Below, in pieces: positions 1 through 64,000 of a DNA stretch of 64,000 bases. Location of the stretch: positions 32,001-96,000 of IMG/VR virus record IMGVR_UViG_3300032323_000670; one strand, given 5' to 3'. The DNA comes from a virus. Positions within the stretch are counted from its first letter, which is position 1, and every line of letters starts with the position of its first letter. Position numbers and translations under genes: made by a program. The notes under the pieces are model-generated. The model did not search any database. It worked only from the letters and a program-made list of their open reading frames with translations, and was not told the origin of the DNA.

Positions 1-426
1 CGTTATGGTAAAACGGTTAGTAAAAAACAGATAGAGTATGAGAAAGACCCCTTCAATGCTTATCAGAATTTTCTGTATAAGCGTGCGCTGTTTGGTCTTT
101 CTGTATATGGTGAGGAGGAACTGAGTAAAATGCATTGGGATAAGAAGAAGAGAATTCAAAAGGTACACACTCGTGCCCAAGATTTGCTTAACACTTGGAA
201 ACAAGAACTGTTAAATGAATGGACTTCTACTCTATTGTCCAAGATCTTTTGGCATAGTACGCTTGTCAAAGATTATAAAGAAAAGTTTGTAGGTAATACT
301 GATCCTGGCTATATTAGCACAGTGGAATTCAAGGAATTGGGTATAACAAAAACTCATATCATTGATAAACTGATTAAAGAAAAGATACTACCAAGTAATT
401 TTTATCAATTAAAAGAAGCAGTATGA
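1..426 (+). CDS. Hypothetical phage protein, 5'-truncated by the window edge
   Basis: Frame +1 is open from base 1 (RYGKTVSKKQIEYEKDPFNAYQNFLYKRALF...) into the listed 130..426 ORF. Confidence 0.7.
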   Translation, partial: RYGKTVSKKQIEYEKDPFNAYQNFLYKRALFGLSVYGEEELSKMHWDKKKRIQKVHTRAQDLLNTWKQELLNEWTSTLLSKIFWHSTLVKDYKEKFVGNTDPGYISTVEFKELGITKTHIIDKLIKEKILPSNFYQLKEAV

Positions 427-734
427 ATTTAAGTACACTGGATAACCGTGAGATTCTCTTTATCTACTTCAGTAATCGCAGATGGATTGATACCTATGAG
501 GATATCTTTGAGCATAAGTCCATTGAAGATGTTATGAGTATACTAGACTTCGGTCAAATAAGGGTTACTCAACCACTAACTGATGAGGAGATGAGTAAGA
601 TGACAGAGACAGAGCATTATAAATTATGTAATCAAATACATGAGAAGCTTCATCCTGTTATTGAACTTATAGAAGAGGCGGATTTAGACTTGTACTCTGA
701 AGTTAAAGATTGTTTCAATAAAGTTAATATCTAA
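423..734 (+). CDS. Hypothetical protein
   Basis: 103-aa ORF overlapping the upstream stop; operon-like packing. Confidence 0.65.
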   Translation: MNLSTLDNREILFIYFSNRRWIDTYEDIFEHKSIEDVMSILDFGQIRVTQPLTDEEMSKMTETEHYKLCNQIHEKLHPVIELIEEADLDLYSEVKDCFNKVNI

Positions 735-735
735 A

Positions 736-945
736 ATGAAAACCACATTTATAATGAACGGGTCTACAAGACTTGTTCTCACTCCGGAAACGGAAGCAGA
801 AGAGGTTATGTTAAAGCAACTAACCAAACAAGATAATGTTATTACTAATGTAGGAGAGGGTAGTCATATTGCTCTTACCTATGGCGGTGATTCTATAATC
901 ATTATGCAGTCTACAAATGTTACAAGCCAAGCTGAAGAAGTGTGA
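736..945 (+). CDS. Hypothetical protein
   Basis: 69-aa ORF tightly packed between neighbours. Confidence 0.6.
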   Translation: MKTTFIMNGSTRLVLTPETEAEEVMLKQLTKQDNVITNVGEGSHIALTYGGDSIIIMQSTNVTSQAEEV

Positions 946-1336
946 TGAATGCGGTGAAGTAACAACAATCTGGAAGAAAGAAGGTAAGCAGAAGTTTTGT
1001 AAGCAATGCTGGACTAAACAATTTAAGGGTTTATCAAGCACTAAAAAACCAACAGCTAAGAAACCTATGCGCCTTCAATCTTCCAAGATTGTTAAACTTA
1101 ATGCTGCATATTCCGTACTACGGGAACAGTTCTTAAAGAGAAAGCCTTTCTGTGAAGCACACCTACCCGATTGCTCTGTCAATGCGTGTGATGTACACCA
1201 TAAGAAAGGTAGAACTGGTACTCTATTCCTAGATGATACCGAGTTCTTAGCTGTATGTAGAACTTGTCACACTTGGATTGAGACACATCCTAAAGAAGCA
1301 AAACTATTAGACTTTAGTAAATCAAGAGAATCATGA
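917..1336 (+). CDS. Zn-finger HNH endonuclease-like protein
   Basis: CDEC..CKQC N-terminal Zn ribbon; C-terminal CEAH..C...DVHHKKGR...LAVCRTCH HNH-type motif. Confidence 0.75.
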   Translation: MLQAKLKKCDECGEVTTIWKKEGKQKFCKQCWTKQFKGLSSTKKPTAKKPMRLQSSKIVKLNAAYSVLREQFLKRKPFCEAHLPDCSVNACDVHHKKGRTGTLFLDDTEFLAVCRTCHTWIETHPKEAKLLDFSKSRES

Positions 1337-1671
1337 TTATAAAATTTGAAACACTAGACGGGTTTGATAACCTAAGGCTAGTTGAACCTACATGGCGTGG
1401 GGACAGCGGTGATCTTATAATAGACATTGAGCTCACTAAACTAATCTACAGAATCTATGGTGATACAGATGATAAGGTACTAACCTTTGAGATATCTGCT
1501 GTACCATTAGAGGACAGTGAAAGGTTTACACTTGAGAGTATTAAGAAAGGATTACCTGGTGCTACCTATGCTCATAATACATTAGGCCTCCACTACATCT
1601 GCGAACTACTCCTCTTGTATGTGGGACCTGATTACCCTAAACATTTTTATATTAAAAAACTAACAGCATGA
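1333..1671 (+). CDS. Hypothetical protein
   Basis: 112-aa ORF with ATGA overlaps at both ends. Confidence 0.6.
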   Translation: MIIKFETLDGFDNLRLVEPTWRGDSGDLIIDIELTKLIYRIYGDTDDKVLTFEISAVPLEDSERFTLESIKKGLPGATYAHNTLGLHYICELLLLYVGPDYPKHFYIKKLTA

Positions 1672-1907
1672 AGAAGTTAATTATGATTTTGATGCTAGCT
1701 ATTGGATTAGTTAGCTGTAACAAGGAGGAAGATAAGCCATGTAATTGTGGTACAATCCTCAATGATGGTATCAATGGTACATGCTATTGGTTAGAGATTG
1801 AGAATGACTGTACTGGTAACAGGAAATCATTCTGCTTTGACCAGAGTGTGTGGATGAGTGCCTATGTAGGTAGTAACTTCTGTGTTACTAACCAAGGTCA
1901 ATGGTAA
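1668..1907 (+). CDS. Small Cys-rich lipoprotein
   Basis: MKK + hydrophobic stretch + lipobox LVSC, followed by six further Cys. Confidence 0.7.
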   Translation: MKKLIMILMLAIGLVSCNKEEDKPCNCGTILNDGINGTCYWLEIENDCTGNRKSFCFDQSVWMSAYVGSNFCVTNQGQW

Positions 1908-1908
1908 T

Positions 1909-3024
1909 ATGAGTAGAGAAGAAATACAGAGTGATGCTCTGAAAGCAATTGAAGGGTGTGATCGCTGTGGTATTGCTGTATCTATGGGAGTTGGTAAAAC
2001 TCTCATAGGTCTTCAGCATATCTTTCAGAACTATGATGAGACACTAAGTGTATTAGTTGTAGCACCTAAGCGTTCTATTCTTAAGTCATGGGTAGATGAG
2101 GCAGAGAAGTTTAACCTTAATCATTTACTTGCTCACATTAAGTTTACTACTTACTTGTCTTTAAACAAACAAGATTTAACTTATGACATTGTATACTTAG
2201 ATGAGTGTCACAACCTACTCTTTACTCACGAGTCTTGGTTATCAAGATTTACTGGTAAGATTGTAGGTCTGACTGGTACTCCTCCTAAGGTAGCTTCTTC
2301 TGAGAAAGGTATGATGGTCAACAAGTATTGCCCTATGGCATATGAGTATGTAACTGATGATGCTGTACAAGATGGTATTCTAAATGACTATCAGATTATT
2401 GTACATAAGCTGAAGTTGGATAACCGTAAGAACTTTATGCAGAAGACTAAGAGTGGTGGATTTCCTACATCAGAGTTAGCAAGTTACAATTACTGGACTG
2501 AGCGTTTACTTAATGCAAACTCTGGTAAAGATGTGCAGATAACTCGTGTTATGCGGATGAAAGCACTGATGGGTTTTCCTAGTAAAGAAAGATATGCCAA
2601 GAGATTGTTTGATTCAATCACTGATAAGGTAATTCTGTTTGCTAATACTCAAAATCAAGCAGATAAACTTTGTGATGACAGTTACCATAGCGGTAATAAA
2701 CTATCTGAAGTTAACCTTGGTAAGTTTAAATCTGGAGAGATAAACAAGCTTAGCTGTGTACTACAACTAAATGAGGGTGTGAATATCCCTAACCTAAAGC
2801 AGGGTATCATTATGCATGCATATGGTAATGAGTGTAAGTCAGCACAAAGATTGGGTAGATTACTCCGTCTTAATCCTGATGAGAAAGCTACTATCCATAT
2901 CCTATGCTATCAGGATACTGTGGATGAGACTTGGGTAATCCAAGCTCTAGATCAATATGATAAATCTAAAATAACCTGGATTGAAAATGGACAACTCCAA
3001 TTTGCCAGCTGGAGCAGAGCATGA
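1909..3024 (+). CDS. Superfamily 2 (DEAD/DEAH-like) helicase
   Basis: Walker A SMGVGKT, DECH, TGT, EGVNIP, QRLGRLLR; ATG at 1909 preferred over the listed 1882 start. Confidence 0.9.
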   Translation: MSREEIQSDALKAIEGCDRCGIAVSMGVGKTLIGLQHIFQNYDETLSVLVVAPKRSILKSWVDEAEKFNLNHLLAHIKFTTYLSLNKQDLTYDIVYLDECHNLLFTHESWLSRFTGKIVGLTGTPPKVASSEKGMMVNKYCPMAYEYVTDDAVQDGILNDYQIIVHKLKLDNRKNFMQKTKSGGFPTSELASYNYWTERLLNANSGKDVQITRVMRMKALMGFPSKERYAKRLFDSITDKVILFANTQNQADKLCDDSYHSGNKLSEVNLGKFKSGEINKLSCVLQLNEGVNIPNLKQGIIMHAYGNECKSAQRLGRLLRLNPDEKATIHILCYQDTVDETWVIQALDQYDKSKITWIENGQLQFASWSRA

Positions 3025-3232
3025 TGTTAATGCTCCCTGGAATCAAGTAGATGATTTATGTAGATACTGTGACAGAGATGTCATCATGGGCATGGCTCAA
3101 GAGTCTACCCCTGATGATGCAGATGTACAAGAACATTTTGAGGCAATGCTTGAAGAAGCAGACTTATGCCGCGATTGTTTTAAAGAACAACAAGCAGATG
3201 ATGATGATGACTGGTGCAACTGGAGAGACTAA
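2987..3232 (+). CDS. Small acidic CxxC/CxxC protein
   Basis: PAGAEHDVNAPWN N-terminal motif; CRYC and CRDC pairs; acidic tail. Confidence 0.6.
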   Translation: MDNSNLPAGAEHDVNAPWNQVDDLCRYCDRDVIMGMAQESTPDDADVQEHFEAMLEEADLCRDCFKEQQADDDDDWCNWRD

Positions 3233-3503
3233 GACTGTAACTGATGAAGACGTAACGCTTGACCTGTCCTTTATGGAGGACAGCAAGCTCGTCTTGTACA
3301 ATGATGATCACAATAGCTTTGATAAAGTTATCATGGCTCTCATGGTATACTGCCAAATATCTAGTGCTAAGGCTGCAGAGATTAGTATGAAGGTACACAA
3401 TGAGGGTAAGGCTGTAGCAAAGTATGGTCCTCGTGAACAACTTGAACCTATTGCTAAGATCTTTGGAGAATTAGATTTAACCTGTGAAATAGAAGACCCA
3501 TGA
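3207..3503 (+). CDS. clpS: ATP-dependent Clp protease adaptor ClpS-like protein
   Basis: LVLYNDDHNSFDKVI...A..ISMKVHNEGKAV matches the ClpS signature; the real start is probably in the ATG run near 3198-3207, not 3051. Confidence 0.85.
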   Translation: MTGATGETKTVTDEDVTLDLSFMEDSKLVLYNDDHNSFDKVIMALMVYCQISSAKAAEISMKVHNEGKAVAKYGPREQLEPIAKIFGELDLTCEIEDP

Positions 3504-3730
3504 AAGTAGGAGACTATCTGAGTAGGCGCATGTATAATGTACCTAATGAAATTTATGTAATTACAGCTATGGAAAGCTATGGCGGTTTAGTTCTTAACTA
3601 TAAGCTAGGTAGAGTAAGATTGAAACCTAAAGATCATTCCAATGCTATCTTTGATACAGGTAAAACTGTAAAACCAGATGAGCTTAGATTTGAATATAGC
3701 CCTATTAACATCTTGATACTAGATGCATGA
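3500..3730 (+). CDS. Small MKVGD-family protein (paralog 1)
   Basis: 76 aa, starts MKVGDY, ATGA-coupled. Confidence 0.6.
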   Translation: MKVGDYLSRRMYNVPNEIYVITAMESYGGLVLNYKLGRVRLKPKDHSNAIFDTGKTVKPDELRFEYSPINILILDA

Positions 3731-3954
3731 AACCGGGAGACTGTTACATAGATGAGCACTTTGAACCAGATACTGTTGTATTAAAAGTTGGTGATTTAAT
3801 TAGTGCTGATGGTCATGAATGTACCGTTGTTTATACAAGTGACCCTCACCTTATGAGGAAAGGCGCAATAGTAACACGTTGGTCAAATGACGAGGAACTT
3901 ATACCAGTAGCTATGATCACCATAGATAGTAAAGTAATAATAATCAAGTTATGA
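3727..3954 (+). CDS. Small MKPGD-family protein (paralog 2)
   Basis: 75 aa, starts MKPGDC, internal LKVGD, ATGA-coupled. Confidence 0.6.
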   Translation: MKPGDCYIDEHFEPDTVVLKVGDLISADGHECTVVYTSDPHLMRKGAIVTRWSNDEELIPVAMITIDSKVIIIKL

Positions 3955-4181
3955 AAGTAGGAGACTATGTAAAAGTAGGAGATAGCGTGCTTTATCTTAA
4001 CGAGGATATTAGCAAAGATGAATTAAACTTTTTAGAGTTTAAGGCAATTGTTATCTACACAAAAGAGAATCATTTGGATTTTTTTGTGGGTAAAGTATGT
4101 AGTTTACTTCAACCTAAGAATGATCCTATAGAACCTGTTATACCAATATTTGTAAAAGATGAAAAGCAAAAGACTGACTGA
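3951..4181 (+). CDS. Small MKVGD-family protein (paralog 3)
   Basis: 76 aa, starts MKVGDYVKVGD; first 18 nt identical to the 3500 ORF. Confidence 0.6.
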   Translation: MKVGDYVKVGDSVLYLNEDISKDELNFLEFKAIVIYTKENHLDFFVGKVCSLLQPKNDPIEPVIPIFVKDEKQKTD

Positions 4182-4452
4182 TGAGGACATCATCAAAGAA
4201 CTAATAGACGTTATGTTTACTATAGCTGGTCATGATGTAACATTTGAGGACATCAAGGGCCGTAAGGACCAATGGTACTATGAATGGACCATGACTCCTG
4301 AGCAAGAAGAAAAGTGGATGGAACATATGGTAAAGTATTTCCGTAAACACAGAAGCATGACTGTTAGACATGCTCAAACATCTGCATCAATGTTTAACCT
4401 GATGTATGGCCTTAAGGTCAACCGTCCTGAACTAGAACAAGAACAAGATTAA
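4159..4452 (+). CDS. Hypothetical protein
   Basis: 97-aa ORF (WYYEWTMTPEQEEKW...FNLMYGLK). Confidence 0.65.
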   Translation: MKSKRLTDEDIIKELIDVMFTIAGHDVTFEDIKGRKDQWYYEWTMTPEQEEKWMEHMVKYFRKHRSMTVRHAQTSASMFNLMYGLKVNRPELEQEQD

Positions 4453-4463
4453 AACTAAAATTT

Positions 4464-4679
4464 ATGAAAACATTTTTTAAAAAAGTTATTTATTGGGTAC
4501 TTATCCTTTTAGTAGGAGTTAGTGCTATATGGGGTGCAAACACTGTAGATAGTGATACAGAAGTAGGCTGGTTAATTCTTGGATCTTTTGCAGAGTCTGT
4601 ATGTATAATAGTGCCGTTAGGTATATTCTGGGGTTATATACTAAGAAAAGTATTAAACTTAGAGCAAGAGAATGAGTAA
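4464..4679 (+). CDS. Small membrane protein (2 predicted TM segments)
   Basis: Two hydrophobic stretches; AAAACTAAAATTT-ATG leader. Confidence 0.6.
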   Translation: MKTFFKKVIYWVLILLVGVSAIWGANTVDSDTEVGWLILGSFAESVCIIVPLGIFWGYILRKVLNLEQENE

Positions 4680-4723
4680 GCTTGGATACTGGTTGTGGGC
4701 AGATTAATACGTAGAAACACGTA

Positions 4724-4755
4724 TTGCAATAGGGTATTTCTAAATTTTACATTTG
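4724..4755 (+). promoter_or_regulatory. Bacteroidota sigma70-type promoter candidate
   Basis: TTG (4724-4726), 21-nt spacer, TACATTTG (4748-4755), intergenic just upstream of the 4771 ATG. Confidence 0.55.
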
Positions 4756-4770
4756 TGAAAATTAAAACAC

Positions 4771-5118
4771 ATGAATAAAATTATTAGGTTAGAACTACTA
4801 CAGCAGGATATCATGCTGATTAAAAATCCAGAGTCAATGCAGGAGATTAAGGATCAAATTTACTTCTTCTTAAATGCCGAGGAGCTAGAGAAAGTAGCTT
4901 ATGAAACCACTAACTGCGGAGTTGCCTTTAGAGAATGGCACACAGAAATAGGAATTAAAAACCTTCTAGTGATATGCCATCCGCAGAATATAGGTGAGGT
5001 AAGTAGAGTAGTCTTGTTTGCTGCCAAAAGAATACTTGAAAACAAAAATATAAAGTCAGATGAAATGGAAGGACTCCTCCTCCAGTTAATAATGGATAAC
5101 ATATACCCTAAAAACTAA
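4771..5118 (+). CDS. Hypothetical protein
   Basis: 115-aa ORF with A-rich leader. Confidence 0.6.
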   Translation: MNKIIRLELLQQDIMLIKNPESMQEIKDQIYFFLNAEELEKVAYETTNCGVAFREWHTEIGIKNLLVICHPQNIGEVSRVVLFAAKRILENKNIKSDEMEGLLLQLIMDNIYPKN

Positions 5119-5124
5119 ACAACT

Positions 5125-5382
5125 ATGACACCTAAAGAGAAAGCACAAGAGTTGTTAGATAAGATGAATGTAACTCATTATCTAAAGTTAGGAGGTAAGA
5201 ACAAAAATTCTAAAGGTCTTCCTGTTTCTATGCACCGTACTCAGGTTAAGCAATGCGCTTTGAAGGCAGTAGATGAGATAATGAATGAGTTATCTGAAAT
5301 GAATTATGGTCTACAATACTTAAACAGAATGGCGCATTGGGAAGAAGTAAAAGAAGAAATAGAAAACTTGCAAACTAAGTAA
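5125..5382 (+). CDS. MTPKEKA-family small phage protein
   Basis: MTPKEKAQEL...CALKAVDEI...WEEVKEEIENL; paralog of the N-terminal half of 5861. Confidence 0.7.
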   Translation: MTPKEKAQELLDKMNVTHYLKLGGKNKNSKGLPVSMHRTQVKQCALKAVDEIMNELSEMNYGLQYLNRMAHWEEVKEEIENLQTK

Positions 5383-5384
5383 CC

Positions 5385-5528
5385 ATGTTAGACACAATAG
5401 GTTATGCTTTACTAGGTGTACTTATGTGCATACCCATATTCTTTCTAATCTACATTGGGGTATGGATGCCTAAAGACAAAATGAAAGGTCATGCAGGTAG
5501 AGGTAAATGTAAATGTTGTAATAACTAA
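5385..5528 (+). CDS. Small membrane protein with Cys-rich tail (not in the ORF track)
   Basis: Hand-translated 47 aa MLDTIGYALLGVLMCIPIFFLIYIGVWMPKDKMKGHAGRGKCKCCNN. Confidence 0.55.
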   Translation: MLDTIGYALLGVLMCIPIFFLIYIGVWMPKDKMKGHAGRGKCKCCNN

Positions 5529-5656
5529 AAACTTTAAACATGAACAATCTTAATAAAAGATTATCAATGCTCACGGTAACCGTGTTGCAAAAAATAGCTA
5601 GAGCCTGTGTTAATAGGTCAGCTAAAATATTAAACAAACTTTAAAACTAAATAACT

Positions 5657-5848
5657 ATGGAGAACAAACTAGATAGCGAAAAATTAGAGTTATCCGAGAC
5701 CATGTTTAGCCTGTTTACCCCTGATGAGATAATGACAATAATAAAACACAGGCAGTTTAGGAAAATGAAAACTTTGCAGATGTCTAAGGATAAGCAGGCT
5801 GAGTTTCGCGAGCTTATTCACAGGATAGAGGACATGTTTGATGTGTAA
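5657..5848 (+). CDS. Hypothetical protein
   Basis: 63 aa preceded by AAAACTAAATAACT-ATG. Confidence 0.6.
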   Translation: MENKLDSEKLELSETMFSLFTPDEIMTIIKHRQFRKMKTLQMSKDKQAEFRELIHRIEDMFDV

Positions 5849-5860
5849 AACTAAATAACT

Positions 5861-6370
5861 ATGACACCAAAAGAAAAAGCAGAAGAGTTGGTAAGCAAGA
5901 TGCTTAAAGAAGTAGGCTATGATACAAACATAGCAGTACCATGTGCTTTAATTGCAGTAGATGAAATTATAAATGAATACGAGTCTAACATCTGCAATAC
6001 AGGTTATGACTACGACTTTGAAAGATGGGACATGCAAAGAGATTATTGGAAAGAAGTTCAATTTGAAATATCAAATCTAAAAACTATGGAAAAGAAACAA
6101 ACTGCGGTTGATTATCTTGAGAAGGAGTTCAAGAAAAATGGCGTTTATTTAAGCGACCATTATTGGAATGCTTTTGAACAAGCCAAGCAAATGGAGAAGG
6201 AGCAGATTGAAAACGCTTATTGGGATGGTGGACAAGATGTTCCAATGCACATAAGCACTTGTGAAAACTACTACAATAAAACATTTGGAGTGGAAACGGG
6301 TATAATTGTATTTGATAACATACATTTGACTAACACAAATAAAATTAATAATGGAGGTAACAATGAATAA
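5861..6370 (+). CDS. Fusion of MTPKEKA-family and KQTAV...EKEQI-family domains
   Basis: N-half similar to the 5125 ORF, C-half similar to the 6634 ORF; internal AAAAACT-ATG at 6086. Confidence 0.65.
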   Translation: MTPKEKAEELVSKMLKEVGYDTNIAVPCALIAVDEIINEYESNICNTGYDYDFERWDMQRDYWKEVQFEISNLKTMEKKQTAVDYLEKEFKKNGVYLSDHYWNAFEQAKQMEKEQIENAYWDGGQDVPMHISTCENYYNKTFGVETGIIVFDNIHLTNTNKINNGGNNE

Positions 6371-6647
6371 TCTAGAAATAACAAAGGTCTCTGAATTAGA
6401 AGCAAACACTACAAGAGTATGTGAAATCAAATTTAATTGTCTAGTCACAATGCATGATGTTGCTTTCAAAAAGTATAAAGGTGTATGGGGTCAAGAAAAA
6501 CAATCAAAGATACCACAATGGTTTAAAGCAAACCAAACAATAACATTAGAAGGTGTTAAAGATGCTGACCCATATGAACTTGGGATGAGGATTAAACAAA
6601 TGTTTCATCAAATGGAAGACACAATTAACAAGTATGAAAATGAGTAA
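6363..6647 (+). CDS. Hypothetical protein
   Basis: ORF; likely start MNNLEITK at 6363 (listed from 6351). Confidence 0.55.
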   Translation: MNNLEITKVSELEANTTRVCEIKFNCLVTMHDVAFKKYKGVWGQEKQSKIPQWFKANQTITLEGVKDADPYELGMRIKQMFHQMEDTINKYENE

Positions 6648-6894
6648 ACAAACTGCGGTTAATCAAATCTTTGCACAAATGAAGGCTGGGAGAAAGGACA
6701 CTAAATTTTGGAATGATTCAATGCTTGTTGATTGGCTATTTGAACAAGAAGAAAGGTACAAGCAAATTGAGAAGGAGCAGATAGAAGAGGCTTACAAAGA
6801 AGGTAACCATTCGGAAATGAGAGGTGGTAAAGTGATTTTTGAAAAAATGGAGCAATACTACAACGAAACTTACGGAGGTCAAGATGAACATTGA
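6640..6894 (+). CDS. KQTAV...EKEQI-family small protein
   Basis: MSKQTAV...QIEKEQIEEAY...EQYYNETYGG. Confidence 0.65.
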   Translation: MSKQTAVNQIFAQMKAGRKDTKFWNDSMLVDWLFEQEERYKQIEKEQIEEAYKEGNHSEMRGGKVIFEKMEQYYNETYGGQDEH

Positions 6895-7216
6895 TAAGCT
6901 AATAGCTGAGGCATACGATTCAATTATGAGAACTAAAGGTAGAGAACATGCTCCTACTTCAGCTGAGATACAAGCATGGATAGATAAAAAGAAATCTACT
7001 GTAGAAATAAGTAATCGTAAAGCTATATTCTCAGAGCTTGCTCATTATGACCACCTTAGTAAACCTAATGACTTCATAGAGGTAACAGAGTGGTCTAATG
7101 GAGAAGGTTATGATGTAGAGATTGCTACCTCACTTGGTTCTAGATTCCAGTTAACACATGGGCAGTATGCTGCACTAAAAGATTTAATTACTAAATTAGA
7201 AACTACAAATGACTAA
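6884..7216 (+). CDS. Hypothetical protein
   Basis: ORF, probable start MNIDKL; DFIEVTEWSNGEGYDV motif. Confidence 0.6.
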   Translation: MNIDKLIAEAYDSIMRTKGREHAPTSAEIQAWIDKKKSTVEISNRKAIFSELAHYDHLSKPNDFIEVTEWSNGEGYDVEIATSLGSRFQLTHGQYAALKDLITKLETTND

Positions 7217-7418
7217 GTATTTATTATGGGCTATAGCATTTATCTTACTACTAGATTGTGCTGCTATAATAGGTTTATACCTATCTGTAAAAGATAAGCC
7301 TCTTGAGAGAGAGGACTACCAAATGTTTAAAGCTGTTTACATACCAAGAGATACCGTATATGTAGATCCTAGTACTATAGGTACAACTACTGATCCTACG
7401 GATGAGGAACTAAACTAA
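7209..7418 (+). CDS. Small single-pass membrane protein
   Basis: N-terminal hydrophobic helix. Confidence 0.55.
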   Translation: MTKYLLWAIAFILLLDCAAIIGLYLSVKDKPLEREDYQMFKAVYIPRDTVYVDPSTIGTTTDPTDEELN

Positions 7419-7426
7419 ATGTGTTG

Positions 7427-7434
7427 TATATTTG
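7427..7434 (+). promoter_or_regulatory. TAnnTTTG (-7) promoter element
   Basis: TATATTTG in the intergenic gap about 20 nt upstream of the GroES-like ATG. Confidence 0.5.
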
Positions 7435-7453
7435 TTAAACTAAAAAACCAATT

Positions 7454-7726
7454 ATGAAATTGCACGGAAAAAGAATTCTCATTGAGAAGCCTATGAAGCC
7501 TGAGTCTCAGGTGTTATTAACTGAAGAGTCAGAAGCTGCTATGGAACAGCAGTGGATGAAGAGCTGGACTAAACTTAATGTACACGCTGTAGGTTCTGAT
7601 TGTACTCATGTACAAGCTGGAGACCTGGTGTATGTAGGTAATGCGTTAGCTAATGCAGAAATCATTGACATTGATGGTACTCTATATTTTCTAGTTAACG
7701 AAGCTGCTGTCTGTATTACTTGGTAG
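7454..7726 (+). CDS. groES: GroES/Cpn10-like co-chaperonin
   Basis: MKLHGKRILIE...VHAVG...VQAGDLVYV...IDIDGTLYFLVNEAAV fits the Cpn10 pattern; 90 aa. Confidence 0.75.
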   Translation: MKLHGKRILIEKPMKPESQVLLTEESEAAMEQQWMKSWTKLNVHAVGSDCTHVQAGDLVYVGNALANAEIIDIDGTLYFLVNEAAVCITW

Positions 7727-7727
7727 T

Positions 7728-7874
7728 ATGAAAGAAGTATTAGAAGAACTTGTTATGCAGATGGACAATTTGCGTAATAACAAAACTGTGCCCTATTTAA
7801 ACCCATACAAGGGTATAGATGATTGCATTGAATTAGTACGGAAAAAGATTAAAACCTTAAAGAATGAAGACTGA
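7728..7874 (+). CDS. Small hypothetical protein (not in the ORF track)
   Basis: Hand-translated 48 aa MKEVLEELVMQMDNLRNNKTVPYLNPYKGIDDCIELVRKKIKTLKNED, filling the gap. Confidence 0.5.
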   Translation: MKEVLEELVMQMDNLRNNKTVPYLNPYKGIDDCIELVRKKIKTLKNED

Positions 7875-8172
7875 GTATAGAAATCGTTATGGTGATCTAA
7901 TCATCTTTGAGAAGAAAGACAATGTAATAGAGATGACTGGGTTTGCTGATGGCTACCGTGTAGGTGGATGGCCTGGTGAAGTAGGCATGCCTAACTATAA
8001 GTTCTCTATGATTGACCCTAGTGGTGGACCATATATTACTGCGCAGGCTGAATGGCATGGTGAGGAGATGAGTGGTACAGATATGGGATCTTTCCTACCA
8101 GAGTGGGCAGGTCTTAAGATAGAGTACATTACAGTGGAAGAAGGGTTAGCTAAATTACATTTATGTCATTGA
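7864..8172 (+). CDS. Hypothetical phage protein (NRYGD...IDPSGGPYI)
   Basis: 102-aa ORF. Confidence 0.65.
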   Translation: MKTEYRNRYGDLIIFEKKDNVIEMTGFADGYRVGGWPGEVGMPNYKFSMIDPSGGPYITAQAEWHGEEMSGTDMGSFLPEWAGLKIEYITVEEGLAKLHLCH

Positions 8173-8504
8173 CAAAAGAGAACGAGGACAGACTCAAGAT
8201 TGCTAATCTTGTAGTGTGGTTACAGATGGCTGTGTTTGCAGCAGATGAGACAACGCATATTAAGTGGTTTAATAGGCATAAGACAAAGAATATTTTAAAT
8301 AACTTTAATGATATCGTGGTTAAAGAACACGGTCCATTACTGAAAGCATTCTGGGATATACCTGACCAAATAGACATGGTAGAGATGTCTAATAGATTGA
8401 GCAAGTTTGCAGAGCTCATAACAGATATGGATTATCTGGAGATGCAAGAGTGTGCAGAATTAATAGAGAAACATTTAAAACAAAAAAGAAATGGAAACGT
8501 TTAA
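8163..8504 (+). CDS. Hypothetical protein
   Basis: 113-aa ORF. Confidence 0.6.
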   Translation: MSLTKENEDRLKIANLVVWLQMAVFAADETTHIKWFNRHKTKNILNNFNDIVVKEHGPLLKAFWDIPDQIDMVEMSNRLSKFAELITDMDYLEMQECAELIEKHLKQKRNGNV

Positions 8505-8844
8505 TGTATTTGATGTATGTGTATTTGCATTTACTGGTTTAAGTGCTGGTATGGCTATAGGTGTAGCCCTTAGAAATAAGAAGATTACTAATCTTCAGGA
8601 TGAACTAGACTATCTAGAAAATAAGTACACCAATTTGGTAGATGGTTATACTGATTGTATTATTGAGAAGCACAAGTTACAGTTTGAGAAGTATTTAAAA
8701 CCTATTCCTCCAGTTAAGAAGGAAGATGTTGTTACTACCGCCCCTGCTAGAAAGCAAGCCGGAAGACCTAAAGGAAGTAAGAATAAAACTAAAGAGAATG
8801 TCAAATCAACTACCCGTAAGTATACGCGCAAAAGTAGTAAATAA
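8491..8844 (+). CDS. Membrane-anchored coiled-coil protein with a basic AT-hook-like tail
   Basis: N-terminal TM segment, coiled coil, GRPKGSKNK motif. Confidence 0.6.
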   Translation: METFNVFDVCVFAFTGLSAGMAIGVALRNKKITNLQDELDYLENKYTNLVDGYTDCIIEKHKLQFEKYLKPIPPVKKEDVVTTAPARKQAGRPKGSKNKTKENVKSTTRKYTRKSSK

Positions 8845-9172
8845 GAATTTAGAGATAGATCCTTTGGGATCTGCTAAGTTAGGTTTGTTTATCAAGGGCT
8901 TGCAAGACGGAGAGATGGTTACAATCACCTATGAAGTTATCTCTAATGATGCTAGCTATGCCCAAATGAGCAAACTGCACAAACATATTCGTGAACTTGC
9001 AAACTATACTGGTGACACCTTTGAAGACATGAAGCTTCAAGTTAAACTACGTGCTGGTCTATGTACTGACAAAGACTGTAGATCTTTTAGTGATTGTTCT
9101 AAAGAAGAACTCTCTATGGCTATCCAAGCCAGTATAGAAATAGGAGAACTAGTAGGGTTTAGTCTTTATTGA
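8798..9172 (+). CDS. NinB/Orf-like recombination-associated protein
   Basis: SYAQMSKLHKHIRELANYTG..FEDMK...RSFSDCSKEELSMAIQ resembles the NinB-like pattern; start MSNQLP. Confidence 0.5.
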   Translation: MSNQLPVSIRAKVVNKNLEIDPLGSAKLGLFIKGLQDGEMVTITYEVISNDASYAQMSKLHKHIRELANYTGDTFEDMKLQVKLRAGLCTDKDCRSFSDCSKEELSMAIQASIEIGELVGFSLY

Positions 9173-9476
9173 CTTTCTCCCCTGTCTCTATATCTACATT
9201 TATCTTTTCAGTATGACCCTGTTTTCTAGCTTCCTCTTCTACAAATAGTAAGAAAGACAGCAGGGTTCTGAAGTGATATGAGTGAGCATCTTCATTATCC
9301 TTACCTTCCTTTATGTTATTAAGAATCTGTTGAAAGTGTTCACCATCTTTAACAGGGAAGAACTCAAGCATAAATTGATTAAATCTGAAATAGAAATCTA
9401 CTGGAAGTTTGACATCTATCACAGTGTCTTTTTTCAGTATTTCTATTTCTCTGGTCTTTGGTTTTTGCTCACTCAT
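9159..9476 (-). CDS. Hypothetical protein, lone minus-strand gene in the left arm
   Basis: MSEQKPKTREIEILKK... 105 aa fills the gap between the NinB-like gene and UDG. Confidence 0.7.
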   Translation of the reverse strand: MSEQKPKTREIEILKKDTVIDVKLPVDFYFRFNQFMLEFFPVKDGEHFQQILNNIKEGKDNEDAHSYHFRTLLSFLLFVEEEARKQGHTEKINVDIETGEKVNKD

Positions 9477-9498
9477 AAAATTAATTTTAAACAAAGCT

Positions 9499-10203
9499 AT
9501 GTTAGATACAGTAAATATACAAGAAGTACAGGATAAACTGTATGAAAAGTTAAAGGAGTCTGGGTGGTCATCTAGACTTAAAACGTTTATGATAAGTGAT
9601 GATATGACAAAGATCTTATCTACACTACTCAAAGAAGCAATGGATAACAAAAGATTTACCCCTCAAGTAAAAGATATCTTTAATGCATTTGAAGAATGTC
9701 CATTTGATACTACACGAGTTGTACTCATAGGACAGGACCCTTACCCCACATTAAATGCAGCTGATGGTTTAGCCTTTAGTTGCAGCAAGTCATCTATTCA
9801 AAAGTCTTTATCATACATGCATGATTCTATTAAGAAGACTGCTGTACCTGGATATATTGGAGACGGTGATCTCAGACCGTGGGCTAAACAAGGTGTATTA
9901 TTACTTAATACAGCTTTTACTACTACTCTTAGTAAACCTGGTACTCATCAGTTACTTTGGCGTCCGTTCTTTGTACAAGTGTTAGATAGTTTGATTTGGG
10001 AGAAACCCGGATTAATCTATGTATTCCTTGGTAAGAAAGCACAAGAGTATGCTGACCTGGTACCTGATAACAACTACAAGATCCTAGTATCTCATCCTGC
10101 AAGCGCTGCTTATAGTAACCTTGAAGAATGGGACTGTGAAGACATGTGGAACCGTATTAATAAATACCTAGAACAAGATGCCCAAAGACCCATATCCTGG
10201 TAG
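9499..10203 (+). CDS. ung: Uracil-DNA glycosylase, family 1
   Basis: VVLIGQDPY, GLAFS, WAKQGVLLLNT, HPAS motifs; start MLDTVN. Confidence 0.93.
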   Translation: MLDTVNIQEVQDKLYEKLKESGWSSRLKTFMISDDMTKILSTLLKEAMDNKRFTPQVKDIFNAFEECPFDTTRVVLIGQDPYPTLNAADGLAFSCSKSSIQKSLSYMHDSIKKTAVPGYIGDGDLRPWAKQGVLLLNTAFTTTLSKPGTHQLLWRPFFVQVLDSLIWEKPGLIYVFLGKKAQEYADLVPDNNYKILVSHPASAAYSNLEEWDCEDMWNRINKYLEQDAQRPISW

Positions 10204-10477
10204 AATTAAGGTTAAACTTGTAATGGATCCAAGGTTTGGTGAAGTACAGTTTGAAATAGAAGGAACAAATATTAAAAACAAATGTCTGTATGATGCGCTA
10301 TCTGAACATGGTATTGAGCTTAAAAGAGCTAAGTATATTGTAGAAGATGTAACCAAGTGTACAAACACTGGTAAGTTTTATCATATGGAACCAATAGATT
10401 ATGTAAAGTATGGCAGAGAAAGACGTTATGAAGCTGAGAGGGAATATCAAGCAAGATTTGGCCCAGCTCAATTATGA
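10178..10477 (+). CDS. Hypothetical protein
   Basis: 99-aa ORF. Confidence 0.55.
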   Translation: MPKDPYPGRIKVKLVMDPRFGEVQFEIEGTNIKNKCLYDALSEHGIELKRAKYIVEDVTKCTNTGKFYHMEPIDYVKYGRERRYEAEREYQARFGPAQL

Positions 10478-10931
10478 TTTGAACCTAGTAATTTCTAAGT
10501 TCTTTAATAGCCTTCAAAAGGATTTGAATAAGTATGATAAGTTCATAGGTAATTCTCATTCTATTATACCAGGTATAGATAACTTTCAGATTGTAGTTGA
10601 TTTAGCTGAGGAGTTGTACCCTGATGATAAACCGTTTACTAAGAATATGAAGTGGCGTAAGACCCAGATTATTATCATTAGGCAATGTTGTTATCTAATA
10701 GGTAATGAACTTGGTTTAAGTTATTCTCATATGGTGAGAGTTCTTAATCAGAATCACGGAGAAAAAGTTACTCATCATGCTACTATGCTGCACGGTGTAA
10801 AGAAAACTCGTAATGCATTAGAAATCAAAGACAAAGCTGTGTTACCTATATGGAGTAATCTAATAGCTAAGATGCAAGAGAGAAACTTCTCAAAAACGTT
10901 TGTATCTTTAGATCAAGTTGATGCCCTATGA
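10410..10931 (+). CDS. Protein with a DnaA domain IV (HTH)-like region
   Basis: RQCCYLIGNELGLSYSHMVRVL...HHATMLHGVKK resembles DnaA-C (RQxxMYL..SL..IG..DHTTVLHA.KK). Confidence 0.65.
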   Translation: MAEKDVMKLRGNIKQDLAQLNYDLNLVISKFFNSLQKDLNKYDKFIGNSHSIIPGIDNFQIVVDLAEELYPDDKPFTKNMKWRKTQIIIIRQCCYLIGNELGLSYSHMVRVLNQNHGEKVTHHATMLHGVKKTRNALEIKDKAVLPIWSNLIAKMQERNFSKTFVSLDQVDAL

Positions 10932-11509
10932 AAGAACTGTTTGAATATCTAGAAGCTAAAGATATAAGACCTAATGGTCTCTATGTCTTATGGTGTTTAT
11001 CTAATCAACGTAAGTCTGTTCTTACTAATGCGGAAGTACATGCAGAACTAAGAAGATTAGTTAACTTAGGTTTTATAAATACTGACTACAGTGTAACCGC
11101 AGAAGGCTTTCAAGTTCTCTCATTTATACCAACAAGTGAAGGACAAGCTGTACCTGATGTTACTCCTGTAGGTAGTATGGATAATATAGATACTTTTGTT
11201 TCTATATTCCCCAAGGGTAAACTACCCAGTGGTAAACCTGCTAGAGTAAACAAGAAGAATCTTGAAGAATCTTTTAAGTGGTTCTTTAAGAACTATACGT
11301 ATGATTGGGACACTATCTTACGTGCAACATGGTACTACATAGAGACCTATGAAAAGGCTAACTATATGTACATGAAGAACTCACAGTACTTTATACGCAA
11401 ACAGAACACGGATAAATCTTGGGACTCTGAACTTGCTAACTACTGTGAGATAATTATTAACGGAGATGATGAGCCTGCAACTCCTCATTTTACAGACAAA
11501 GTAGTATGA
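10928..11509 (+). CDS. Putative replication initiator/replisome organiser
   Basis: N-terminal wHTH-like segment (LRRLVNLGFI), C-terminal F...FP..K...YM....YFI domain; upstream of the helicase. Confidence 0.5.
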   Translation: MKELFEYLEAKDIRPNGLYVLWCLSNQRKSVLTNAEVHAELRRLVNLGFINTDYSVTAEGFQVLSFIPTSEGQAVPDVTPVGSMDNIDTFVSIFPKGKLPSGKPARVNKKNLEESFKWFFKNYTYDWDTILRATWYYIETYEKANYMYMKNSQYFIRKQNTDKSWDSELANYCEIIINGDDEPATPHFTDKVV

Positions 11510-11703
11510 CGCAAAGAAAATTTGAGAAGATAATGCTAATGATATTAGCATCTGTAGTTATGAGTGTAGTGTGCTGGAGTTTAATAGATAATTTAATTAT
11601 TCCTGTTACTTTTTTTGAGTACATTTTAATTGAAATTCTCTTGCTTTTTGCATACAAATCTTATATATTTGTAGTCAAGCAGATTCATGCTATAGAAGAA
11701 TAA
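11506..11703 (+). CDS. Small 2-TM membrane protein
   Basis: Two hydrophobic helices. Confidence 0.55.
   Translation: MTQRKFEKIMLMILASVVMSVVCWSLIDNLIIPVTFFEYILIEILLLFAYKSYIFVVKQIHAIEE
11664..11671 (+). promoter_or_regulatory. TAnnTTTG (-7) promoter element
   Basis: TATATTTG with TTG 20 nt upstream; precedes the helicase gene. Confidence 0.45.
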
Positions 11704-11716
11704 TCCTGTATATTTA

Positions 11717-12706
11717 ATGTCTAAGCAACACCTTTGGAAAAGTCAAAAGGAAGGGTATAATGACTCCTTACGTTACCTGAAAGGTAGAATGGAGGGTGTT
11801 ATTAAATCCATTAGGACACCATGGGATAAGTTTAATGACGCTACAACTGACGGTCTAGAATGGCACTCTATGACAGTTATAGGTGGAAGACCTGGTAGCG
11901 GGAAAACTCTTATTAAAGACCAAATAGTAAGAGAAGCATTTAAACTTAACCCAACTGAGAGTTTTCGTGTGTTAGAATTTCAATTTGAAATGCTGGCGCG
12001 TACCTCTGCAATAAGAGAATATAGTAGTGTACTTGGTAAGTCCTACAAGTATCTCTGTAGTGCAGATGGTAAGCTTACACTAGATGACCTTCAGATATGT
12101 TACAACTATGCAAAAGAGAAGGTTGTATTACCGATTGATATAGTTGAGGAACCAATCACCGTAAATGAGTTTAAGGAAGCTGTTGCTGACTACATGAAAG
12201 CACACATGATCTTAAATGACAATGGAGAATATGAGTTCACAAAAACTATTATTACTCTTGACCACTCTTTGCTCTTGAAGAAAGCACCATTTGAGAAGGA
12301 CAAGTTTGATACCTTGTATAACTTAGGAGAAGCTATTACGGAACTTAAGCGTAAGTATCCAATAGCCTTCATTATCCTGACTCAGTTAAACAGGGGTATT
12401 GATAATCCTGAAAGAAATGAAGACGGTAAGTATGGTAACTACATACTTGAGTCTGATATCTTTGGATCAGATGCCTTACTTCAACACTCTGATACTCTAA
12501 TAGGTATCAACAGACCAGGTAAACAGAAGATCAAACTGTATGGTCCTGATAGATATCTAATAGAGGATGACAAAGTTTTAGTATTACACTTTTTAAAATG
12601 TAGGAATGGTGATAACCGTATGAGCTTCTTTAAAGCACAGTTTGAAAGAATGCGTATTACAGAGATGCCTACTCCTCCACAGCAAGAAAAAAGACAAAAG
12701 ATTTAA
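11717..12706 (+). CDS. dnaB: DnaB-like replicative helicase (RecA-fold domain only)
   Basis: GGRPGSGKT, FQFEM, ITLDH, LTQLNR, SDIFGSDALLQHSD, KCRNG. Confidence 0.9.
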   Translation: MSKQHLWKSQKEGYNDSLRYLKGRMEGVIKSIRTPWDKFNDATTDGLEWHSMTVIGGRPGSGKTLIKDQIVREAFKLNPTESFRVLEFQFEMLARTSAIREYSSVLGKSYKYLCSADGKLTLDDLQICYNYAKEKVVLPIDIVEEPITVNEFKEAVADYMKAHMILNDNGEYEFTKTIITLDHSLLLKKAPFEKDKFDTLYNLGEAITELKRKYPIAFIILTQLNRGIDNPERNEDGKYGNYILESDIFGSDALLQHSDTLIGINRPGKQKIKLYGPDRYLIEDDKVLVLHFLKCRNGDNRMSFFKAQFERMRITEMPTPPQQEKRQKI

Positions 12707-12708
12707 TT

Positions 12709-13242
12709 ATGGCAATAAGTACAAGCAACCCCGGTCAAGTAATGACAACGGAAGACAGAAAGATTAAGATCGCAGAACTAAGAGATCATCATCAACCTAT
12801 TTTTGATGCACTTGATGTAAGCAATGCACTCTTCTTTCCTAAAATGGCATACAGACCAAAGGATAAGAATGAGAAACATCTTAGTTTCTTTCCTAGTGAA
12901 TTGAAACGTGGATATGATATCTACACAGAGTTTGTTAGTCGTGAGTATGAAGCAGAGGATCAAGAGCGTACACTATGGAAGTGGCGTTTTAATCCACACT
13001 GGGAAGAAGAATATGAGGCTACCAAAGATCTACAACCTAGATATCTTATTCCTGTATCTGAACTAATCAAGGTTACACCACCTAAGAAACCTATTACTAA
13101 ACAAACTGATTTCTTTGACGATGAGTTTAGTGTTTCAGGTGATGATGCACCATTTAGTGAAATGACCATCAGAGACTTAGCAGCTATCCTTATGAGAGAG
13201 CCTATAAGTAAGAAAGAATGGTTAAATAATTTAATAAAGTAA
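12709..13242 (+). CDS. Hypothetical replication-region protein
   Basis: 177-aa ORF between the helicase and the ATPase. Confidence 0.7.
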   Translation: MAISTSNPGQVMTTEDRKIKIAELRDHHQPIFDALDVSNALFFPKMAYRPKDKNEKHLSFFPSELKRGYDIYTEFVSREYEAEDQERTLWKWRFNPHWEEEYEATKDLQPRYLIPVSELIKVTPPKKPITKQTDFFDDEFSVSGDDAPFSEMTIRDLAAILMREPISKKEWLNNLIK

Positions 13243-13243
13243 C

Positions 13244-13987
13244 ATGGAAATTAAACTCCCTACTGGTAAGGTTCCAGCTGAGGCATTGAGCCCTAGGAAC
13301 CTGATTATCTTTTCAAAGCCAAAGACTGGCAAGACTACACTATTATCACAGCTTGATAACTGTTTGATCTTAGATCTTGAGAAAGGTTCTAAATATCTTG
13401 AGGCAATGAAGGTTGAGGCCAACTCAATTGCTGATATCAAAGCTGTAGGTAAAGCTATTAAAGAAGCTGGTAATCCCTATGCTTACATTGCTGTAGATAC
13501 CATCACTGCATTAGAAGAGATGTGTATTCCTTACGCTGAAGAGTTGTACATGAAGACCCCTATGGGTAAGAACTGGCCAACTGATGGTAAGCCTAAGTAT
13601 GGAACCATCATAGGACTACCTAATGGTGCCGGTTATCAGTATCTTAGAGAAGCTTTTACTAAAGTTGTAGCTTACATTCAAACGTGGGCACCAAGAATAA
13701 TACTGGTAGGACACGTGAAAGATACCGTTCTGGAGAAGAATGGATCTGAATTCAATGCCTTAGATCTAGACTTGACAGGTAAACTTAAAAGGATTACCGC
13801 ATCTAACTCTGATTCTATAGGCTACCTTTACAGAAAAGGAAAGCAAAACATCTTGAGCTTTAAGACTAGTGATGACATCGCATGCGGTGCAAGACCTAAG
13901 CATCTAAGTAATCAAGAGATAGTTCTTTCTGAAGTTGATAAGAATGGTGAGGTAACTACTCACTGGAATAAAATTTATGTTGATTAA
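13244..13987 (+). CDS. Sak4/AAA_24-like P-loop ATPase (recombinase-like)
   Basis: SKPKTGKTT, LILDLEKG, IAVDTIT, ILVGH. Confidence 0.8.
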   Translation: MEIKLPTGKVPAEALSPRNLIIFSKPKTGKTTLLSQLDNCLILDLEKGSKYLEAMKVEANSIADIKAVGKAIKEAGNPYAYIAVDTITALEEMCIPYAEELYMKTPMGKNWPTDGKPKYGTIIGLPNGAGYQYLREAFTKVVAYIQTWAPRIILVGHVKDTVLEKNGSEFNALDLDLTGKLKRITASNSDSIGYLYRKGKQNILSFKTSDDIACGARPKHLSNQEIVLSEVDKNGEVTTHWNKIYVD

Positions 13988-13998
13988 TATTAAGTAAA

Positions 13999-14685
13999 AT
14001 GATAAGTACAAACATCCCAGACGAAGGCTCAAGCAGCGTATCAAAAGTTCTACAACCAGGTAACCACACTGTTACTGTTAACTCTGTTAGATTAGATGCA
14101 CCACCATATAATAGAAGCGCTTATAGTTTAGTTCTATTACTAGAAGGTCCTGATATGGGTGAAGGTTTTGAAGGTTTCTTCTTTAACAAAGACAATGAAT
14201 CTTTAGGACGTCACAAAGGTCAGGTAGCATATGTTAAAACATCTCAGTATGCATATGCTGATACTACAACTAAAACGGGTGTAGTAATCAACCGTGACAT
14301 GGAGATTGTGAAAGCTCTAAAGAATCTATGCCGCGCTCTTAATTGTCTTGACTGGTTTCAAGCAGAAGATATGAAGCATGAGACTGTAGAAAGTCTTGTT
14401 GAAAAGTTCAATCAGGATAAGCCATTTGGTGATAACCAATTGAGTTGCTGCATCGGTGGTTCTGAGTATACTAACAAGCAAGGTTATACTAACTTTGATT
14501 TGTATTTTGTTAAACCAGGTAGAGGTCAGTATGCATATGAGCCTGCTAACACTCCTGTTAATGAAAGCAAACTAGTAACTTTTGATGCTGATACACATAT
14601 CAAAAGAAAGAAAGTTGAGACTGTTGCTTCCTTTGGTGATGGTGTAACTACCTCATCTTCAGTAGGTGACGATTTTCAGATTTAA
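13999..14685 (+). CDS. Putative single-stranded DNA-binding protein
   Basis: Follows the Sak4-like gene; beta-rich LQPGNHTVTV start; acidic-aromatic tail GDDFQI. Confidence 0.55.
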   Translation: MISTNIPDEGSSSVSKVLQPGNHTVTVNSVRLDAPPYNRSAYSLVLLLEGPDMGEGFEGFFFNKDNESLGRHKGQVAYVKTSQYAYADTTTKTGVVINRDMEIVKALKNLCRALNCLDWFQAEDMKHETVESLVEKFNQDKPFGDNQLSCCIGGSEYTNKQGYTNFDLYFVKPGRGQYAYEPANTPVNESKLVTFDADTHIKRKKVETVASFGDGVTTSSSVGDDFQI

Positions 14686-14704
14686 TTAATTTGATAATTG
14701 ATGG

Positions 14705-14732
14705 AAAGGGGAGTATCTTCACTCCCCTTTTT
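14705..14732 (+). terminator. Intrinsic terminator hairpin
   Basis: AAAGGGGAGT-atcttc-ACTCCCCTTT followed by TT, intergenic after the SSB candidate. Confidence 0.8.
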
Positions 14733-14749
14733 GTCATTATAATAATACT

Positions 14750-15718
14750 ATGATTAGAACTAAATCTCTTGTTGATTCTCTTAGTGATGTACCATCTAAC
14801 TGGGTATTTGAAAACTACTGCGGTCTTAGTGAAAGACTTACAGGTCAAGATGTAAAGATTAAGTCTCTGTTCAATCAAACAGAACGTACTCCTAGCTTTG
14901 TGATATTCTTTAATGATAACAAGTATTTCTATAAGGATTTCTCTAGCGGTAGGGGTGGTAATGGTTTTAATCTTGTAATGAATCTTTTCAATCTGACATC
15001 TTCTCAAACTGTAGCCAAGATCTTGTTTGATTATAATGAGTTTATGTTAAGCGGTAAGACAGCACTAGATATAAATTCATTTAAGAAGCAAGCTAGATAC
15101 CAGGTTAAAGATTATAAAGCTAGACAGTGGGTTAAAGGTGATGCAGAATTCTGGACTTCATTTGGTGTTGACTCTGATACATTATCTAAGTTCAAGGTTA
15201 TACCTGTAGATAGTTACCGTATGGAGAAAGAGACAGGTGAGAAACTAACTATCAATGGTCCTAACATATATGCATATACCAGATTAGATGGTACAGTATA
15301 TAAGGTATATCAACCTAAAGTTGCTGAACATAAGTTCCTAAAGGTTAAGAACTATATCCAGGGTACTGACCAGTTAAAGTTTGATCAACCTAATCTTGTA
15401 ATCTGTAGTTCTTTAAAGGATGCCATGTGTCTTACTAAGTTTGGTTATAACACTGAAGTTGTAGCACCAGATAGTGAGAATACATTAATACCTCCTGGAG
15501 CTATTGCAATGTATCAGCTCAAGTATAAAACTATATGTACTCTCTTTGATAATGATGACGCTGGTATTAAAGCCGCAGAGAAGTATCAAGAGCAGTATAA
15601 TATCCCGGGTGTTATCTTACCTATGTCTAAGGATCTATCTGATTCTGTTAGAGACTATGGTATACCTGAGACTAGAAAAGTGTTACACCCTTTATTAAAA
15701 GAAGCATTAAAAAAATAA
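14750..15718 (+). CDS. DNA primase (TOPRIM, crAss-like type)
   Basis: ERTPSF..F....YKDFSSGRGG N-terminus; SSLKDAM, APDSE, LFDNDDAG, KDLSD. Confidence 0.85.
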   Translation: MIRTKSLVDSLSDVPSNWVFENYCGLSERLTGQDVKIKSLFNQTERTPSFVIFFNDNKYFYKDFSSGRGGNGFNLVMNLFNLTSSQTVAKILFDYNEFMLSGKTALDINSFKKQARYQVKDYKARQWVKGDAEFWTSFGVDSDTLSKFKVIPVDSYRMEKETGEKLTINGPNIYAYTRLDGTVYKVYQPKVAEHKFLKVKNYIQGTDQLKFDQPNLVICSSLKDAMCLTKFGYNTEVVAPDSENTLIPPGAIAMYQLKYKTICTLFDNDDAGIKAAEKYQEQYNIPGVILPMSKDLSDSVRDYGIPETRKVLHPLLKEALKK

Positions 15719-15722
15719 AATT

Positions 15723-15941
15723 ATGGGAATTTCATATGAAACGCAAGTAGAAGAATGTCGCTCTTTAACTAGACATGAGCGTCTTCGTGAGATAGTTGGA
15801 AAGTATTGTCTACCTGACCAAGCTGATAAGGTAATCCTTACAGTATTAGCTGATGTTCAGGGTTATGATGATGCAGATACTTATCGTAATGTTAACAATA
15901 TTATAAAAGAACTTGCAACAAGTAACTTAGGTATAGAATGA
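15723..15941 (+). CDS. Hypothetical protein
   Basis: 72-aa ORF. Confidence 0.55.
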   Translation: MGISYETQVEECRSLTRHERLREIVGKYCLPDQADKVILTVLADVQGYDDADTYRNVNNIIKELATSNLGIE

Positions 15942-16357
15942 GTTGGATATATCAGCATAAAGAATTTACCGAGGAGATGATTCCTGATGGTGCTGTAGGA
16001 TTTGTATACCAGATGGATGTTATCATAGATGGTGAACGCAAGTCCTACATTGGCAAGAAGAACTTCTTTGCGGATGTTAAGACAAAGCTTTCTAAGAAGG
16101 CATTGTCTACTGATAAACGCAAGAAGACTTACAAGCGCGTAAGAAAAATTGTATATCAAAATTACTACAGTAGTAATGAGAAACTTAAGGCAGCTCATAA
16201 GGCTGGAGTACAAATCAAAAGGACTATCCTAAAGATATGTTACTCTAAGACAGAGCTCTCTTATCAAGAAGTTAAATACCAATTTATGTGTGAAGTACTA
16301 GAGAAAGACTTCTGGTTAAACGCTAATATCTTAGGTAGATTCTATAAACAAAAGTAA
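15938..16357 (+). CDS. GIY-YIG endonuclease (T4 endonuclease II-like)
   Basis: GFVY...YIGKK...YYSS...R.IL...E...NANILGRFY. Confidence 0.8.
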   Translation: MSWIYQHKEFTEEMIPDGAVGFVYQMDVIIDGERKSYIGKKNFFADVKTKLSKKALSTDKRKKTYKRVRKIVYQNYYSSNEKLKAAHKAGVQIKRTILKICYSKTELSYQEVKYQFMCEVLEKDFWLNANILGRFYKQK

Positions 16358-16358
16358 T

Positions 16359-16718
16359 ATGGCAAGCTTAAAGACAGCAACCTTATTTGCAGCATTGAAA
16401 GATGCTGGTGTAACACATGTAGAAATTAGATATGATGGCGGAGGAGACTCTGGCCAGGTGGAAGATGTAGAATTTTATGGAAACAATTTAGATACTGCTG
16501 CTCTTAATGATAAGTTTGAAGGAGATCTACAAGACCTAGCTTATCATATACTTGAGGAGCATTATCAGTATGACTGGTATAACAATGATGGTGGTTATGG
16601 AACTATAGACATTGACTTTGAAGAGGAACCTCCTACTATAAATATTAATGGTTATGTAAGAAATCTTACTGATGCTTATGGTTCAGTTGACCTCACAGAT
16701 ATTAAGTGGAAAGAATAA
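16359..16718 (+). CDS. Acidic DUF6878-like protein
   Basis: GVTHVEIRYDGGGDSGQVE...DWYNNDGGYGTI motif. Confidence 0.65.
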   Translation: MASLKTATLFAALKDAGVTHVEIRYDGGGDSGQVEDVEFYGNNLDTAALNDKFEGDLQDLAYHILEEHYQYDWYNNDGGYGTIDIDFEEEPPTININGYVRNLTDAYGSVDLTDIKWKE

Positions 16719-17059
16719 TGGCGCATCCATATGATCATGCTCGCAGTTCCGCTAAGAAGTGGGGAGGTGAGCCTGAGGAATACATGCACATTCATGAATG
16801 GTTTGATGCTACTAAGGCCTGGTATGGTCATAGTATGCATAGATTATTCAGGCATCACAGTGAAGGTATCTTTGAATGTGAAAGGGTCTTCGGGCCCTTC
16901 TTTGTTAACTCGGTAGGTAAAAAAGTTATGACTCGCTATGTAGGCGAGCAACATGTAAAAGAAGATTGCAATGGTTATCTACCAAGTGCAAAGGAGTGGA
17001 TTACTAATATGAATAACCCTCCGGTATGGATGTTAAAAACTTTAAAAATTGAAGACTAA
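16718..17059 (+). CDS. His-rich DUF6915-like protein
   Basis: MAHPYDHARSSAKKWGG..EEY..IHEWFD..K....HR..RHH.EGIF..E..FG...EQHVKED; TAATG coupling. Confidence 0.7.
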   Translation: MAHPYDHARSSAKKWGGEPEEYMHIHEWFDATKAWYGHSMHRLFRHHSEGIFECERVFGPFFVNSVGKKVMTRYVGEQHVKEDCNGYLPSAKEWITNMNNPPVWMLKTLKIED

Positions 17060-17466
17060 TGGGAGAAGTATTTAAACTTGATGAGACAACATACAAGAAC
17101 TTGTTGTCAATGGCTAAGTCTGTAGATAGAGAGAACCATATTGTGGTTAAGAATCTTATTGACTCCTCAGATATTGAGGCCAACTTACCCTATGTACTTA
17201 TGTTATATAAGGAAGCTGGGTATAAGAATATAAATCTTGAACAAGATACCATAGAAAAGATAAAAAGCTTTACAGGTATTACTTATGGTAATACATTAAC
17301 CTGGAATCATATCTATGAGATTCTTCACAAAAATGTGAATGTTGATCCTATAGCTATGGCATTCTTCATTAACAGATTTGCAGAAGAGTTAGGGAAGCAA
17401 TTAGAAACTGCTGGTTTTAGTTTCATGGAGAAGTATCAACTAACATTAATAGCTAAAGGTAAATGA
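17059..17466 (+). CDS. Helical protein sharing a domain with 19846 and 20961
   Basis: LDETTYKNLLSMAKSVDRENHIVVKNLI...YVLMLY. Confidence 0.7.
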   Translation: MGEVFKLDETTYKNLLSMAKSVDRENHIVVKNLIDSSDIEANLPYVLMLYKEAGYKNINLEQDTIEKIKSFTGITYGNTLTWNHIYEILHKNVNVDPIAMAFFINRFAEELGKQLETAGFSFMEKYQLTLIAKGK

Positions 17467-18650
17467 CAAAACAAGATAGTCTAGCAAAGGCTAGCAAAGA
17501 ACTGATGTTAAAGGAGCCCTTCTATGGGCTCTTTCTCATTGGACTAAATAAACTATGGAGCAATAGAGTTCCTACTGTCGGTGTATGTAAGCATAACATA
17601 AACTTCCAGTTGATGATCAACGAGGAGTTTTGGGAAAGCTTGAGTCCAGAGCATCACATAGGTTTGTTGAAGCATGAGCTGTTACATATAGCGTTCTTCC
17701 ATCTTACTATACACAATGATTTTCCAGATAAGAAGCTAGCTAACATAGCTATGGACTTGGAGATTAATCAGTATATAGATGCACAGTATCTTCCTGACGG
17801 AGGATGTACCATCGATAACGAGATGTTTGGTCCTATGAATCTTCCTAAGAAGGCAGGTTGTAGAGAGTATTATGACTTACTACAACAGCAATTGAATAAT
17901 GGAAATAGCGCTTTACAAGATATGCTTGATCGTGCAAAGATGGGACAAGCCTTAGATAAAAATGGCAACCCTATTCCTAATCATGATACATGGGAAGAGT
18001 TTGAAGACTTAAGTGAAGCTGAAAAGAAACTTGTTATGAAGCAAGTGGAGCATCAACTTAAGGAGATTGCAGAACAAATAGAGAAGTCTAGAGGTCATGT
18101 ACCTGGAGAACTCAAGGGTTTACTAGACAAGCTTAACAGTAGCGAGCCAGCTAAGTTTGACTGGAAGTCTTATCTTAGAAGGTTTACTGGAGGTAGTCAG
18201 AAAGTATTTACTAAGAAGCTTAGACGTAAGTTTAATAAAAGATTTGAGGATAATCCTGGTCTTAAGATTAAATACCGTAAGCACATCTTAGTTGCTGTAG
18301 ATACTAGCGGTTCCGTTAGTGATAAGGAAGTACAAGAGTTCTTCCATGAGATTGATCATATCAATAAGACCGGTGCAGAAATTACTATTGTACAATGTGA
18401 TACAAGTATCCGTCATATAGGGCCATACAAGGCTGGAGATAAGATAGAGATACATGGTCGCGGTGGTACTTACTTTGATCCTGTTTTAGAATTGTACAAT
18501 GAGCACCAAGATAAGTATACTTGTTTGATATACTTAACTGATGGTGAATGTGATTGTAGTGTAAAGCCAAGAGGCAAAATGTTGTGGGTAATCTCTACCC
18601 GTGGAAGTATAAACAAAGACCTACCTGGTCCACAAATTAAATTAAACTAA
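17463..18650 (+). CDS. Metallopeptidase-vWA protein (DUF2201-like)
   Basis: LKHELLH zincin motif, NIAMDLEIN, vWA MIDAS VDTSGS, GRGGT, YLTDG. Confidence 0.88.
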   Translation: MTKQDSLAKASKELMLKEPFYGLFLIGLNKLWSNRVPTVGVCKHNINFQLMINEEFWESLSPEHHIGLLKHELLHIAFFHLTIHNDFPDKKLANIAMDLEINQYIDAQYLPDGGCTIDNEMFGPMNLPKKAGCREYYDLLQQQLNNGNSALQDMLDRAKMGQALDKNGNPIPNHDTWEEFEDLSEAEKKLVMKQVEHQLKEIAEQIEKSRGHVPGELKGLLDKLNSSEPAKFDWKSYLRRFTGGSQKVFTKKLRRKFNKRFEDNPGLKIKYRKHILVAVDTSGSVSDKEVQEFFHEIDHINKTGAEITIVQCDTSIRHIGPYKAGDKIEIHGRGGTYFDPVLELYNEHQDKYTCLIYLTDGECDCSVKPRGKMLWVISTRGSINKDLPGPQIKLN

Positions 18651-18655
18651 GCATT

Positions 18656-19846
18656 ATGAGCGCAAATCAAGTTAACTTAAACACAGACGAGTTGAAGACC
18701 TTTATCGGTCACATTGTAAAGAATAATCAGCACATCCAAACTGAAGGAAAGATTCCTGTAGCAGTGAACATTGAGGGTGAGGCAGGTATTGGTAAGACCA
18801 CTACCATTTTGCAGATTGGTAAAGAACTAGGACTAGATGTAGTTAAGTTGAATCTTGCTCAGATTGAGGAGCTAGGTGACCTTACGGGTTTTCCAATTAA
18901 AGAATTTGAAGTAATGAAGACTACAGATGATGGCAAGAAGGTAGCTAAGTGGGTACCTGAGAATGTAATGCCAATGTATATTCAAAATAAATATGTTCCA
19001 ACTGGTGAGAAGCGTATGGGTTATGCTACTCCAGAATGGATTCAAGGTAAGGAGCAAGGTGGTATCTTAATCTTAGATGACTATAGTCGTGCTGACCAAA
19101 GATTTACCCAAGCTGCGATGGAATTAATTGATCGTCAAAAGTATATCTCGTGGGAGTTACCAAAGAACTGGCATATTGTATTGACTAGTAATCCTGATAA
19201 TGGTGACTATCAAGTAACATCTATGGATGCTGCTCAGAAGACTCGCTTTATTACAGCTTACTTAAAGTTTGATGCAGATTGCTGGGCTCGTTGGGCAGAG
19301 CAAAATAGTATTGATTCTCGTTGTATTAACTTTTTGTTGATGCATCCTGAGTTGGTTACACAGACAACTAATGCTCGTAGTATTACTACCTTCTTTAACT
19401 CTATCTCTAGCATAGAGAACTTTGAGCAGGACTTACCACTTATTCAAATGATTGGTGAGGGTAGTGTAGGTAGCGAGTTTGCTACTCTATTTACTACGTT
19501 CATTAACAACAAGTTGGACAAGTTAATTACCCCTAAAGATATGTTGACTAACAACAGCTGGGAGTATGTTAAAGGTCAGATGAATAACTGTGTTGGTAAG
19601 GATGATGCATATCGTGCAGACATAGCTAGTATCCTAGCATTGCGCTTCACTAACTATGCTGTTCATTATAGCACAGATAACACTGTAGATCAGAAGATCA
19701 TTGACCGTGTTACTAACTTCATCACTGATAAGGACATCTTCACTAATGACTTAAAGTATGCTATTATCAAGGGTATCCTTAACGGAAGTAAGAAGTATAC
19801 CAAGTTAATGTTAAACGCTAACATCGCTGCTATTGCAGTTAAGTAA
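18656..19846 (+). CDS. MoxR-like AAA+ ATPase
   Basis: GEAGIGKT, ILILDDYSRA, LTSNP, DAAQKTRF; adjacent to the vWA gene. Confidence 0.85.
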   Translation: MSANQVNLNTDELKTFIGHIVKNNQHIQTEGKIPVAVNIEGEAGIGKTTTILQIGKELGLDVVKLNLAQIEELGDLTGFPIKEFEVMKTTDDGKKVAKWVPENVMPMYIQNKYVPTGEKRMGYATPEWIQGKEQGGILILDDYSRADQRFTQAAMELIDRQKYISWELPKNWHIVLTSNPDNGDYQVTSMDAAQKTRFITAYLKFDADCWARWAEQNSIDSRCINFLLMHPELVTQTTNARSITTFFNSISSIENFEQDLPLIQMIGEGSVGSEFATLFTTFINNKLDKLITPKDMLTNNSWEYVKGQMNNCVGKDDAYRADIASILALRFTNYAVHYSTDNTVDQKIIDRVTNFITDKDIFTNDLKYAIIKGILNGSKKYTKLMLNANIAAIAVK

Positions 19847-20958
19847 TGAAAATGGATTTGAATCTCGGTAATGTAACAGACACCATGCTGAAGCAGTTAC
19901 CATTTATTAAAACAAAGGTAAGATATGCCGGTATAGATAGGAAGCATAAACCACTTCCTCATACCTGGCTGTATACTGTAGATGATGATTCAGTAGAAAA
20001 GATTAATGCACTCCTCAAGGGGGGTGCATTAGTTTCTCTACCTGCTAAATCTAAAGGGTATGTTATACCCGGTTGTAAATATAGTGTTGGTCAATTGAGA
20101 GACATTGCTCGTATAAATAACTGGATCATTACTAATGATGCTTCTAAAGCAGATTTCTTTATTGGTCACAGTAATAATGTAAGTATAGGTAATGCAGATC
20201 AGCAAGTTCCTAATGCTCTTATAGCTAGTAATTGTCCTGCACTAAGGTATGATATGCCTGATGATTTTAGTAGAGAGAAGATAAAACTAAAAGGTGGTGT
20301 CTTCAATACTATAATGGATACTGAGAACTATATGGTATTTTCTAGAGCATACTACCGGTATTATGATTCTTGGTCTCCGTTGCATAATAATGAATGGACA
20401 TATAACTTCCTGCACCCAAGAACTGTAGAGATGTTATACCGCATATTATCTATGAAGACACCTGTTATAGATGAGGACTTGATCTTTAATTCTATAGAGC
20501 GTATTACCATAGATGATTCTATATATAGGACTTTGAGCACTATGTTTAACTCTGATATGGAAAATCGTACAGTAGCTGGAGAAATGTTATTCAATTGTAA
20601 CTATGAGACCTCTATGTATTACATCTATAAGCTTCTTAAAGAAGATTATTATCAGGTAACAAATGCTATGAGCAATGCTAATGTTAAAATCATGTCTGAT
20701 AAGTGTGACTTTAACGGTCTTAGATATACTAGTTACCCTGCAGCTATAAAGCTATTCCTAAAGAGGGGTTTGTTAACAGAGGAAATCTATGACAATCTTA
20801 TTATGGATACTATTGAAGATCATGTTAAAGAGAATATGCCTGATGATGCAAGAAAGTATGTAAAGCTTACACCTTCCTGGAGCAAAACTTATCAAGAGTT
20901 TATGGAGGAAAATAAACCTAAAGAGGAGCCTAAAACTGAGGGTCCATTACCATTTTAA
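19846..20958 (+). CDS. Hypothetical protein (BRCT-like segment + shared helical domain), paralog A
   Basis: Similar to 20961: YVIPGC...ITNDASKADFFI and IDDSIYRTLSTMFNSDMENRTVAGEMLFNCNYETS. Confidence 0.7.
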   Translation: MKMDLNLGNVTDTMLKQLPFIKTKVRYAGIDRKHKPLPHTWLYTVDDDSVEKINALLKGGALVSLPAKSKGYVIPGCKYSVGQLRDIARINNWIITNDASKADFFIGHSNNVSIGNADQQVPNALIASNCPALRYDMPDDFSREKIKLKGGVFNTIMDTENYMVFSRAYYRYYDSWSPLHNNEWTYNFLHPRTVEMLYRILSMKTPVIDEDLIFNSIERITIDDSIYRTLSTMFNSDMENRTVAGEMLFNCNYETSMYYIYKLLKEDYYQVTNAMSNANVKIMSDKCDFNGLRYTSYPAAIKLFLKRGLLTEEIYDNLIMDTIEDHVKENMPDDARKYVKLTPSWSKTYQEFMEENKPKEEPKTEGPLPF

Positions 20959-20960
20959 TT

Positions 20961-22085
20961 ATGATACAAGAACAACTAACACTTACTGTAAGTAATAATG
21001 AGCTAGTACTTATACCTAGCCGTGTACTAGTAGATGATAAGAAGAAATACTTACACTATCGCTGGCATGAGAATGAATATATAAAAGTATTCAAACAGGC
21101 AACTGCTGATAAGAAACTAGATCTTACTAATGTAAAAACAATATACTTTGCACCTAAGTGCAGTATTCCTAGAGATAAGGCTAAGCCTTTCTTGGAGGAA
21201 AAGAAGATCAAGACTGTTAGAGATAGAGATACTGCAGATATTATTATTGCAGGTACAGATTCTATAGACGCAGGTCTAGATACAAAGCACCTTTATTACA
21301 TAAAAACTTCTGATGTAAAACCGTTTGCAGATGGTTTTAAAATTGGAGGTAATGCGCATAATCTTGTAGAGCGGCTAGCCACTTATACAGGCAAGCATGT
21401 CATTCTAGATAGAAATGTTATTACACCATTTTATATAAATAATCACAATTCTCCTACTAAAAACATGTACGGTAGCATCTTACATGGTAGTTCATTTAGA
21501 AGTGGAGAGTACTATGGTGACTATATAACAACTGTTATAGATGACTTCTTACTTACTAGTTCAAATCTTAGTAATGTTTATTCACAAGAAGTATTCAACA
21601 ATCTTATTGGTGACACAGTTATTGATAGAGATGCCTTTGAATCTTTGAGAACTATGCTAAACAGTATGGATAAGGATAATCACTTAGTTGCTATGACCAT
21701 TATGGCCGGTTGTAACTATGAGAAAAGCTTTGTATACTTGGCATTGTTACTTGAAGAATTTGGTAGAAACGCTATCTATAATCATAAGTATAGAAACACT
21801 GTGGGTTTTAAGTCCCTGACTAACTGGCTTGGTTATAACAAGTACCGTTGGGATAAAGATGCTATCCTAGATGTATCTATAGAGAAAGGGTTACTGACCC
21901 AAGAACTATTGGATACTGTTAAAGCTAGTGTATTAGATGGGGCTGTTACTTATAGTAACAACTTTGAAGTTGTAGATGTTAGATTAACAGCGGATGTGCA
22001 AGCTAAGGTAGATAAACTTTTAAATAAACAAAATGATAGACTTCCAAGCGGAGGAGAACTTCTACAAGAAGAAGTTTCACTTTAG
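20961..22085 (+). CDS. Hypothetical protein (BRCT-like segment + shared helical domain), paralog B
   Basis: IYFAPKC...TVRDRDTADIII and IDRDAFESLRTMLNSMDKDNHLVAMTIMAGCNYEKS. Confidence 0.7.
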   Translation: MIQEQLTLTVSNNELVLIPSRVLVDDKKKYLHYRWHENEYIKVFKQATADKKLDLTNVKTIYFAPKCSIPRDKAKPFLEEKKIKTVRDRDTADIIIAGTDSIDAGLDTKHLYYIKTSDVKPFADGFKIGGNAHNLVERLATYTGKHVILDRNVITPFYINNHNSPTKNMYGSILHGSSFRSGEYYGDYITTVIDDFLLTSSNLSNVYSQEVFNNLIGDTVIDRDAFESLRTMLNSMDKDNHLVAMTIMAGCNYEKSFVYLALLLEEFGRNAIYNHKYRNTVGFKSLTNWLGYNKYRWDKDAILDVSIEKGLLTQELLDTVKASVLDGAVTYSNNFEVVDVRLTADVQAKVDKLLNKQNDRLPSGGELLQEEVSL

Positions 22086-23001
22086 TTATTCCGGGTTCAA
22101 CAAGTTGTTGTATGCCCCGAGTGCATTTTATAAACACTATATCCTGAATCAAAGAGAGGATAAGATGGAGCAGCACCTGATTGAAGGTAGCCTGCTTCAC
22201 TGTCTTCTCTTAGAGGAGGATAAGTTTCATGATAAGTATGTGGTGTCCCCGGTAAATTTGCCGGGTGACAGCATTAAGAATGTTGTTGACAAGGTATTCA
22301 CAAGAGCTTGGGCTAATAACAATCTTGACTTATCTTTGGAGCAGAATGAGTTTGATATCCTTGAGATACTAAAGGAGATCAATCTGTATCAGAGTCTCAA
22401 GACTGATGCACAAAGAGTTGAGAAGGTAGTTACTGACGCAAGTATAAGTTACTATAACTTCTTAACTACAAAGGGTGACAAGGCTGTTATAGACGAGGAC
22501 ACCCTAAACAAAGTAAAAGGTTATGCTGAGATCGTAAGATCTAATGAGAAGATTACAAACTTACTCAATATAGGCGGTGCCTTTAGTATGAGTGAGGTGC
22601 CATTTGTAATGGACACAAAGTATGCCTTTGGCCTTAGAGGTTTTGTAGATAACGTTAACATTGATCACGGTGCCAAAGTGATTTATATTAATGATCTCAA
22701 GACTAGTGGAAAACTGTTACAAGATTTCCCGGAGACTATAGAATATTATAAGTACTGGTTGCAAGCTGCAGTGTACTGTAAATTAGTAAGGGCTAACTAT
22801 GGCTTAAGTGATTACAAGATTAAGTTTCATTTCATAGTGGTTGACAAGCTCACCCAGTGTTATGCATTTGAAGTTAGTACTGTAACACTTAATAGCTGGA
22901 TGGATAGACTAGATGAAGTAATGAAAATTGCAGACTATCATTACACAAATAAAAAATATGACTTACCTTATGAGTATGAGGTAGGTAATGTAATCCTGTA
23001 A
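22033..23001 (+). CDS. PD-(D/E)XK exonuclease (RecB/Cas4/RecE-like)
   Basis: FSYSG, GSLLHCLLLE, E.P...LRGFVD...INDLKTS, YWLQAAVY. Confidence 0.85.
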   Translation: MIDFQAEENFYKKKFHFSYSGFNKLLYAPSAFYKHYILNQREDKMEQHLIEGSLLHCLLLEEDKFHDKYVVSPVNLPGDSIKNVVDKVFTRAWANNNLDLSLEQNEFDILEILKEINLYQSLKTDAQRVEKVVTDASISYYNFLTTKGDKAVIDEDTLNKVKGYAEIVRSNEKITNLLNIGGAFSMSEVPFVMDTKYAFGLRGFVDNVNIDHGAKVIYINDLKTSGKLLQDFPETIEYYKYWLQAAVYCKLVRANYGLSDYKIKFHFIVVDKLTQCYAFEVSTVTLNSWMDRLDEVMKIADYHYTNKKYDLPYEYEVGNVIL

Positions 23002-23006
23002 ATTGT

Positions 23007-23567
23007 ATGATCAAATCCTTGTATACAACGTATACCCAGAAATCTAGAATGTTTTTATATCCATTTCTAGGGATTAAGCGTGGCATAAGTGTTACGCCAT
23101 TAGAAAGCTATGTTTCTTGGACAGGCATGTCAGAGCCTGAGGATAAGAATCTAATCTGTGTTTATACGCTCAGAGATGATGAAGAGTTTAAGTTATTTGA
23201 AAGAACAAAGCTTTTAGGTAATTCTAAGTTCTCATCATTTTATGAGCTTCCTGATAACAAAGGTGCGTATATATTCACCTTTGAAGATGAGCCTAAGTTA
23301 TGGAGCTCATTTATGCGGGGTAAGTATACCGAAATGCCAAAAGACAAGAAGGATTTAATCCTTAAGTTTTTTGAAGGTAATACTCAAAACCATTCTCTTA
23401 TAGATAGCTATCTGAATCCAGATAGGTATTATCAGTTTTATGCTGATGAGCTTGGTGTTCCTGTAGAAGTATTGAAGGAAGTTGGTCAACTGTGTGAAGC
23501 TCCTAACATGGAAAAAGAAAAGTTAACCAGTGATATAAAGCAGATTCAGTTTTTAGACTATATTTGA
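23007..23567 (+). CDS. Hypothetical phage protein
   Basis: 186-aa ORF (KSRMFLYPFLG...GKYTE). Confidence 0.7.
   Translation: MIKSLYTTYTQKSRMFLYPFLGIKRGISVTPLESYVSWTGMSEPEDKNLICVYTLRDDEEFKLFERTKLLGNSKFSSFYELPDNKGAYIFTFEDEPKLWSSFMRGKYTEMPKDKKDLILKFFEGNTQNHSLIDSYLNPDRYYQFYADELGVPVEVLKEVGQLCEAPNMEKEKLTSDIKQIQFLDYI
23559..23566 (+). promoter_or_regulatory. TAnnTTTG (-7) promoter element
   Basis: TATATTTG 25 nt upstream of the ATG at 23591. Confidence 0.45.
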
Positions 23568-23590
23568 CACTCTTAAAAAAATCAACAATT

Positions 23591-24004
23591 ATGAGCAACA
23601 TGATGCTAATCACCTCTACTTGGAAAGAGGGTAAAACTTTCAAGATGATTCCTACAGATGCGGATTGCCCGTATGTAGAATGTATTTATGATCCACAAAT
23701 CAAAGTCCTAGCAGTCATCGGTGCTATTACTAAGGATATCTTTCACATGATGCCTAAGCTTGATGCTAATGGTGATCCTGAAACACGTAAGTCTCCAGCA
23801 CGAGATGGTTCTCCATTCAAACAAGAGCGTAGAACTATTGAAACATTCCAAGAATACTATTTGGAAGAGCGTAGTGAGATTGAAGGTTTCATTAATCACT
23901 TTGCACACAACGCATCTACATATGACTACAAGACATATTTAGATATGGAGGCAACACCTGTAAGTGATATCCCTAATTTTCCTACATTAAGCGTAACAGA
24001 ATAA
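23591..24004 (+). CDS. Hypothetical phage protein
   Basis: Start MSNMMLITS after an A-rich leader; CPYVECIYDP motif. Confidence 0.7.
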   Translation: MSNMMLITSTWKEGKTFKMIPTDADCPYVECIYDPQIKVLAVIGAITKDIFHMMPKLDANGDPETRKSPARDGSPFKQERRTIETFQEYYLEERSEIEGFINHFAHNASTYDYKTYLDMEATPVSDIPNFPTLSVTE

Positions 24005-24005
24005 T

Positions 24006-25997
24006 ATGAAGCGATGGGTCATGGACTATGAGACCCTGATAAATTGCTTTGTAGCTGTATTTACTGAGTATAAAACTAATGACACTAAGATCTTTGTAGT
24101 TCATGAACTGAAGAATCAGTATGATGAACTACTTAGTTTCTTAAATGATAATAAGTTAAACGAGGAGTATCATATCTCCTATAATGGTTTAAACTTTGAC
24201 TCACAGATCACAGAGTTTTTACTCAGAGATGGAGAAGAACTTAGTGGCTTAGATCCTGAGACTATAGCGCACAGTATTTATCTTAGGGCTCAACGTACTA
24301 TTGAATTATCTAATGCTGGTGAGTTTCCAGAGTTTCCTGAAAGAGCTCTGCAGATTCCACAGTTAGATATATTCAGGTTGAATCACTGGGATAATCCTGC
24401 TAAGCGTTCTAGTCTTAAGTGGATTGAATTCTCTATGGACTGGAGTAATGTACGTGATATGCCTATACATCATAGCACGTATGTCCAAACTGTACAAGAG
24501 ATTGATACTATTGTTAAGTATTGTGTGAATGACGTAGCTGCTACTAAACAGATCATGAATCTAAGTAAGGAGCAGATTATGTTGAGGAAAGCACTTAGCG
24601 AGGAGTATAAAATCAATTTACTCAGTGCTTCTGAACCAAGAATATCTAAGGAACTATTCCTTTATTTCTTAAGTAAGAAGACCGGTATAAGTAAGTATGA
24701 TCTCAAACAAATGAGAACGATCCGTGAACAGATTACTGTTGGAGATATCATACTACCATACGTTAAGTTTAAACGCAAAGAGTTTATAGGGATTCATGAG
24801 AAGTTTAAATCTCTAGTTATTGATACCCAAAACACAAAGGGTGGGTTTAAATATTCTATTACTCACAAAGGTGTAAAGACTGACTTCGGTCTAGGTGGTT
24901 TGCATGGTGCTGCCAAATCTGGTGTATATGAAGCTAAGGATGGTATGATAATAATGACGTCTGACGTTACTAGTTATTATCCTAATCTAGCTATTAGAAA
25001 CCAGTGGTCACCTGCGCACATACCTAAAGAAGATTTCTGTGAACAGTATGAGTGGTTCTTTGATGAGAGAAAGAAGATACCTAAGAAGGATCCAAAGAAC
25101 TATGTATACAAGATTATTCTTAACAGTACTTATGGTTTAAGTAATGATGAGAATAGTTTTCTGTATGATCCAGAGTTTACTATGCGTATTACAATCAATG
25201 GTCAGCTCAGCTTAGCAATGCTATATGAGATGCTCTCTGATGCAATACCTGGTAGCATTCCAGTCATGCAGAACACAGACGGTCTTGAGATGATGATTCC
25301 AGCATACATGAAAGATGTGTATATGGATGTGTGTAAGAAGTGGGAAGAAATGACCCAGCTACAACTTGAGCATGACGAGTATAGTAAGATCATACTTGCG
25401 GACGTTAACAACTACATTGCTGTATTCAAAGAGAAAGAATTGAGTAAAGAAGATTGGGATGCAGCACAGAAGAAGACTCCGCATTATGTTTATTATCAAG
25501 AGGGCGGTAAGTTCTTTATGAAAGCTACTAAGTGTAAAGGTAGATTTGAGTTTGCGGACTTAGCTTTACATAAGAACAAATCCGCTCTTGTTGTGCCTAA
25601 GGCTATCTATAACTATTTTGTAAAGGATGTGGTTCCTGATAAATTTATTCAGCAGAACCGTAACATCTTTGATTATTGTAAAGGTGTTAAGAAGAAAGGA
25701 GATTGGTTCTTTCTTGAGACCTGTTTTTCTAAAGGTCAGCGGATTAACAAAGAGCTCCAAGGTGTAGTGCGTTACTATATCTCTAATAAAGGATGTAAGA
25801 TCATCAAGGTGAATTCTGCAGATGGAAGAGAGATACAAGTAGAAGCAGGCAAGTGGATGCAGACTGAGTTTAATCTGTATGAAAACAAGCTATGGCCAGA
25901 CTATGATATCAATGAAGACTATTACCTGGAACAGGTGTATAAGGAGATTGAGAACATATCTAAGACCAAGCAAACAGCTCAACTAACATTATTTTAA
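24006..25997 (+). CDS. polB: DNA polymerase family B with 3'-5' exonuclease
   Basis: ExoI DYET, ExoII YNGLNFD, ExoIII YCVND; motif A SDVTSYYPN, motif B KIILNSTYG, motif C NTDG; C-terminal QLTLF. Confidence 0.93.
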   Translation: MKRWVMDYETLINCFVAVFTEYKTNDTKIFVVHELKNQYDELLSFLNDNKLNEEYHISYNGLNFDSQITEFLLRDGEELSGLDPETIAHSIYLRAQRTIELSNAGEFPEFPERALQIPQLDIFRLNHWDNPAKRSSLKWIEFSMDWSNVRDMPIHHSTYVQTVQEIDTIVKYCVNDVAATKQIMNLSKEQIMLRKALSEEYKINLLSASEPRISKELFLYFLSKKTGISKYDLKQMRTIREQITVGDIILPYVKFKRKEFIGIHEKFKSLVIDTQNTKGGFKYSITHKGVKTDFGLGGLHGAAKSGVYEAKDGMIIMTSDVTSYYPNLAIRNQWSPAHIPKEDFCEQYEWFFDERKKIPKKDPKNYVYKIILNSTYGLSNDENSFLYDPEFTMRITINGQLSLAMLYEMLSDAIPGSIPVMQNTDGLEMMIPAYMKDVYMDVCKKWEEMTQLQLEHDEYSKIILADVNNYIAVFKEKELSKEDWDAAQKKTPHYVYYQEGGKFFMKATKCKGRFEFADLALHKNKSALVVPKAIYNYFVKDVVPDKFIQQNRNIFDYCKGVKKKGDWFFLETCFSKGQRINKELQGVVRYYISNKGCKIIKVNSADGREIQVEAGKWMQTEFNLYENKLWPDYDINEDYYLEQVYKEIENISKTKQTAQLTLF

Positions 25998-25998
25998 A

Positions 25999-27045
25999 AT
26001 GAGTAAAAGAATTCCAACTGGTATTACCAGAGAGTACTTAGAAAGTGTAGCGCTCCCCACTCACGGGGGGCGTTATACTCCTATTAGCCACAAGTCTATT
26101 ATAGATAAAGTTCATGAAGAACTTGTTACTCGTGGCTTTAATGTAGAATCAGAATTATACCGTGCAAGTCTTGGCGGTAATGTTGCAAATGGAATCTATA
26201 TCCTAGACCAGGGTACTGATCCAGACATGAAGATGATGTTTGTATGGGGTAACTCATATGACAAGTCTATGAGATTTAAGTGCGGTGTTGGTGTGTATAT
26301 ACCAAAAACTGGTAACTATATCTTTGCTGGTGATCTATCTAGTTATTCTAGAAAGCATACAGGTAAGGCAGATGAAGAAGCTATTGCTATGATTCAAACA
26401 CAATTGAACATGGCTAATGCTCACTATGCTGATTTACTTGCATCAAGAGATATGCTTATTAATCAAACCGCTAGCTTGCATACATATTCACACTTAGTAG
26501 GTGAGATGTTTATTGAGAAGCAGTGTCTTAACAAAGAACAAGCATCTTCTGTAAGAGATAGTCTTATCAATGAGGTTGTTCTATTTGATGACATGACCCA
26601 TAGCAATGCATGGAACTTCTACAACTGTGTAGCTAGTGTATTAAGGTTATCGCATCCTAAGAACTGGTTTGAGGACCAATCAGAATGTCATAAAGTTATT
26701 AACAAATACTTTGCGTTAACTACTTTAACACAAATGGATTGTCCTATGGATACCCCTATGGAGTATGGAATTGTACAAGATTCTGTACAGGAGGAAGTAC
26801 AAGAACCTACTAACCAACTTAACATCTTTGATGTAATGGAAGAATCTCCAGTAGAATCATACCATGAAGTAGGTGGAGAGCTTGTACCTACATCAATTAA
26901 TGATTTACCTGTAGAAGTTCAAGAGCAGATGTATGCTGATGACATCTTACAGGAAAAAACTTTAAGTGGTGAGGTGAATCCTGATGAAGAATTCTTTAAC
27001 TTTGGTGGTGCGGAATTGCCCGTATTTGATTTACCAGACTTATGA
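25999..27045 (+). CDS. DUF932-like protein with a long acidic tail
   Basis: PISH...GNSYDKSMRF..GVG......RKHTG...NAWNFYN. Confidence 0.65.
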   Translation: MSKRIPTGITREYLESVALPTHGGRYTPISHKSIIDKVHEELVTRGFNVESELYRASLGGNVANGIYILDQGTDPDMKMMFVWGNSYDKSMRFKCGVGVYIPKTGNYIFAGDLSSYSRKHTGKADEEAIAMIQTQLNMANAHYADLLASRDMLINQTASLHTYSHLVGEMFIEKQCLNKEQASSVRDSLINEVVLFDDMTHSNAWNFYNCVASVLRLSHPKNWFEDQSECHKVINKYFALTTLTQMDCPMDTPMEYGIVQDSVQEEVQEPTNQLNIFDVMEESPVESYHEVGGELVPTSINDLPVEVQEQMYADDILQEKTLSGEVNPDEEFFNFGGAELPVFDLPDL

Positions 27046-27545
27046 CAAGAGAAGATTTTAGCAGAAGAGTAGAGAAGCGGATTGACCTAATCCGCCAGAC
27101 TCTACTAACTAAGCATAAAGAATATGCTGCAGATGATAATGTATTCAGAAACTTTGATGAAGCTGCGGGGGGATTATCCCTCCACAGCACATCAGCTGAA
27201 GTTCTCTGGAGTTACATGACCAAGCATTTAGTTTCTATAAAAGATATAGTATCTGACGATACACCTGTTACAAATGAGGTAGTGTCTGAGAAGATTGGAG
27301 ATGTAATTAACTATCTTATCTTACTAGAAGCTATGTTAAATGAGAAAGGTGAAAGACACTGTAAGCTTAAAGAAGCATACTCCAAGCATAAGCTCTATAA
27401 TAAATCTGCGGATAGATTGTCTATGTGGACTAGTGACTATACTAAGAACACGGACATGCTAGGCTTAGTCAATATGACTAAGAATGGTAGTGATAAGGAC
27501 ATAGACAAAATCAATTATAATACTAACGGAGATAAAGGATACTAA
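27042..27545 (+). CDS. All-alpha NTP pyrophosphatase-like (MazG/DUF1599-type) protein
   Basis: K.KEYA..DNVFRNF...KHL.SI.D...EKIGDVINYLILL. Confidence 0.6.
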   Translation: MTREDFSRRVEKRIDLIRQTLLTKHKEYAADDNVFRNFDEAAGGLSLHSTSAEVLWSYMTKHLVSIKDIVSDDTPVTNEVVSEKIGDVINYLILLEAMLNEKGERHCKLKEAYSKHKLYNKSADRLSMWTSDYTKNTDMLGLVNMTKNGSDKDIDKINYNTNGDKGY

Positions 27546-27928
27546 TGAAGAAGTATATTAATATGGTAGCGGAATTCCATACCGCGTTTAACATGCCAGA
27601 CCCACAAGATTACAAACAACTAGGTAAGCAACAATATGAGTTACGTCACAGACTTGCAGAAGAAGAGAATAACGAGTACCTTCAAGCTTGTAACTCTGAT
27701 GATTTGGTGGGTATTGCAGATGCTCTTGGTGACCAGCTTTATATCATTTACGGGACTATTCTTAAGCATGGCTTACAAGACCGGATTGAAGAAGTATTTG
27801 AAGAGATCCACAGATCCAACATGAGTAAGCTAGATGAAAATGGAAAACCCATCCTACGAGAAGATGGGAAGATCCTTAAGGGTAAGAATTACTTTAAGCC
27901 TAATATCCTAAAGATACTAGACGTTTAA
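27545..27928 (+). CDS. MazG-like/PRA-PH nucleoside triphosphate pyrophosphohydrolase
   Basis: VAEFH..F...EEENNEY...IADALGDQLY...EIHRSNMSKL...DGKILK. Confidence 0.85.
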   Translation: MKKYINMVAEFHTAFNMPDPQDYKQLGKQQYELRHRLAEEENNEYLQACNSDDLVGIADALGDQLYIIYGTILKHGLQDRIEEVFEEIHRSNMSKLDENGKPILREDGKILKGKNYFKPNILKILDV

Positions 27929-28062
27929 CCCTGACCTTTGTAACTTTTCTTGTATAACTTACTAGTTTTCAATCTACTAGTTTTGGTTTTAGAATGTACT
28001 CCAGGGCGACTAACCTTAGTTCCCTTGGGTGCATTGCTACTTGCTGTTGCTAATTTAGCCAT
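27925..28062 (-). CDS. Small highly basic peptide (not in the ORF track)
   Basis: Hand-translated 45 aa MAKLATASSNAPKGTKVSRPGVHSKTKTSRLKTSKLYKKSYKGQG; TAATG-coupled to the upstream ORF. Confidence 0.7.
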   Translation of the reverse strand: MAKLATASSNAPKGTKVSRPGVHSKTKTSRLKTSKLYKKSYKGQG

Positions 28063-28178
28063 TACTTTTTCTTTTTGGTTTGTTTTGTGTTTCCTCCTAG
28101 TTTAAATGGTACTAGGTTTTGAGGTTTGTTCTTTAACGCTCCCCAGTTACCAGCTGCTTTGTTAGGATTCTTTTTCAT
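28062..28178 (-). CDS. Small basic peptide (not in the ORF track)
   Basis: Hand-translated 38 aa MKKNPNKAAGNWGALKNKPQNLVPFKLGGNTKQTKKKK; ATGA/TAATG coupling on both sides. Confidence 0.65.
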   Translation of the reverse strand: MKKNPNKAAGNWGALKNKPQNLVPFKLGGNTKQTKKKK

Positions 28179-28324
28179 GATCCACAGTATAAACAGTCAT
28201 CATCAGCATCCTCACTTTCTCCAGCCAGTATTCTTTTAATCTCCTCATCTATCTGCTCCTCATTCCAGTTAGGATGGAAGGCTTTTACCTGAGCTCTTAA
28301 AAATTGAGATTGATTGTCACTCAT
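28175..28324 (-). CDS. Small acidic peptide ending in CLYCGS
   Basis: 49 aa from MSDNQSQ; the start lies 1 nt after the upstream stop. Confidence 0.65.
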   Translation of the reverse strand: MSDNQSQFLRAQVKAFHPNWNEEQIDEEIKRILAGESEDADDDCLYCGS

Positions 28325-28325
28325 C

Positions 28326-28511
28326 TTAGCACATCCCTTTAGATCCACCACGCATAAGCTTCTGAAATTCATTCTTAGCTACAATATTATCTAAGGTAGA
28401 ATTCTTATTAGCTCCACCCATTGAAAGCTTCATGCTAGATTTCTTTGAGTTAACTTTCTTACCCATCATATCCACCATGCTCATTCCTTTTTTCTCAAGT
28501 TTGTTTTTCAT
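28326..28511 (-). CDS. Small Met/Lys-rich peptide with two xxxGG motifs
   Basis: 61 aa MKNKLEKKG...KLSMGG...KLMRGGSKGMC. Confidence 0.65.
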   Translation of the reverse strand: MKNKLEKKGMSMVDMMGKKVNSKKSSMKLSMGGANKNSTLDNIVAKNEFQKLMRGGSKGMC

Positions 28512-28513
28512 AA

Positions 28514-28978
28514 TCAGTTTGTTACTATAAGTATACTTAATAAAAATACGGAGATTCCTCCAAATATCCAATTGTTTCTTCTAGAAGTCTGTAGTTTATT
28601 CTGTGTTATCTCTATTGAGTCTCTTGCTCCTACCAAGTCTGATTGTAGAATAAAGTTTCTATCAAGGCACTCTGTTGTTCTCTCGTTTGCTGCATCCAGG
28701 TATCCAGCCATCTTTTTGATTTCAAACTCCTTATCAAGAAGGCGGAGTTCTTGGGTCTTAATGATCTTGTCTTTACCTGCAATACTTTTCTGCAAGTAGT
28801 CATAGTCCACAATAGATTTAAGCAAGAGCTCCTCTTGTTTATCTGTGAAGAAGATACCTTTGGTGTCATTATACTTAATTCTTTGGGGAGTAAGCTGCCC
28901 ATATGCGGTCACGCTGCTCATCAGTTGCGTTAGGGATAATAGCAATAACAATATCCCGATTACCTTTGTCTTTGTCAT
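28514..28978 (-). CDS. Spanin-like membrane protein
   Basis: Signal-like N-terminus, coiled coil, C-terminal TM; in the lysis cassette. Confidence 0.55.
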   Translation of the reverse strand: MTKTKVIGILLLLLSLTQLMSSVTAYGQLTPQRIKYNDTKGIFFTDKQEELLLKSIVDYDYLQKSIAGKDKIIKTQELRLLDKEFEIKKMAGYLDAANERTTECLDRNFILQSDLVGARDSIEITQNKLQTSRRNNWIFGGISVFLLSILIVTN

Positions 28979-29240
28979 CTTGTTTGTTTATAGTGTTTAT
29001 ACTGTTAACTCTTTGAATATCAACAATTTCCAAACTATCTTGAAGAATCTTAAGCTTTAATGAATCTACTAAGATACTATCTTGTACGGCATCAGCATAA
29101 GCTTGACGCTTAAGGTCCTCTATCTTAAGATCTTTTACCTTATTCTTATATTGTAATATTGCGATAAAGGTTACAATTGCTACAAGAGCTACTATAACAG
29201 CTATATCACTGTACAGCTTCTTCAGTTGGCGGCTTGTCAT
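28875..29240 (-). CDS. i-spanin (Rz)-like protein
   Basis: N-terminal TM + coiled coil, overlaps the downstream gene by about 100 nt. Confidence 0.55.
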   Translation of the reverse strand: MTSRQLKKLYSDIAVIVALVAIVTFIAILQYKNKVKDLKIEDLKRQAYADAVQDSILVDSLKLKILQDSLEIVDIQRVNSINTINKQDDKDKGNRDIVIAIIPNATDEQRDRIWAAYSPKN

Positions 29241-29487
29241 TGGCATCTTCTTTAGATTTAAACGGTATATTCATTTTTTGTGTAAAGACTCCCTCTATCA
29301 TAGTACCTACAAATACCCCACCACCTATGAACATAATGGTGTTATACATGTACTCTGGAGTTTTGTACTCTGAGAATGTAGCTATCCATGCTAAGGCAGA
29401 CCCTGTAAGAATACAGTAGAGACCTACAAGTCTTTTAGAACTCTGGTCTCCGTCTTTACTTAATATGGATAGGATCCACTTTTTCAT
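29206..29487 (-). CDS. Holin-like 2-TM protein
   Basis: SSKR followed by two TM segments and a charged tail; in the lysis cassette. Confidence 0.55.
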   Translation of the reverse strand: MKKWILSILSKDGDQSSKRLVGLYCILTGSALAWIATFSEYKTPEYMYNTIMFIGGGVFVGTMIEGVFTQKMNIPFKSKEDANDKPPTEEAVQ

Positions 29488-29654
29488 TTCTTTAATTCTT
29501 TAATAGTGTCGTTGCACTCTTCCAGTCTTTTAATAAGTCTTTCTTTTTCAGCTCTATCTCTTTTCCAGTATTGCCATAGTATAAATCCCATTGCTAAGGT
29601 CATTATTCCTAATGCTCCAAAGTCTATTAGTCTTTCTATAAACGCTTGTTCCAT
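29484..29654 (-). CDS. Holin-like 1-TM + coiled-coil protein (not in the ORF track)
   Basis: Hand-translated 56 aa MEQAFIERLIDFGALGIMTLAMGFILWQYWKRDRAEKERLIKRLEECNDTIKELKK, directly after the endolysin. Confidence 0.6.
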   Translation of the reverse strand: MEQAFIERLIDFGALGIMTLAMGFILWQYWKRDRAEKERLIKRLEECNDTIKELKK

Positions 29655-29655
29655 T

Positions 29656-30201
29656 TTAAAATTCTCTTAGTAATGTATACGTAAATGTCTTTTTACCAGA
29701 TGCTTTACAAGCTGCAATCAATGTACCATATTGCTTAGGATCATTAAGTACTTGACATCCTGCTGACCACTTATCTATAATACTAGAGATAGCTGATGGG
29801 TTAGCGCGGTGTATGTTAATACCAAATAGACCGGTATCCTCTTTACCTTGCTCTTCAGCAGTATCATCTTTGTCACCATCACGGTATACAGTTACAGGTT
29901 TACGTTGTACTAATGCTTCATACTTACCTTGGTGTAATCCTAATTGGTAAGCATCTACGTATTGTCCTGGCTTTAATACTGCTGTACCTTTTGGGTTCAG
30001 TAAGTTCTTCAACCAGTGTGTACCTGGGTTAGTTGTACCAGAAAATATCTGTTGCATTGGACCATTGATCAAGTAGATATGATCATCAAACTTGTTCTTC
30101 TCATTAGCTTTAGACCTGATACCTACAACATGTAGGGTTGGCCATTGATAACCGAATCTAGCAAATTCTGCTTCTAGTTCTGTGTAAGAATACTTTTTCA
30201 T
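29656..30201 (-). CDS. Putative endolysin, L,D-transpeptidase (YkuD)-like Cys peptidase
   Basis: GINIHRA...WSAGCQV (His...S.GC catalytic motif); precedes holin/spanin-like genes. Confidence 0.7.
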   Translation of the reverse strand: MKKYSYTELEAEFARFGYQWPTLHVVGIRSKANEKNKFDDHIYLINGPMQQIFSGTTNPGTHWLKNLLNPKGTAVLKPGQYVDAYQLGLHQGKYEALVQRKPVTVYRDGDKDDTAEEQGKEDTGLFGINIHRANPSAISSIIDKWSAGCQVLNDPKQYGTLIAACKASGKKTFTYTLLREF

Positions 30202-33200
30202 TATTTAATAGTTTGTATAGTTTCCATGTTTTTCAATCTCTGAATAGGATCCACCTGTGTACCAGTAAGACCAAAGAAGCTCTTAAGAAAATAGTTTGCT
30301 AGCTTAAGTCCGCCTTCATCTTGCCAAGCATATGGTCCAACAGACTTATCATAATAAGCACCTTCATCACCTGTCACTAACATCCAAGCTCCATTAATTA
30401 TCTTAACATAGTTAGTAATAGTATTACCAAATGCTATAGAGTCCATATTTAAAATGTTCTTGTAGTCATCTAAACCGTACCCTGGCCAAGGAATGAATGC
30501 TGTGTTCTCATTCAGTGTTGCTTTAGTTAAGAAGAGTAAGTGATTAGACATATAACCTGATAAGTTAAACTCTGTTCCTTGCTCTCTTGTCCAAGGTAAT
30601 GGTAAGAATCCAGACTTAGCTTTTAGTTTTTTGAAACGGTCTTCATCATCCTCATCATAATTAAACAAAAGTTTGATTAGTACACCCGCCATGATTGATA
30701 CTACAAGCTCAGTTAGCATCTTCTTCATAGCTACTTTTTCATGCGGCAACATGAATTTAAAATCTCTACCTAATGTTTTGATACCTCTTACAAGATATGC
30801 TATAGATGCTGTGTAATAACCCAGTTGCATTTGATTTGCTCCAACATCCCATCTAGCTTCAGGTTCTAAGAAGTTACCTCTGTATCCCCATCTGTTTATA
30901 AACATACCCACAAAGAAGCGCTTAAGGAAAGACATTGTACGGAATACAAGATATCTATCTCCCATACTTCTATCATATGATGCATATGCTCCATTCAACC
31001 TTCGGTTGGTAGACTGAATCTTTTTGCGCATCATTTTGTACTTCTTACCACCTACACCCCATTCAGGATCAATACCCTCTTTAAGTTGTATCTGACCATC
31101 TTTAACTTCCCAAGCTTCTATATAAGGAATAGTTTTAGTAACTCCGTTTATAGTTTGCTCTACAGTTTGATGGTGCATCATACCTCCAAATAAACCTAGA
31201 GTAGCATTCATCTGTGTCCACTCTCTGGTATTAGTTAACCAGCTCCTGGACATGAAGTCTTTTGCAAATGTTCTAGATATACCTTCAGTCATCTTACCTT
31301 TTCTACTATCTAACATCTTCTGGTCAGGATCAAACAGTTCATACATCTGAACGTTTAATGACTTAGGACCAAACTTATATATCTGAAAGCTTACTTCAGC
31401 TGCAGTAATATTACCAAACAAAGTTCCTTTAGCTAAGCTAGTAGGTGTAATTGCGTCACCTCCTGCAGATTCAATCATTGCCTGATACCTAGCACCAAAG
31501 GAGTTCTTAAGTGCAGAGTGTATATCTAATGCAAAGAAAGACATAGAGGATAATCCAAGAAGCTTATTAGTAATCTTGTTTAGTCCAACCATATCAACAG
31601 TTGCACCAGCTTGAGTCTTACCTTCAAACTCTCTTTCTATAAGTGAATTAATAACTTGAGCCCTTACTGAGTCACCCTTTTCAGTAGAAAAGCGCATAAC
31701 ACCTTTATTTAGAAAGTCTGACTTACTTGCTTTCTTCATGTTTCTGATAGCACCCTTCTTACCATTTACTACCTGTTGTAATGATCTTACTTCAGGACTA
31801 ATCTCAATAAGTTTCTTTTGTCTTTCCGCACTCTGCATATAACGCATCATACCTTGGAGAACGTCTTCAGATGCTTCCTCTGGTGTGAAATCATACTTAC
31901 CTGTAATAGGAATATCAGCCGTCTCATTATCAAATAAGTCTAGATTAACAAGTGCTACATCAGCCTGTGGAGGATAACCATCTTCCAAGTCATCTTTTGC
32001 TCTACTGAATGTTGCTTTAATATTACTTGCCCAAGATGATAGCTTAGTTCTAGCATCTCCATTTAACATAGTCTCACTAAACTCTTTACGGTATCTAGGT
32101 ATGTATACACCTAGTTTAGCATTTGCGTTAAGACCTTCTTGGTTCTCTAAGTGATAATACAAAAGTTTATTAATCAGGTTAAACTGATTTAAGTTACGTG
32201 ATTTAATGTTATAGTACTCTTCATTGCGGTACTTACCATTAGCTTTCGGTAACCATTTACCATTATGATCCACAGTAGCAAGTGAAAGATCTCCCTTATC
32301 AAGGGCTTCCTTCATTGTAACTTTTTTAGTCTTGTAGATTTCTTTAACGTCTCTCTTAAAGTAGTTAATGTTTGGTACTACACCCCGTAGAGTTTCTGTT
32401 ACCTTACCTGTTTCATCTAAGATATCTGTGTTCTCAAGATAGCTAGGATCATAGGGTACAGTAATACTCCATGCGGCAGTTCTTTTATATCTTCTTACTT
32501 GTTTACCATTAGGCATGTAGTACTCTTGTAAAACATGGTTAGCTAAGAACCAAGCTTTGAACTTAGAGCTCTGCTCCATCATCATATCAGCTATCTCAGG
32601 TTCAAGTAAACTATCTACAGTATTTACATCAAACTCACTTATGTTAAGAAGCTCTTTAAGTTTCTTAAGATCAATAGAATCTTTAGGATCTTCACCAGCT
32701 TTAAGAAACTCGTTTACTCTATCTACATAGTGTGTGGTAGCTCTCTTACTAGAAAGTTCTCCTAGTTGTTTTCTTATATCTCTAAGCTCATCAATCTCAC
32801 CGTCAGTAAGACCTAAGTTGTTTCTTCTATCTTGTATCTCATGATAAGCTTTCGCTCTTGCTGTATCCTCAAGAGGATTTACTTTACTATAACCTAATTG
32901 GAATAGTCCAAGTTCTTCATCAAATCTATCTAGGAATTCTTGATCAGATCTACTTATACCTTGTAAAGTAGTTAAGTCATCCTTGATTAATTCATACTCA
33001 GCTTCTAACTCTTGAATTTTCTTAAGCTTTGCAGGAGTCATTATACTAGCATCAGGTTGACCGTTATCATCACGGAATCCACCCAGCTGTTTGTATAACT
33101 CATCAAGTACTTCAATAGATCTTATATCAGCCTGCTTATCTTTTGGTAGCTGACTGAGTATTTCTTTCATCCTGTCAACAAGCGTTCTGCGCTTTTCATA

Positions 33201-35750
33201 GTAGGATGGTTTGATCTTTACTACAGTATTTCTATTAATCCAGTCTTGACGCAATCTTCTAAATTCAGTATCACCATACTTTACAGCGGGGTTAGTATCT
33301 AAGATATACTGCTCATATGATTTGAGCGCACCTTGAAACATACCCTCTCTTTCATTCCACTGGTAATACTTATTAGTGACTTGTCTATGCTCAAGTAATC
33401 TCTGGGCAATGGCAAGGTCTTCTCCTTGTTTCATACTACCGTCAGGATTAGTAAGAGCATATAGTTCTTGGTATTCTCTCCAATAGATATTAAGTTCTGA
33501 TAGGTAGTCAGGGTCATTTCTCTCATCTGGACTATTAAGAGAAGCGTTATGGTTAGTAATCTTTTGAAGTATTAACCAACGTTTATTATAAGCCTTTTTA
33601 CCAATATCATCTTTTAGTAAGACCTCATCTTTCTCATACACCTCATCAGAGAAATCTCTATAGAATTCTCTCATCATCATCTCTCTTTCTATGTACAGTT
33701 TATCCAGCTCATCGCTGTTTCCTGTCTCCATTTGTTTAAGTTGAGCTTGTTTGATTTGTTCATTCTTTCTATCAAGCTCAATCTCATATCCTTTAACGTG
33801 GTGAATAAACGCACGTCTATCACGTTCTTCAAACTTACCCTCTTGAGTTCTTATACCCTGCTTGTCTATATAGCCAACTAAAGCCATAAGACCTTTTACA
33901 TCATTAGGATTATACCCAACTGCATCAGTAAGTTTTTTAATTTCTTGAACCTGCAGGTTGTATTTCTTCTGTACAGCATTCATTACATCAATGACATTGT
34001 CACTAATATAAGAAGCAAGACCAAACACAACAGGATCTTGTATATTCATATAAGCTTCTAACCAAGCACCAATAGCTCCGGTATCTCCCATCTCACCACC
34101 TAACCACTTCTTAAGAGTATCCTTGTTTACTTTAGCACCTTCATATTCTCTAAGGTAACGGTCAACAAGATCTTGTGGTGCGCCTTTCTTTTTAAGCTCA
34201 CTTATAATTTCATTATAGTGTCTATCTACCTCAAGGGATAGGGGTTCTAATACATTAGCAAGTAACTCAGATGAACCTTCAAGATTCATATTTTCTACAA
34301 GAGAGTCAGCAGTAGATAACTTAGCTTCTATACCACCAATAAGGTCAAGGATAGGACCAAGGACTTCTCCAGCTTCAGCAAATGCTTCACGAGATTCATC
34401 AAGGGTCTTCTTCCACTCATTGATTACTTGCTGGTAATAATAAAACTTTTTAACCTTAGTGGGGTCATTCTTACGCTTAGATAGCTCCTGCATGTGAAGA
34501 ACCATCTTTTCACTCATAGCTTTAATACTAAACATAGTATTTACATAAGCCCGGGCTCTAGCATCAGTATACTCAAGTAACTCTTCTGTACCTGTAAATC
34601 TATCATTAAGTTCTTTCTGAAATCCTTTAAGATTATTCATGATAACTTCAAAGTCAGAACCAGAGAATTGAGACTCTAATATAAGAGCCATCTCATCTAG
34701 ATTTTGGTTATCTTGAATACGTTTGATCTGAGTGCGTGCAGTACGGTAAATGTTATTGATACTCTCAGTAATAGCTATAGCACCTTCATCAGTCTTAGAC
34801 TTAACAAGAACATCATCAATGTATAGATTCTGGTCTTTAATGAAAGCAACAAAGTCAGCTTGATTCACAGAGTCTATCTTAAATTCTACAGCTGCCTCAG
34901 TGAATATCTTAGACAGGTCGTCCAAGGTGGTGTACTCAGAGAGTTCAGAGATATTGATCTTCTTATCCCCAGAGCTCTTACGTATGAACTGACGTAGATT
35001 GTACAGCATTTCTTTCAACCATTCAAGGAAGCCTTTAGATAAAGGTTTACCATCACGCTTAGCCATAGCGGATTTGGTGAGGGATTTTACTATCACTTCT
35101 TCCTTAAAGTAATCTGACTCAGGGTCTAGTCTCCCAAACCCCTCGGTAACCATATCAATCATCTGCATACCTTCCTCTGTCTTAGATAACTGTTCATACA
35201 GTTTACTAAACAATGCTGGGTTCTCTACAGCAATAGCTCTTACAAACGGGTGAGCAAACTCATGGAAAGCTGTCTCCATGTTTAATTTATCCTTGATAAA
35301 GTATACTTGACCTCCTACAAAGAATCCAGCCTCTCCGCTATATGGGGTACCCGATGCTTTTAATATCTCTAGAGCTTCTTCCTCATTGATCATATTATAT
35401 GCTATCCCGAGTCTTTGTGAGAAGCTACCTATAATAGCATCTAGTACAGCGTTACCTGAACTAGAGCTTATATCCATAGGACTTATGTTAATTGGATTAA
35501 AGATTGTATTAAAGATGGGTATTCTGGCAGCTAACTCTTTTAAGTTATCCATTTCTGTTTTACCAAAAGCATCTGGATTCTCTACGTCAGACTCCTCAGT
35601 ATATTCTCCGCGGGCCATAAGCTTTTCTATAACATCTTCTACATTACGGACTTCTCCATTGTTTTCCAAGAAGTCTTTATAGGCTTGATACTCACCTACT
35701 GCAGATACTAAGTCATTCCAATTTTTTCCTGCGGGACAGCTATTTATCAT
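30201..35750 (-). CDS. Giant virion-associated (ejected) protein, 1849 aa, with an N-terminal zincin-like domain
   Basis: FHEFAH...KEEV motif; mostly helical; hydrophobic C-terminal segment; ATGA-coupled to the vRNAP gene. Confidence 0.8.
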   Translation of the reverse strand: MINSCPAGKNWNDLVSAVGEYQAYKDFLENNGEVRNVEDVIEKLMARGEYTEESDVENPDAFGKTEMDNLKELAARIPIFNTIFNPINISPMDISSSSGNAVLDAIIGSFSQRLGIAYNMINEEEALEILKASGTPYSGEAGFFVGGQVYFIKDKLNMETAFHEFAHPFVRAIAVENPALFSKLYEQLSKTEEGMQMIDMVTEGFGRLDPESDYFKEEVIVKSLTKSAMAKRDGKPLSKGFLEWLKEMLYNLRQFIRKSSGDKKINISELSEYTTLDDLSKIFTEAAVEFKIDSVNQADFVAFIKDQNLYIDDVLVKSKTDEGAIAITESINNIYRTARTQIKRIQDNQNLDEMALILESQFSGSDFEVIMNNLKGFQKELNDRFTGTEELLEYTDARARAYVNTMFSIKAMSEKMVLHMQELSKRKNDPTKVKKFYYYQQVINEWKKTLDESREAFAEAGEVLGPILDLIGGIEAKLSTADSLVENMNLEGSSELLANVLEPLSLEVDRHYNEIISELKKKGAPQDLVDRYLREYEGAKVNKDTLKKWLGGEMGDTGAIGAWLEAYMNIQDPVVFGLASYISDNVIDVMNAVQKKYNLQVQEIKKLTDAVGYNPNDVKGLMALVGYIDKQGIRTQEGKFEERDRRAFIHHVKGYEIELDRKNEQIKQAQLKQMETGNSDELDKLYIEREMMMREFYRDFSDEVYEKDEVLLKDDIGKKAYNKRWLILQKITNHNASLNSPDERNDPDYLSELNIYWREYQELYALTNPDGSMKQGEDLAIAQRLLEHRQVTNKYYQWNEREGMFQGALKSYEQYILDTNPAVKYGDTEFRRLRQDWINRNTVVKIKPSYYEKRRTLVDRMKEILSQLPKDKQADIRSIEVLDELYKQLGGFRDDNGQPDASIMTPAKLKKIQELEAEYELIKDDLTTLQGISRSDQEFLDRFDEELGLFQLGYSKVNPLEDTARAKAYHEIQDRRNNLGLTDGEIDELRDIRKQLGELSSKRATTHYVDRVNEFLKAGEDPKDSIDLKKLKELLNISEFDVNTVDSLLEPEIADMMMEQSSKFKAWFLANHVLQEYYMPNGKQVRRYKRTAAWSITVPYDPSYLENTDILDETGKVTETLRGVVPNINYFKRDVKEIYKTKKVTMKEALDKGDLSLATVDHNGKWLPKANGKYRNEEYYNIKSRNLNQFNLINKLLYYHLENQEGLNANAKLGVYIPRYRKEFSETMLNGDARTKLSSWASNIKATFSRAKDDLEDGYPPQADVALVNLDLFDNETADIPITGKYDFTPEEASEDVLQGMMRYMQSAERQKKLIEISPEVRSLQQVVNGKKGAIRNMKKASKSDFLNKGVMRFSTEKGDSVRAQVINSLIEREFEGKTQAGATVDMVGLNKITNKLLGLSSMSFFALDIHSALKNSFGARYQAMIESAGGDAITPTSLAKGTLFGNITAAEVSFQIYKFGPKSLNVQMYELFDPDQKMLDSRKGKMTEGISRTFAKDFMSRSWLTNTREWTQMNATLGLFGGMMHHQTVEQTINGVTKTIPYIEAWEVKDGQIQLKEGIDPEWGVGGKKYKMMRKKIQSTNRRLNGAYASYDRSMGDRYLVFRTMSFLKRFFVGMFINRWGYRGNFLEPEARWDVGANQMQLGYYTASIAYLVRGIKTLGRDFKFMLPHEKVAMKKMLTELVVSIMAGVLIKLLFNYDEDDEDRFKKLKAKSGFLPLPWTREQGTEFNLSGYMSNHLLFLTKATLNENTAFIPWPGYGLDDYKNILNMDSIAFGNTITNYVKIINGAWMLVTGDEGAYYDKSVGPYAWQDEGGLKLANYFLKSFFGLTGTQVDPIQRLKNMETIQTIK

Positions 35751-38700
35751 GATAATCCTTTACATTTTTTAAAAAACTCTTTTACATCTGTATCTGTAAC
35801 AGTTTGTGCTCCAATACCTTTATAGTAACCTTGCACAAACTCACTACCTGACTCTGTACCTAGTGTTGTTGTAACACCAGGAGTTTGAGAAGTAAGTAAG
35901 CTTAACGTAGGATTCTGGTACGCAAAGTCTTGTAACAACCTCTTAGACAAATATACAAATAAACTAGGAGCAGGTCTATTATTAGTTCTAACATTTTCTG
36001 TTGGTTGAATGTCAAATCCTACAAAGGTCTGACCCAAACCTCTAGATGGAAATACTATCTCCATACCCTGTCCCTTCTTCTCAAGTAATCTATCTAAAGC
36101 TTTATCAATTTGAGCTTTAAGCTTATCATAGTTTTGATCTGTCACAGGTATAGCAGTAGATACGGGAGCAGCTAAAGTTGGTATACCAAGTGATATACCC
36201 ATAGCTTTACCTGGCATCCAAGCTTGTCTTGTTTGACTCTTGTCAACAGCATCCATTGATACACCAGTCTCAGTCAAGAAGAAGTCATCAAATACAAATA
36301 GTTTACCTGGATTTGCAGCACCTATTTCTTGTACAGCTTTTGTATCAAGAGCGTATGTACCATTAGAGACAAACTTTAACTCATCATAGATCAGAGCAGG
36401 TTTCATAACCTCAGCAGTTTGTGTATTTACAACTGTAGGTACTCCCGGTTGATTCTTTATTAGTCCTGGGAATGGTCCACCTGTCTCACCAAGACGTTCT
36501 GTTTGCACTCTTTCAAATGAAGCAGCTTGTGTAGTGACTGGAGCTATGGTTGGTTGACTAGCTACAAAATTTTTAAATCCTTCTAGATCTTGTTTAGTAC
36601 CTAATATATGTGTCTGATCAGACTTTCTTACAACGTGTGTTGTATTTTCCATATCAGAATAATCCACACCAATTAAACCATCATTATATTTATAATAACT
36701 TAATAAGTCTCTTGCATCTTGTGTACGACTTGGAGGTACGAAACCTGGTTTTAAACGTCTTCTGTTGAATTTTACATTAGATATAACTACTGGATTTTTT
36801 ACATTAATTATAACTGGAAGAACAATAGGTGATTCTGATGATCTTGTTCCAGCAAATTCTGTTGCATAATTCAGATCAGCTAAAAATATAGCACCTGAAC
36901 CAAAACCTTCTAACGAATCCCGATCATTAAATTTATCAAACTGAGCAGATGTACCATGGTAAACGATATCCTTAACCTTACTGTCTGGGAATATACTGTC
37001 AATGTATTGAGAGTATTGTTGTGGTGTACCTATAGAAGAAAGTTCAGGATTAGAATCAAATAGTTCTGTCACACCCTCCTTAACTGGAGTTTGAGCAGTA
37101 GGTTGTATTACTTCAAACTCAATAGCAGCAGCACCATCTTTAAATCTATCTATTACACTTACATCATCATCTCTCCAACCTTCTTTTGTCCAAGTTCCTT
37201 TCCAACCTGCAGACCCTTTAGGATGAATAGAAGTTACTCTAGCATAAACAGTTTTAGTAGTACCATCTGCGGACTTACCGTAGTGTTTAACAACATCTCC
37301 TACTTTGATACCATACTTACCCATTTCACCTTCACTTCTAGTAGTTCTAGTTCTGAACCCTGCTTCTATCATATCAATAGAATGAGCGTTAGGACCGAGA
37401 GCTTCTATTACTTCAGGGTTAGCCGTTACTGTAGAACCGAATGAGTTTATACCTGATACTTTGTTCTGAGGTATATTAGCTACAGCTTGTTGACTTACAT
37501 CAACTTGAGTAGAAGTTTCAACCGTAGGCTTAGGAGATACTAGCTTATCAAACTTCTCATTAAATATAATGTTAGAAGGTATAGGTCCTGCAGCATTAAA
37601 CATATCTGCCATCTCTTTACCACTATAACCATTAAGATTAGTTTCAGAGTAGTCCGATACCAAGAACTCCTTATTAGAGTTTTGTTTAGCATACTCATAC
37701 AAACCTTTGATTTCATCTATGATTTCTTCAGGAGTACTAGACTTTTTTACATCATAGAACTTCTTAGTTACAATCGCATAAGACTGTCCTTGTAACCCTC
37801 TACTTTGACCTTGGATAGCTCCAAATCTATCTTTAGCTAGTTTTGCGGAACCTGATCCATGTGTAGGTTTACCTCCTTTAGAACTTCCTTCATTAGAACC
37901 AAATACAAATATCTGATTTGGTTGTAAACTATCTACTTTACCAGAATATGTTTTACGAGCAGCAGAAGCCTGTGCTGATTGACCAAAGGTCTTTTTGTAT
38001 ACATCTCTGATTGCTTGTTCAGCTTCAGCAGACATACCTCTACTACCAATAGCTGCAAAGTTTCTAGTAAGAGTTGGTGTTTCAATAGCTACAAACTGAG
38101 AACCATCCCATGTATACCATCCTTTTGGTAAATGTGATTGAGCTTTAGCATTAGGATCATTGTATACATAAACCGGTTTACCTGCTTGTATAGCCATCTC
38201 AACTGCATACCCAGTACCACCTTGAACAATTTCAGACTTGATTACTATTCTTTGTTCTTCTTTTTTCTTATTCACATCTTCACTCCAAACGTCACCTACT
38301 TTACCAATAGGTGCAATAGCAAATACCGCATCAGAATAATACACCTGAGCCCAGTTTCTAATCAGTCTCTCGTCTTTCATTGTAGCATACGCATATGGTA
38401 CAATTTTACCAACTTTCATCTTATTACCCCACATTTTATTAGCAGCTTCAGCTACTTTAGATGCTCCGGTAACAGCAACTTGTAATTCAGTTATGTCAAC
38501 ATTACCCTTAGGAGCATTCTTTTCAGAACGTGTTCCTGTATAGTAATGGTTAAACTTAACAGGTCCAAACTCTTGCCCTATCTCATCCCACTTAGTATCT
38601 GCACCCGCAGCTCCACCAGAATGACCTCTAACATTTGATGGTCTTAGTGCACCTGTCAAACTACCTATAGAAGAACTCCAGTTTACAAAAACGGCACCTG

Positions 38701-41700
38701 GTGTATATTTACCAGTATCTGGATCAACCGAAGCTTGTTTTTGCTCAAACAACTCTTTATAATTTGCTAGTATAGCGGTACCTACATTAGAGTTGAGGTC
38801 ATTAATAAATGTATTCAAAGCAGGCTCAAGCATCTCAGGTAGACCTGTTCTAGTCTGATCAAATATAGATCCCATAGATATACGGGAGTTTGGATCATTA
38901 CCTGCTTGCATGAACGCTATAAGAGGTAGTTTAGAGAAGAATGCTGCAATAGCTTCTTTCTCCGCTTCTCTCTCTGCTATAACTTTTGATGGATCCATAA
39001 GATTCATCATCTGACTTGTGTAAGCTGTCAATTTATCAGGGTCCTTTTCTCTAAACTTCTGAGTTAAGAAAGTGTAACCTTGTTCTGATTTAGAACGTAA
39101 TGTCTTTAATACATCATAGTTCTCAGCAAGCGCTTCATTCTGACTTAAGATATAATCAAATCTATCAGCAATTGAGAATATACCTAACTGTCTATCTGTT
39201 TTAAATAAAGCATTTACATTAAATGTATTATCTAATGCTTTGTTTCTTATAAACTCCTCATACAATTGCGGTAAGTCATAGTTAACTACTTCACCCTCCT
39301 TTGCCATTGCAGATAGGTCTGTCATACGTTTTTGTGCAAAGTATCTAAACTCTTGATTCTTCTCAATTGATTTATATGGCATACCATCTCTAAGCATCTC
39401 ACGCTCATAAACAAACTGTCTATATATAGCGCGTGCTTTAGTATCTGGATATCCTGCAAACATATCTATTGGTAAATTTGCCACCAATCCTAAACCATAA
39501 CCTTCTTTAGCAAACGCTTTAGTCTTATAGTCATTATCAATTGCATAGTTATCTACAGCTAGCTTACCTGTTTTTATATCATAGAATGCTCCAAATCCTA
39601 AGTTTGGTTCTTTTTCAATTGTAACTTCTTTAGAAATATCTGCAGACTTATATGTGGTAGCAGCAGGATCAAAAGTATTATGGTAATTATAAAACATGTA
39701 AGATGTCAAGTTATTGACAAAGTCAGACTGATATCTTTCTCTTACATCCTTATCCATGAATTGATTACTTAGCACTCTAGCTAAGTAACTATTAATGTTT
39801 CTTACACCTCTTAAAGGAAGTAAAGCAGACACTGCATCCACCATAATATCAGATGCTATGAAGTTGTGAAGGACTGTCTTATTTAATAAGTTATTAATAC
39901 TTTCTGTAGAGAATCTATCTGAAAGCTCTCTTAGATTAGCTTCTTTTTGAGTAGCTTCAAATAAAGACTGTTGCTTGTCTGTATCAAAGTTAAGATTTCT
40001 CTTAAGCTCAACATTACCTTTAGCCATGTTCTGAACTTCCAAGAAATGTAAAAACGTTGCTAAAGCATAATCACTATCTGTGTTATCAGTCTTAGCTTGC
40101 TTCATTAACTCCTCTTGGGTAAAGAAGTAGTTCCCATCATTTAGGAATTCTTGAGCTAGCGATAATACTTCTCCGGTAGGTTTACTATAAATATTTCCTT
40201 TTTTGTCAATAGTAATTGCTAGATCAGGACGATACTTTTCTAATACATCAATCATAGCTTGATACTTAGCAAAATTTGGATTAGAGATCTCACCTTTTGC
40301 AAGTGGGAATACACCATTATACGATTGAACTAACTGTAAGTATTCTCTTACCATTGGTTGAGATGCAAGGGCAACAGCTGTTTTAATAGGCACCCCTCCC
40401 ATAACCATGAATTCTACTTCACCTTCAAATTCTTTAACAGCGTTGATGTCAAACACCCAATCTTTTTTAGCTACGTCTAAGTAACCATTCATGATTTGAG
40501 ATATTACATCTGCAATGTCATATTCATTATTAGCATCCAGAGTATGACTTAGTGATACAACTTTAGTACCATCATCTTCTACATAGTAGTTATGATCCAT
40601 ACGTATCACATTTTCTATACTCCAAGAGCTTGTACCTTTGGAGTTATACACAGTAGATACTGGTTGCATTGCTAGACCCACACTCTTATATAAAGGAAAG
40701 AATGTAGCTCCTGAAGCTAACATACTAATACCTGTCTTACCAGAAGACATAGCAACCGCTTTATCAATATTGTAGCGGTTCTGCATTATCTTGGTGGGTG
40801 AGTTAATTACTTGCTCCTTTCTATTAATAGGACTGAAATCTTTTACAATACCTGTATCATCATCAGTAAAAATGTCTGTAGAGTTAGGTGTAGTTAAACT
40901 AACATAGTTAGCAGGTCTTAATAAAAGATCTGACCAGCTATCAAGTATATCATTTTGATATGCTCTAGGTTTAAATGAGTTACTTTCTCTATTGAGTTCA
41001 CGTAATTTTTTATTTTCTTCTTCAAGTTCAATGTTTCTTCTATCAAGTGTTTCATTCAAGAAGTTTTCTCCAAATGCTCTCTTTAAGAATTCTCTTTTAA
41101 CAGTAGCTTCTTCTTCAGTTAATTTGTCTATCTGAGACTGAAAAGAGTCTTCTACATCCTGATAGCTTGCATTTGAAGCATTTGGATCAGCTATAAACTT
41201 ATCATAAGCTGCATTTAATTCTTTTCTTAATGTGTTTATAGGTTTTCTATACTTATTTTTTATAGCATTAAACTCCTCTTCCTGCTCAGGTGTGAAAGGT
41301 AACTTTTGTTTTCTCACCTCATCTATATACTCATTATAATCATCATAGATACTAGCAATATAGTCTTTAATCTTTTTCTTCTCTTCTACTATTTCTTCAA
41401 AAGTTTTAGTAGTAGCCTTAGGTCTAGTTAGTTCTATAACACCTTTATTATCACTGATAACAGGTCTGATTACAATCAACTTATCAATGTCAAAGTCACC
41501 ACCTGATTTAGCTACAATCTCTGAAGGTACAATGATTATGTTACCCGCTTCTGCAGGTAAGAACTCAGCAACCTCCATTGATTCAATGTAGTTCATACTA
41601 GCTGTTGGAATACGAGTACCTCCCATAGTAAGCATCTTGCGATGGTCACCAGTGTTTAACCATTCCTCATCATATTTTATTAACTCATTGAGTCTTTCTC

Positions 41701-44700
41701 TCGTACCTATGACTTTTCCATCAAGATCTTTTAATTTTAGTAACTTAACAAAGTCTCCTTGTAAAGCTACCTTAACTTGCATTGATCCAATAGATACAGT
41801 TTTTTTAGGGTCATCTGTTACTTTACCTTTCTTATCTAGAGGTCTATAGAATAATAAACCATTTGTACCATACTTTTCTAGATCTTTTTCAGTTGGTTTA
41901 GTAAACTTCTCAAAACCAATACCTGACCCTTGAATGTAAGCTTCACCATAGATCATCTGATCTATAATTCTTTTATTTACAAGAGAGTTTACAAGCTTTT
42001 CAATTTTTGCTGGATCATTAGCTAGATCTAATGGTAAAAGAATGTTTCCAGTAGAACTAAGCTTTATATAATCTATATCATATAGTGATATGTCTCTCTT
42101 AGCTAAGTTAGTTTTAATAAACTCAATGAGCTTTTGCTTATTGATTTTACCATCTGCATAGCCAAGTTCTTTCTTAAGATCTTCTTTAGCTACATCAATC
42201 ATCTTAGAAATTGCTCTCTGATAACGTTGCTCTAATGCATATGCTGGTGACTCATTTTCCTTTTCAGTTTCATCAGTAATTGAATTCCAAAGCTTACGTC
42301 TTTTTTCATCACTCATATTAGGTTTGAAATCAACAGGGAATCCTTGCTCTAATACACCAGACGTAATAAGCTTACGAGCTTGAGTTGGGAACTTCTGTTT
42401 GTTATTCCATGTATCATGTGTAGCAAGCTGCTCTTTTAAATACTGTAGGAATATGTCATTTTTAGTAAAGGTGTAACCTGGTTTAGTGTATGCAGGCTCA
42501 GCACTACCATTACGTTCAGTATAGAAAAGATCTAACTTTCCGTTCTTACCAAGAGATGCTAACTTAGAACCTGAATGCATTACAGCATAGGCGATACCTT
42601 GAGAAACCATTTTATTATGAAGCTTCTCTAAGTGACTATCTTTAATAACACTAGGTATTAAAGGCATTACTGAATACTTGTGGAAAGCATTCACTGGGAA
42701 ATTACTAGTAGATAGTGCACCACCATACTGCAATTTTTTAACAGGGAAGAATATAGCTAGCCTATCAGCATCTACCTCAACACCATTAATAATATCTTCA
42801 TATAGTTTTTGCTTAACTGGTCCCCAGTTACCAAATCTCATCTCTAAAGCACGGTATGCATCAAAGCTAATCCAAGCTTGAGCATCTGCAGACTTCATGT
42901 TTTTATACTCACTATACTTCTTACTATAATACTTTATAGCAGAAGCTTCATCTTGAAATTGTTTTTTGTTAACAGCTACACCTGCAGCATACTTCACCAT
43001 TGTATCAAAGTAGATAGAATCTTCAAATGCGTCTTCTAGTACTGCAGTTGATAGAACCTCTCCTTCTAATGCACCTTTCTCTGGTTCTGGTAAACCCGTA
43101 TTCTTAAACCAAGCACTAGATGTATATATGCCAGGATTATTAGCAATCACAGATTGTGTTGTGGCACCTGTTACAGGAATCTTACCTGTTGCAAAGAATG
43201 CAGCCACACGTTTCATGTGCTCATCCTTATTATGATTATAAATAGCAGGATCACCATAGACAAGAGTATTCATCTCCACTCTATGGATAAAGCTAGTGTA
43301 TACAAAGTTTTCTACTGCAGCAGGGAAAATAGTATCTATCTCAGCATAGACCCTTCTACTTACTTTTTTACCGTTTTGTAACTCTTCAACATTGTAATCA
43401 AATTTCTTTTTTACTTCTGATAGCATTCCTGATCTTTCAGATAAACCATAAGATCTAAGAGTCTCGGTATCTTTACTGATCTCGTTGTTAAAATAGTTAT
43501 TAAGATCTGTCTCTATTCTGAACTTTAAATCAGCATTACTTCTAATAGCACTTCTAAACTCTTCTACAGTATTTATATTACTGTTTATTAATTCATTTTT
43601 AACCGCATTACTAAGTATGCCATCAAATACTGTAAACTTAGATCCTGCATCTTCATATGTTACATACTTACCGTCTTTAAGATAAAGTATGATGTCTGAT
43701 GCTTTTTCCCCATAGACATTGTTCTTACTAGCCTTTACCTTTTTGATACGCTCAAGTTCTGAACCAACATAATCCAGTATAATAGCATTAGCTGCATCTC
43801 TACCTAGAGAAGCGTTGTTTCCAGATCTAGCTTGAGCAAATAGTTCAGGACGCACATAATAGTTAATACTAGGATCTCCGATAAGCTTAGCAATATAAGC
43901 TGAACTTTTATCAGCATGTTTGTAAGCTTCAGTAGCACCATACATATTTGTAAAGAAGAAATCTCTTAACCATGCTGTTTGCTTATCAGAATCAGAAGAC
44001 TTAATGCCTTTTACCATTGATTCTATTTCCGCAGTTAGATTTATTAATTGAGTTCCTTCTAAAGACTTTAAGTCAAGAGTTGCTCTTACTCCCTTATATC
44101 TCATTCTACCTTGAAGATTTGCTCCAAACATTCTCTGGAATATCTGAGATGTTTTTACAGCAGGATTGATGGCAGGATTGAAATGAGCTAAGTGAGGTTG
44201 AGCTGTAGCACTTTCTAGTGAATCGCTATTATTTAAATCTAATATTACATTACCTGCAGAGCTAGGATTACTTCTTTCACTTTTTGGTTTCTCCTCAGCT
44301 GTCTTAGACATGTAATTAGCATACAGAGGGTTTACTCTTGACTCAATCTCATAAAGCTTTTTAAAATTACCCTCATGATTATATACAAGAGAATCTTCTC
44401 TCTTTTGCCCGGAATATCTAGTTATATATTCTACATTGCTATTGAAAAGACCTTTTTGCTTATCCTCTAATCTAAATTTTAATATTGTATCTACAATACC
44501 AGATTCATTAAGATTAGCAATGTTTTCCTCTGTATTAGTTAAGCGTATACCTAGATCCCCAAAGAATTCTATTGGATTAATATTTTCTATTGATTTACCA
44601 GCATACTTGTTTTTTAAAGCTTTTACACTGATTCTCACATTACCTTGAGCATCATAGCTTTTAAAAGGTGACGGGTTATAAGATATAAATTGATTAGCAA

Positions 44701-47700
44701 AGTCTCTTCCTAAAGCCGCAGGTGCTGAATCAGCAACACCTACAACTACTTCAATACTACTGTCTCTTTTTTTAACAAGCATCTTCATGCCCTGTATTCT
44801 ATCATACCTAACACTATGAAAAAGTAAAACCCATAACGAGTGAGCACCTAGAGATGTATCTGTAGGTTTACCTAGTTTCCCTAAGAACTGCTGAAGCATT
44901 AAAGAGTTAGGATCAAGTTCACCCTTTGTTTTCTTTTCAGAGGCTAGAGAGAGCTTTTCGTACATATCATCTATAGTATTACTACCCTCAACAGCTGCTG
45001 ACACAAGATTATATATAACTCTCGGATCAGCTAGTTCTATTCCGCCTATAATATTATACTTGTAACCATCTGGATTTTCATCAGTTACCTCAACTCTTTT
45101 GTGCACAGATCCCATAAGGAATCTCATTTCAGGATTTACCCTTTCATAGTCAGTCTTCTTAGTTCCGTCATTTGATTCAAGTTGATTAGTTACAGGATCA
45201 CCATCTTCTGCATTCTCAGATGTACCTTCAACATATGAAAGCTCCTCATCATTAAGAATAGATTCTGTAGTATCTAGAAAACCTGTACGCTGATTATAGT
45301 AAGCTATTACACCTATTTCTTTGTTGTTATTAAGATTCTCTAAATCTCCAAATTTATCAATAGCATCTTGAATATAAGAAAGTCTTTTTTCAATAACCTG
45401 TTGCTCAACACTACTTGTAACATTATCTAATTGATTAAGGAGCCTATCTCTGTTTGCAACAAAACTATTAAATGCATAACGTAAAGCTATCTTCTTTGTC
45501 TCTGGATCATAAAGCGTACTAAGAGTATACTTACTACTAGCTTCTCCCGCTAATCCTTCACTTAGCATATCTACATAGTCAGATATGTATGAGCCCATTG
45601 CTTCTGAAATAGCTAGTGAAGCATCAACATCTATCGTTTTTCTAACTCCCTTTTCATCAATGTTTAATGTTATACCTGAGTATAATACATCAAACTGAAC
45701 ATTCTCCTGGTTATAGGTTCTATCAACAAAGTCACCAGTATATAATTCATTAAATGCACTATTTAATAGCTCACTTTCTGTAAGGTGTACAGCTAAAGAG
45801 TTATTATCAGCTTTTCCAAATAAAGCTTTGAGTGCTTCCCATAATTTCTTAAAGAAAGATCTGAACTTGCTTGACTCTGTCTTTTGAGTCTTTGCATATT
45901 CACGGAACTCATCTGCTAAGTATTCCTCAGCATAGAGTATATGTTGCATATTACTAAAATCTAAGTCACCGCTGTTCATAGTTTCCCACTTAGCAGTACC
46001 GTGATTATAGTAAGTAATTGTCTTGTTTAGTTTCTTTACCTCATTGTACAATACCTCTCTTTCCTCATTAGTCATAAACAACTGAGTGAAAGCATGCCAT
46101 GCTTCATGGTAAAGATCAGTGCTATCAGAGCCTTTGAAAAGAGTTATACCACTCTTTGTAAACTGAGCTTTGATTTTAGGATTAGTATTAGCATACTTAA
46201 ACAATACTTGGTAGGGTACAACCTCAGACAGCTTCTTTGTTACTTGCTTTCCCTTACTGTCTCTAAAAGTAATTTCAGTAGTGTTATACCACTTGTCACC
46301 ATCTTCAACTTGTTTAGCTGTAGCTTTAACGCTATCATCTCGCATACTGTAAAGTTTGCTAGGATCAATTCTAGCTTTGGTGGCTTCAATAGCAGCTTTA
46401 CGAGCATCTTCTGAGAAGGTCATTCCCAAATTAGATAACTTTGGTTTAGACATCTCCTCAATTTCTTCATTAGAGGTTTCTTCAACCTCTTCTGATTCAG
46501 GTGTAATTTTAGACAGAGTCTCAATATTAGCATCATACTTAATGTATCCATTAAGCATCATAACATCTCCATTCTCATCTACTTCAGCTTTGATATATGC
46601 ATTATTAACAAGCCATTCTTTATATGGAATCGGATTGCTTACATATTCAAATTTACCATTACCTAATGGTGTAAGGCTGAACATGTCTATAGTTCTATTA
46701 GGAATTATATAAGACGGTTCATTATATGAAAACTGATTTTTAAATGTCTCAGTTTTACCATCTTCATTTGTTGCAGTTACGTTTCTGGTAAGAAAGTTTA
46801 TAATCTTACTTTTTACATCAGGGTCTTTAGGATTTAAAGTTTCACCTTCTAGGTAAATTTGACCTGTTGTAGTATTAATTGATATACCACCGTCAGCTCC
46901 AAGAATAGTAAAATCTCTAATAGCAACATACTTTTGTTGAGCTGAAAGAGGTTGACCATCTGCACCAATGACATCTCCTGTAAGTAGATCAGCAACTGTA
47001 TTTGCCATTTCAGGTGTATAGGCAGCCATTGCCAGCCTAACAGCAGTGCCATCAGAAAGTCTTATTAGTTTGGTATCCTTCTTACCTACACGACTTATCT
47101 CTATTGAGTAGTTAGTTTTTAAATTACTTAATAGCGTTACTGCATCAGAATTATAATTAATGGTACCTTCACTATATCCTGTTATATTTAATGGTAGTAT
47201 CTCTCCTGGATTCTTATCCAAGTACTCCTTCATATTAGTTATGGCATCATAGGCCATTGAGTACTCATTAATAACCTTTTGTTTAGTTAGACTACTGTCT
47301 TTTTTAAGACGGTCTGCAATTGTTTGAACTGAAATACCTAACTGCTCTTCAAGATTATACTCACGGATACCATTCTCATTAACTTTAAATGAAGGAACGG
47401 TTCTTATAGGAAAGTATATAAGCTTTCCATTTTCTTTAGTAGTAACGTTGTAACCGTTATCAAAATAAACATACTCACCATTTTTATTAGTAACTACAGC
47501 ATGAAACTGTTGAGAAGTAATATCCTCTATGTTTTTAACAGACTGCATGTCAGGATAAAGCTGGTCAATAGAAATACCACCTTTAACAAGTGATAAACGT
47601 ACACCGCCTGGGACTCCTTGAAATGAAACTGTCCCCTCATTACTTCTACCAGTTAAGGTCATGATTTTACCTAGCTTTTTAATAAAGCCGTAATACCATT

Positions 47701-48238
47701 CTCTACCTGGTTTACTTTCATTACCTGTAGTACTTAAAGGATTGTATGGTAAGTCAGCACTTACTTTTTTATTAATTACTATGACAGGTAACGGACTAGG
47801 GTTTGGTTTAGGTTGTAGTCTTTCTCCCTCATCAACACTATTGATTTGTCCAGCTAAATCTTTAGCGCCTTTAGATCCTGATTGCTCAGCTATAAAGTTA
47901 GCTACATCCTGTAAAGAATTATTGAACCGGTCTAAAAGATTATCTACAGCAGCAACGTCATAACCCTTACCTTTAAGAGCAACCTTAACATCAGGGAATG
48001 ACATCATAGTCATCTGTAAAGCGGATGGTACTTGACGAGCAAAGGTGATAGCTTGCTGCGGATCACCTGTCTTCTTTTCAATTAAGTCATGGATATACTT
48101 TACAAACTTTTCTGTATTAAAAGTTTTAATCTTATCATCATTAGCTCTTTCAGTTACAATCTTAGCTACAATAAGATTTAAGTTATCAATGTCCTTGGAC
48201 TCAAGTGTCCATGTACCGTCTGCTATGTTACAAATCAT
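35747..48238 (-). CDS. Virion-encapsidated two-barrel RNA polymerase polyprotein, 4163 aa
   Basis: R-I-P...KSGGDFDIDKL catalytic motif (DFDID at 41483-41497), ADAQAWI, zincin YHEAWH (46094-46108), C-terminal accessory domains. Confidence 0.9.
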   Translation of the reverse strand: MICNIADGTWTLESKDIDNLNLIVAKIVTERANDDKIKTFNTEKFVKYIHDLIEKKTGDPQQAITFARQVPSALQMTMMSFPDVKVALKGKGYDVAAVDNLLDRFNNSLQDVANFIAEQSGSKGAKDLAGQINSVDEGERLQPKPNPSPLPVIVINKKVSADLPYNPLSTTGNESKPGREWYYGFIKKLGKIMTLTGRSNEGTVSFQGVPGGVRLSLVKGGISIDQLYPDMQSVKNIEDITSQQFHAVVTNKNGEYVYFDNGYNVTTKENGKLIYFPIRTVPSFKVNENGIREYNLEEQLGISVQTIADRLKKDSSLTKQKVINEYSMAYDAITNMKEYLDKNPGEILPLNITGYSEGTINYNSDAVTLLSNLKTNYSIEISRVGKKDTKLIRLSDGTAVRLAMAAYTPEMANTVADLLTGDVIGADGQPLSAQQKYVAIRDFTILGADGGISINTTTGQIYLEGETLNPKDPDVKSKIINFLTRNVTATNEDGKTETFKNQFSYNEPSYIIPNRTIDMFSLTPLGNGKFEYVSNPIPYKEWLVNNAYIKAEVDENGDVMMLNGYIKYDANIETLSKITPESEEVEETSNEEIEEMSKPKLSNLGMTFSEDARKAAIEATKARIDPSKLYSMRDDSVKATAKQVEDGDKWYNTTEITFRDSKGKQVTKKLSEVVPYQVLFKYANTNPKIKAQFTKSGITLFKGSDSTDLYHEAWHAFTQLFMTNEEREVLYNEVKKLNKTITYYNHGTAKWETMNSGDLDFSNMQHILYAEEYLADEFREYAKTQKTESSKFRSFFKKLWEALKALFGKADNNSLAVHLTESELLNSAFNELYTGDFVDRTYNQENVQFDVLYSGITLNIDEKGVRKTIDVDASLAISEAMGSYISDYVDMLSEGLAGEASSKYTLSTLYDPETKKIALRYAFNSFVANRDRLLNQLDNVTSSVEQQVIEKRLSYIQDAIDKFGDLENLNNNKEIGVIAYYNQRTGFLDTTESILNDEELSYVEGTSENAEDGDPVTNQLESNDGTKKTDYERVNPEMRFLMGSVHKRVEVTDENPDGYKYNIIGGIELADPRVIYNLVSAAVEGSNTIDDMYEKLSLASEKKTKGELDPNSLMLQQFLGKLGKPTDTSLGAHSLWVLLFHSVRYDRIQGMKMLVKKRDSSIEVVVGVADSAPAALGRDFANQFISYNPSPFKSYDAQGNVRISVKALKNKYAGKSIENINPIEFFGDLGIRLTNTEENIANLNESGIVDTILKFRLEDKQKGLFNSNVEYITRYSGQKREDSLVYNHEGNFKKLYEIESRVNPLYANYMSKTAEEKPKSERSNPSSAGNVILDLNNSDSLESATAQPHLAHFNPAINPAVKTSQIFQRMFGANLQGRMRYKGVRATLDLKSLEGTQLINLTAEIESMVKGIKSSDSDKQTAWLRDFFFTNMYGATEAYKHADKSSAYIAKLIGDPSINYYVRPELFAQARSGNNASLGRDAANAIILDYVGSELERIKKVKASKNNVYGEKASDIILYLKDGKYVTYEDAGSKFTVFDGILSNAVKNELINSNINTVEEFRSAIRSNADLKFRIETDLNNYFNNEISKDTETLRSYGLSERSGMLSEVKKKFDYNVEELQNGKKVSRRVYAEIDTIFPAAVENFVYTSFIHRVEMNTLVYGDPAIYNHNKDEHMKRVAAFFATGKIPVTGATTQSVIANNPGIYTSSAWFKNTGLPEPEKGALEGEVLSTAVLEDAFEDSIYFDTMVKYAAGVAVNKKQFQDEASAIKYYSKKYSEYKNMKSADAQAWISFDAYRALEMRFGNWGPVKQKLYEDIINGVEVDADRLAIFFPVKKLQYGGALSTSNFPVNAFHKYSVMPLIPSVIKDSHLEKLHNKMVSQGIAYAVMHSGSKLASLGKNGKLDLFYTERNGSAEPAYTKPGYTFTKNDIFLQYLKEQLATHDTWNNKQKFPTQARKLITSGVLEQGFPVDFKPNMSDEKRRKLWNSITDETEKENESPAYALEQRYQRAISKMIDVAKEDLKKELGYADGKINKQKLIEFIKTNLAKRDISLYDIDYIKLSSTGNILLPLDLANDPAKIEKLVNSLVNKRIIDQMIYGEAYIQGSGIGFEKFTKPTEKDLEKYGTNGLLFYRPLDKKGKVTDDPKKTVSIGSMQVKVALQGDFVKLLKLKDLDGKVIGTRERLNELIKYDEEWLNTGDHRKMLTMGGTRIPTASMNYIESMEVAEFLPAEAGNIIIVPSEIVAKSGGDFDIDKLIVIRPVISDNKGVIELTRPKATTKTFEEIVEEKKKIKDYIASIYDDYNEYIDEVRKQKLPFTPEQEEEFNAIKNKYRKPINTLRKELNAAYDKFIADPNASNASYQDVEDSFQSQIDKLTEEEATVKREFLKRAFGENFLNETLDRRNIELEEENKKLRELNRESNSFKPRAYQNDILDSWSDLLLRPANYVSLTTPNSTDIFTDDDTGIVKDFSPINRKEQVINSPTKIMQNRYNIDKAVAMSSGKTGISMLASGATFFPLYKSVGLAMQPVSTVYNSKGTSSWSIENVIRMDHNYYVEDDGTKVVSLSHTLDANNEYDIADVISQIMNGYLDVAKKDWVFDINAVKEFEGEVEFMVMGGVPIKTAVALASQPMVREYLQLVQSYNGVFPLAKGEISNPNFAKYQAMIDVLEKYRPDLAITIDKKGNIYSKPTGEVLSLAQEFLNDGNYFFTQEELMKQAKTDNTDSDYALATFLHFLEVQNMAKGNVELKRNLNFDTDKQQSLFEATQKEANLRELSDRFSTESINNLLNKTVLHNFIASDIMVDAVSALLPLRGVRNINSYLARVLSNQFMDKDVRERYQSDFVNNLTSYMFYNYHNTFDPAATTYKSADISKEVTIEKEPNLGFGAFYDIKTGKLAVDNYAIDNDYKTKAFAKEGYGLGLVANLPIDMFAGYPDTKARAIYRQFVYEREMLRDGMPYKSIEKNQEFRYFAQKRMTDLSAMAKEGEVVNYDLPQLYEEFIRNKALDNTFNVNALFKTDRQLGIFSIADRFDYILSQNEALAENYDVLKTLRSKSEQGYTFLTQKFREKDPDKLTAYTSQMMNLMDPSKVIAEREAEKEAIAAFFSKLPLIAFMQAGNDPNSRISMGSIFDQTRTGLPEMLEPALNTFINDLNSNVGTAILANYKELFEQKQASVDPDTGKYTPGAVFVNWSSSIGSLTGALRPSNVRGHSGGAAGADTKWDEIGQEFGPVKFNHYYTGTRSEKNAPKGNVDITELQVAVTGASKVAEAANKMWGNKMKVGKIVPYAYATMKDERLIRNWAQVYYSDAVFAIAPIGKVGDVWSEDVNKKKEEQRIVIKSEIVQGGTGYAVEMAIQAGKPVYVYNDPNAKAQSHLPKGWYTWDGSQFVAIETPTLTRNFAAIGSRGMSAEAEQAIRDVYKKTFGQSAQASAARKTYSGKVDSLQPNQIFVFGSNEGSSKGGKPTHGSGSAKLAKDRFGAIQGQSRGLQGQSYAIVTKKFYDVKKSSTPEEIIDEIKGLYEYAKQNSNKEFLVSDYSETNLNGYSGKEMADMFNAAGPIPSNIIFNEKFDKLVSPKPTVETSTQVDVSQQAVANIPQNKVSGINSFGSTVTANPEVIEALGPNAHSIDMIEAGFRTRTTRSEGEMGKYGIKVGDVVKHYGKSADGTTKTVYARVTSIHPKGSAGWKGTWTKEGWRDDDVSVIDRFKDGAAAIEFEVIQPTAQTPVKEGVTELFDSNPELSSIGTPQQYSQYIDSIFPDSKVKDIVYHGTSAQFDKFNDRDSLEGFGSGAIFLADLNYATEFAGTRSSESPIVLPVIINVKNPVVISNVKFNRRRLKPGFVPPSRTQDARDLLSYYKYNDGLIGVDYSDMENTTHVVRKSDQTHILGTKQDLEGFKNFVASQPTIAPVTTQAASFERVQTERLGETGGPFPGLIKNQPGVPTVVNTQTAEVMKPALIYDELKFVSNGTYALDTKAVQEIGAANPGKLFVFDDFFLTETGVSMDAVDKSQTRQAWMPGKAMGISLGIPTLAAPVSTAIPVTDQNYDKLKAQIDKALDRLLEKKGQGMEIVFPSRGLGQTFVGFDIQPTENVRTNNRPAPSLFVYLSKRLLQDFAYQNPTLSLLTSQTPGVTTTLGTESGSEFVQGYYKGIGAQTVTDTDVKEFFKKCKGLS

Positions 48239-51200
48239 TGTTTTTTACCTTTTTTACCTGTACAAAGTCCCTCTAAAAATTCATTAACTGTATCATCAAC
48301 CGATTGATTTTTGGTATTTTCCATGTTATCTTTCAAACGTTGAGATACTTCAGTAGGAGTAGATTTAACCTCATTATTAGCGGCATCAGATTGAGCTTTT
48401 ACATCTGGATCTGGAGTTACTGGTGTTACTTCTTTCGCCATAGGGGATATAATGTTAGGTATCTGCTTTGCAGTAAAGGTACTGATTTCTTTACTATTAA
48501 ACAAATCATCTTTGCTTTGAGTAGGTCCTCCATTTTCATTCAAGATAATTTTAGCTACCGTAATTCCATCTTCAGTTTTAGCTATTACCATTCCTGGGAA
48601 TCTGCTAACGGTCAGATTAACCTGAACAATATCTCCAACACTTATCTCATTTATCTCTAATACATCTTTTAACAGTTCCTTTCTTTTAGCTAGTGCCTCC
48701 CTTACTTGGTCTGCAGTTAGGTTCTGTTGTTGAAGTATAGGATCTAATAAACCACGTGATCTAAGACCTTTTAATTCTGTATTAATAGCTTCAAGTTCAG
48801 ATTTATTAGCAATGAAGATAGAATTCTTAAGATCCAGCATAGCGCTTGATACTTGAGGACCAGTTGTAGCCTTACCTTGAAGTATATCAAGTATACCTTT
48901 ACCGCTAGGTGTAGGTATTACTTTACTTCGGCCAATCCCAGCCACAGCATTTTTATAGTTATCCTTACCTGTCTCTGTATAGTCATCTATAAGATCCGTG
49001 GTATCACTAACAAATGCTATATCTACTTGGTTAGAAGATGCTGCTTCATTGTTATCAAAGACTACTGTAAGTCCTTGTTTAGCAAGTTCTCTAGCTTGAG
49101 CCATAGTTTTAGTCCAAACCAAGTTAGTCATAACATATCTTAGAGTTGAGCTTAGACCCACAGGAACTCGATTTCCTTTAGCTGTTCTAATTACACTTAT
49201 TGAATAGTTAAAAGCTTTAACTTTATCTGGAGTGAGTCCATTATCAATTACATTAACTATAGTTTCTGCTGCTGATGAAAACTCATCAGTAATATCTGAC
49301 TCAGCTAACTCTCTAAGTTTTTCTACTAGTTCATCACTAAACTCACCTGCTACCACTTTAGCATATATAACATTACCGTATACAACACCCGGCATGTCAA
49401 ATAACTTAGTGGTAGAATCTTTACTAGGACTAACATAAATAATCTTACCTTGAAGTTCAGGAGTAACTATAGACTTTGGAGCTTCTGTAGTAGTAGATGT
49501 TAGTTTAGTCAGATTCTTTTTCATGATCTGTCTACCGTCTTCTAGTAATACTTTATCTCCGCGGTCTTCTTTTATTACACCTTCACCGTCTTTAAGAGTA
49601 TTAACTTTAACTGTATCTCCTACATTAAGTGTAAGGTCTTCAAACTCCATCTGGGTTTGAGTACCTGTTTCACCTTGCTCAGTAGTTTCTTCAACAGGTT
49701 GAGTTTGAGTTTTAGATAGTGAACCGGGTCCATAAAAAGATTTAGCATCATATATTACATAAAAAGGATCCACCTTCTCAATACCAATTATATGATTTAT
49801 AACTTTAACACCCTTAACCTCAGGATTTGATTTTTGAAAATCATTAAATAGAGATATGATAGCAGGATTAACGTTTGCTTTGTCAGCACTATCATACTCT
49901 GCATTAGGGTCATTCTTTATGTAAGAACCATTAGCTGGATTGTTAAACTTATAACCCTTTGCTTTAAGTTCTTCATACAACTCTTTTTCAGACTTGTTAG
50001 CATCTATAACTATAAATTTAGACTCATCTATTTCACCTGCAATAGGCTCTCCGTATCTTTTAACAAGAAATGGTGTAGTAGTAGATGATGCATTTAAACC
50101 ATCTCCAAACTGACTGATCTGATCTTTACCTCTTTGGAAATTACCAAAATCAAAGTTTTGTGGAGCAACGCTTGTATGATGGTATACAGTAACTATATTA
50201 GGTGCTTGTGCTGCCTTAGGTTGAGTACCTAATAAAGGACTAATGAGTTTATCATACTTATCATAGATCTGCTTATATAATTGACTCTCGAGAGGTGATA
50301 ACTTACTCTTATCTAGTTTACCGTTTGCATCTTTATAGCTTTCTATATTAGGTATAGCATAAAGAAGCTCCGCCTGTTCTCTAGCTCTTAGATCAGCTAC
50401 TACTTGCTCATTAGTTTCTTCAGTAGGTTGTTCTTCTGTTGTTTCAGTACCTTCTAAAGCAGCCAGCTCCGCATCATACTTAGCATTGATAGCATCAGTT
50501 TTTTTACCTCCTCTGCTTTGTACTTCCTGTACTTCAGAGTACTCAAACTTATTAGGATTGATTACCTCATAAATCTTATCATTACTTAAATCTTTACTAT
50601 ACTCATTAGTGTAAGAACCTTTAGTATCAAGGTTGGTAACTTTAACTATCTTCTTATCTCCAGTGGTATGTATTTGAACTTCAAAAGTAGTTCCGTCATC
50701 TTCTGTGTATGTTCTTTTTTCCATTACCCCTAGCTCTTCTTGTCTTCTTCTTTCTATATCAGCTTTCTTAGTTTCTATTTCAGATTGAGCAGGTGTTTCT
50801 GTAACTGGTCCTGCGCCCGTTAGCTCGTTAAGTCTTTCTTCAGATATAGGATTCTCAGGGTATTCAATAATTATATTCTCTCTACCAGTAATGTCATAGA
50901 TATCTGTACTACCGGGACCTTTTACATACATAGTATATTTACCCTTTCCATCTATCTGGAACTTCACTGATGTGAATGTCTTACCAGTCTTAGTTACCTT
51001 AAGGGGAAAGATTACAATGTTTTTTACATCTATACCGAATACTTGTTTAAGTAACTCTCTATATGCGTTCTGTTGTGCCTCATCATCAGACTTATAGAAG
51101 TATACTTTAAACCCATATTTACCGTCTAGTTCTTGGAATTGAGGATTGTTTCTGAATTCTTTTAACTTTTCAAGTTGTTCAGGTGATACTCTTTTACCGT

Positions 51201-54200
51201 CTATTACTGTATCAATGTTATTTTCTGATTTGTTTATAGCATCTTTAACTTCAGGCCATTCTGCGCCAAACATATTCTCCAGTGCTTCTTCAGCTTTATA
51301 CTGCAGTCTTCTGTCTTGAGTAGATGTCTTTAAGTCAATGATAAATACCTCACCTAAACTGTTAAAAGCTAATACGTCAATACTACCAGCTACATTTACA
51401 GGTTTGCCATCAGTTCCTATTTTAGGACCTAATACTCCATATAGGGTAGGTATACGGGCATCAACTCTTAAACCAAGAGATTTGATTTGTCTTTGTACAG
51501 TTCTGAAACTATCAAAAAGCTCATTCAACATTGCATCAGAGAATATAGCTGACGGGTACTGTTGTCTAAGTGAGTTATATCTAGTTTTAAAATCAACTAT
51601 GTTAGTGATCTCATTACTTAAGTAATCTCTTAGAAGTTCATCAATTACAGTTCCTCTATCCGCTGCTCCTGGAGCAAAGTCACCTTTATCTTTAACTACA
51701 TTAGATACACGCTCATGTCTTGTACCAGGTATTTCATTACCGTATACATCAGCTTTAGCATACCAACTGTCTATGACTTTACCCTTGTCATCTTTAAGTT
51801 CAAATACTTTAAAACCAGCTTTCTCTAACTTTATCTTAAGATCTTTAATAGCATTTTCTACAACAGCTTCTGCTGGTAAAAACTCATCAAATTCTATTTC
51901 AACATCTCCACTCTTTCTTCTTAGAGTTATCTTCTTTTTACGTTTCTCTTTGATGATTTCTTCTACCTCAGCTTCCCCCATGTTATTCATCTCAGCTACG
52001 GTGTAACCAAGATCTGTTATAACTCTTTTTCTTTCTTCTTCAGTAAGAGCGGGTACAGCAGCTGCACCTTGTTTAGCTACAGTCTGTTTTACTTTCTCAG
52101 CTTGATACTTCTTTCTTATATCTGCTGCTAATGGAGAAGTTAGTTTCCATGACTCATAGTTCATACCTAGTCTTTCACTAGGATCTAGTTCACTTAGTGC
52201 TTGTTGGAAACCTTCTTTTAATAATTCTTCTAGTGCGGGTTCTTCTTCAGTTGTTACCTCTTCAGTCACCTCAGTCTCTTCAGCTGTAAGGTTTGGAGCT
52301 ACACCAGGTTGTGATAACTTATTTGTAATAACAATAACAGCTTCATCATAAACAGATGGTGCTCTTTTATTACCAAATAGTCTTCTGAGTAAAGTCTTTA
52401 TCTCATTTATAAATGTATCCCATAGAGTCTTAGACTCTTCAGTTTGTTCAGTAAGATTATCTGTAAAAGGAAGACTTTCTAACTTCTGTTGTAATAGAGG
52501 ACTCGTCATTACTTCTGCAACAAATCCTTCATTACTAGCTAATGCTAATGATAACAAAGTTTTTTCTACAGGATCTTTTGTATCTGCTTCCAGTTTAGCT
52601 CTAAGATTAGTTATAGCATTTGCAAATGCAGAGTCTGTTTGTAATGATTCTGATACAATCTTTTGCATCATAGCATTCATTATAGAAAACTCAATAGGTA
52701 CAACACCTATGTTATACCCTTCTGAACTAAATCTAGGATCTACAATGATACCGTTCTGGTCATCAAACGTACTATTAGTATGATGATCCATTTTAAATGT
52801 TACCTGTGTACCAACTGGTACCATTCCTGATAAAATCTGAGCTAGCTTCTTTAAATCTTTTTCTGCAAACTTGCTATTGATAACAGCTTGTAAAACTTGA
52901 CGAGCATCAACTTGTGTTGTTTGTGATGTAGGATCAAAACCAAACTCTTTACCTAGTTCATTTACAGTTCTTTTATCATCTTTCAGCTTATCCCTAAATG
53001 ACTGAAGATTACCTTCAACCTGTTTGATGTAACGCTTTCCAGTCTCTTCAAAGTAAGCTTCATCATACTCATCTACTAAGGCCATGATGCCTTTATACTC
53101 TTCACTACCAAGCTCTATCTTTTCTAAAGTATCAGCGCTATAAAATGTAACAGGTATCTCATTATCATCTAAGAAAGCTTGTGCTTCATCTGGATCTACA
53201 AAAGCATTAAATTTTTCAAATAGATCATTCAAAAAGTTATTAGTTAAATACTTCTTTTTGTATGTAGCTAATGACTCTTTTAACTTTTCTTTTCTTACTG
53301 CCATTGCAGCTTTCATTGCATTTGCCACACGCCCCTTCATTTGAGCAAATTGTTGTGGATTAGCAAAAGCATTTATAGCGTTAGCATATTCAGCTCTATC
53401 ACCAAATAATTTCCAGTAATCTCTATATGCCTGATATGTTTTTTCAATGTCTTTATCTAATACAACTTGACCATTCTGTTCAGCAAGTAACTTGATATGA
53501 TTAAAGAAGCTGTCTTTAAATAATGCTTCTGTTTCTTCAAGTACCTTAGAGTTTTCTGCAAAAGATTCTTCATTTTGAGAAACCTTTTGAGTAGTAAGAT
53601 ACTGACCTAAGTATAACCGAGAGAGTCCTGATAGAGACTCAAGGCTTTGTTTCTTTTTAGTAAGTTGTTCTTTTTTAGCAGCATTCTCAGGTCTATCACC
53701 TAATGCCTCAATCTCTTTAGTAAGCATCTCTACTTCAGCAAGCATGCCTGGTCTAAGAATAGGAGCTTCTGATGAAGGCATACCAATTGAGAACAAAGGT
53801 GCAAAGTCTGTTACATTAGCATTCTTGAAAGGTAATGAGTTTGTAAAATCATTATATATACTTTCCATACGTCCTGCTACAAACTTAAAGTGTATGTCAT
53901 TGCTGATCATTACACTTCTCATTTGTTCAAACGCTAAATAGTCTTCAGGTTCATCTTTTAAAGAATGCGGATTTATAGTATTCTCATACTCTTCATACAC
54001 ATCTCTAATCTCATTTGTTCTTGCTATAACTTTTTCAAGTCTTTCTTGAACGGTTCCTTTTTCTGCAGCGGGGTCTTCACCAAATGCTTCTTGTAATTCT
54101 TCTTTACTTAAATTTCTTAGACCTTTAAGCTGATCTTGGAATATATCAAATCTACCAGCATTCAATAACTGAATACTATGACTTACTAAAGATGCATCTC

Positions 54201-56046
54201 TGGTGTCTCTAGCAAATTTACCATCTCCGTCTAATGCAGCTTGTTCTCCAGCAATAGCCAAGTCTCTTTGTATCTTAAGATCTTTCTCTAATGCATTAAA
54301 ATATGCAATAGGATCTTTAGTTACCTCGTTCATTGCCTCAAGAGTCTTCTGATCAAACTCAAGCTCTCTGTCTATTTGGGCTTGGTAAGGATTCTCTTTA
54401 CCTGCGTTTGAAGGATCAGCTGAAAACTTCTGAGCTTGATTCTTAAGCTTCTTCATTCTTACAGCATCATATCCTTTATAGAATGCACTCTGAGTCATTG
54501 TCATTGGCCCAGCCATCAAAAATCCAGACAAGAAAGTTTCAAGACCTTGATTAGATGCTTGTGACTTAAGACCGCTCTCCATCATTGTACGGAAATAGCC
54601 TGAGCCCGCTAAGTTTGGATTATTATATGTATTTACAAAATAGTCTGTAATACCTTTTCCTACAGCTTCTTGATAAACCTCTTGTGTACCTTCCATTAAG
54701 TTAGCAGACAGATAGTTAAGTCCACCTTTACCTAAATTCTTAGGATTGAATACATGTTTATAATAAGCACGTTTAGTATATTTAGAAGCACCTTTTAACA
54801 TAGAGTGTGGATCTACACCCATCTTTTTCCAATCCTTATTAAATATGAATGTAGCTTTACTTTTACCGGCTGCCTTTTCTAAATTCTTTAAACCTGGTAT
54901 ACCTTTAAGCGCTTTATCTAATACAATCTTATTGGATACATAGATACCAGCTATGTTAGCTTGACTAGATAAATAACCTGCTTTAGTAGCTTGTGCTGCT
55001 ATAGATTGTGCTTCAGCTAAGTTTGGTTCTCTACCGTTATCTTTTCTAAACTTAGCCATCAGTTGGTTAGCTACATTATTCTGTGCTGTACCACCTTCCA
55101 TTTTAGCTTCAGAGGTAACAGCATTTATCTCACGTAAGTCTCTATAAAAAGTACCAAAAGCTTTAGAAGTTTTAGCCATATTATCTAGAGAGTCCCATTT
55201 AGCAGCAGCTTTTCCTGTCTTTGTAAGTAAAGATGTTGTTTGACTAAGTGGTAAAAACTCTCTTACTCCACCTGCTGCTGTTTTAGCAATTTTCCAAGCT
55301 TGTCTAGCATCATCAACCTTAGTTAACATTTTAAGTGCTCTGAAAGCTCTACCTACATTTGTTCCTGTTCTGGCAATTGCACCTACTGTTGCTGCACCAC
55401 CGGTTGGTAATGCACCTACTGTCCCAGCAAAAAATAATGCTACTTCTTCAGCTAAGATCTCAGCCATCACACCATAAGTGTAACCAGCATTAACTCCAAA
55501 GTTTATTGCTTTAGCACCAAACCCTTCTCTACTAGATGAACCAATAGACATGAGTCTTTCCATATCCTCTGCCTCTTCTGTATTAGGTTTATCAGAAAGG
55601 AAACTTCCCCAGTTAGTAAATGTACTTGAAGCTCCTAGTCCCGCTAAACGTAAAGCTGTTCTTCCTCCTCTTGCTGCATCATTCCATAATGAAGAATTGT
55701 TATTATAAAACTCTTCATTGTTTCTAAATGGACTAAAACCTAACTGCTTGAATTTACCGTGTGCGTAATATCTTTCAAAGTTCTGACCGTAATGAGAAGA
55801 ATTATAGGTAGTAAGTTTATTATACTTGTTTTCATCTGGCTTATACAGATCTAACATCATTCCATTAAGACGAGCTACTTTTTGATCTACATAAGACATG
55901 CCAGCAGGCTTAGGGTTAGCTCCTGTTTTAGGAGTACCCGCCATCTTCTGAGCATTAGTAGAAATAGGTTCAGGGGTTAACTTACTACGTGTAGGAAGAT
56001 TTTGAGCAGATTGTTGCCCAGTATTTGTGTTTTCTTCTAAAGCCAT
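48235..56046 (-). CDS. Giant virion-associated polyvalent protein, 2603 aa
   Basis: Gly/Ala-rich hydrophobic N-terminal region, degenerate zincin, PD-(D/E)XK domain (AGSIDV...IIDLKTS...QQNAY), ART-like YHHT domain, SH3/Tudor-like modules. Confidence 0.8.
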   Translation of the reverse strand: MALEENTNTGQQSAQNLPTRSKLTPEPISTNAQKMAGTPKTGANPKPAGMSYVDQKVARLNGMMLDLYKPDENKYNKLTTYNSSHYGQNFERYYAHGKFKQLGFSPFRNNEEFYNNNSSLWNDAARGGRTALRLAGLGASSTFTNWGSFLSDKPNTEEAEDMERLMSIGSSSREGFGAKAINFGVNAGYTYGVMAEILAEEVALFFAGTVGALPTGGAATVGAIARTGTNVGRAFRALKMLTKVDDARQAWKIAKTAAGGVREFLPLSQTTSLLTKTGKAAAKWDSLDNMAKTSKAFGTFYRDLREINAVTSEAKMEGGTAQNNVANQLMAKFRKDNGREPNLAEAQSIAAQATKAGYLSSQANIAGIYVSNKIVLDKALKGIPGLKNLEKAAGKSKATFIFNKDWKKMGVDPHSMLKGASKYTKRAYYKHVFNPKNLGKGGLNYLSANLMEGTQEVYQEAVGKGITDYFVNTYNNPNLAGSGYFRTMMESGLKSQASNQGLETFLSGFLMAGPMTMTQSAFYKGYDAVRMKKLKNQAQKFSADPSNAGKENPYQAQIDRELEFDQKTLEAMNEVTKDPIAYFNALEKDLKIQRDLAIAGEQAALDGDGKFARDTRDASLVSHSIQLLNAGRFDIFQDQLKGLRNLSKEELQEAFGEDPAAEKGTVQERLEKVIARTNEIRDVYEEYENTINPHSLKDEPEDYLAFEQMRSVMISNDIHFKFVAGRMESIYNDFTNSLPFKNANVTDFAPLFSIGMPSSEAPILRPGMLAEVEMLTKEIEALGDRPENAAKKEQLTKKKQSLESLSGLSRLYLGQYLTTQKVSQNEESFAENSKVLEETEALFKDSFFNHIKLLAEQNGQVVLDKDIEKTYQAYRDYWKLFGDRAEYANAINAFANPQQFAQMKGRVANAMKAAMAVRKEKLKESLATYKKKYLTNNFLNDLFEKFNAFVDPDEAQAFLDDNEIPVTFYSADTLEKIELGSEEYKGIMALVDEYDEAYFEETGKRYIKQVEGNLQSFRDKLKDDKRTVNELGKEFGFDPTSQTTQVDARQVLQAVINSKFAEKDLKKLAQILSGMVPVGTQVTFKMDHHTNSTFDDQNGIIVDPRFSSEGYNIGVVPIEFSIMNAMMQKIVSESLQTDSAFANAITNLRAKLEADTKDPVEKTLLSLALASNEGFVAEVMTSPLLQQKLESLPFTDNLTEQTEESKTLWDTFINEIKTLLRRLFGNKRAPSVYDEAVIVITNKLSQPGVAPNLTAEETEVTEEVTTEEEPALEELLKEGFQQALSELDPSERLGMNYESWKLTSPLAADIRKKYQAEKVKQTVAKQGAAAVPALTEEERKRVITDLGYTVAEMNNMGEAEVEEIIKEKRKKKITLRRKSGDVEIEFDEFLPAEAVVENAIKDLKIKLEKAGFKVFELKDDKGKVIDSWYAKADVYGNEIPGTRHERVSNVVKDKGDFAPGAADRGTVIDELLRDYLSNEITNIVDFKTRYNSLRQQYPSAIFSDAMLNELFDSFRTVQRQIKSLGLRVDARIPTLYGVLGPKIGTDGKPVNVAGSIDVLAFNSLGEVFIIDLKTSTQDRRLQYKAEEALENMFGAEWPEVKDAINKSENNIDTVIDGKRVSPEQLEKLKEFRNNPQFQELDGKYGFKVYFYKSDDEAQQNAYRELLKQVFGIDVKNIVIFPLKVTKTGKTFTSVKFQIDGKGKYTMYVKGPGSTDIYDITGRENIIIEYPENPISEERLNELTGAGPVTETPAQSEIETKKADIERRRQEELGVMEKRTYTEDDGTTFEVQIHTTGDKKIVKVTNLDTKGSYTNEYSKDLSNDKIYEVINPNKFEYSEVQEVQSRGGKKTDAINAKYDAELAALEGTETTEEQPTEETNEQVVADLRAREQAELLYAIPNIESYKDANGKLDKSKLSPLESQLYKQIYDKYDKLISPLLGTQPKAAQAPNIVTVYHHTSVAPQNFDFGNFQRGKDQISQFGDGLNASSTTTPFLVKRYGEPIAGEIDESKFIVIDANKSEKELYEELKAKGYKFNNPANGSYIKNDPNAEYDSADKANVNPAIISLFNDFQKSNPEVKGVKVINHIIGIEKVDPFYVIYDAKSFYGPGSLSKTQTQPVEETTEQGETGTQTQMEFEDLTLNVGDTVKVNTLKDGEGVIKEDRGDKVLLEDGRQIMKKNLTKLTSTTTEAPKSIVTPELQGKIIYVSPSKDSTTKLFDMPGVVYGNVIYAKVVAGEFSDELVEKLRELAESDITDEFSSAAETIVNVIDNGLTPDKVKAFNYSISVIRTAKGNRVPVGLSSTLRYVMTNLVWTKTMAQARELAKQGLTVVFDNNEAASSNQVDIAFVSDTTDLIDDYTETGKDNYKNAVAGIGRSKVIPTPSGKGILDILQGKATTGPQVSSAMLDLKNSIFIANKSELEAINTELKGLRSRGLLDPILQQQNLTADQVREALAKRKELLKDVLEINEISVGDIVQVNLTVSRFPGMVIAKTEDGITVAKIILNENGGPTQSKDDLFNSKEISTFTAKQIPNIISPMAKEVTPVTPDPDVKAQSDAANNEVKSTPTEVSQRLKDNMENTKNQSVDDTVNEFLEGLCTGKKGKKQ

Positions 56047-56070
56047 AATCTAAATAGTGTTATACTTTAC

Positions 56071-58995
56071 TTACTGTAAACCTCTTATGGTTCTTAAGTT
56101 ATCATTAGCCGTAGCTTGCAACATCATATTTGCTTTTAAAACTAATCTATCAAAGTCAGCATCAGTAGGTAATATGTCAAATGCTCCTAATCCACCATTA
56201 GATAATTGAGCTGGCTCAAAAGTTTTAGTTTCTGGATTATAAATCTTCATATTACTATTAAACAGGATAGACCCATCTGCATTCTTACTTAGGGTAATTG
56301 AACCTGCGGATTTCTCATAAGCATTAATAGTATAAGAACCTTTCATGTTAAAGATAGCTTCTTGTGGTGAACCATCTAATTGCTTAAAGAAATTAGAATT
56401 GACATCCTTCCTATCCATTACAACAGTAATCTCATTACCTTCTATACCTTTTGTAAAACCGGCTGAACTATCACTTCCTGCATTTGCTTTTAAGTAAGCA
56501 TCAGATATTTTAAAAGTTACACCAACTTGATCAGGATTACCTGCTACTATAGCAGTACGAGTTACACTCATCACAGGCCTATTAGCATCTGTACCTTTAT
56601 ACTGTGTACTGAACGCATCTCTTAAAGTTTGATCTAGTATTTTTCTTGCTGACATTGAACTTTCATCATCAACATCTATATCAAGATCATCAGCTGTAAG
56701 AGCTCCTACGCCTCCAAATACAACTTTATTATTAGCAAAAGAAGCATCAGCTAATGCTTTAGCTATATCACCTCTATATAATTCTCTAATCTTTTCACGA
56801 GTACCACCTAAAACTTTTGTTCCATCTTCAAGAGTTACAACTTGTACATCAGCTGGATCTAGTGTATACATCTTATTCTTTACAGCAAAACCTTCCTCAC
56901 CTTCACCACCCATTGTACCGTATGGTGTTTTTAAAGTTACCTTACCGCTGTTAAAGGTTTCTTTGTGTTTTTCTTTTAATCTTTCATATGCATCATCGCC
57001 ATCTTCCATAAAGGTATCCATTGCTAATGCGCCAAGCGTACCAATACCTGAAAGATACATCAAGTTATTATCAAGAGCAGTTCTTATATTATGTCTTTTT
57101 TCCCATTCTTTTACAAATGAAGATTCACTTCTTATATTTCCCGACTCATCATAAAATAAATCTACATCTGTTACACCTTCAGCAATCATTTGGTTTCTTA
57201 CAGCAGCATTATTAGCAGTTTTAGCATCTCTTTGAGAAGCAACAAGTTGACGATTATCACTTATCTGCTGTGTAATATTACCCAGCTCTGTCATTAACTC
57301 AGGGCTATCTATAAACAAGCCATTACCACTAGTTGCTACTAAACCATCTAGATTAGATTCAGTGTTCTTTCTAGCCTCAGCTATCTTTTTAATATTTCCA
57401 TATATACCTTGACCATCTTTTGTTGAAAGTAAATCGTTAAGGCTATAGTCTTCAAGACTTTTACTGGTTATACTTTCTAATGCTTGTTTTGCAACAGCTC
57501 TTTGACTTTCTGATTTATTAGGATCATTAGCAACCTGCTGCAAAGCATTTTTCATCTTAGTTATTCTCTGATTACTAAGAGCATCTAGATTAGATTCATT
57601 TTCAGAAAAAACTGTTTCTATTTTTTGTTGCATGTCATAATCACCTGGTGTGACATTCTGACCGCCTGTTACATCAATACCATCTGTACCATATGCTTGC
57701 GCCATTAGAGCTTTTTCAGCAGCTTCCTCTTCTTTTTCTTTCTTCTTAGCAGCTGCATCAAGAGATGCTTTATAACCAATTTCAGACATTCTAAGACCAT
57801 GTTCAAAATTAGCAAGAGCATACTTATCTTCAGTCATCTCTTGCTCCATGGTGTTCATAGCATAACTTGTAGCAGCGCCCTCCATATCATTAAATAATAA
57901 CTCATTTGCTGTAGCTGCATCAATTCTTTGACGTAATGCTTGAACGCTCATGTTTTGGTAATCAATACCGTCTGTATTATTTAATGAATCTGTAGCCATC
58001 GTACCTACAGCTTGAGCATTTGCTGCTTCTTCAGGTAAACCGTTAAGCATGTTTATAAATGCAGCATCAACCTCATCATTAAGAGGTACATTCTTAGTTA
58101 CTTCTTCTCCTACCTTTTGTTGATTATCAATCTGCTTTAACTGTTTTTCAGACTGTTGTTTAAGGGCAAGCATAGTCTGGTTGATTGTCTTAGCTTGATT
58201 AAATAGATATTCTTTCTCTGCAGCTAGTTTATCACCACCAAACTTTTCAGTATTAGCATATGTATAATCTTTTCTTTGCAAGTAAGCCTGTGTATTATAC
58301 ATTGCTGTAGTAGCAGGATCATTAGCAGAAAGTCTTATGAAAGCTTCAGTAAGACCGGTAACCATAGCAGGACCGTTCTTTGTAGTTATACGATATCTAC
58401 CATCAGGAGTAAAGTCAATAGTCTTAATGTTAAAGCCCATATCCTTTGCAAAGTCCATAGCTTTCTTATATACATCTACGTAAGGAGTATAGGTAGGATT
58501 TTGAAAACCTAAAGATTCTTCAAGAGATGCATCCACAAAGTCTGCTCTCTGATAGTCTAATGCTCTTACACCACCATCCCAGTATTTACCTCCACACTTC
58601 TTCTCATCAGTACAGTTTAAAAAGTACTGCGCCTTACCTTGCTCATCTCTATAAGTTCTGGTAAAAGACATGTCTTTTAACATGTACTTATCATCTATAA
58701 GTGGTTGGAAGATCTTACCAGCTGCGTTTACATTTTCACTGCGTGATAGATCAAGACCGGATACCTTTTGTATATTAGTCTGAATCTTATTAAAGAAGTC
58801 ATCTCTTCTTTCAATATTATCACCTCTACTTAACTCAGAGTTAAGCAAAGTCCCGTACATGTTACTGATCTTATCATAACCGGCCTGATACTGAGCCTGC
58901 TTGGTTTCAAGCACACCTTGGTAAAAATTCAGGTCCGGTTTAAATGGTTGGATCTGCGGGATATAATCGGTTACGCCTTGTAAGTAAGTTGCCAT
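56071..58995 (-). CDS. Internal virion/cargo protein, 974 aa
   Basis: Large helical ORF directly upstream of the giant-protein trio, as in crAss-like gene order. Confidence 0.65.
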   Translation of the reverse strand: MATYLQGVTDYIPQIQPFKPDLNFYQGVLETKQAQYQAGYDKISNMYGTLLNSELSRGDNIERRDDFFNKIQTNIQKVSGLDLSRSENVNAAGKIFQPLIDDKYMLKDMSFTRTYRDEQGKAQYFLNCTDEKKCGGKYWDGGVRALDYQRADFVDASLEESLGFQNPTYTPYVDVYKKAMDFAKDMGFNIKTIDFTPDGRYRITTKNGPAMVTGLTEAFIRLSANDPATTAMYNTQAYLQRKDYTYANTEKFGGDKLAAEKEYLFNQAKTINQTMLALKQQSEKQLKQIDNQQKVGEEVTKNVPLNDEVDAAFINMLNGLPEEAANAQAVGTMATDSLNNTDGIDYQNMSVQALRQRIDAATANELLFNDMEGAATSYAMNTMEQEMTEDKYALANFEHGLRMSEIGYKASLDAAAKKKEKEEEAAEKALMAQAYGTDGIDVTGGQNVTPGDYDMQQKIETVFSENESNLDALSNQRITKMKNALQQVANDPNKSESQRAVAKQALESITSKSLEDYSLNDLLSTKDGQGIYGNIKKIAEARKNTESNLDGLVATSGNGLFIDSPELMTELGNITQQISDNRQLVASQRDAKTANNAAVRNQMIAEGVTDVDLFYDESGNIRSESSFVKEWEKRHNIRTALDNNLMYLSGIGTLGALAMDTFMEDGDDAYERLKEKHKETFNSGKVTLKTPYGTMGGEGEEGFAVKNKMYTLDPADVQVVTLEDGTKVLGGTREKIRELYRGDIAKALADASFANNKVVFGGVGALTADDLDIDVDDESSMSARKILDQTLRDAFSTQYKGTDANRPVMSVTRTAIVAGNPDQVGVTFKISDAYLKANAGSDSSAGFTKGIEGNEITVVMDRKDVNSNFFKQLDGSPQEAIFNMKGSYTINAYEKSAGSITLSKNADGSILFNSNMKIYNPETKTFEPAQLSNGGLGAFDILPTDADFDRLVLKANMMLQATANDNLRTIRGLQ

Positions 58996-59069
58996 AGTTT
59001 ATAATGTAAATATACTAATAAAATCTGAGAAGTTTATAAAATTGTTTAAGTTTAAACTTTTAAGATTTA

Positions 59070-61694
59070 TTATGTGTTCTGCTCAGAAAACTGTCCTAAC
59101 CTAGGGTCACCGGGATATACATTCTTCATCATCTCCATATAAGAACTAGCAAAGTCATCAGCTGGTGCTGATTTACCCATAAGTTTTATAATAGCATCAT
59201 CTGATACACCCGGTATAGTATTTCTGATTTCTTTGAATCTTTCAATATCATTAGCTTGAATATCAGCTGGTTTCATCTCTTCACCTTTGTTGAAGTATAA
59301 TCTACCACCTTTAGATGGATCAATCTGATAGTTAGGATACAATTGATTCATGGCATAAGCTTGCTCTTTATTAGTAATAGCATCAATATAAGAACTACGT
59401 AACTCTTGACGAGCTTGCGCTTTAGCGTTATCATACTGCTGATTAGCAATGGTAGTCTGATCAAATAAGTTCTTAGTGATATCCGCATTAGAAGCATTAG
59501 CCTGGTTAACAATCTGTGCTTTTGTACCGGCAAATGTATTTGCTGTACTAACATTAAGATTGTTATATCTACCTAGTATATCTGCTGCTGCTTTAGCTCC
59601 TTGTCCTGCCATTTGAGATTGACGAGAGTTCAAAGCTTGAGATGGAGCATATGCTGCAGCACCTTGCATACCCATGTTATACTGTTCTTGGGTAGCCGCT
59701 AGTTCTCTAGTAGGATCATAGAATGTAGGGTCTGGTATATAAGGATTTAACTTAGGTGACCAAGGTAAACGTTTCTTAACTCTAGCCATATCACCAGCAG
59801 CTCCTGCAGTTTTGATTACATCTTGTAACCACCACTCTGGACCCATCTGAGGTTTTTTTGTTATATCTAACTCTTCAGTTGGTATCTCTGTACTACCTCC
59901 ACCATCTGTAGTTTCATCCTCAGTGATTATATCACCCTCTGGGTTTCTATCAAAGTAGTAACGGTCTAAGTGTTCAAGACCAAACATGTTATCATCTCCA
60001 AGTCTAGATCTATAACCAGATGTTTCAAATTTCTCTTGGTTTCTTTTTACAAGACCGTTATCCTTATTAGTAATAAAGTCTTGTGTATAAAGTTTACTCG
60101 GATCTTTAAGTTTTTCATCTGTGAGTTCATCATCCTTATAACCATAAAACTTTAACATCATCTTACGGTTATTAATTTTTTGATCTTCAGGAAGAGCTTC
60201 AAACTCAGTTATTGGTTTATCAGGATTAGCTGCTTGCCAGTATCTGAACTCAACCATTTCTGGATCAGCATAACCATAAAATCCCTTTTTACTTCGTGTC
60301 TTTTTTGAAGAATCTTCATAGGATGATTGAGTAGCTACTTTAAAACCAGGAGCACCTAAGGACTTACCTGCTTCATCTTTGTTGTAAGAACCTAAAGAAG
60401 TTAAAAAGTCTTTTTCTTCTACACTGAGTTCATCTGCAGCCTTTGTGTAAATAGTCCACCCAGATGCGCTACCTGAAGCATAACCTTTTCCCTTAAGTCT
60501 TTTCATTATTTCATTAGCCTTCTTAACATCTTCCTCTAATGAACCGTACCTAGGTTTATAGTTTTCTTTACCTGATAATGATTGTCTTACTTTATCTTGA
60601 GTATATACTTTAGTTACTTTTCTTATTTTACCATCTTCATCCTTAAAGTAATCGCCTACAGCAAGTGTAGGATCATCTTTCTTCTTAATCTTATCAGCTG
60701 GTATCTTTTCTTTTGCAGCAGTAGATTTTTCTACATTACCACCATCTTGATATCTCATCTGACCACCGTATCCAAACACAGCTGGTATATCTACTTCACT
60801 GTTATCAGAAGAGTATATAGTACCGTTACCATCTCTGAATACAGGACCACCATTTTCCATAGTCATGTATATACCACTCTCAGGCTTGAATCTTTTCTTA
60901 ACCCCACCTAGTTTAGCATATACTTTTTTAAGCATGGGGTTATCCTTAATCTTATTTGCAATACCTCCATATCTAGCATATGGATTTTCTTGTGAAGCTT
61001 CAAATTGCTCTTCACTTGGATTCTCTTCCGCTTCCATAGCTTCTTCACCCTGCATCATTTGCTGGTTAGGTTTACCTTCTTTAAGGGGTAATACATCCTG
61101 GGGTTGAACAGCATTCATTGATAAGTAAGGTAATGCTACAGTAGGTATGCCATCTGGGAAACCTTTCTTAGACTCTTGTATAAGAGCTAACTTAGCTAGT
61201 TTTACATTGTAACTAGCTATCATTTTCTCAGATGTTTCTCTAGCCAACCTATCAGAAGTTGGATCAGCTAATACTTCTCTGTATTTATTTATATCATACT
61301 TCTCAGCAATCTGAGCAGGTGTATAACCACCCTTCTTCTTAGACATGTTAAACTCATCAAGAATCTTTTGATCTTTTATTTTCATACTAGAAGTATCACT
61401 GAATATAAAAGAGTCATCCGGTAAGTTCAAAGGTGTACCCCCAGCATAGTGACGTTGTCCACCTATTCTGTAGTGTGCTGGTAAACCATCAACATCTGGA
61501 ATAAGTGCAGTCTCGCCTTTCTCTGCTTCAAGATTAGCTTCCTCTCTTGGCACAGGTCTTAATGTCTTCTTACCTTTTACAGGTGTTTCAGACAATGAGT
61601 CTGACATGTAACTAGGTGCAATCTGTTTATACAGACTTGACATGCTACCGCCTTTATATGCTTGGGGTAAGCTTTTGATCTTTACTCGTCTCAT
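59070..61694 (-). CDS. Internal virion/cargo protein, 874 aa
   Basis: ANLEAEKGE...GQRHYAGGT...FIFSD domain, many xxxGG motifs, Q/N/A-rich C-terminus. Confidence 0.7.
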   Translation of the reverse strand: MRRVKIKSLPQAYKGGSMSSLYKQIAPSYMSDSLSETPVKGKKTLRPVPREEANLEAEKGETALIPDVDGLPAHYRIGGQRHYAGGTPLNLPDDSFIFSDTSSMKIKDQKILDEFNMSKKKGGYTPAQIAEKYDINKYREVLADPTSDRLARETSEKMIASYNVKLAKLALIQESKKGFPDGIPTVALPYLSMNAVQPQDVLPLKEGKPNQQMMQGEEAMEAEENPSEEQFEASQENPYARYGGIANKIKDNPMLKKVYAKLGGVKKRFKPESGIYMTMENGGPVFRDGNGTIYSSDNSEVDIPAVFGYGGQMRYQDGGNVEKSTAAKEKIPADKIKKKDDPTLAVGDYFKDEDGKIRKVTKVYTQDKVRQSLSGKENYKPRYGSLEEDVKKANEIMKRLKGKGYASGSASGWTIYTKAADELSVEEKDFLTSLGSYNKDEAGKSLGAPGFKVATQSSYEDSSKKTRSKKGFYGYADPEMVEFRYWQAANPDKPITEFEALPEDQKINNRKMMLKFYGYKDDELTDEKLKDPSKLYTQDFITNKDNGLVKRNQEKFETSGYRSRLGDDNMFGLEHLDRYYFDRNPEGDIITEDETTDGGGSTEIPTEELDITKKPQMGPEWWLQDVIKTAGAAGDMARVKKRLPWSPKLNPYIPDPTFYDPTRELAATQEQYNMGMQGAAAYAPSQALNSRQSQMAGQGAKAAADILGRYNNLNVSTANTFAGTKAQIVNQANASNADITKNLFDQTTIANQQYDNAKAQARQELRSSYIDAITNKEQAYAMNQLYPNYQIDPSKGGRLYFNKGEEMKPADIQANDIERFKEIRNTIPGVSDDAIIKLMGKSAPADDFASSYMEMMKNVYPGDPRLGQFSEQNT

Positions 61695-61699
61695 AGTAA

Positions 61700-64000
61700 T
61701 TAGTCTAAGTATTCTATTTGACCACCAGCTGCTAAAATAGCATTGATAGTTTCATCATCTAAATATAATTCATCTCCTTCATTAAACCCACCACCCATCT
61801 GAGCAAGAGGACCCGCTCCTGTAAATTGAGTAGGTATCATATCATTAGGTCTCATGTAACCTTCATTAACTGTCCAGTCACCTTGACTACCTGATGTTTG
61901 TGGTACTTTAAATCCGATTTGATCAAAAGCAAGTCTACCTCTTAACTCTCTCTCTTTTTGATTAGCATCTCTGTTTTGAGCAGTACCTGCTAAAGCATCT
62001 AGACCAGCCATCATAGCAGGAGCTAAGAAAGGATTATCCCTACCAAACTTATATTCTGCCTCTTTAATGTCTTTAAAGAAACGATTATCTTTTTTACCTG
62101 CTTTAGGTATAGCACCTGGTGCATTATATGCATCATCAAATACTTTCATCATTGTAGCATCTGACGTAGGCTTATCTAAAGATGATTCAATTGGTAATCC
62201 TGTATCTGGATCTATAGGTCCTTGATCTGCTAATAACTGGTCACTCTCATCTAAGAAGTTACCTAGGTTTGTAGCAGGTGAAGTACCTGGACCACCCCCA
62301 GCATATTGTTTCATAAATTTGCGAAGCTCCCCACCTTTCTTATAACCTAACTTAGAAAGCTCTTGATCTACAGCATCTTGTTGACCGCTATTTAATAGAT
62401 AAGCTAACCTCTGTTGCACATTAGGAAACCCAGCACCAAACTTAGTATAACCTGACGTAGGTAAATTAGCTAGTCTTTCATCTAAAGATGCATTTTGATT
62501 TTGCGACTGTTGCTGTGGGTTCTGTATATTCTGTACATCTTGATTTATATCACCTACTCTACGCTGAGTTCTTGCATTAATTTTATCAATCTTTGCTTGT
62601 TGCTCTGGGGTAATAGGAGGACCTTGTGGTGTAATTGTAGGTACTACACTAGGTTTTGCACCTTGTGGTCCTACAGTTATACTACCTGGAGCTAAATCAT
62701 CCATTGATGTAGTAGCTCCAGGTTTAATAGTAATAGGCGTAGTACCTGGAGCATAGCTTGGTGTAGGCATTTGTTTTCCGGTTGACCATGTTGTATCGTA
62801 TACAGGATTAGGTTTAAGACCAGTAACTTCTTTAGCTCCTGTTGTATCATTTACATTAGGGCTCTGCATAATAGGAGGTTGCTCAATAATGTTACCTTGT
62901 GGATCTATTGGTACTTGAGTACCATCATCAAGCGTACCGTATCTTACAGTAAAGCTTTTTAAAGAACCTCTTTTCTTCTTGTCCTCACCTCTAAATATAT
63001 TACCCAATGGGTTTCTGAAATCAGAAGTTGTAGACATGACTCTAAGATTAGGGTCATAGAATGCCATAGGTACTTGATTACCGTTTTTATCAGTAGTATA
63101 AATAGCACCCGCCTGCATAGAATTAGGATCAGCAAGACCTCTTAAGTAGTCATAACCATCACCAACATTCTTTTTATCTTTCTCTGTTGTTGTTTCTGTT
63201 TCTTTTTCTTTTTCTGTTGTTTCTGTTTCTTTAGCTTTTGCATCAGCTTCAGCTTTCTTTTTCTCTTCTTCCTTTTTCTTTTGTTCTTCAGTAGAAGTTG
63301 TTGTAGTAGTGGTTGTAGAAGCTGGAGGAGTTGTAGTAGTACTTGATGTTGTACCTGTGCTAGTAGAGTTATCCTTTTTAGGATTGCTTTTTGGTTTAGG
63401 AGGTGCTGGAGCAGGAGTTGTCTGTGTGCCTGCTGCCTGCTGTCTGTATTCAGGTAACATAAAAGATTCACCAGTACCCGGTCTAAAACTAGGAACTTGA
63501 ATGTTAGAAGCTTGAGGCTGAGAACTAGGTATACCTTGAAATAATTCTTGTTGCCAAGTACGAGGTTCAGCTTTTGCTACTGGACCACCTGGATTAAACA
63601 TTTTAGTAGTGCTTAACTGACTAGGTTGTTCTATAGGAACAACAGGTTCTGTACCTTTTACATCTTTGTATTTAACTTTTTTAATATACTGCTCATTATA
63701 AGGGTTAGCTGCAAAAGCATTATCATCACCCCAATATCCTTTAAGTCCTGTAGCTAATGAAGCAGCCCCCATAATAGGCTCAATAGTATTAGTTCTTTTC
63801 TTGGATGCTTCTTCCCATGCTTTTGCTGCATCTAGACCAGGTTGATTATATTGAGCTCCATACTGAGCCATAGGCATACCTGAGATCTGATCAGCTTCTT
63901 CTGCATAAGCATCATTAGTCTGAACCATCTCATCTTGAACAGCACCCATAGCTTGTTCTTTAAGACTATTTAAAAAGTCTGATACTCTCTGACTATAGGA
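61700..64000 (-). CDS. Low-complexity internal virion protein, 5'-truncated by the window edge
   Basis: Frame stays open from 63949 to 64000; P/T/Q-rich; xxxGG motifs. Confidence 0.7.
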   Translation of the reverse strand, partial: SYSQRVSDFLNSLKEQAMGAVQDEMVQTNDAYAEEADQISGMPMAQYGAQYNQPGLDAAKAWEEASKKRTNTIEPIMGAASLATGLKGYWGDDNAFAANPYNEQYIKKVKYKDVKGTEPVVPIEQPSQLSTTKMFNPGGPVAKAEPRTWQQELFQGIPSSQPQASNIQVPSFRPGTGESFMLPEYRQQAAGTQTTPAPAPPKPKSNPKKDNSTSTGTTSSTTTTPPASTTTTTTTSTEEQKKKEEEKKKAEADAKAKETETTEKEKETETTTEKDKKNVGDGYDYLRGLADPNSMQAGAIYTTDKNGNQVPMAFYDPNLRVMSTTSDFRNPLGNIFRGEDKKKRGSLKSFTVRYGTLDDGTQVPIDPQGNIIEQPPIMQSPNVNDTTGAKEVTGLKPNPVYDTTWSTGKQMPTPSYAPGTTPITIKPGATTSMDDLAPGSITVGPQGAKPSVVPTITPQGPPITPEQQAKIDKINARTQRRVGDINQDVQNIQNPQQQSQNQNASLDERLANLPTSGYTKFGAGFPNVQQRLAYLLNSGQQDAVDQELSKLGYKKGGELRKFMKQYAGGGPGTSPATNLGNFLDESDQLLADQGPIDPDTGLPIESSLDKPTSDATMMKVFDDAYNAPGAIPKAGKKDNRFFKDIKEAEYKFGRDNPFLAPAMMAGLDALAGTAQNRDANQKERELRGRLAFDQIGFKVPQTSGSQGDWTVNEGYMRPNDMIPTQFTGAGPLAQMGGGFNEGDELYLDDETINAILAAGGQIEYLD
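63170..63430 (-). repeat. Low-complexity Pro/Thr-rich and Lys/Glu-rich coding tract
   Basis: TTTTPPASTTTTTTTSTEEQKKKEEEKKK...ETETTEKEKETETTTEK. Confidence 0.6.

Follow-up and report, generated by a model that had tools for sequence, protein, structure and literature searches.

Cysteines at the facing ends of three giant virion proteins point to a probable ordered head-to-tail chain in a crAss-like phage

The window analysed here, a 64,000-nt stretch of an IMG/VR virus record (IMGVR_UViG_3300032323_000670, positions 32,001 to 96,000), carries three giant minus-strand open reading frames (ORFs), which we named A, B and C. Protein A (48235..56046; 2603 aa, 289.5 kDa), protein B (35747..48238; 4163 aa, 466 kDa) and protein C (30201..35750; 1849 aa, 212 kDa) have a summed mass of 967 kDa, and stop and start codons overlap as ATGA at both the A/B junction (48235..48238) and the B/C junction (35747..35750). 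The sole Cys of A is Cys2595, 9 residues from the C-terminus (codon 48262..48264, minus strand) and conserved in the A homologues. The translation of B contains two Cys only, Cys3 (codon 48230..48232, minus strand) and Cys4159, 5 residues from the C-terminus (codon 35762..35764, minus strand), and the sole Cys of C is Cys5 (codon 35736..35738, minus strand). The three proteins therefore hold four Cys in 8615 aa (0.046%), all of them at the two gene junctions, and the outer ends (the N-terminus of A and the C-terminus of C) have none. An earlier, sequence-only reading of this DNA had reported these counts and codon positions, the Cys-free outer ends, the ATGA coupling and a shared MI start of the two acceptor proteins B and C, and our recount agreed exactly. 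It had also proposed a common donor-tail motif: V-x-E-F followed by Cys does occur in both tails, but the spacing differs, with four residues in A and three in B.

The early-strand ORFs of the same window contain about 1.3% Cys, a rate at which about 112 Cys would be expected in A, B and C together; the probability of finding four or fewer is ~8e-43. That all four should lie no more than 9 residues from the facing termini has a chance of ~3e-10. The Cys frequency of the trio is far below that of the phage proteome, as in Cys-purged ejected proteins of the N4 gp50 type. Three upstream ORFs, of 974, 874 and 839 aa, likewise have almost no Cys.

Searches with phmmer matched B to PDB 6VR4 chain A (E 8.7e-18) and to crAss001 gp50 (E 1.7e-10). 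C matched crAss001 gp49 (E 6e-7), and A gave a weak match to crAss001 gp47 (E 0.011). In addition to its similarity to 6VR4, the structure of the phi14:2 virion RNA polymerase (vRNAP; gp66), B contains the DFDxD motif of two-barrel RNA polymerases (DFDID, residues 2248-2252; 41483..41497, minus strand), which lies in the region matching 6VR4 and whose Asp residues are invariant. B is flanked by two giant partners, and the trio lies downstream of small, nearly Cys-free cargo genes. By sequence similarity, the three proteins correspond to the virion cargo trio of crAss-type phages: B, the central member, is the RNA polymerase catalytic subunit, A is the orthologue of crAss001 gp47 and C that of gp49. 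The orthologous trios of crAss001 (gp47, gp50 and gp49) and phi14:2 (gp078, gp077 and gp076 by GenBank tag; gp65, gp66 and gp67 in the preprint) show the identical terminal Cys pattern, and their proteins were detected in virions by mass spectrometry (PMC10172136; preprint 10.1101/2020.03.07.982082). The present phage is distant from both, as the weak match of A indicates, and its B is much longer than the crAss001 and phi14:2 proteins (4163 aa vs 2180-2412 aa), with extra effector-like modules and a variable, effector-like C-terminal region.

We modelled the termini that bear the Cys. The donor module of B, its last 260 aa (35750..36529, minus strand), is predicted to combine an alpha/beta domain, which overlaps DUF7831, with a flexible linker and a terminal helix (residues 246-256 of the 260) that ends at Cys4159; the model had no Foldseek match at E <= 0.001. 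Cys5 of C lies in a low-confidence N-terminal tip just ahead of the first helix of the model. C contains an HExxH zincin-like motif (residues 163-167), and residues 93-260 of its 1100-residue model (mean pLDDT 78) gave a zincin-like match to anthrax lethal factor (Z 8.0). The remaining PDB matches of this model (Foldseek, VIA) were generically helical; 9K3A, which contains gp26 of cyanopodophage A4 as chain A, was not among them, the model being too large for a firm negative. A profile of the C alignment (A2) retrieved only coiled-coil noise from PDB sequences. A complex prediction from alignments of B 3984-4163 and C 1-520 scored 0.14, under the verdict mark, and speaks neither for nor against binding.

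We then compared 318 database homologues and 77 IMG/VR loci. A single rule described them: Cys at the C-terminus only in A, at both termini in B and at the N-terminus only in C. Among 120 B homologues, 115 carried a Cys within the first 6 residues and 118 within the last 10, and their 447,540 aa included 28 internal Cys; the few that lacked one terminal Cys (P0042, P0056, P0062, P0063 and P0077) look mostly like start miscalls or truncations. An N-terminal Cys was present in 114 of 120 C homologues and a C-terminal one in none. For A, 74 of the 78 search matches had a Cys in the last 11 residues. An N-terminal Cys occurred in no more than five of these matches, whose similarity to A is confined to a ~180-aa domain and which, like B, have Cys at both ends. 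In the alignments, which span 24-47% identity, Cys3 (A1) and Cys4159 (A1 and A4) of B and Cys5 of C (A2 and A3) form invariant columns. These terminal Cys are as invariant as the catalytic aspartates D2248, D2250 and D2252 of B in A1, and Cys4159 is the sole invariant column of alignment A4. Neighbouring residues, Cys offsets and gene spacing (-11 to +43 nt) vary around these positions, TGT and TGC codons are both in use across loci, and the overhangs beyond the Cys are short (0-10 residues at C-termini and 2-5 at N-termini, where the Cys occupies position 3-6). The residues next to the terminal Cys include no conserved His or Cys in either the donor or the acceptor motifs.

The terminal enrichment and pairwise co-occurrence that the sequence-only reading had proposed to test across crAss-like vRNAP loci were both seen. 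It had named internal Cys and unpaired conservation among orthologues as points that would count against it. The chain members of the 77 IMG/VR loci, in which the order A, B, C is preserved, contain 22 internal Cys in 530,365 aa (~0.004%), and among 186 adjacent ORF pairs both Cys were present in 126, neither in 59 and only one in a single discordant pair. All these counts are phylogenetically non-independent, the independent events amounting to about four gene splits and four to five fusion lineages.

These splits and fusions showed how the Cys follow the gene boundaries. At each of the four splits a Cys pair is found at the new junction: L038 (583 aa) and L066 (396 aa), which are N-terminal pieces of C, and L029 (655 aa) and L085 (468 aa), which are C-terminal pieces of B, all carry both terminal Cys. 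Whichever protein comes before C, the last 100-130 aa of the donor tail are conserved there as its C-terminal end. Conversely, no fusion that we saw, whether A-B or B-C, has a Cys pair at the fused junction. The A-B fusions of L069, L084, Fpv1 (gp33), cr50_1 (gp059) and cr7_1 (gp32) lack the N-terminal Cys and retain the B/C pair, and the B-C fusion of p-crAssphage (BK010471), gp44, retains Cys3 and lacks the C-terminal Cys, with the partner Cys of gp45 kept at position -2. The rule is obeyed in crAss001, phi14:2, p-crAssphage, cr50_1, cr7_1 and Flavobacterium phage Fpv1. In crAss001 (gp47 Cys at -3, gp50 Cys at 5 and -9, gp49 Cys at 5) it holds even though the first gene, gp47, sits on the opposite strand. 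The C-terminal Cys of crAss001 gp47 and gp50 are Cys2339 and Cys2404, and the trio adds up to about 690 kDa (gp47 262.5, gp50 276.9 and gp49 154.5 kDa). The Cys match the gene junctions one to one, in conserved positions and with strict polarity. Two smaller neighbouring proteins, p-crAssphage gp47 and a 373-aa fragment in L084, carry an orphan C-terminal Cys; a partner is thus not evident for all terminal Cys. Further searches for related loci returned six with the tail of A and none with the N-terminal 600 aa of C.

A disulfide at such a junction has been seen directly in another phage. In the cryo-EM map of the pre-ejectosome of cyanopodophage A4 (Anabaena phage A-4L), Cys1715 of gp27 forms a disulfide with Cys5 of gp26, and the C-terminal helix of gp27 sits in a cleft of gp26 (PNAS 2025, PMC12002296). 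We checked both sequences, and each protein has a sole Cys, at -3 in gp27 and at position 5 in gp26. As in the trio, which we read from sequence, the A4 pair comes from consecutive ejection-protein genes, with the donor Cys near a C-terminus, the acceptor Cys near an N-terminus and no other Cys. A4 differs in that it has one such junction, lacks an RNA polymerase and is a T7-like phage with a 42-kb genome, and its disulfide was handled as a structural detail rather than a rule (PMC12002296). Searching A4 gp25-gp29 against all crAss ORFs with phmmer gave nothing significant (none better than E 0.04). Near-total Cys suppression is likewise known from the ejected proteins of N4-like phages, where passage through the periplasm was given as the rationale (PMC11445570). 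The giant ejected virion RNA polymerases N4 gp50 and DEV gp71 (Schitoviridae) are Cys-suppressed like the trio; in contrast to it, each is a single ~3500-aa polypeptide with a T7-like rather than a two-barrel RNA polymerase and no Cys, the absence of junctions accounting for the absence of terminal Cys.

The polarity and invariance of the terminal Cys, their appearance at splits and absence from fusions, and the opposite-strand gene of crAss001 strongly support an ordered A-B-C chain in which each protein's C-terminal Cys pairs with the N-terminal Cys of its successor. We put a probability of roughly 0.65 on the reading that the trio is joined into a linear A-S-S-B-S-S-C unit of ~967 kDa, Cys having otherwise been purged from this tail-ejected cargo. 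Here, Cys would have been removed from A, B and C as in other phage proteins ejected through the tail, and a single one would have been retained at every end facing a neighbour. Within the assembled particle, each C-terminal Cys would form an intermolecular disulfide with the following N-terminal Cys, giving a covalent equivalent of the fused polyproteins of relatives. The short overhangs would let the junction pass through a narrow channel, the chain would set stoichiometry and exit order, and reductants of the host cytoplasm would uncouple it. Of the ordered C-to-N disulfide chain put forward by the sequence-only reading, pairing and order are thus strongly supported by the comparative data, and it is the disulfide chemistry, the threading through the tail and the release by reduction that we infer. 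That reading knew of no description of such a chain. We found none for crAss-like phages in the literature, although Cys purging in N4-like ejected proteins (N4, DEV) and one C-to-N disulfide (A4) were already published. The available parts of the published crAss001 and phi14:2 texts make no mention of the terminal Cys of the trio, and the supplements of PMC10172136 contain nothing on gp47, gp49 or gp50.

The crAss001 structure, and later a 2026 N4 paper, posed the question of how a cargo of ~5 MDa that includes a multi-protein RNA polymerase is stored and injected by Crassvirales, the most abundant phages in the human gut. If true, a conserved covalent chain would explain the fixed exit order and ratio of three separately encoded giant proteins, the free fusing and splitting of their genes in relatives and the exclusion of Cys elsewhere in the trio. 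Topologically, the trio would then be equivalent to the single vRNAP polypeptide of N4. More tentatively, reversible disulfide coupling might be a general podophage route by which separate proteins become one ~1-MDa translocation substrate. It would have arisen or been maintained in lineages with no detectable sequence similarity (Crassvirales, Fipvunavirus and Saffermanviridae), thiol links could stand in for gene splits and fusions and vice versa, and reduction in the cytoplasm would be the switch that frees and activates the vRNAP and its effector modules.

The same covalent tether could instead serve assembly, locking the proteins into a 1:1:1 complex inside the capsid, a pre-ejectosome or cargo assembly, rather than forming a thread for the tail; chemically this is the same proposal with a different function. 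The outer ring of the structured A4 pre-ejectosome is stabilised by its disulfide, and such bonds may therefore serve assembly as much as ejection; the model of B ends in a Cys-bearing helix. In crAss001, however, the cargo shows no ordered density, and overhangs that are very short at all junctions fit more readily with a need to pass through a narrow channel. We therefore consider an assembly tether rather unlikely. As for the link itself, a disulfide is the most likely chemistry. The bacterial cytoplasm is reducing and the gut hosts are anaerobes, which speaks against disulfide formation, and no thioredoxin-type CGPC or CPYC motif occurs among the ORFs of this genome. A link through a bridging metal ion, or a different thiol-based crosslink, would account for formation under such conditions, and the comparative data demand only that both thiols act together. 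Yet one Cys per terminus supplies two ligands only, conserved His or Cys are missing near the donor and acceptor motifs, and a disulfide is what was actually observed in phage A4, all of which makes another kind of link improbable. In favour of a disulfide, inter-subunit disulfides have been described elsewhere in the crAss001 particle (PMC10172136), and the outer tail proteins encoded in the present genome contain 3-6.5% Cys.

The counts in the window (one, two and one) would also fit a B closed on itself through Cys3 and Cys4159 together with an A-C pair, or homodimers at each terminal Cys. Under the former, the Cys that remain in fusions would be orphans, whereas A-B fusions keep the B/C pair and the B-C fusion keeps the A/B pair; homotypic pairing predicts neither the strict polarity of the Cys nor the 126:1 co-occurrence. 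Pairings other than the A-B-C chain are accordingly very improbable. The notion that the Cys have no function in the proteins, being remnants tolerated in disordered termini or side effects of nucleotide signals where the coupled genes meet, could appeal to the low-confidence termini of the models and the ATGA overlaps in the window, but it is contradicted by Cys that stay invariant while neighbours, offsets, spacing and codons change, by a rule that holds across opposite strands in crAss001 and by outer ends that never carry Cys, and is left with almost no probability.

Two other ways of joining the proteins were rejected. For frameshift fusion, a TAA closes the B frame three codons before the B ATG. 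Fusing A to B would thus require slippage within the final A run, whose phase does not fit a classical X XXY YYZ heptamer. At the B/C junction, a slip on the upstream T/A runs meets a TAA almost immediately, and in crAss001 the first gene lies on the other strand. For split inteins and protein trans-splicing, a Pfam search of A, B and C returned neither an intein nor a Hint domain; Cys 0-10 residues from the ends leave no room for intein halves, and the N-terminal Cys lies at position 3-6, whereas the trans-splicing nucleophile is the first C-extein residue.

Three giant ORFs lie consecutively on the minus strand of the window and encode proteins A (2603 aa, 48235-56046), B (the virion RNA polymerase, 4163 aa, 35747-48238) and C (1849 aa, 30201-35750), with an ATGA overlap at both the A/B and the B/C junction. 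The sequence-only reading had counted four Cys in these 8615 residues; our script reproduced the ORF coordinates, the exact total and the Cys codon positions, namely Cys2595 of A, 9 residues from its end, Cys3 and Cys4159 of B, the latter 5 residues from the end, and Cys5 of C. Early-strand ORFs in the same window contain ~1.3% Cys, a rate that predicts ~112 for the three proteins (P(<=4) ~8e-43), and the chance that all four would land no more than 9 residues from the four facing ends is ~3e-10. The four-Cys pattern is real and far from chance. The adjoining late ORFs of 974, 874 and 749 aa (the last 839 aa in the full genome) have 2, 0 and 0 Cys, whereas proteins of the outer tail encoded in other parts of the genome (complete record, 115,976 bp, terminal repeats) contain 3-6.5% Cys. 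Cys exclusion is therefore specific to the internal cargo block and not phage-wide.

Several local features were also recorded. The only two Cys of the 974-aa ORF (56071-58995, minus strand) are at positions 128 and 134; its homologue in the related locus L004 has them at 128 and 133, and several further homologues have exactly two internal Cys, so that this cargo protein may carry a conserved internal Cys pair and be otherwise Cys-free. Outside the window, at 104509-109767 of the full genome (minus strand), four consecutive late proteins reach 3-6.5% Cys (e.g., 27 Cys in 487 aa) and are probably tail or fibre proteins on the outside of the particle, rich in disulfides. The Lys-rich tail of A gives rise to two A6 runs just 5' of the ATGA overlap (48235-48260, minus strand). 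B is in the -1 frame relative to A, a TAA three codons before the ATG of B closes that frame, and the phasing of the last run is not that of a classical slippery heptamer; the runs are probably a mere outcome of Lys codons.

B carries a DFDID motif at residues 2248-2252, and a search with its central region hits the phi14:2 virion RNA polymerase of known structure (6VR4_A, E 8.7e-18). B and C match crAss001 gp50 (1.7e-10) and gp49 (6e-7), A matches gp47 weakly (0.011), and the DNA polymerases of this phage and phi14:2 share 33% identity. The phage is a distant member of the crAss-like group, with A, B and C as its cargo trio of the gp47/gp50/gp49 type, all three orthologues of which have been detected in crAss001 and phi14:2 virions by mass spectrometry (PMC10172136; 10.1101/2020.03.07.982082).

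The terminal Cys are conserved throughout these families. Among 120 homologues of B (30-100% identity), 115 have a Cys in the first 6 residues and 118 in the last 10, with 28 internal Cys in 447,540 aa; among 120 homologues of C, 114 have one at positions 3-7 and none at the C-terminus (19 internal in 249,863 aa). Nearly all of the 78 matches of A contain exactly one Cys; 74 of the 78 have a Cys in the last 11 residues, and internal Cys number 4 in 204,930 aa. Five matches carry an N-terminal Cys; their similarity to A is confined to a ~180-aa domain, and like B they bear Cys at either terminus. Four more that are similar in this domain only have none, and most of the other exceptions seem to reflect truncation or a miscalled start. 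Where sequences align at 24-47% identity, Cys3 and Cys4159 of B and Cys5 of C are invariant columns beside the catalytic aspartates, Cys4159 being the single invariant column of the B tail. AlphaFold models place Cys5 of C at a low-confidence N-terminal tip just ahead of the first helix, and Cys4159 of B at the end of the terminal helix, which a flexible linker joins to a preceding alpha/beta domain modelled with confidence.

The same layout, with Cys at the C-terminus of A, both termini of B and the N-terminus of C, was found without exception in 77 IMG/VR loci, where the chain members contain 22 internal Cys in 530,365 aa, both Cys codons are in use and gene spacing ranges from -11 to +43 nt. 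N-terminal Cys are at positions 3-6, and C-terminal Cys are mostly offset by 1-4 residues (maximum 10). Facing Cys occurred together in these loci: of 186 adjacent ORF pairs, 126 had both facing Cys, 59 neither and one was discordant (Fisher P ~3e-48, ignoring kinship). Tails of A are acidic; the consensus is T-D-x-[DE]-V-x-[ED]-F-I-K-x-C for B tails, C-x-[LI]-[STD] for B heads and C-P-N-x-N-x-P-E-W for C heads. These donor and acceptor motifs are conserved within each junction and unlike between the two, which suggests that specific A/B and B/C docking would precede any bond.

Named phages obey the rule as well. In crAss001, gp47 has a sole Cys at -3, gp50 has Cys at 5, 1334 and -9, and gp49 a sole Cys at 5; in phi14:2, the sole Cys of gp078 is its last residue, gp077 (the solved polymerase) has Cys at 3 and -2, and gp076 a sole Cys at 3. 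The rule holds across Crassvirales and reaches beyond it to Flavobacterium phage Fpv1, classified outside the order, whose A-B fusion gp33 has a sole Cys at -2 facing Cys 3 of gp34. The A-B fusions of cr50_1 (gp059, -2) and cr7_1 (gp32, -1) likewise face Cys 3 of gp060 and gp33, respectively. Read with table 11, the giant genes of cr7_1 (NC_055895) are interrupted by 148 and 60 in-frame stops, as would fit reassignment of a stop codon in late genes; their internal Cys are commoner (13 each), and the terminal pair is still kept.

Gene splits and fusions showed that there are as many Cys pairs as junctions. L038 (583 aa) and L066 (396 aa) have an extra protein between B and C that corresponds by homology to the start of unsplit C proteins; the extra protein of L029 (655 aa) and L085 (468 aa) corresponds to the C-terminal part of unsplit B proteins, including their last 100-130 residues. 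All four have both N- and C-terminal Cys, and a Cys pair is absent from the matching site in unsplit relatives. Conversely, five A-B fusions (L069, 4665 aa; L084, 4777 aa; Fpv1, cr50_1 and cr7_1) lack an N-terminal Cys and a pair at the fusion site and keep the B/C pair. The B-C fusion of p-crAssphage (gp44, 4070 aa) keeps Cys3 and lacks a C-terminal Cys, and its partner gp45 keeps Cys at -2. In some phages all three proteins form one polyprotein (10.1101/2020.03.07.982082). Smaller cargo-block proteins upstream of the trio, p-crAssphage gp47 (L008, 5588-8161; Cys at -2) and a 5'-open 373-aa ORF of L084 (Cys as last residue), are followed by proteins without an N-terminal Cys; such orphan donors could form homodimer links or links to something else.

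These patterns bear on topology. If B closed on itself (Cys3-Cys4159) and A paired with C, both fusion types would leave Cys partnerless, and these are nonetheless kept; homotypic dimers through the terminal Cys would not be expected to show strict polarity. Retention in fusions and polarity together settle a head-to-tail topology. An origin in junction nucleotides or coupled translation is excluded by crAss001, where gp47 lies on the opposite strand from gp50 and gp49. The C-to-N pairing put forward in the sequence-only reading is thus backed by conservation, polarity and splits and fusions, and a thiol link, most likely a disulfide, would join A, B and C into one unit of 967 kDa, to which we assign a probability of about 0.65. 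Such a link might keep threading in order, fix the stoichiometry or stabilise a pre-ejectosome, and reduction might then release the chain.

Parts of this picture have precedents. Cys suppression in ejected proteins has been published for N4 and DEV, with periplasm passage as the stated rationale (PMC11445570), and disulfides connect subunits of the crAss001 virion in its tail and portal vertex, according to a structure paper that does not mention the cargo termini (PMC10172136). The pre-ejectosome of cyanopodophage A4 contains a disulfide between gp27 Cys1715 and gp26 Cys5 (PMC12002296). In its genome these are the sole Cys of gp27 (1717 aa, -3) and gp26 (1114 aa, position 5), facing at the junction as in the crAss trio; phmmer found no sequence similarity between the A4 and crAss proteins, and structure searches with the model of C found no fold similarity to gp26. 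The earlier claim of novelty accordingly narrows: full-text literature searches turned up no account of the rule for crAss-like phages, whereas ejected proteins purged of Cys and the one disulfide of A4 are already known. What the crAss trio adds is a probable chain of several links, with the virion RNA polymerase among its members, that obeys the split/fusion rule.

Effector-like modules (DprA-like, phrog_2072, ART-PolyVal and DUF7831; residues 3198-4071, window 36026-38647, minus strand) occupy the stretch of B that separates the polymerase core from the conserved terminal donor module. This region is variable: in homologues its position is taken by NADAR/DUF1768, AlkB-like, helicase, zeta-toxin, kinase or GNAT domains. 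It looks like an exchangeable set of effectors, carried on the polymerase and injected with it. Conserved zincin-type HExxH motifs occur in B (YHEAWHGF, residues 710-717, 46094-46108) and C (HEFxHP, residues 163-168, 35250-35264), both on the minus strand, and modelled residues 93-260 of C resemble zincin proteases, including the anthrax lethal factor protease fold (Z 8.0); B and C are putative metalloproteases within the chain. In L032 (IMGVR_UViG_3300027983_000017), the 6381-aa B ORF matches polymerase cores twice (~1456-2346 and 4624-5710), suggesting from sequence matches that the core was duplicated within one chain member.
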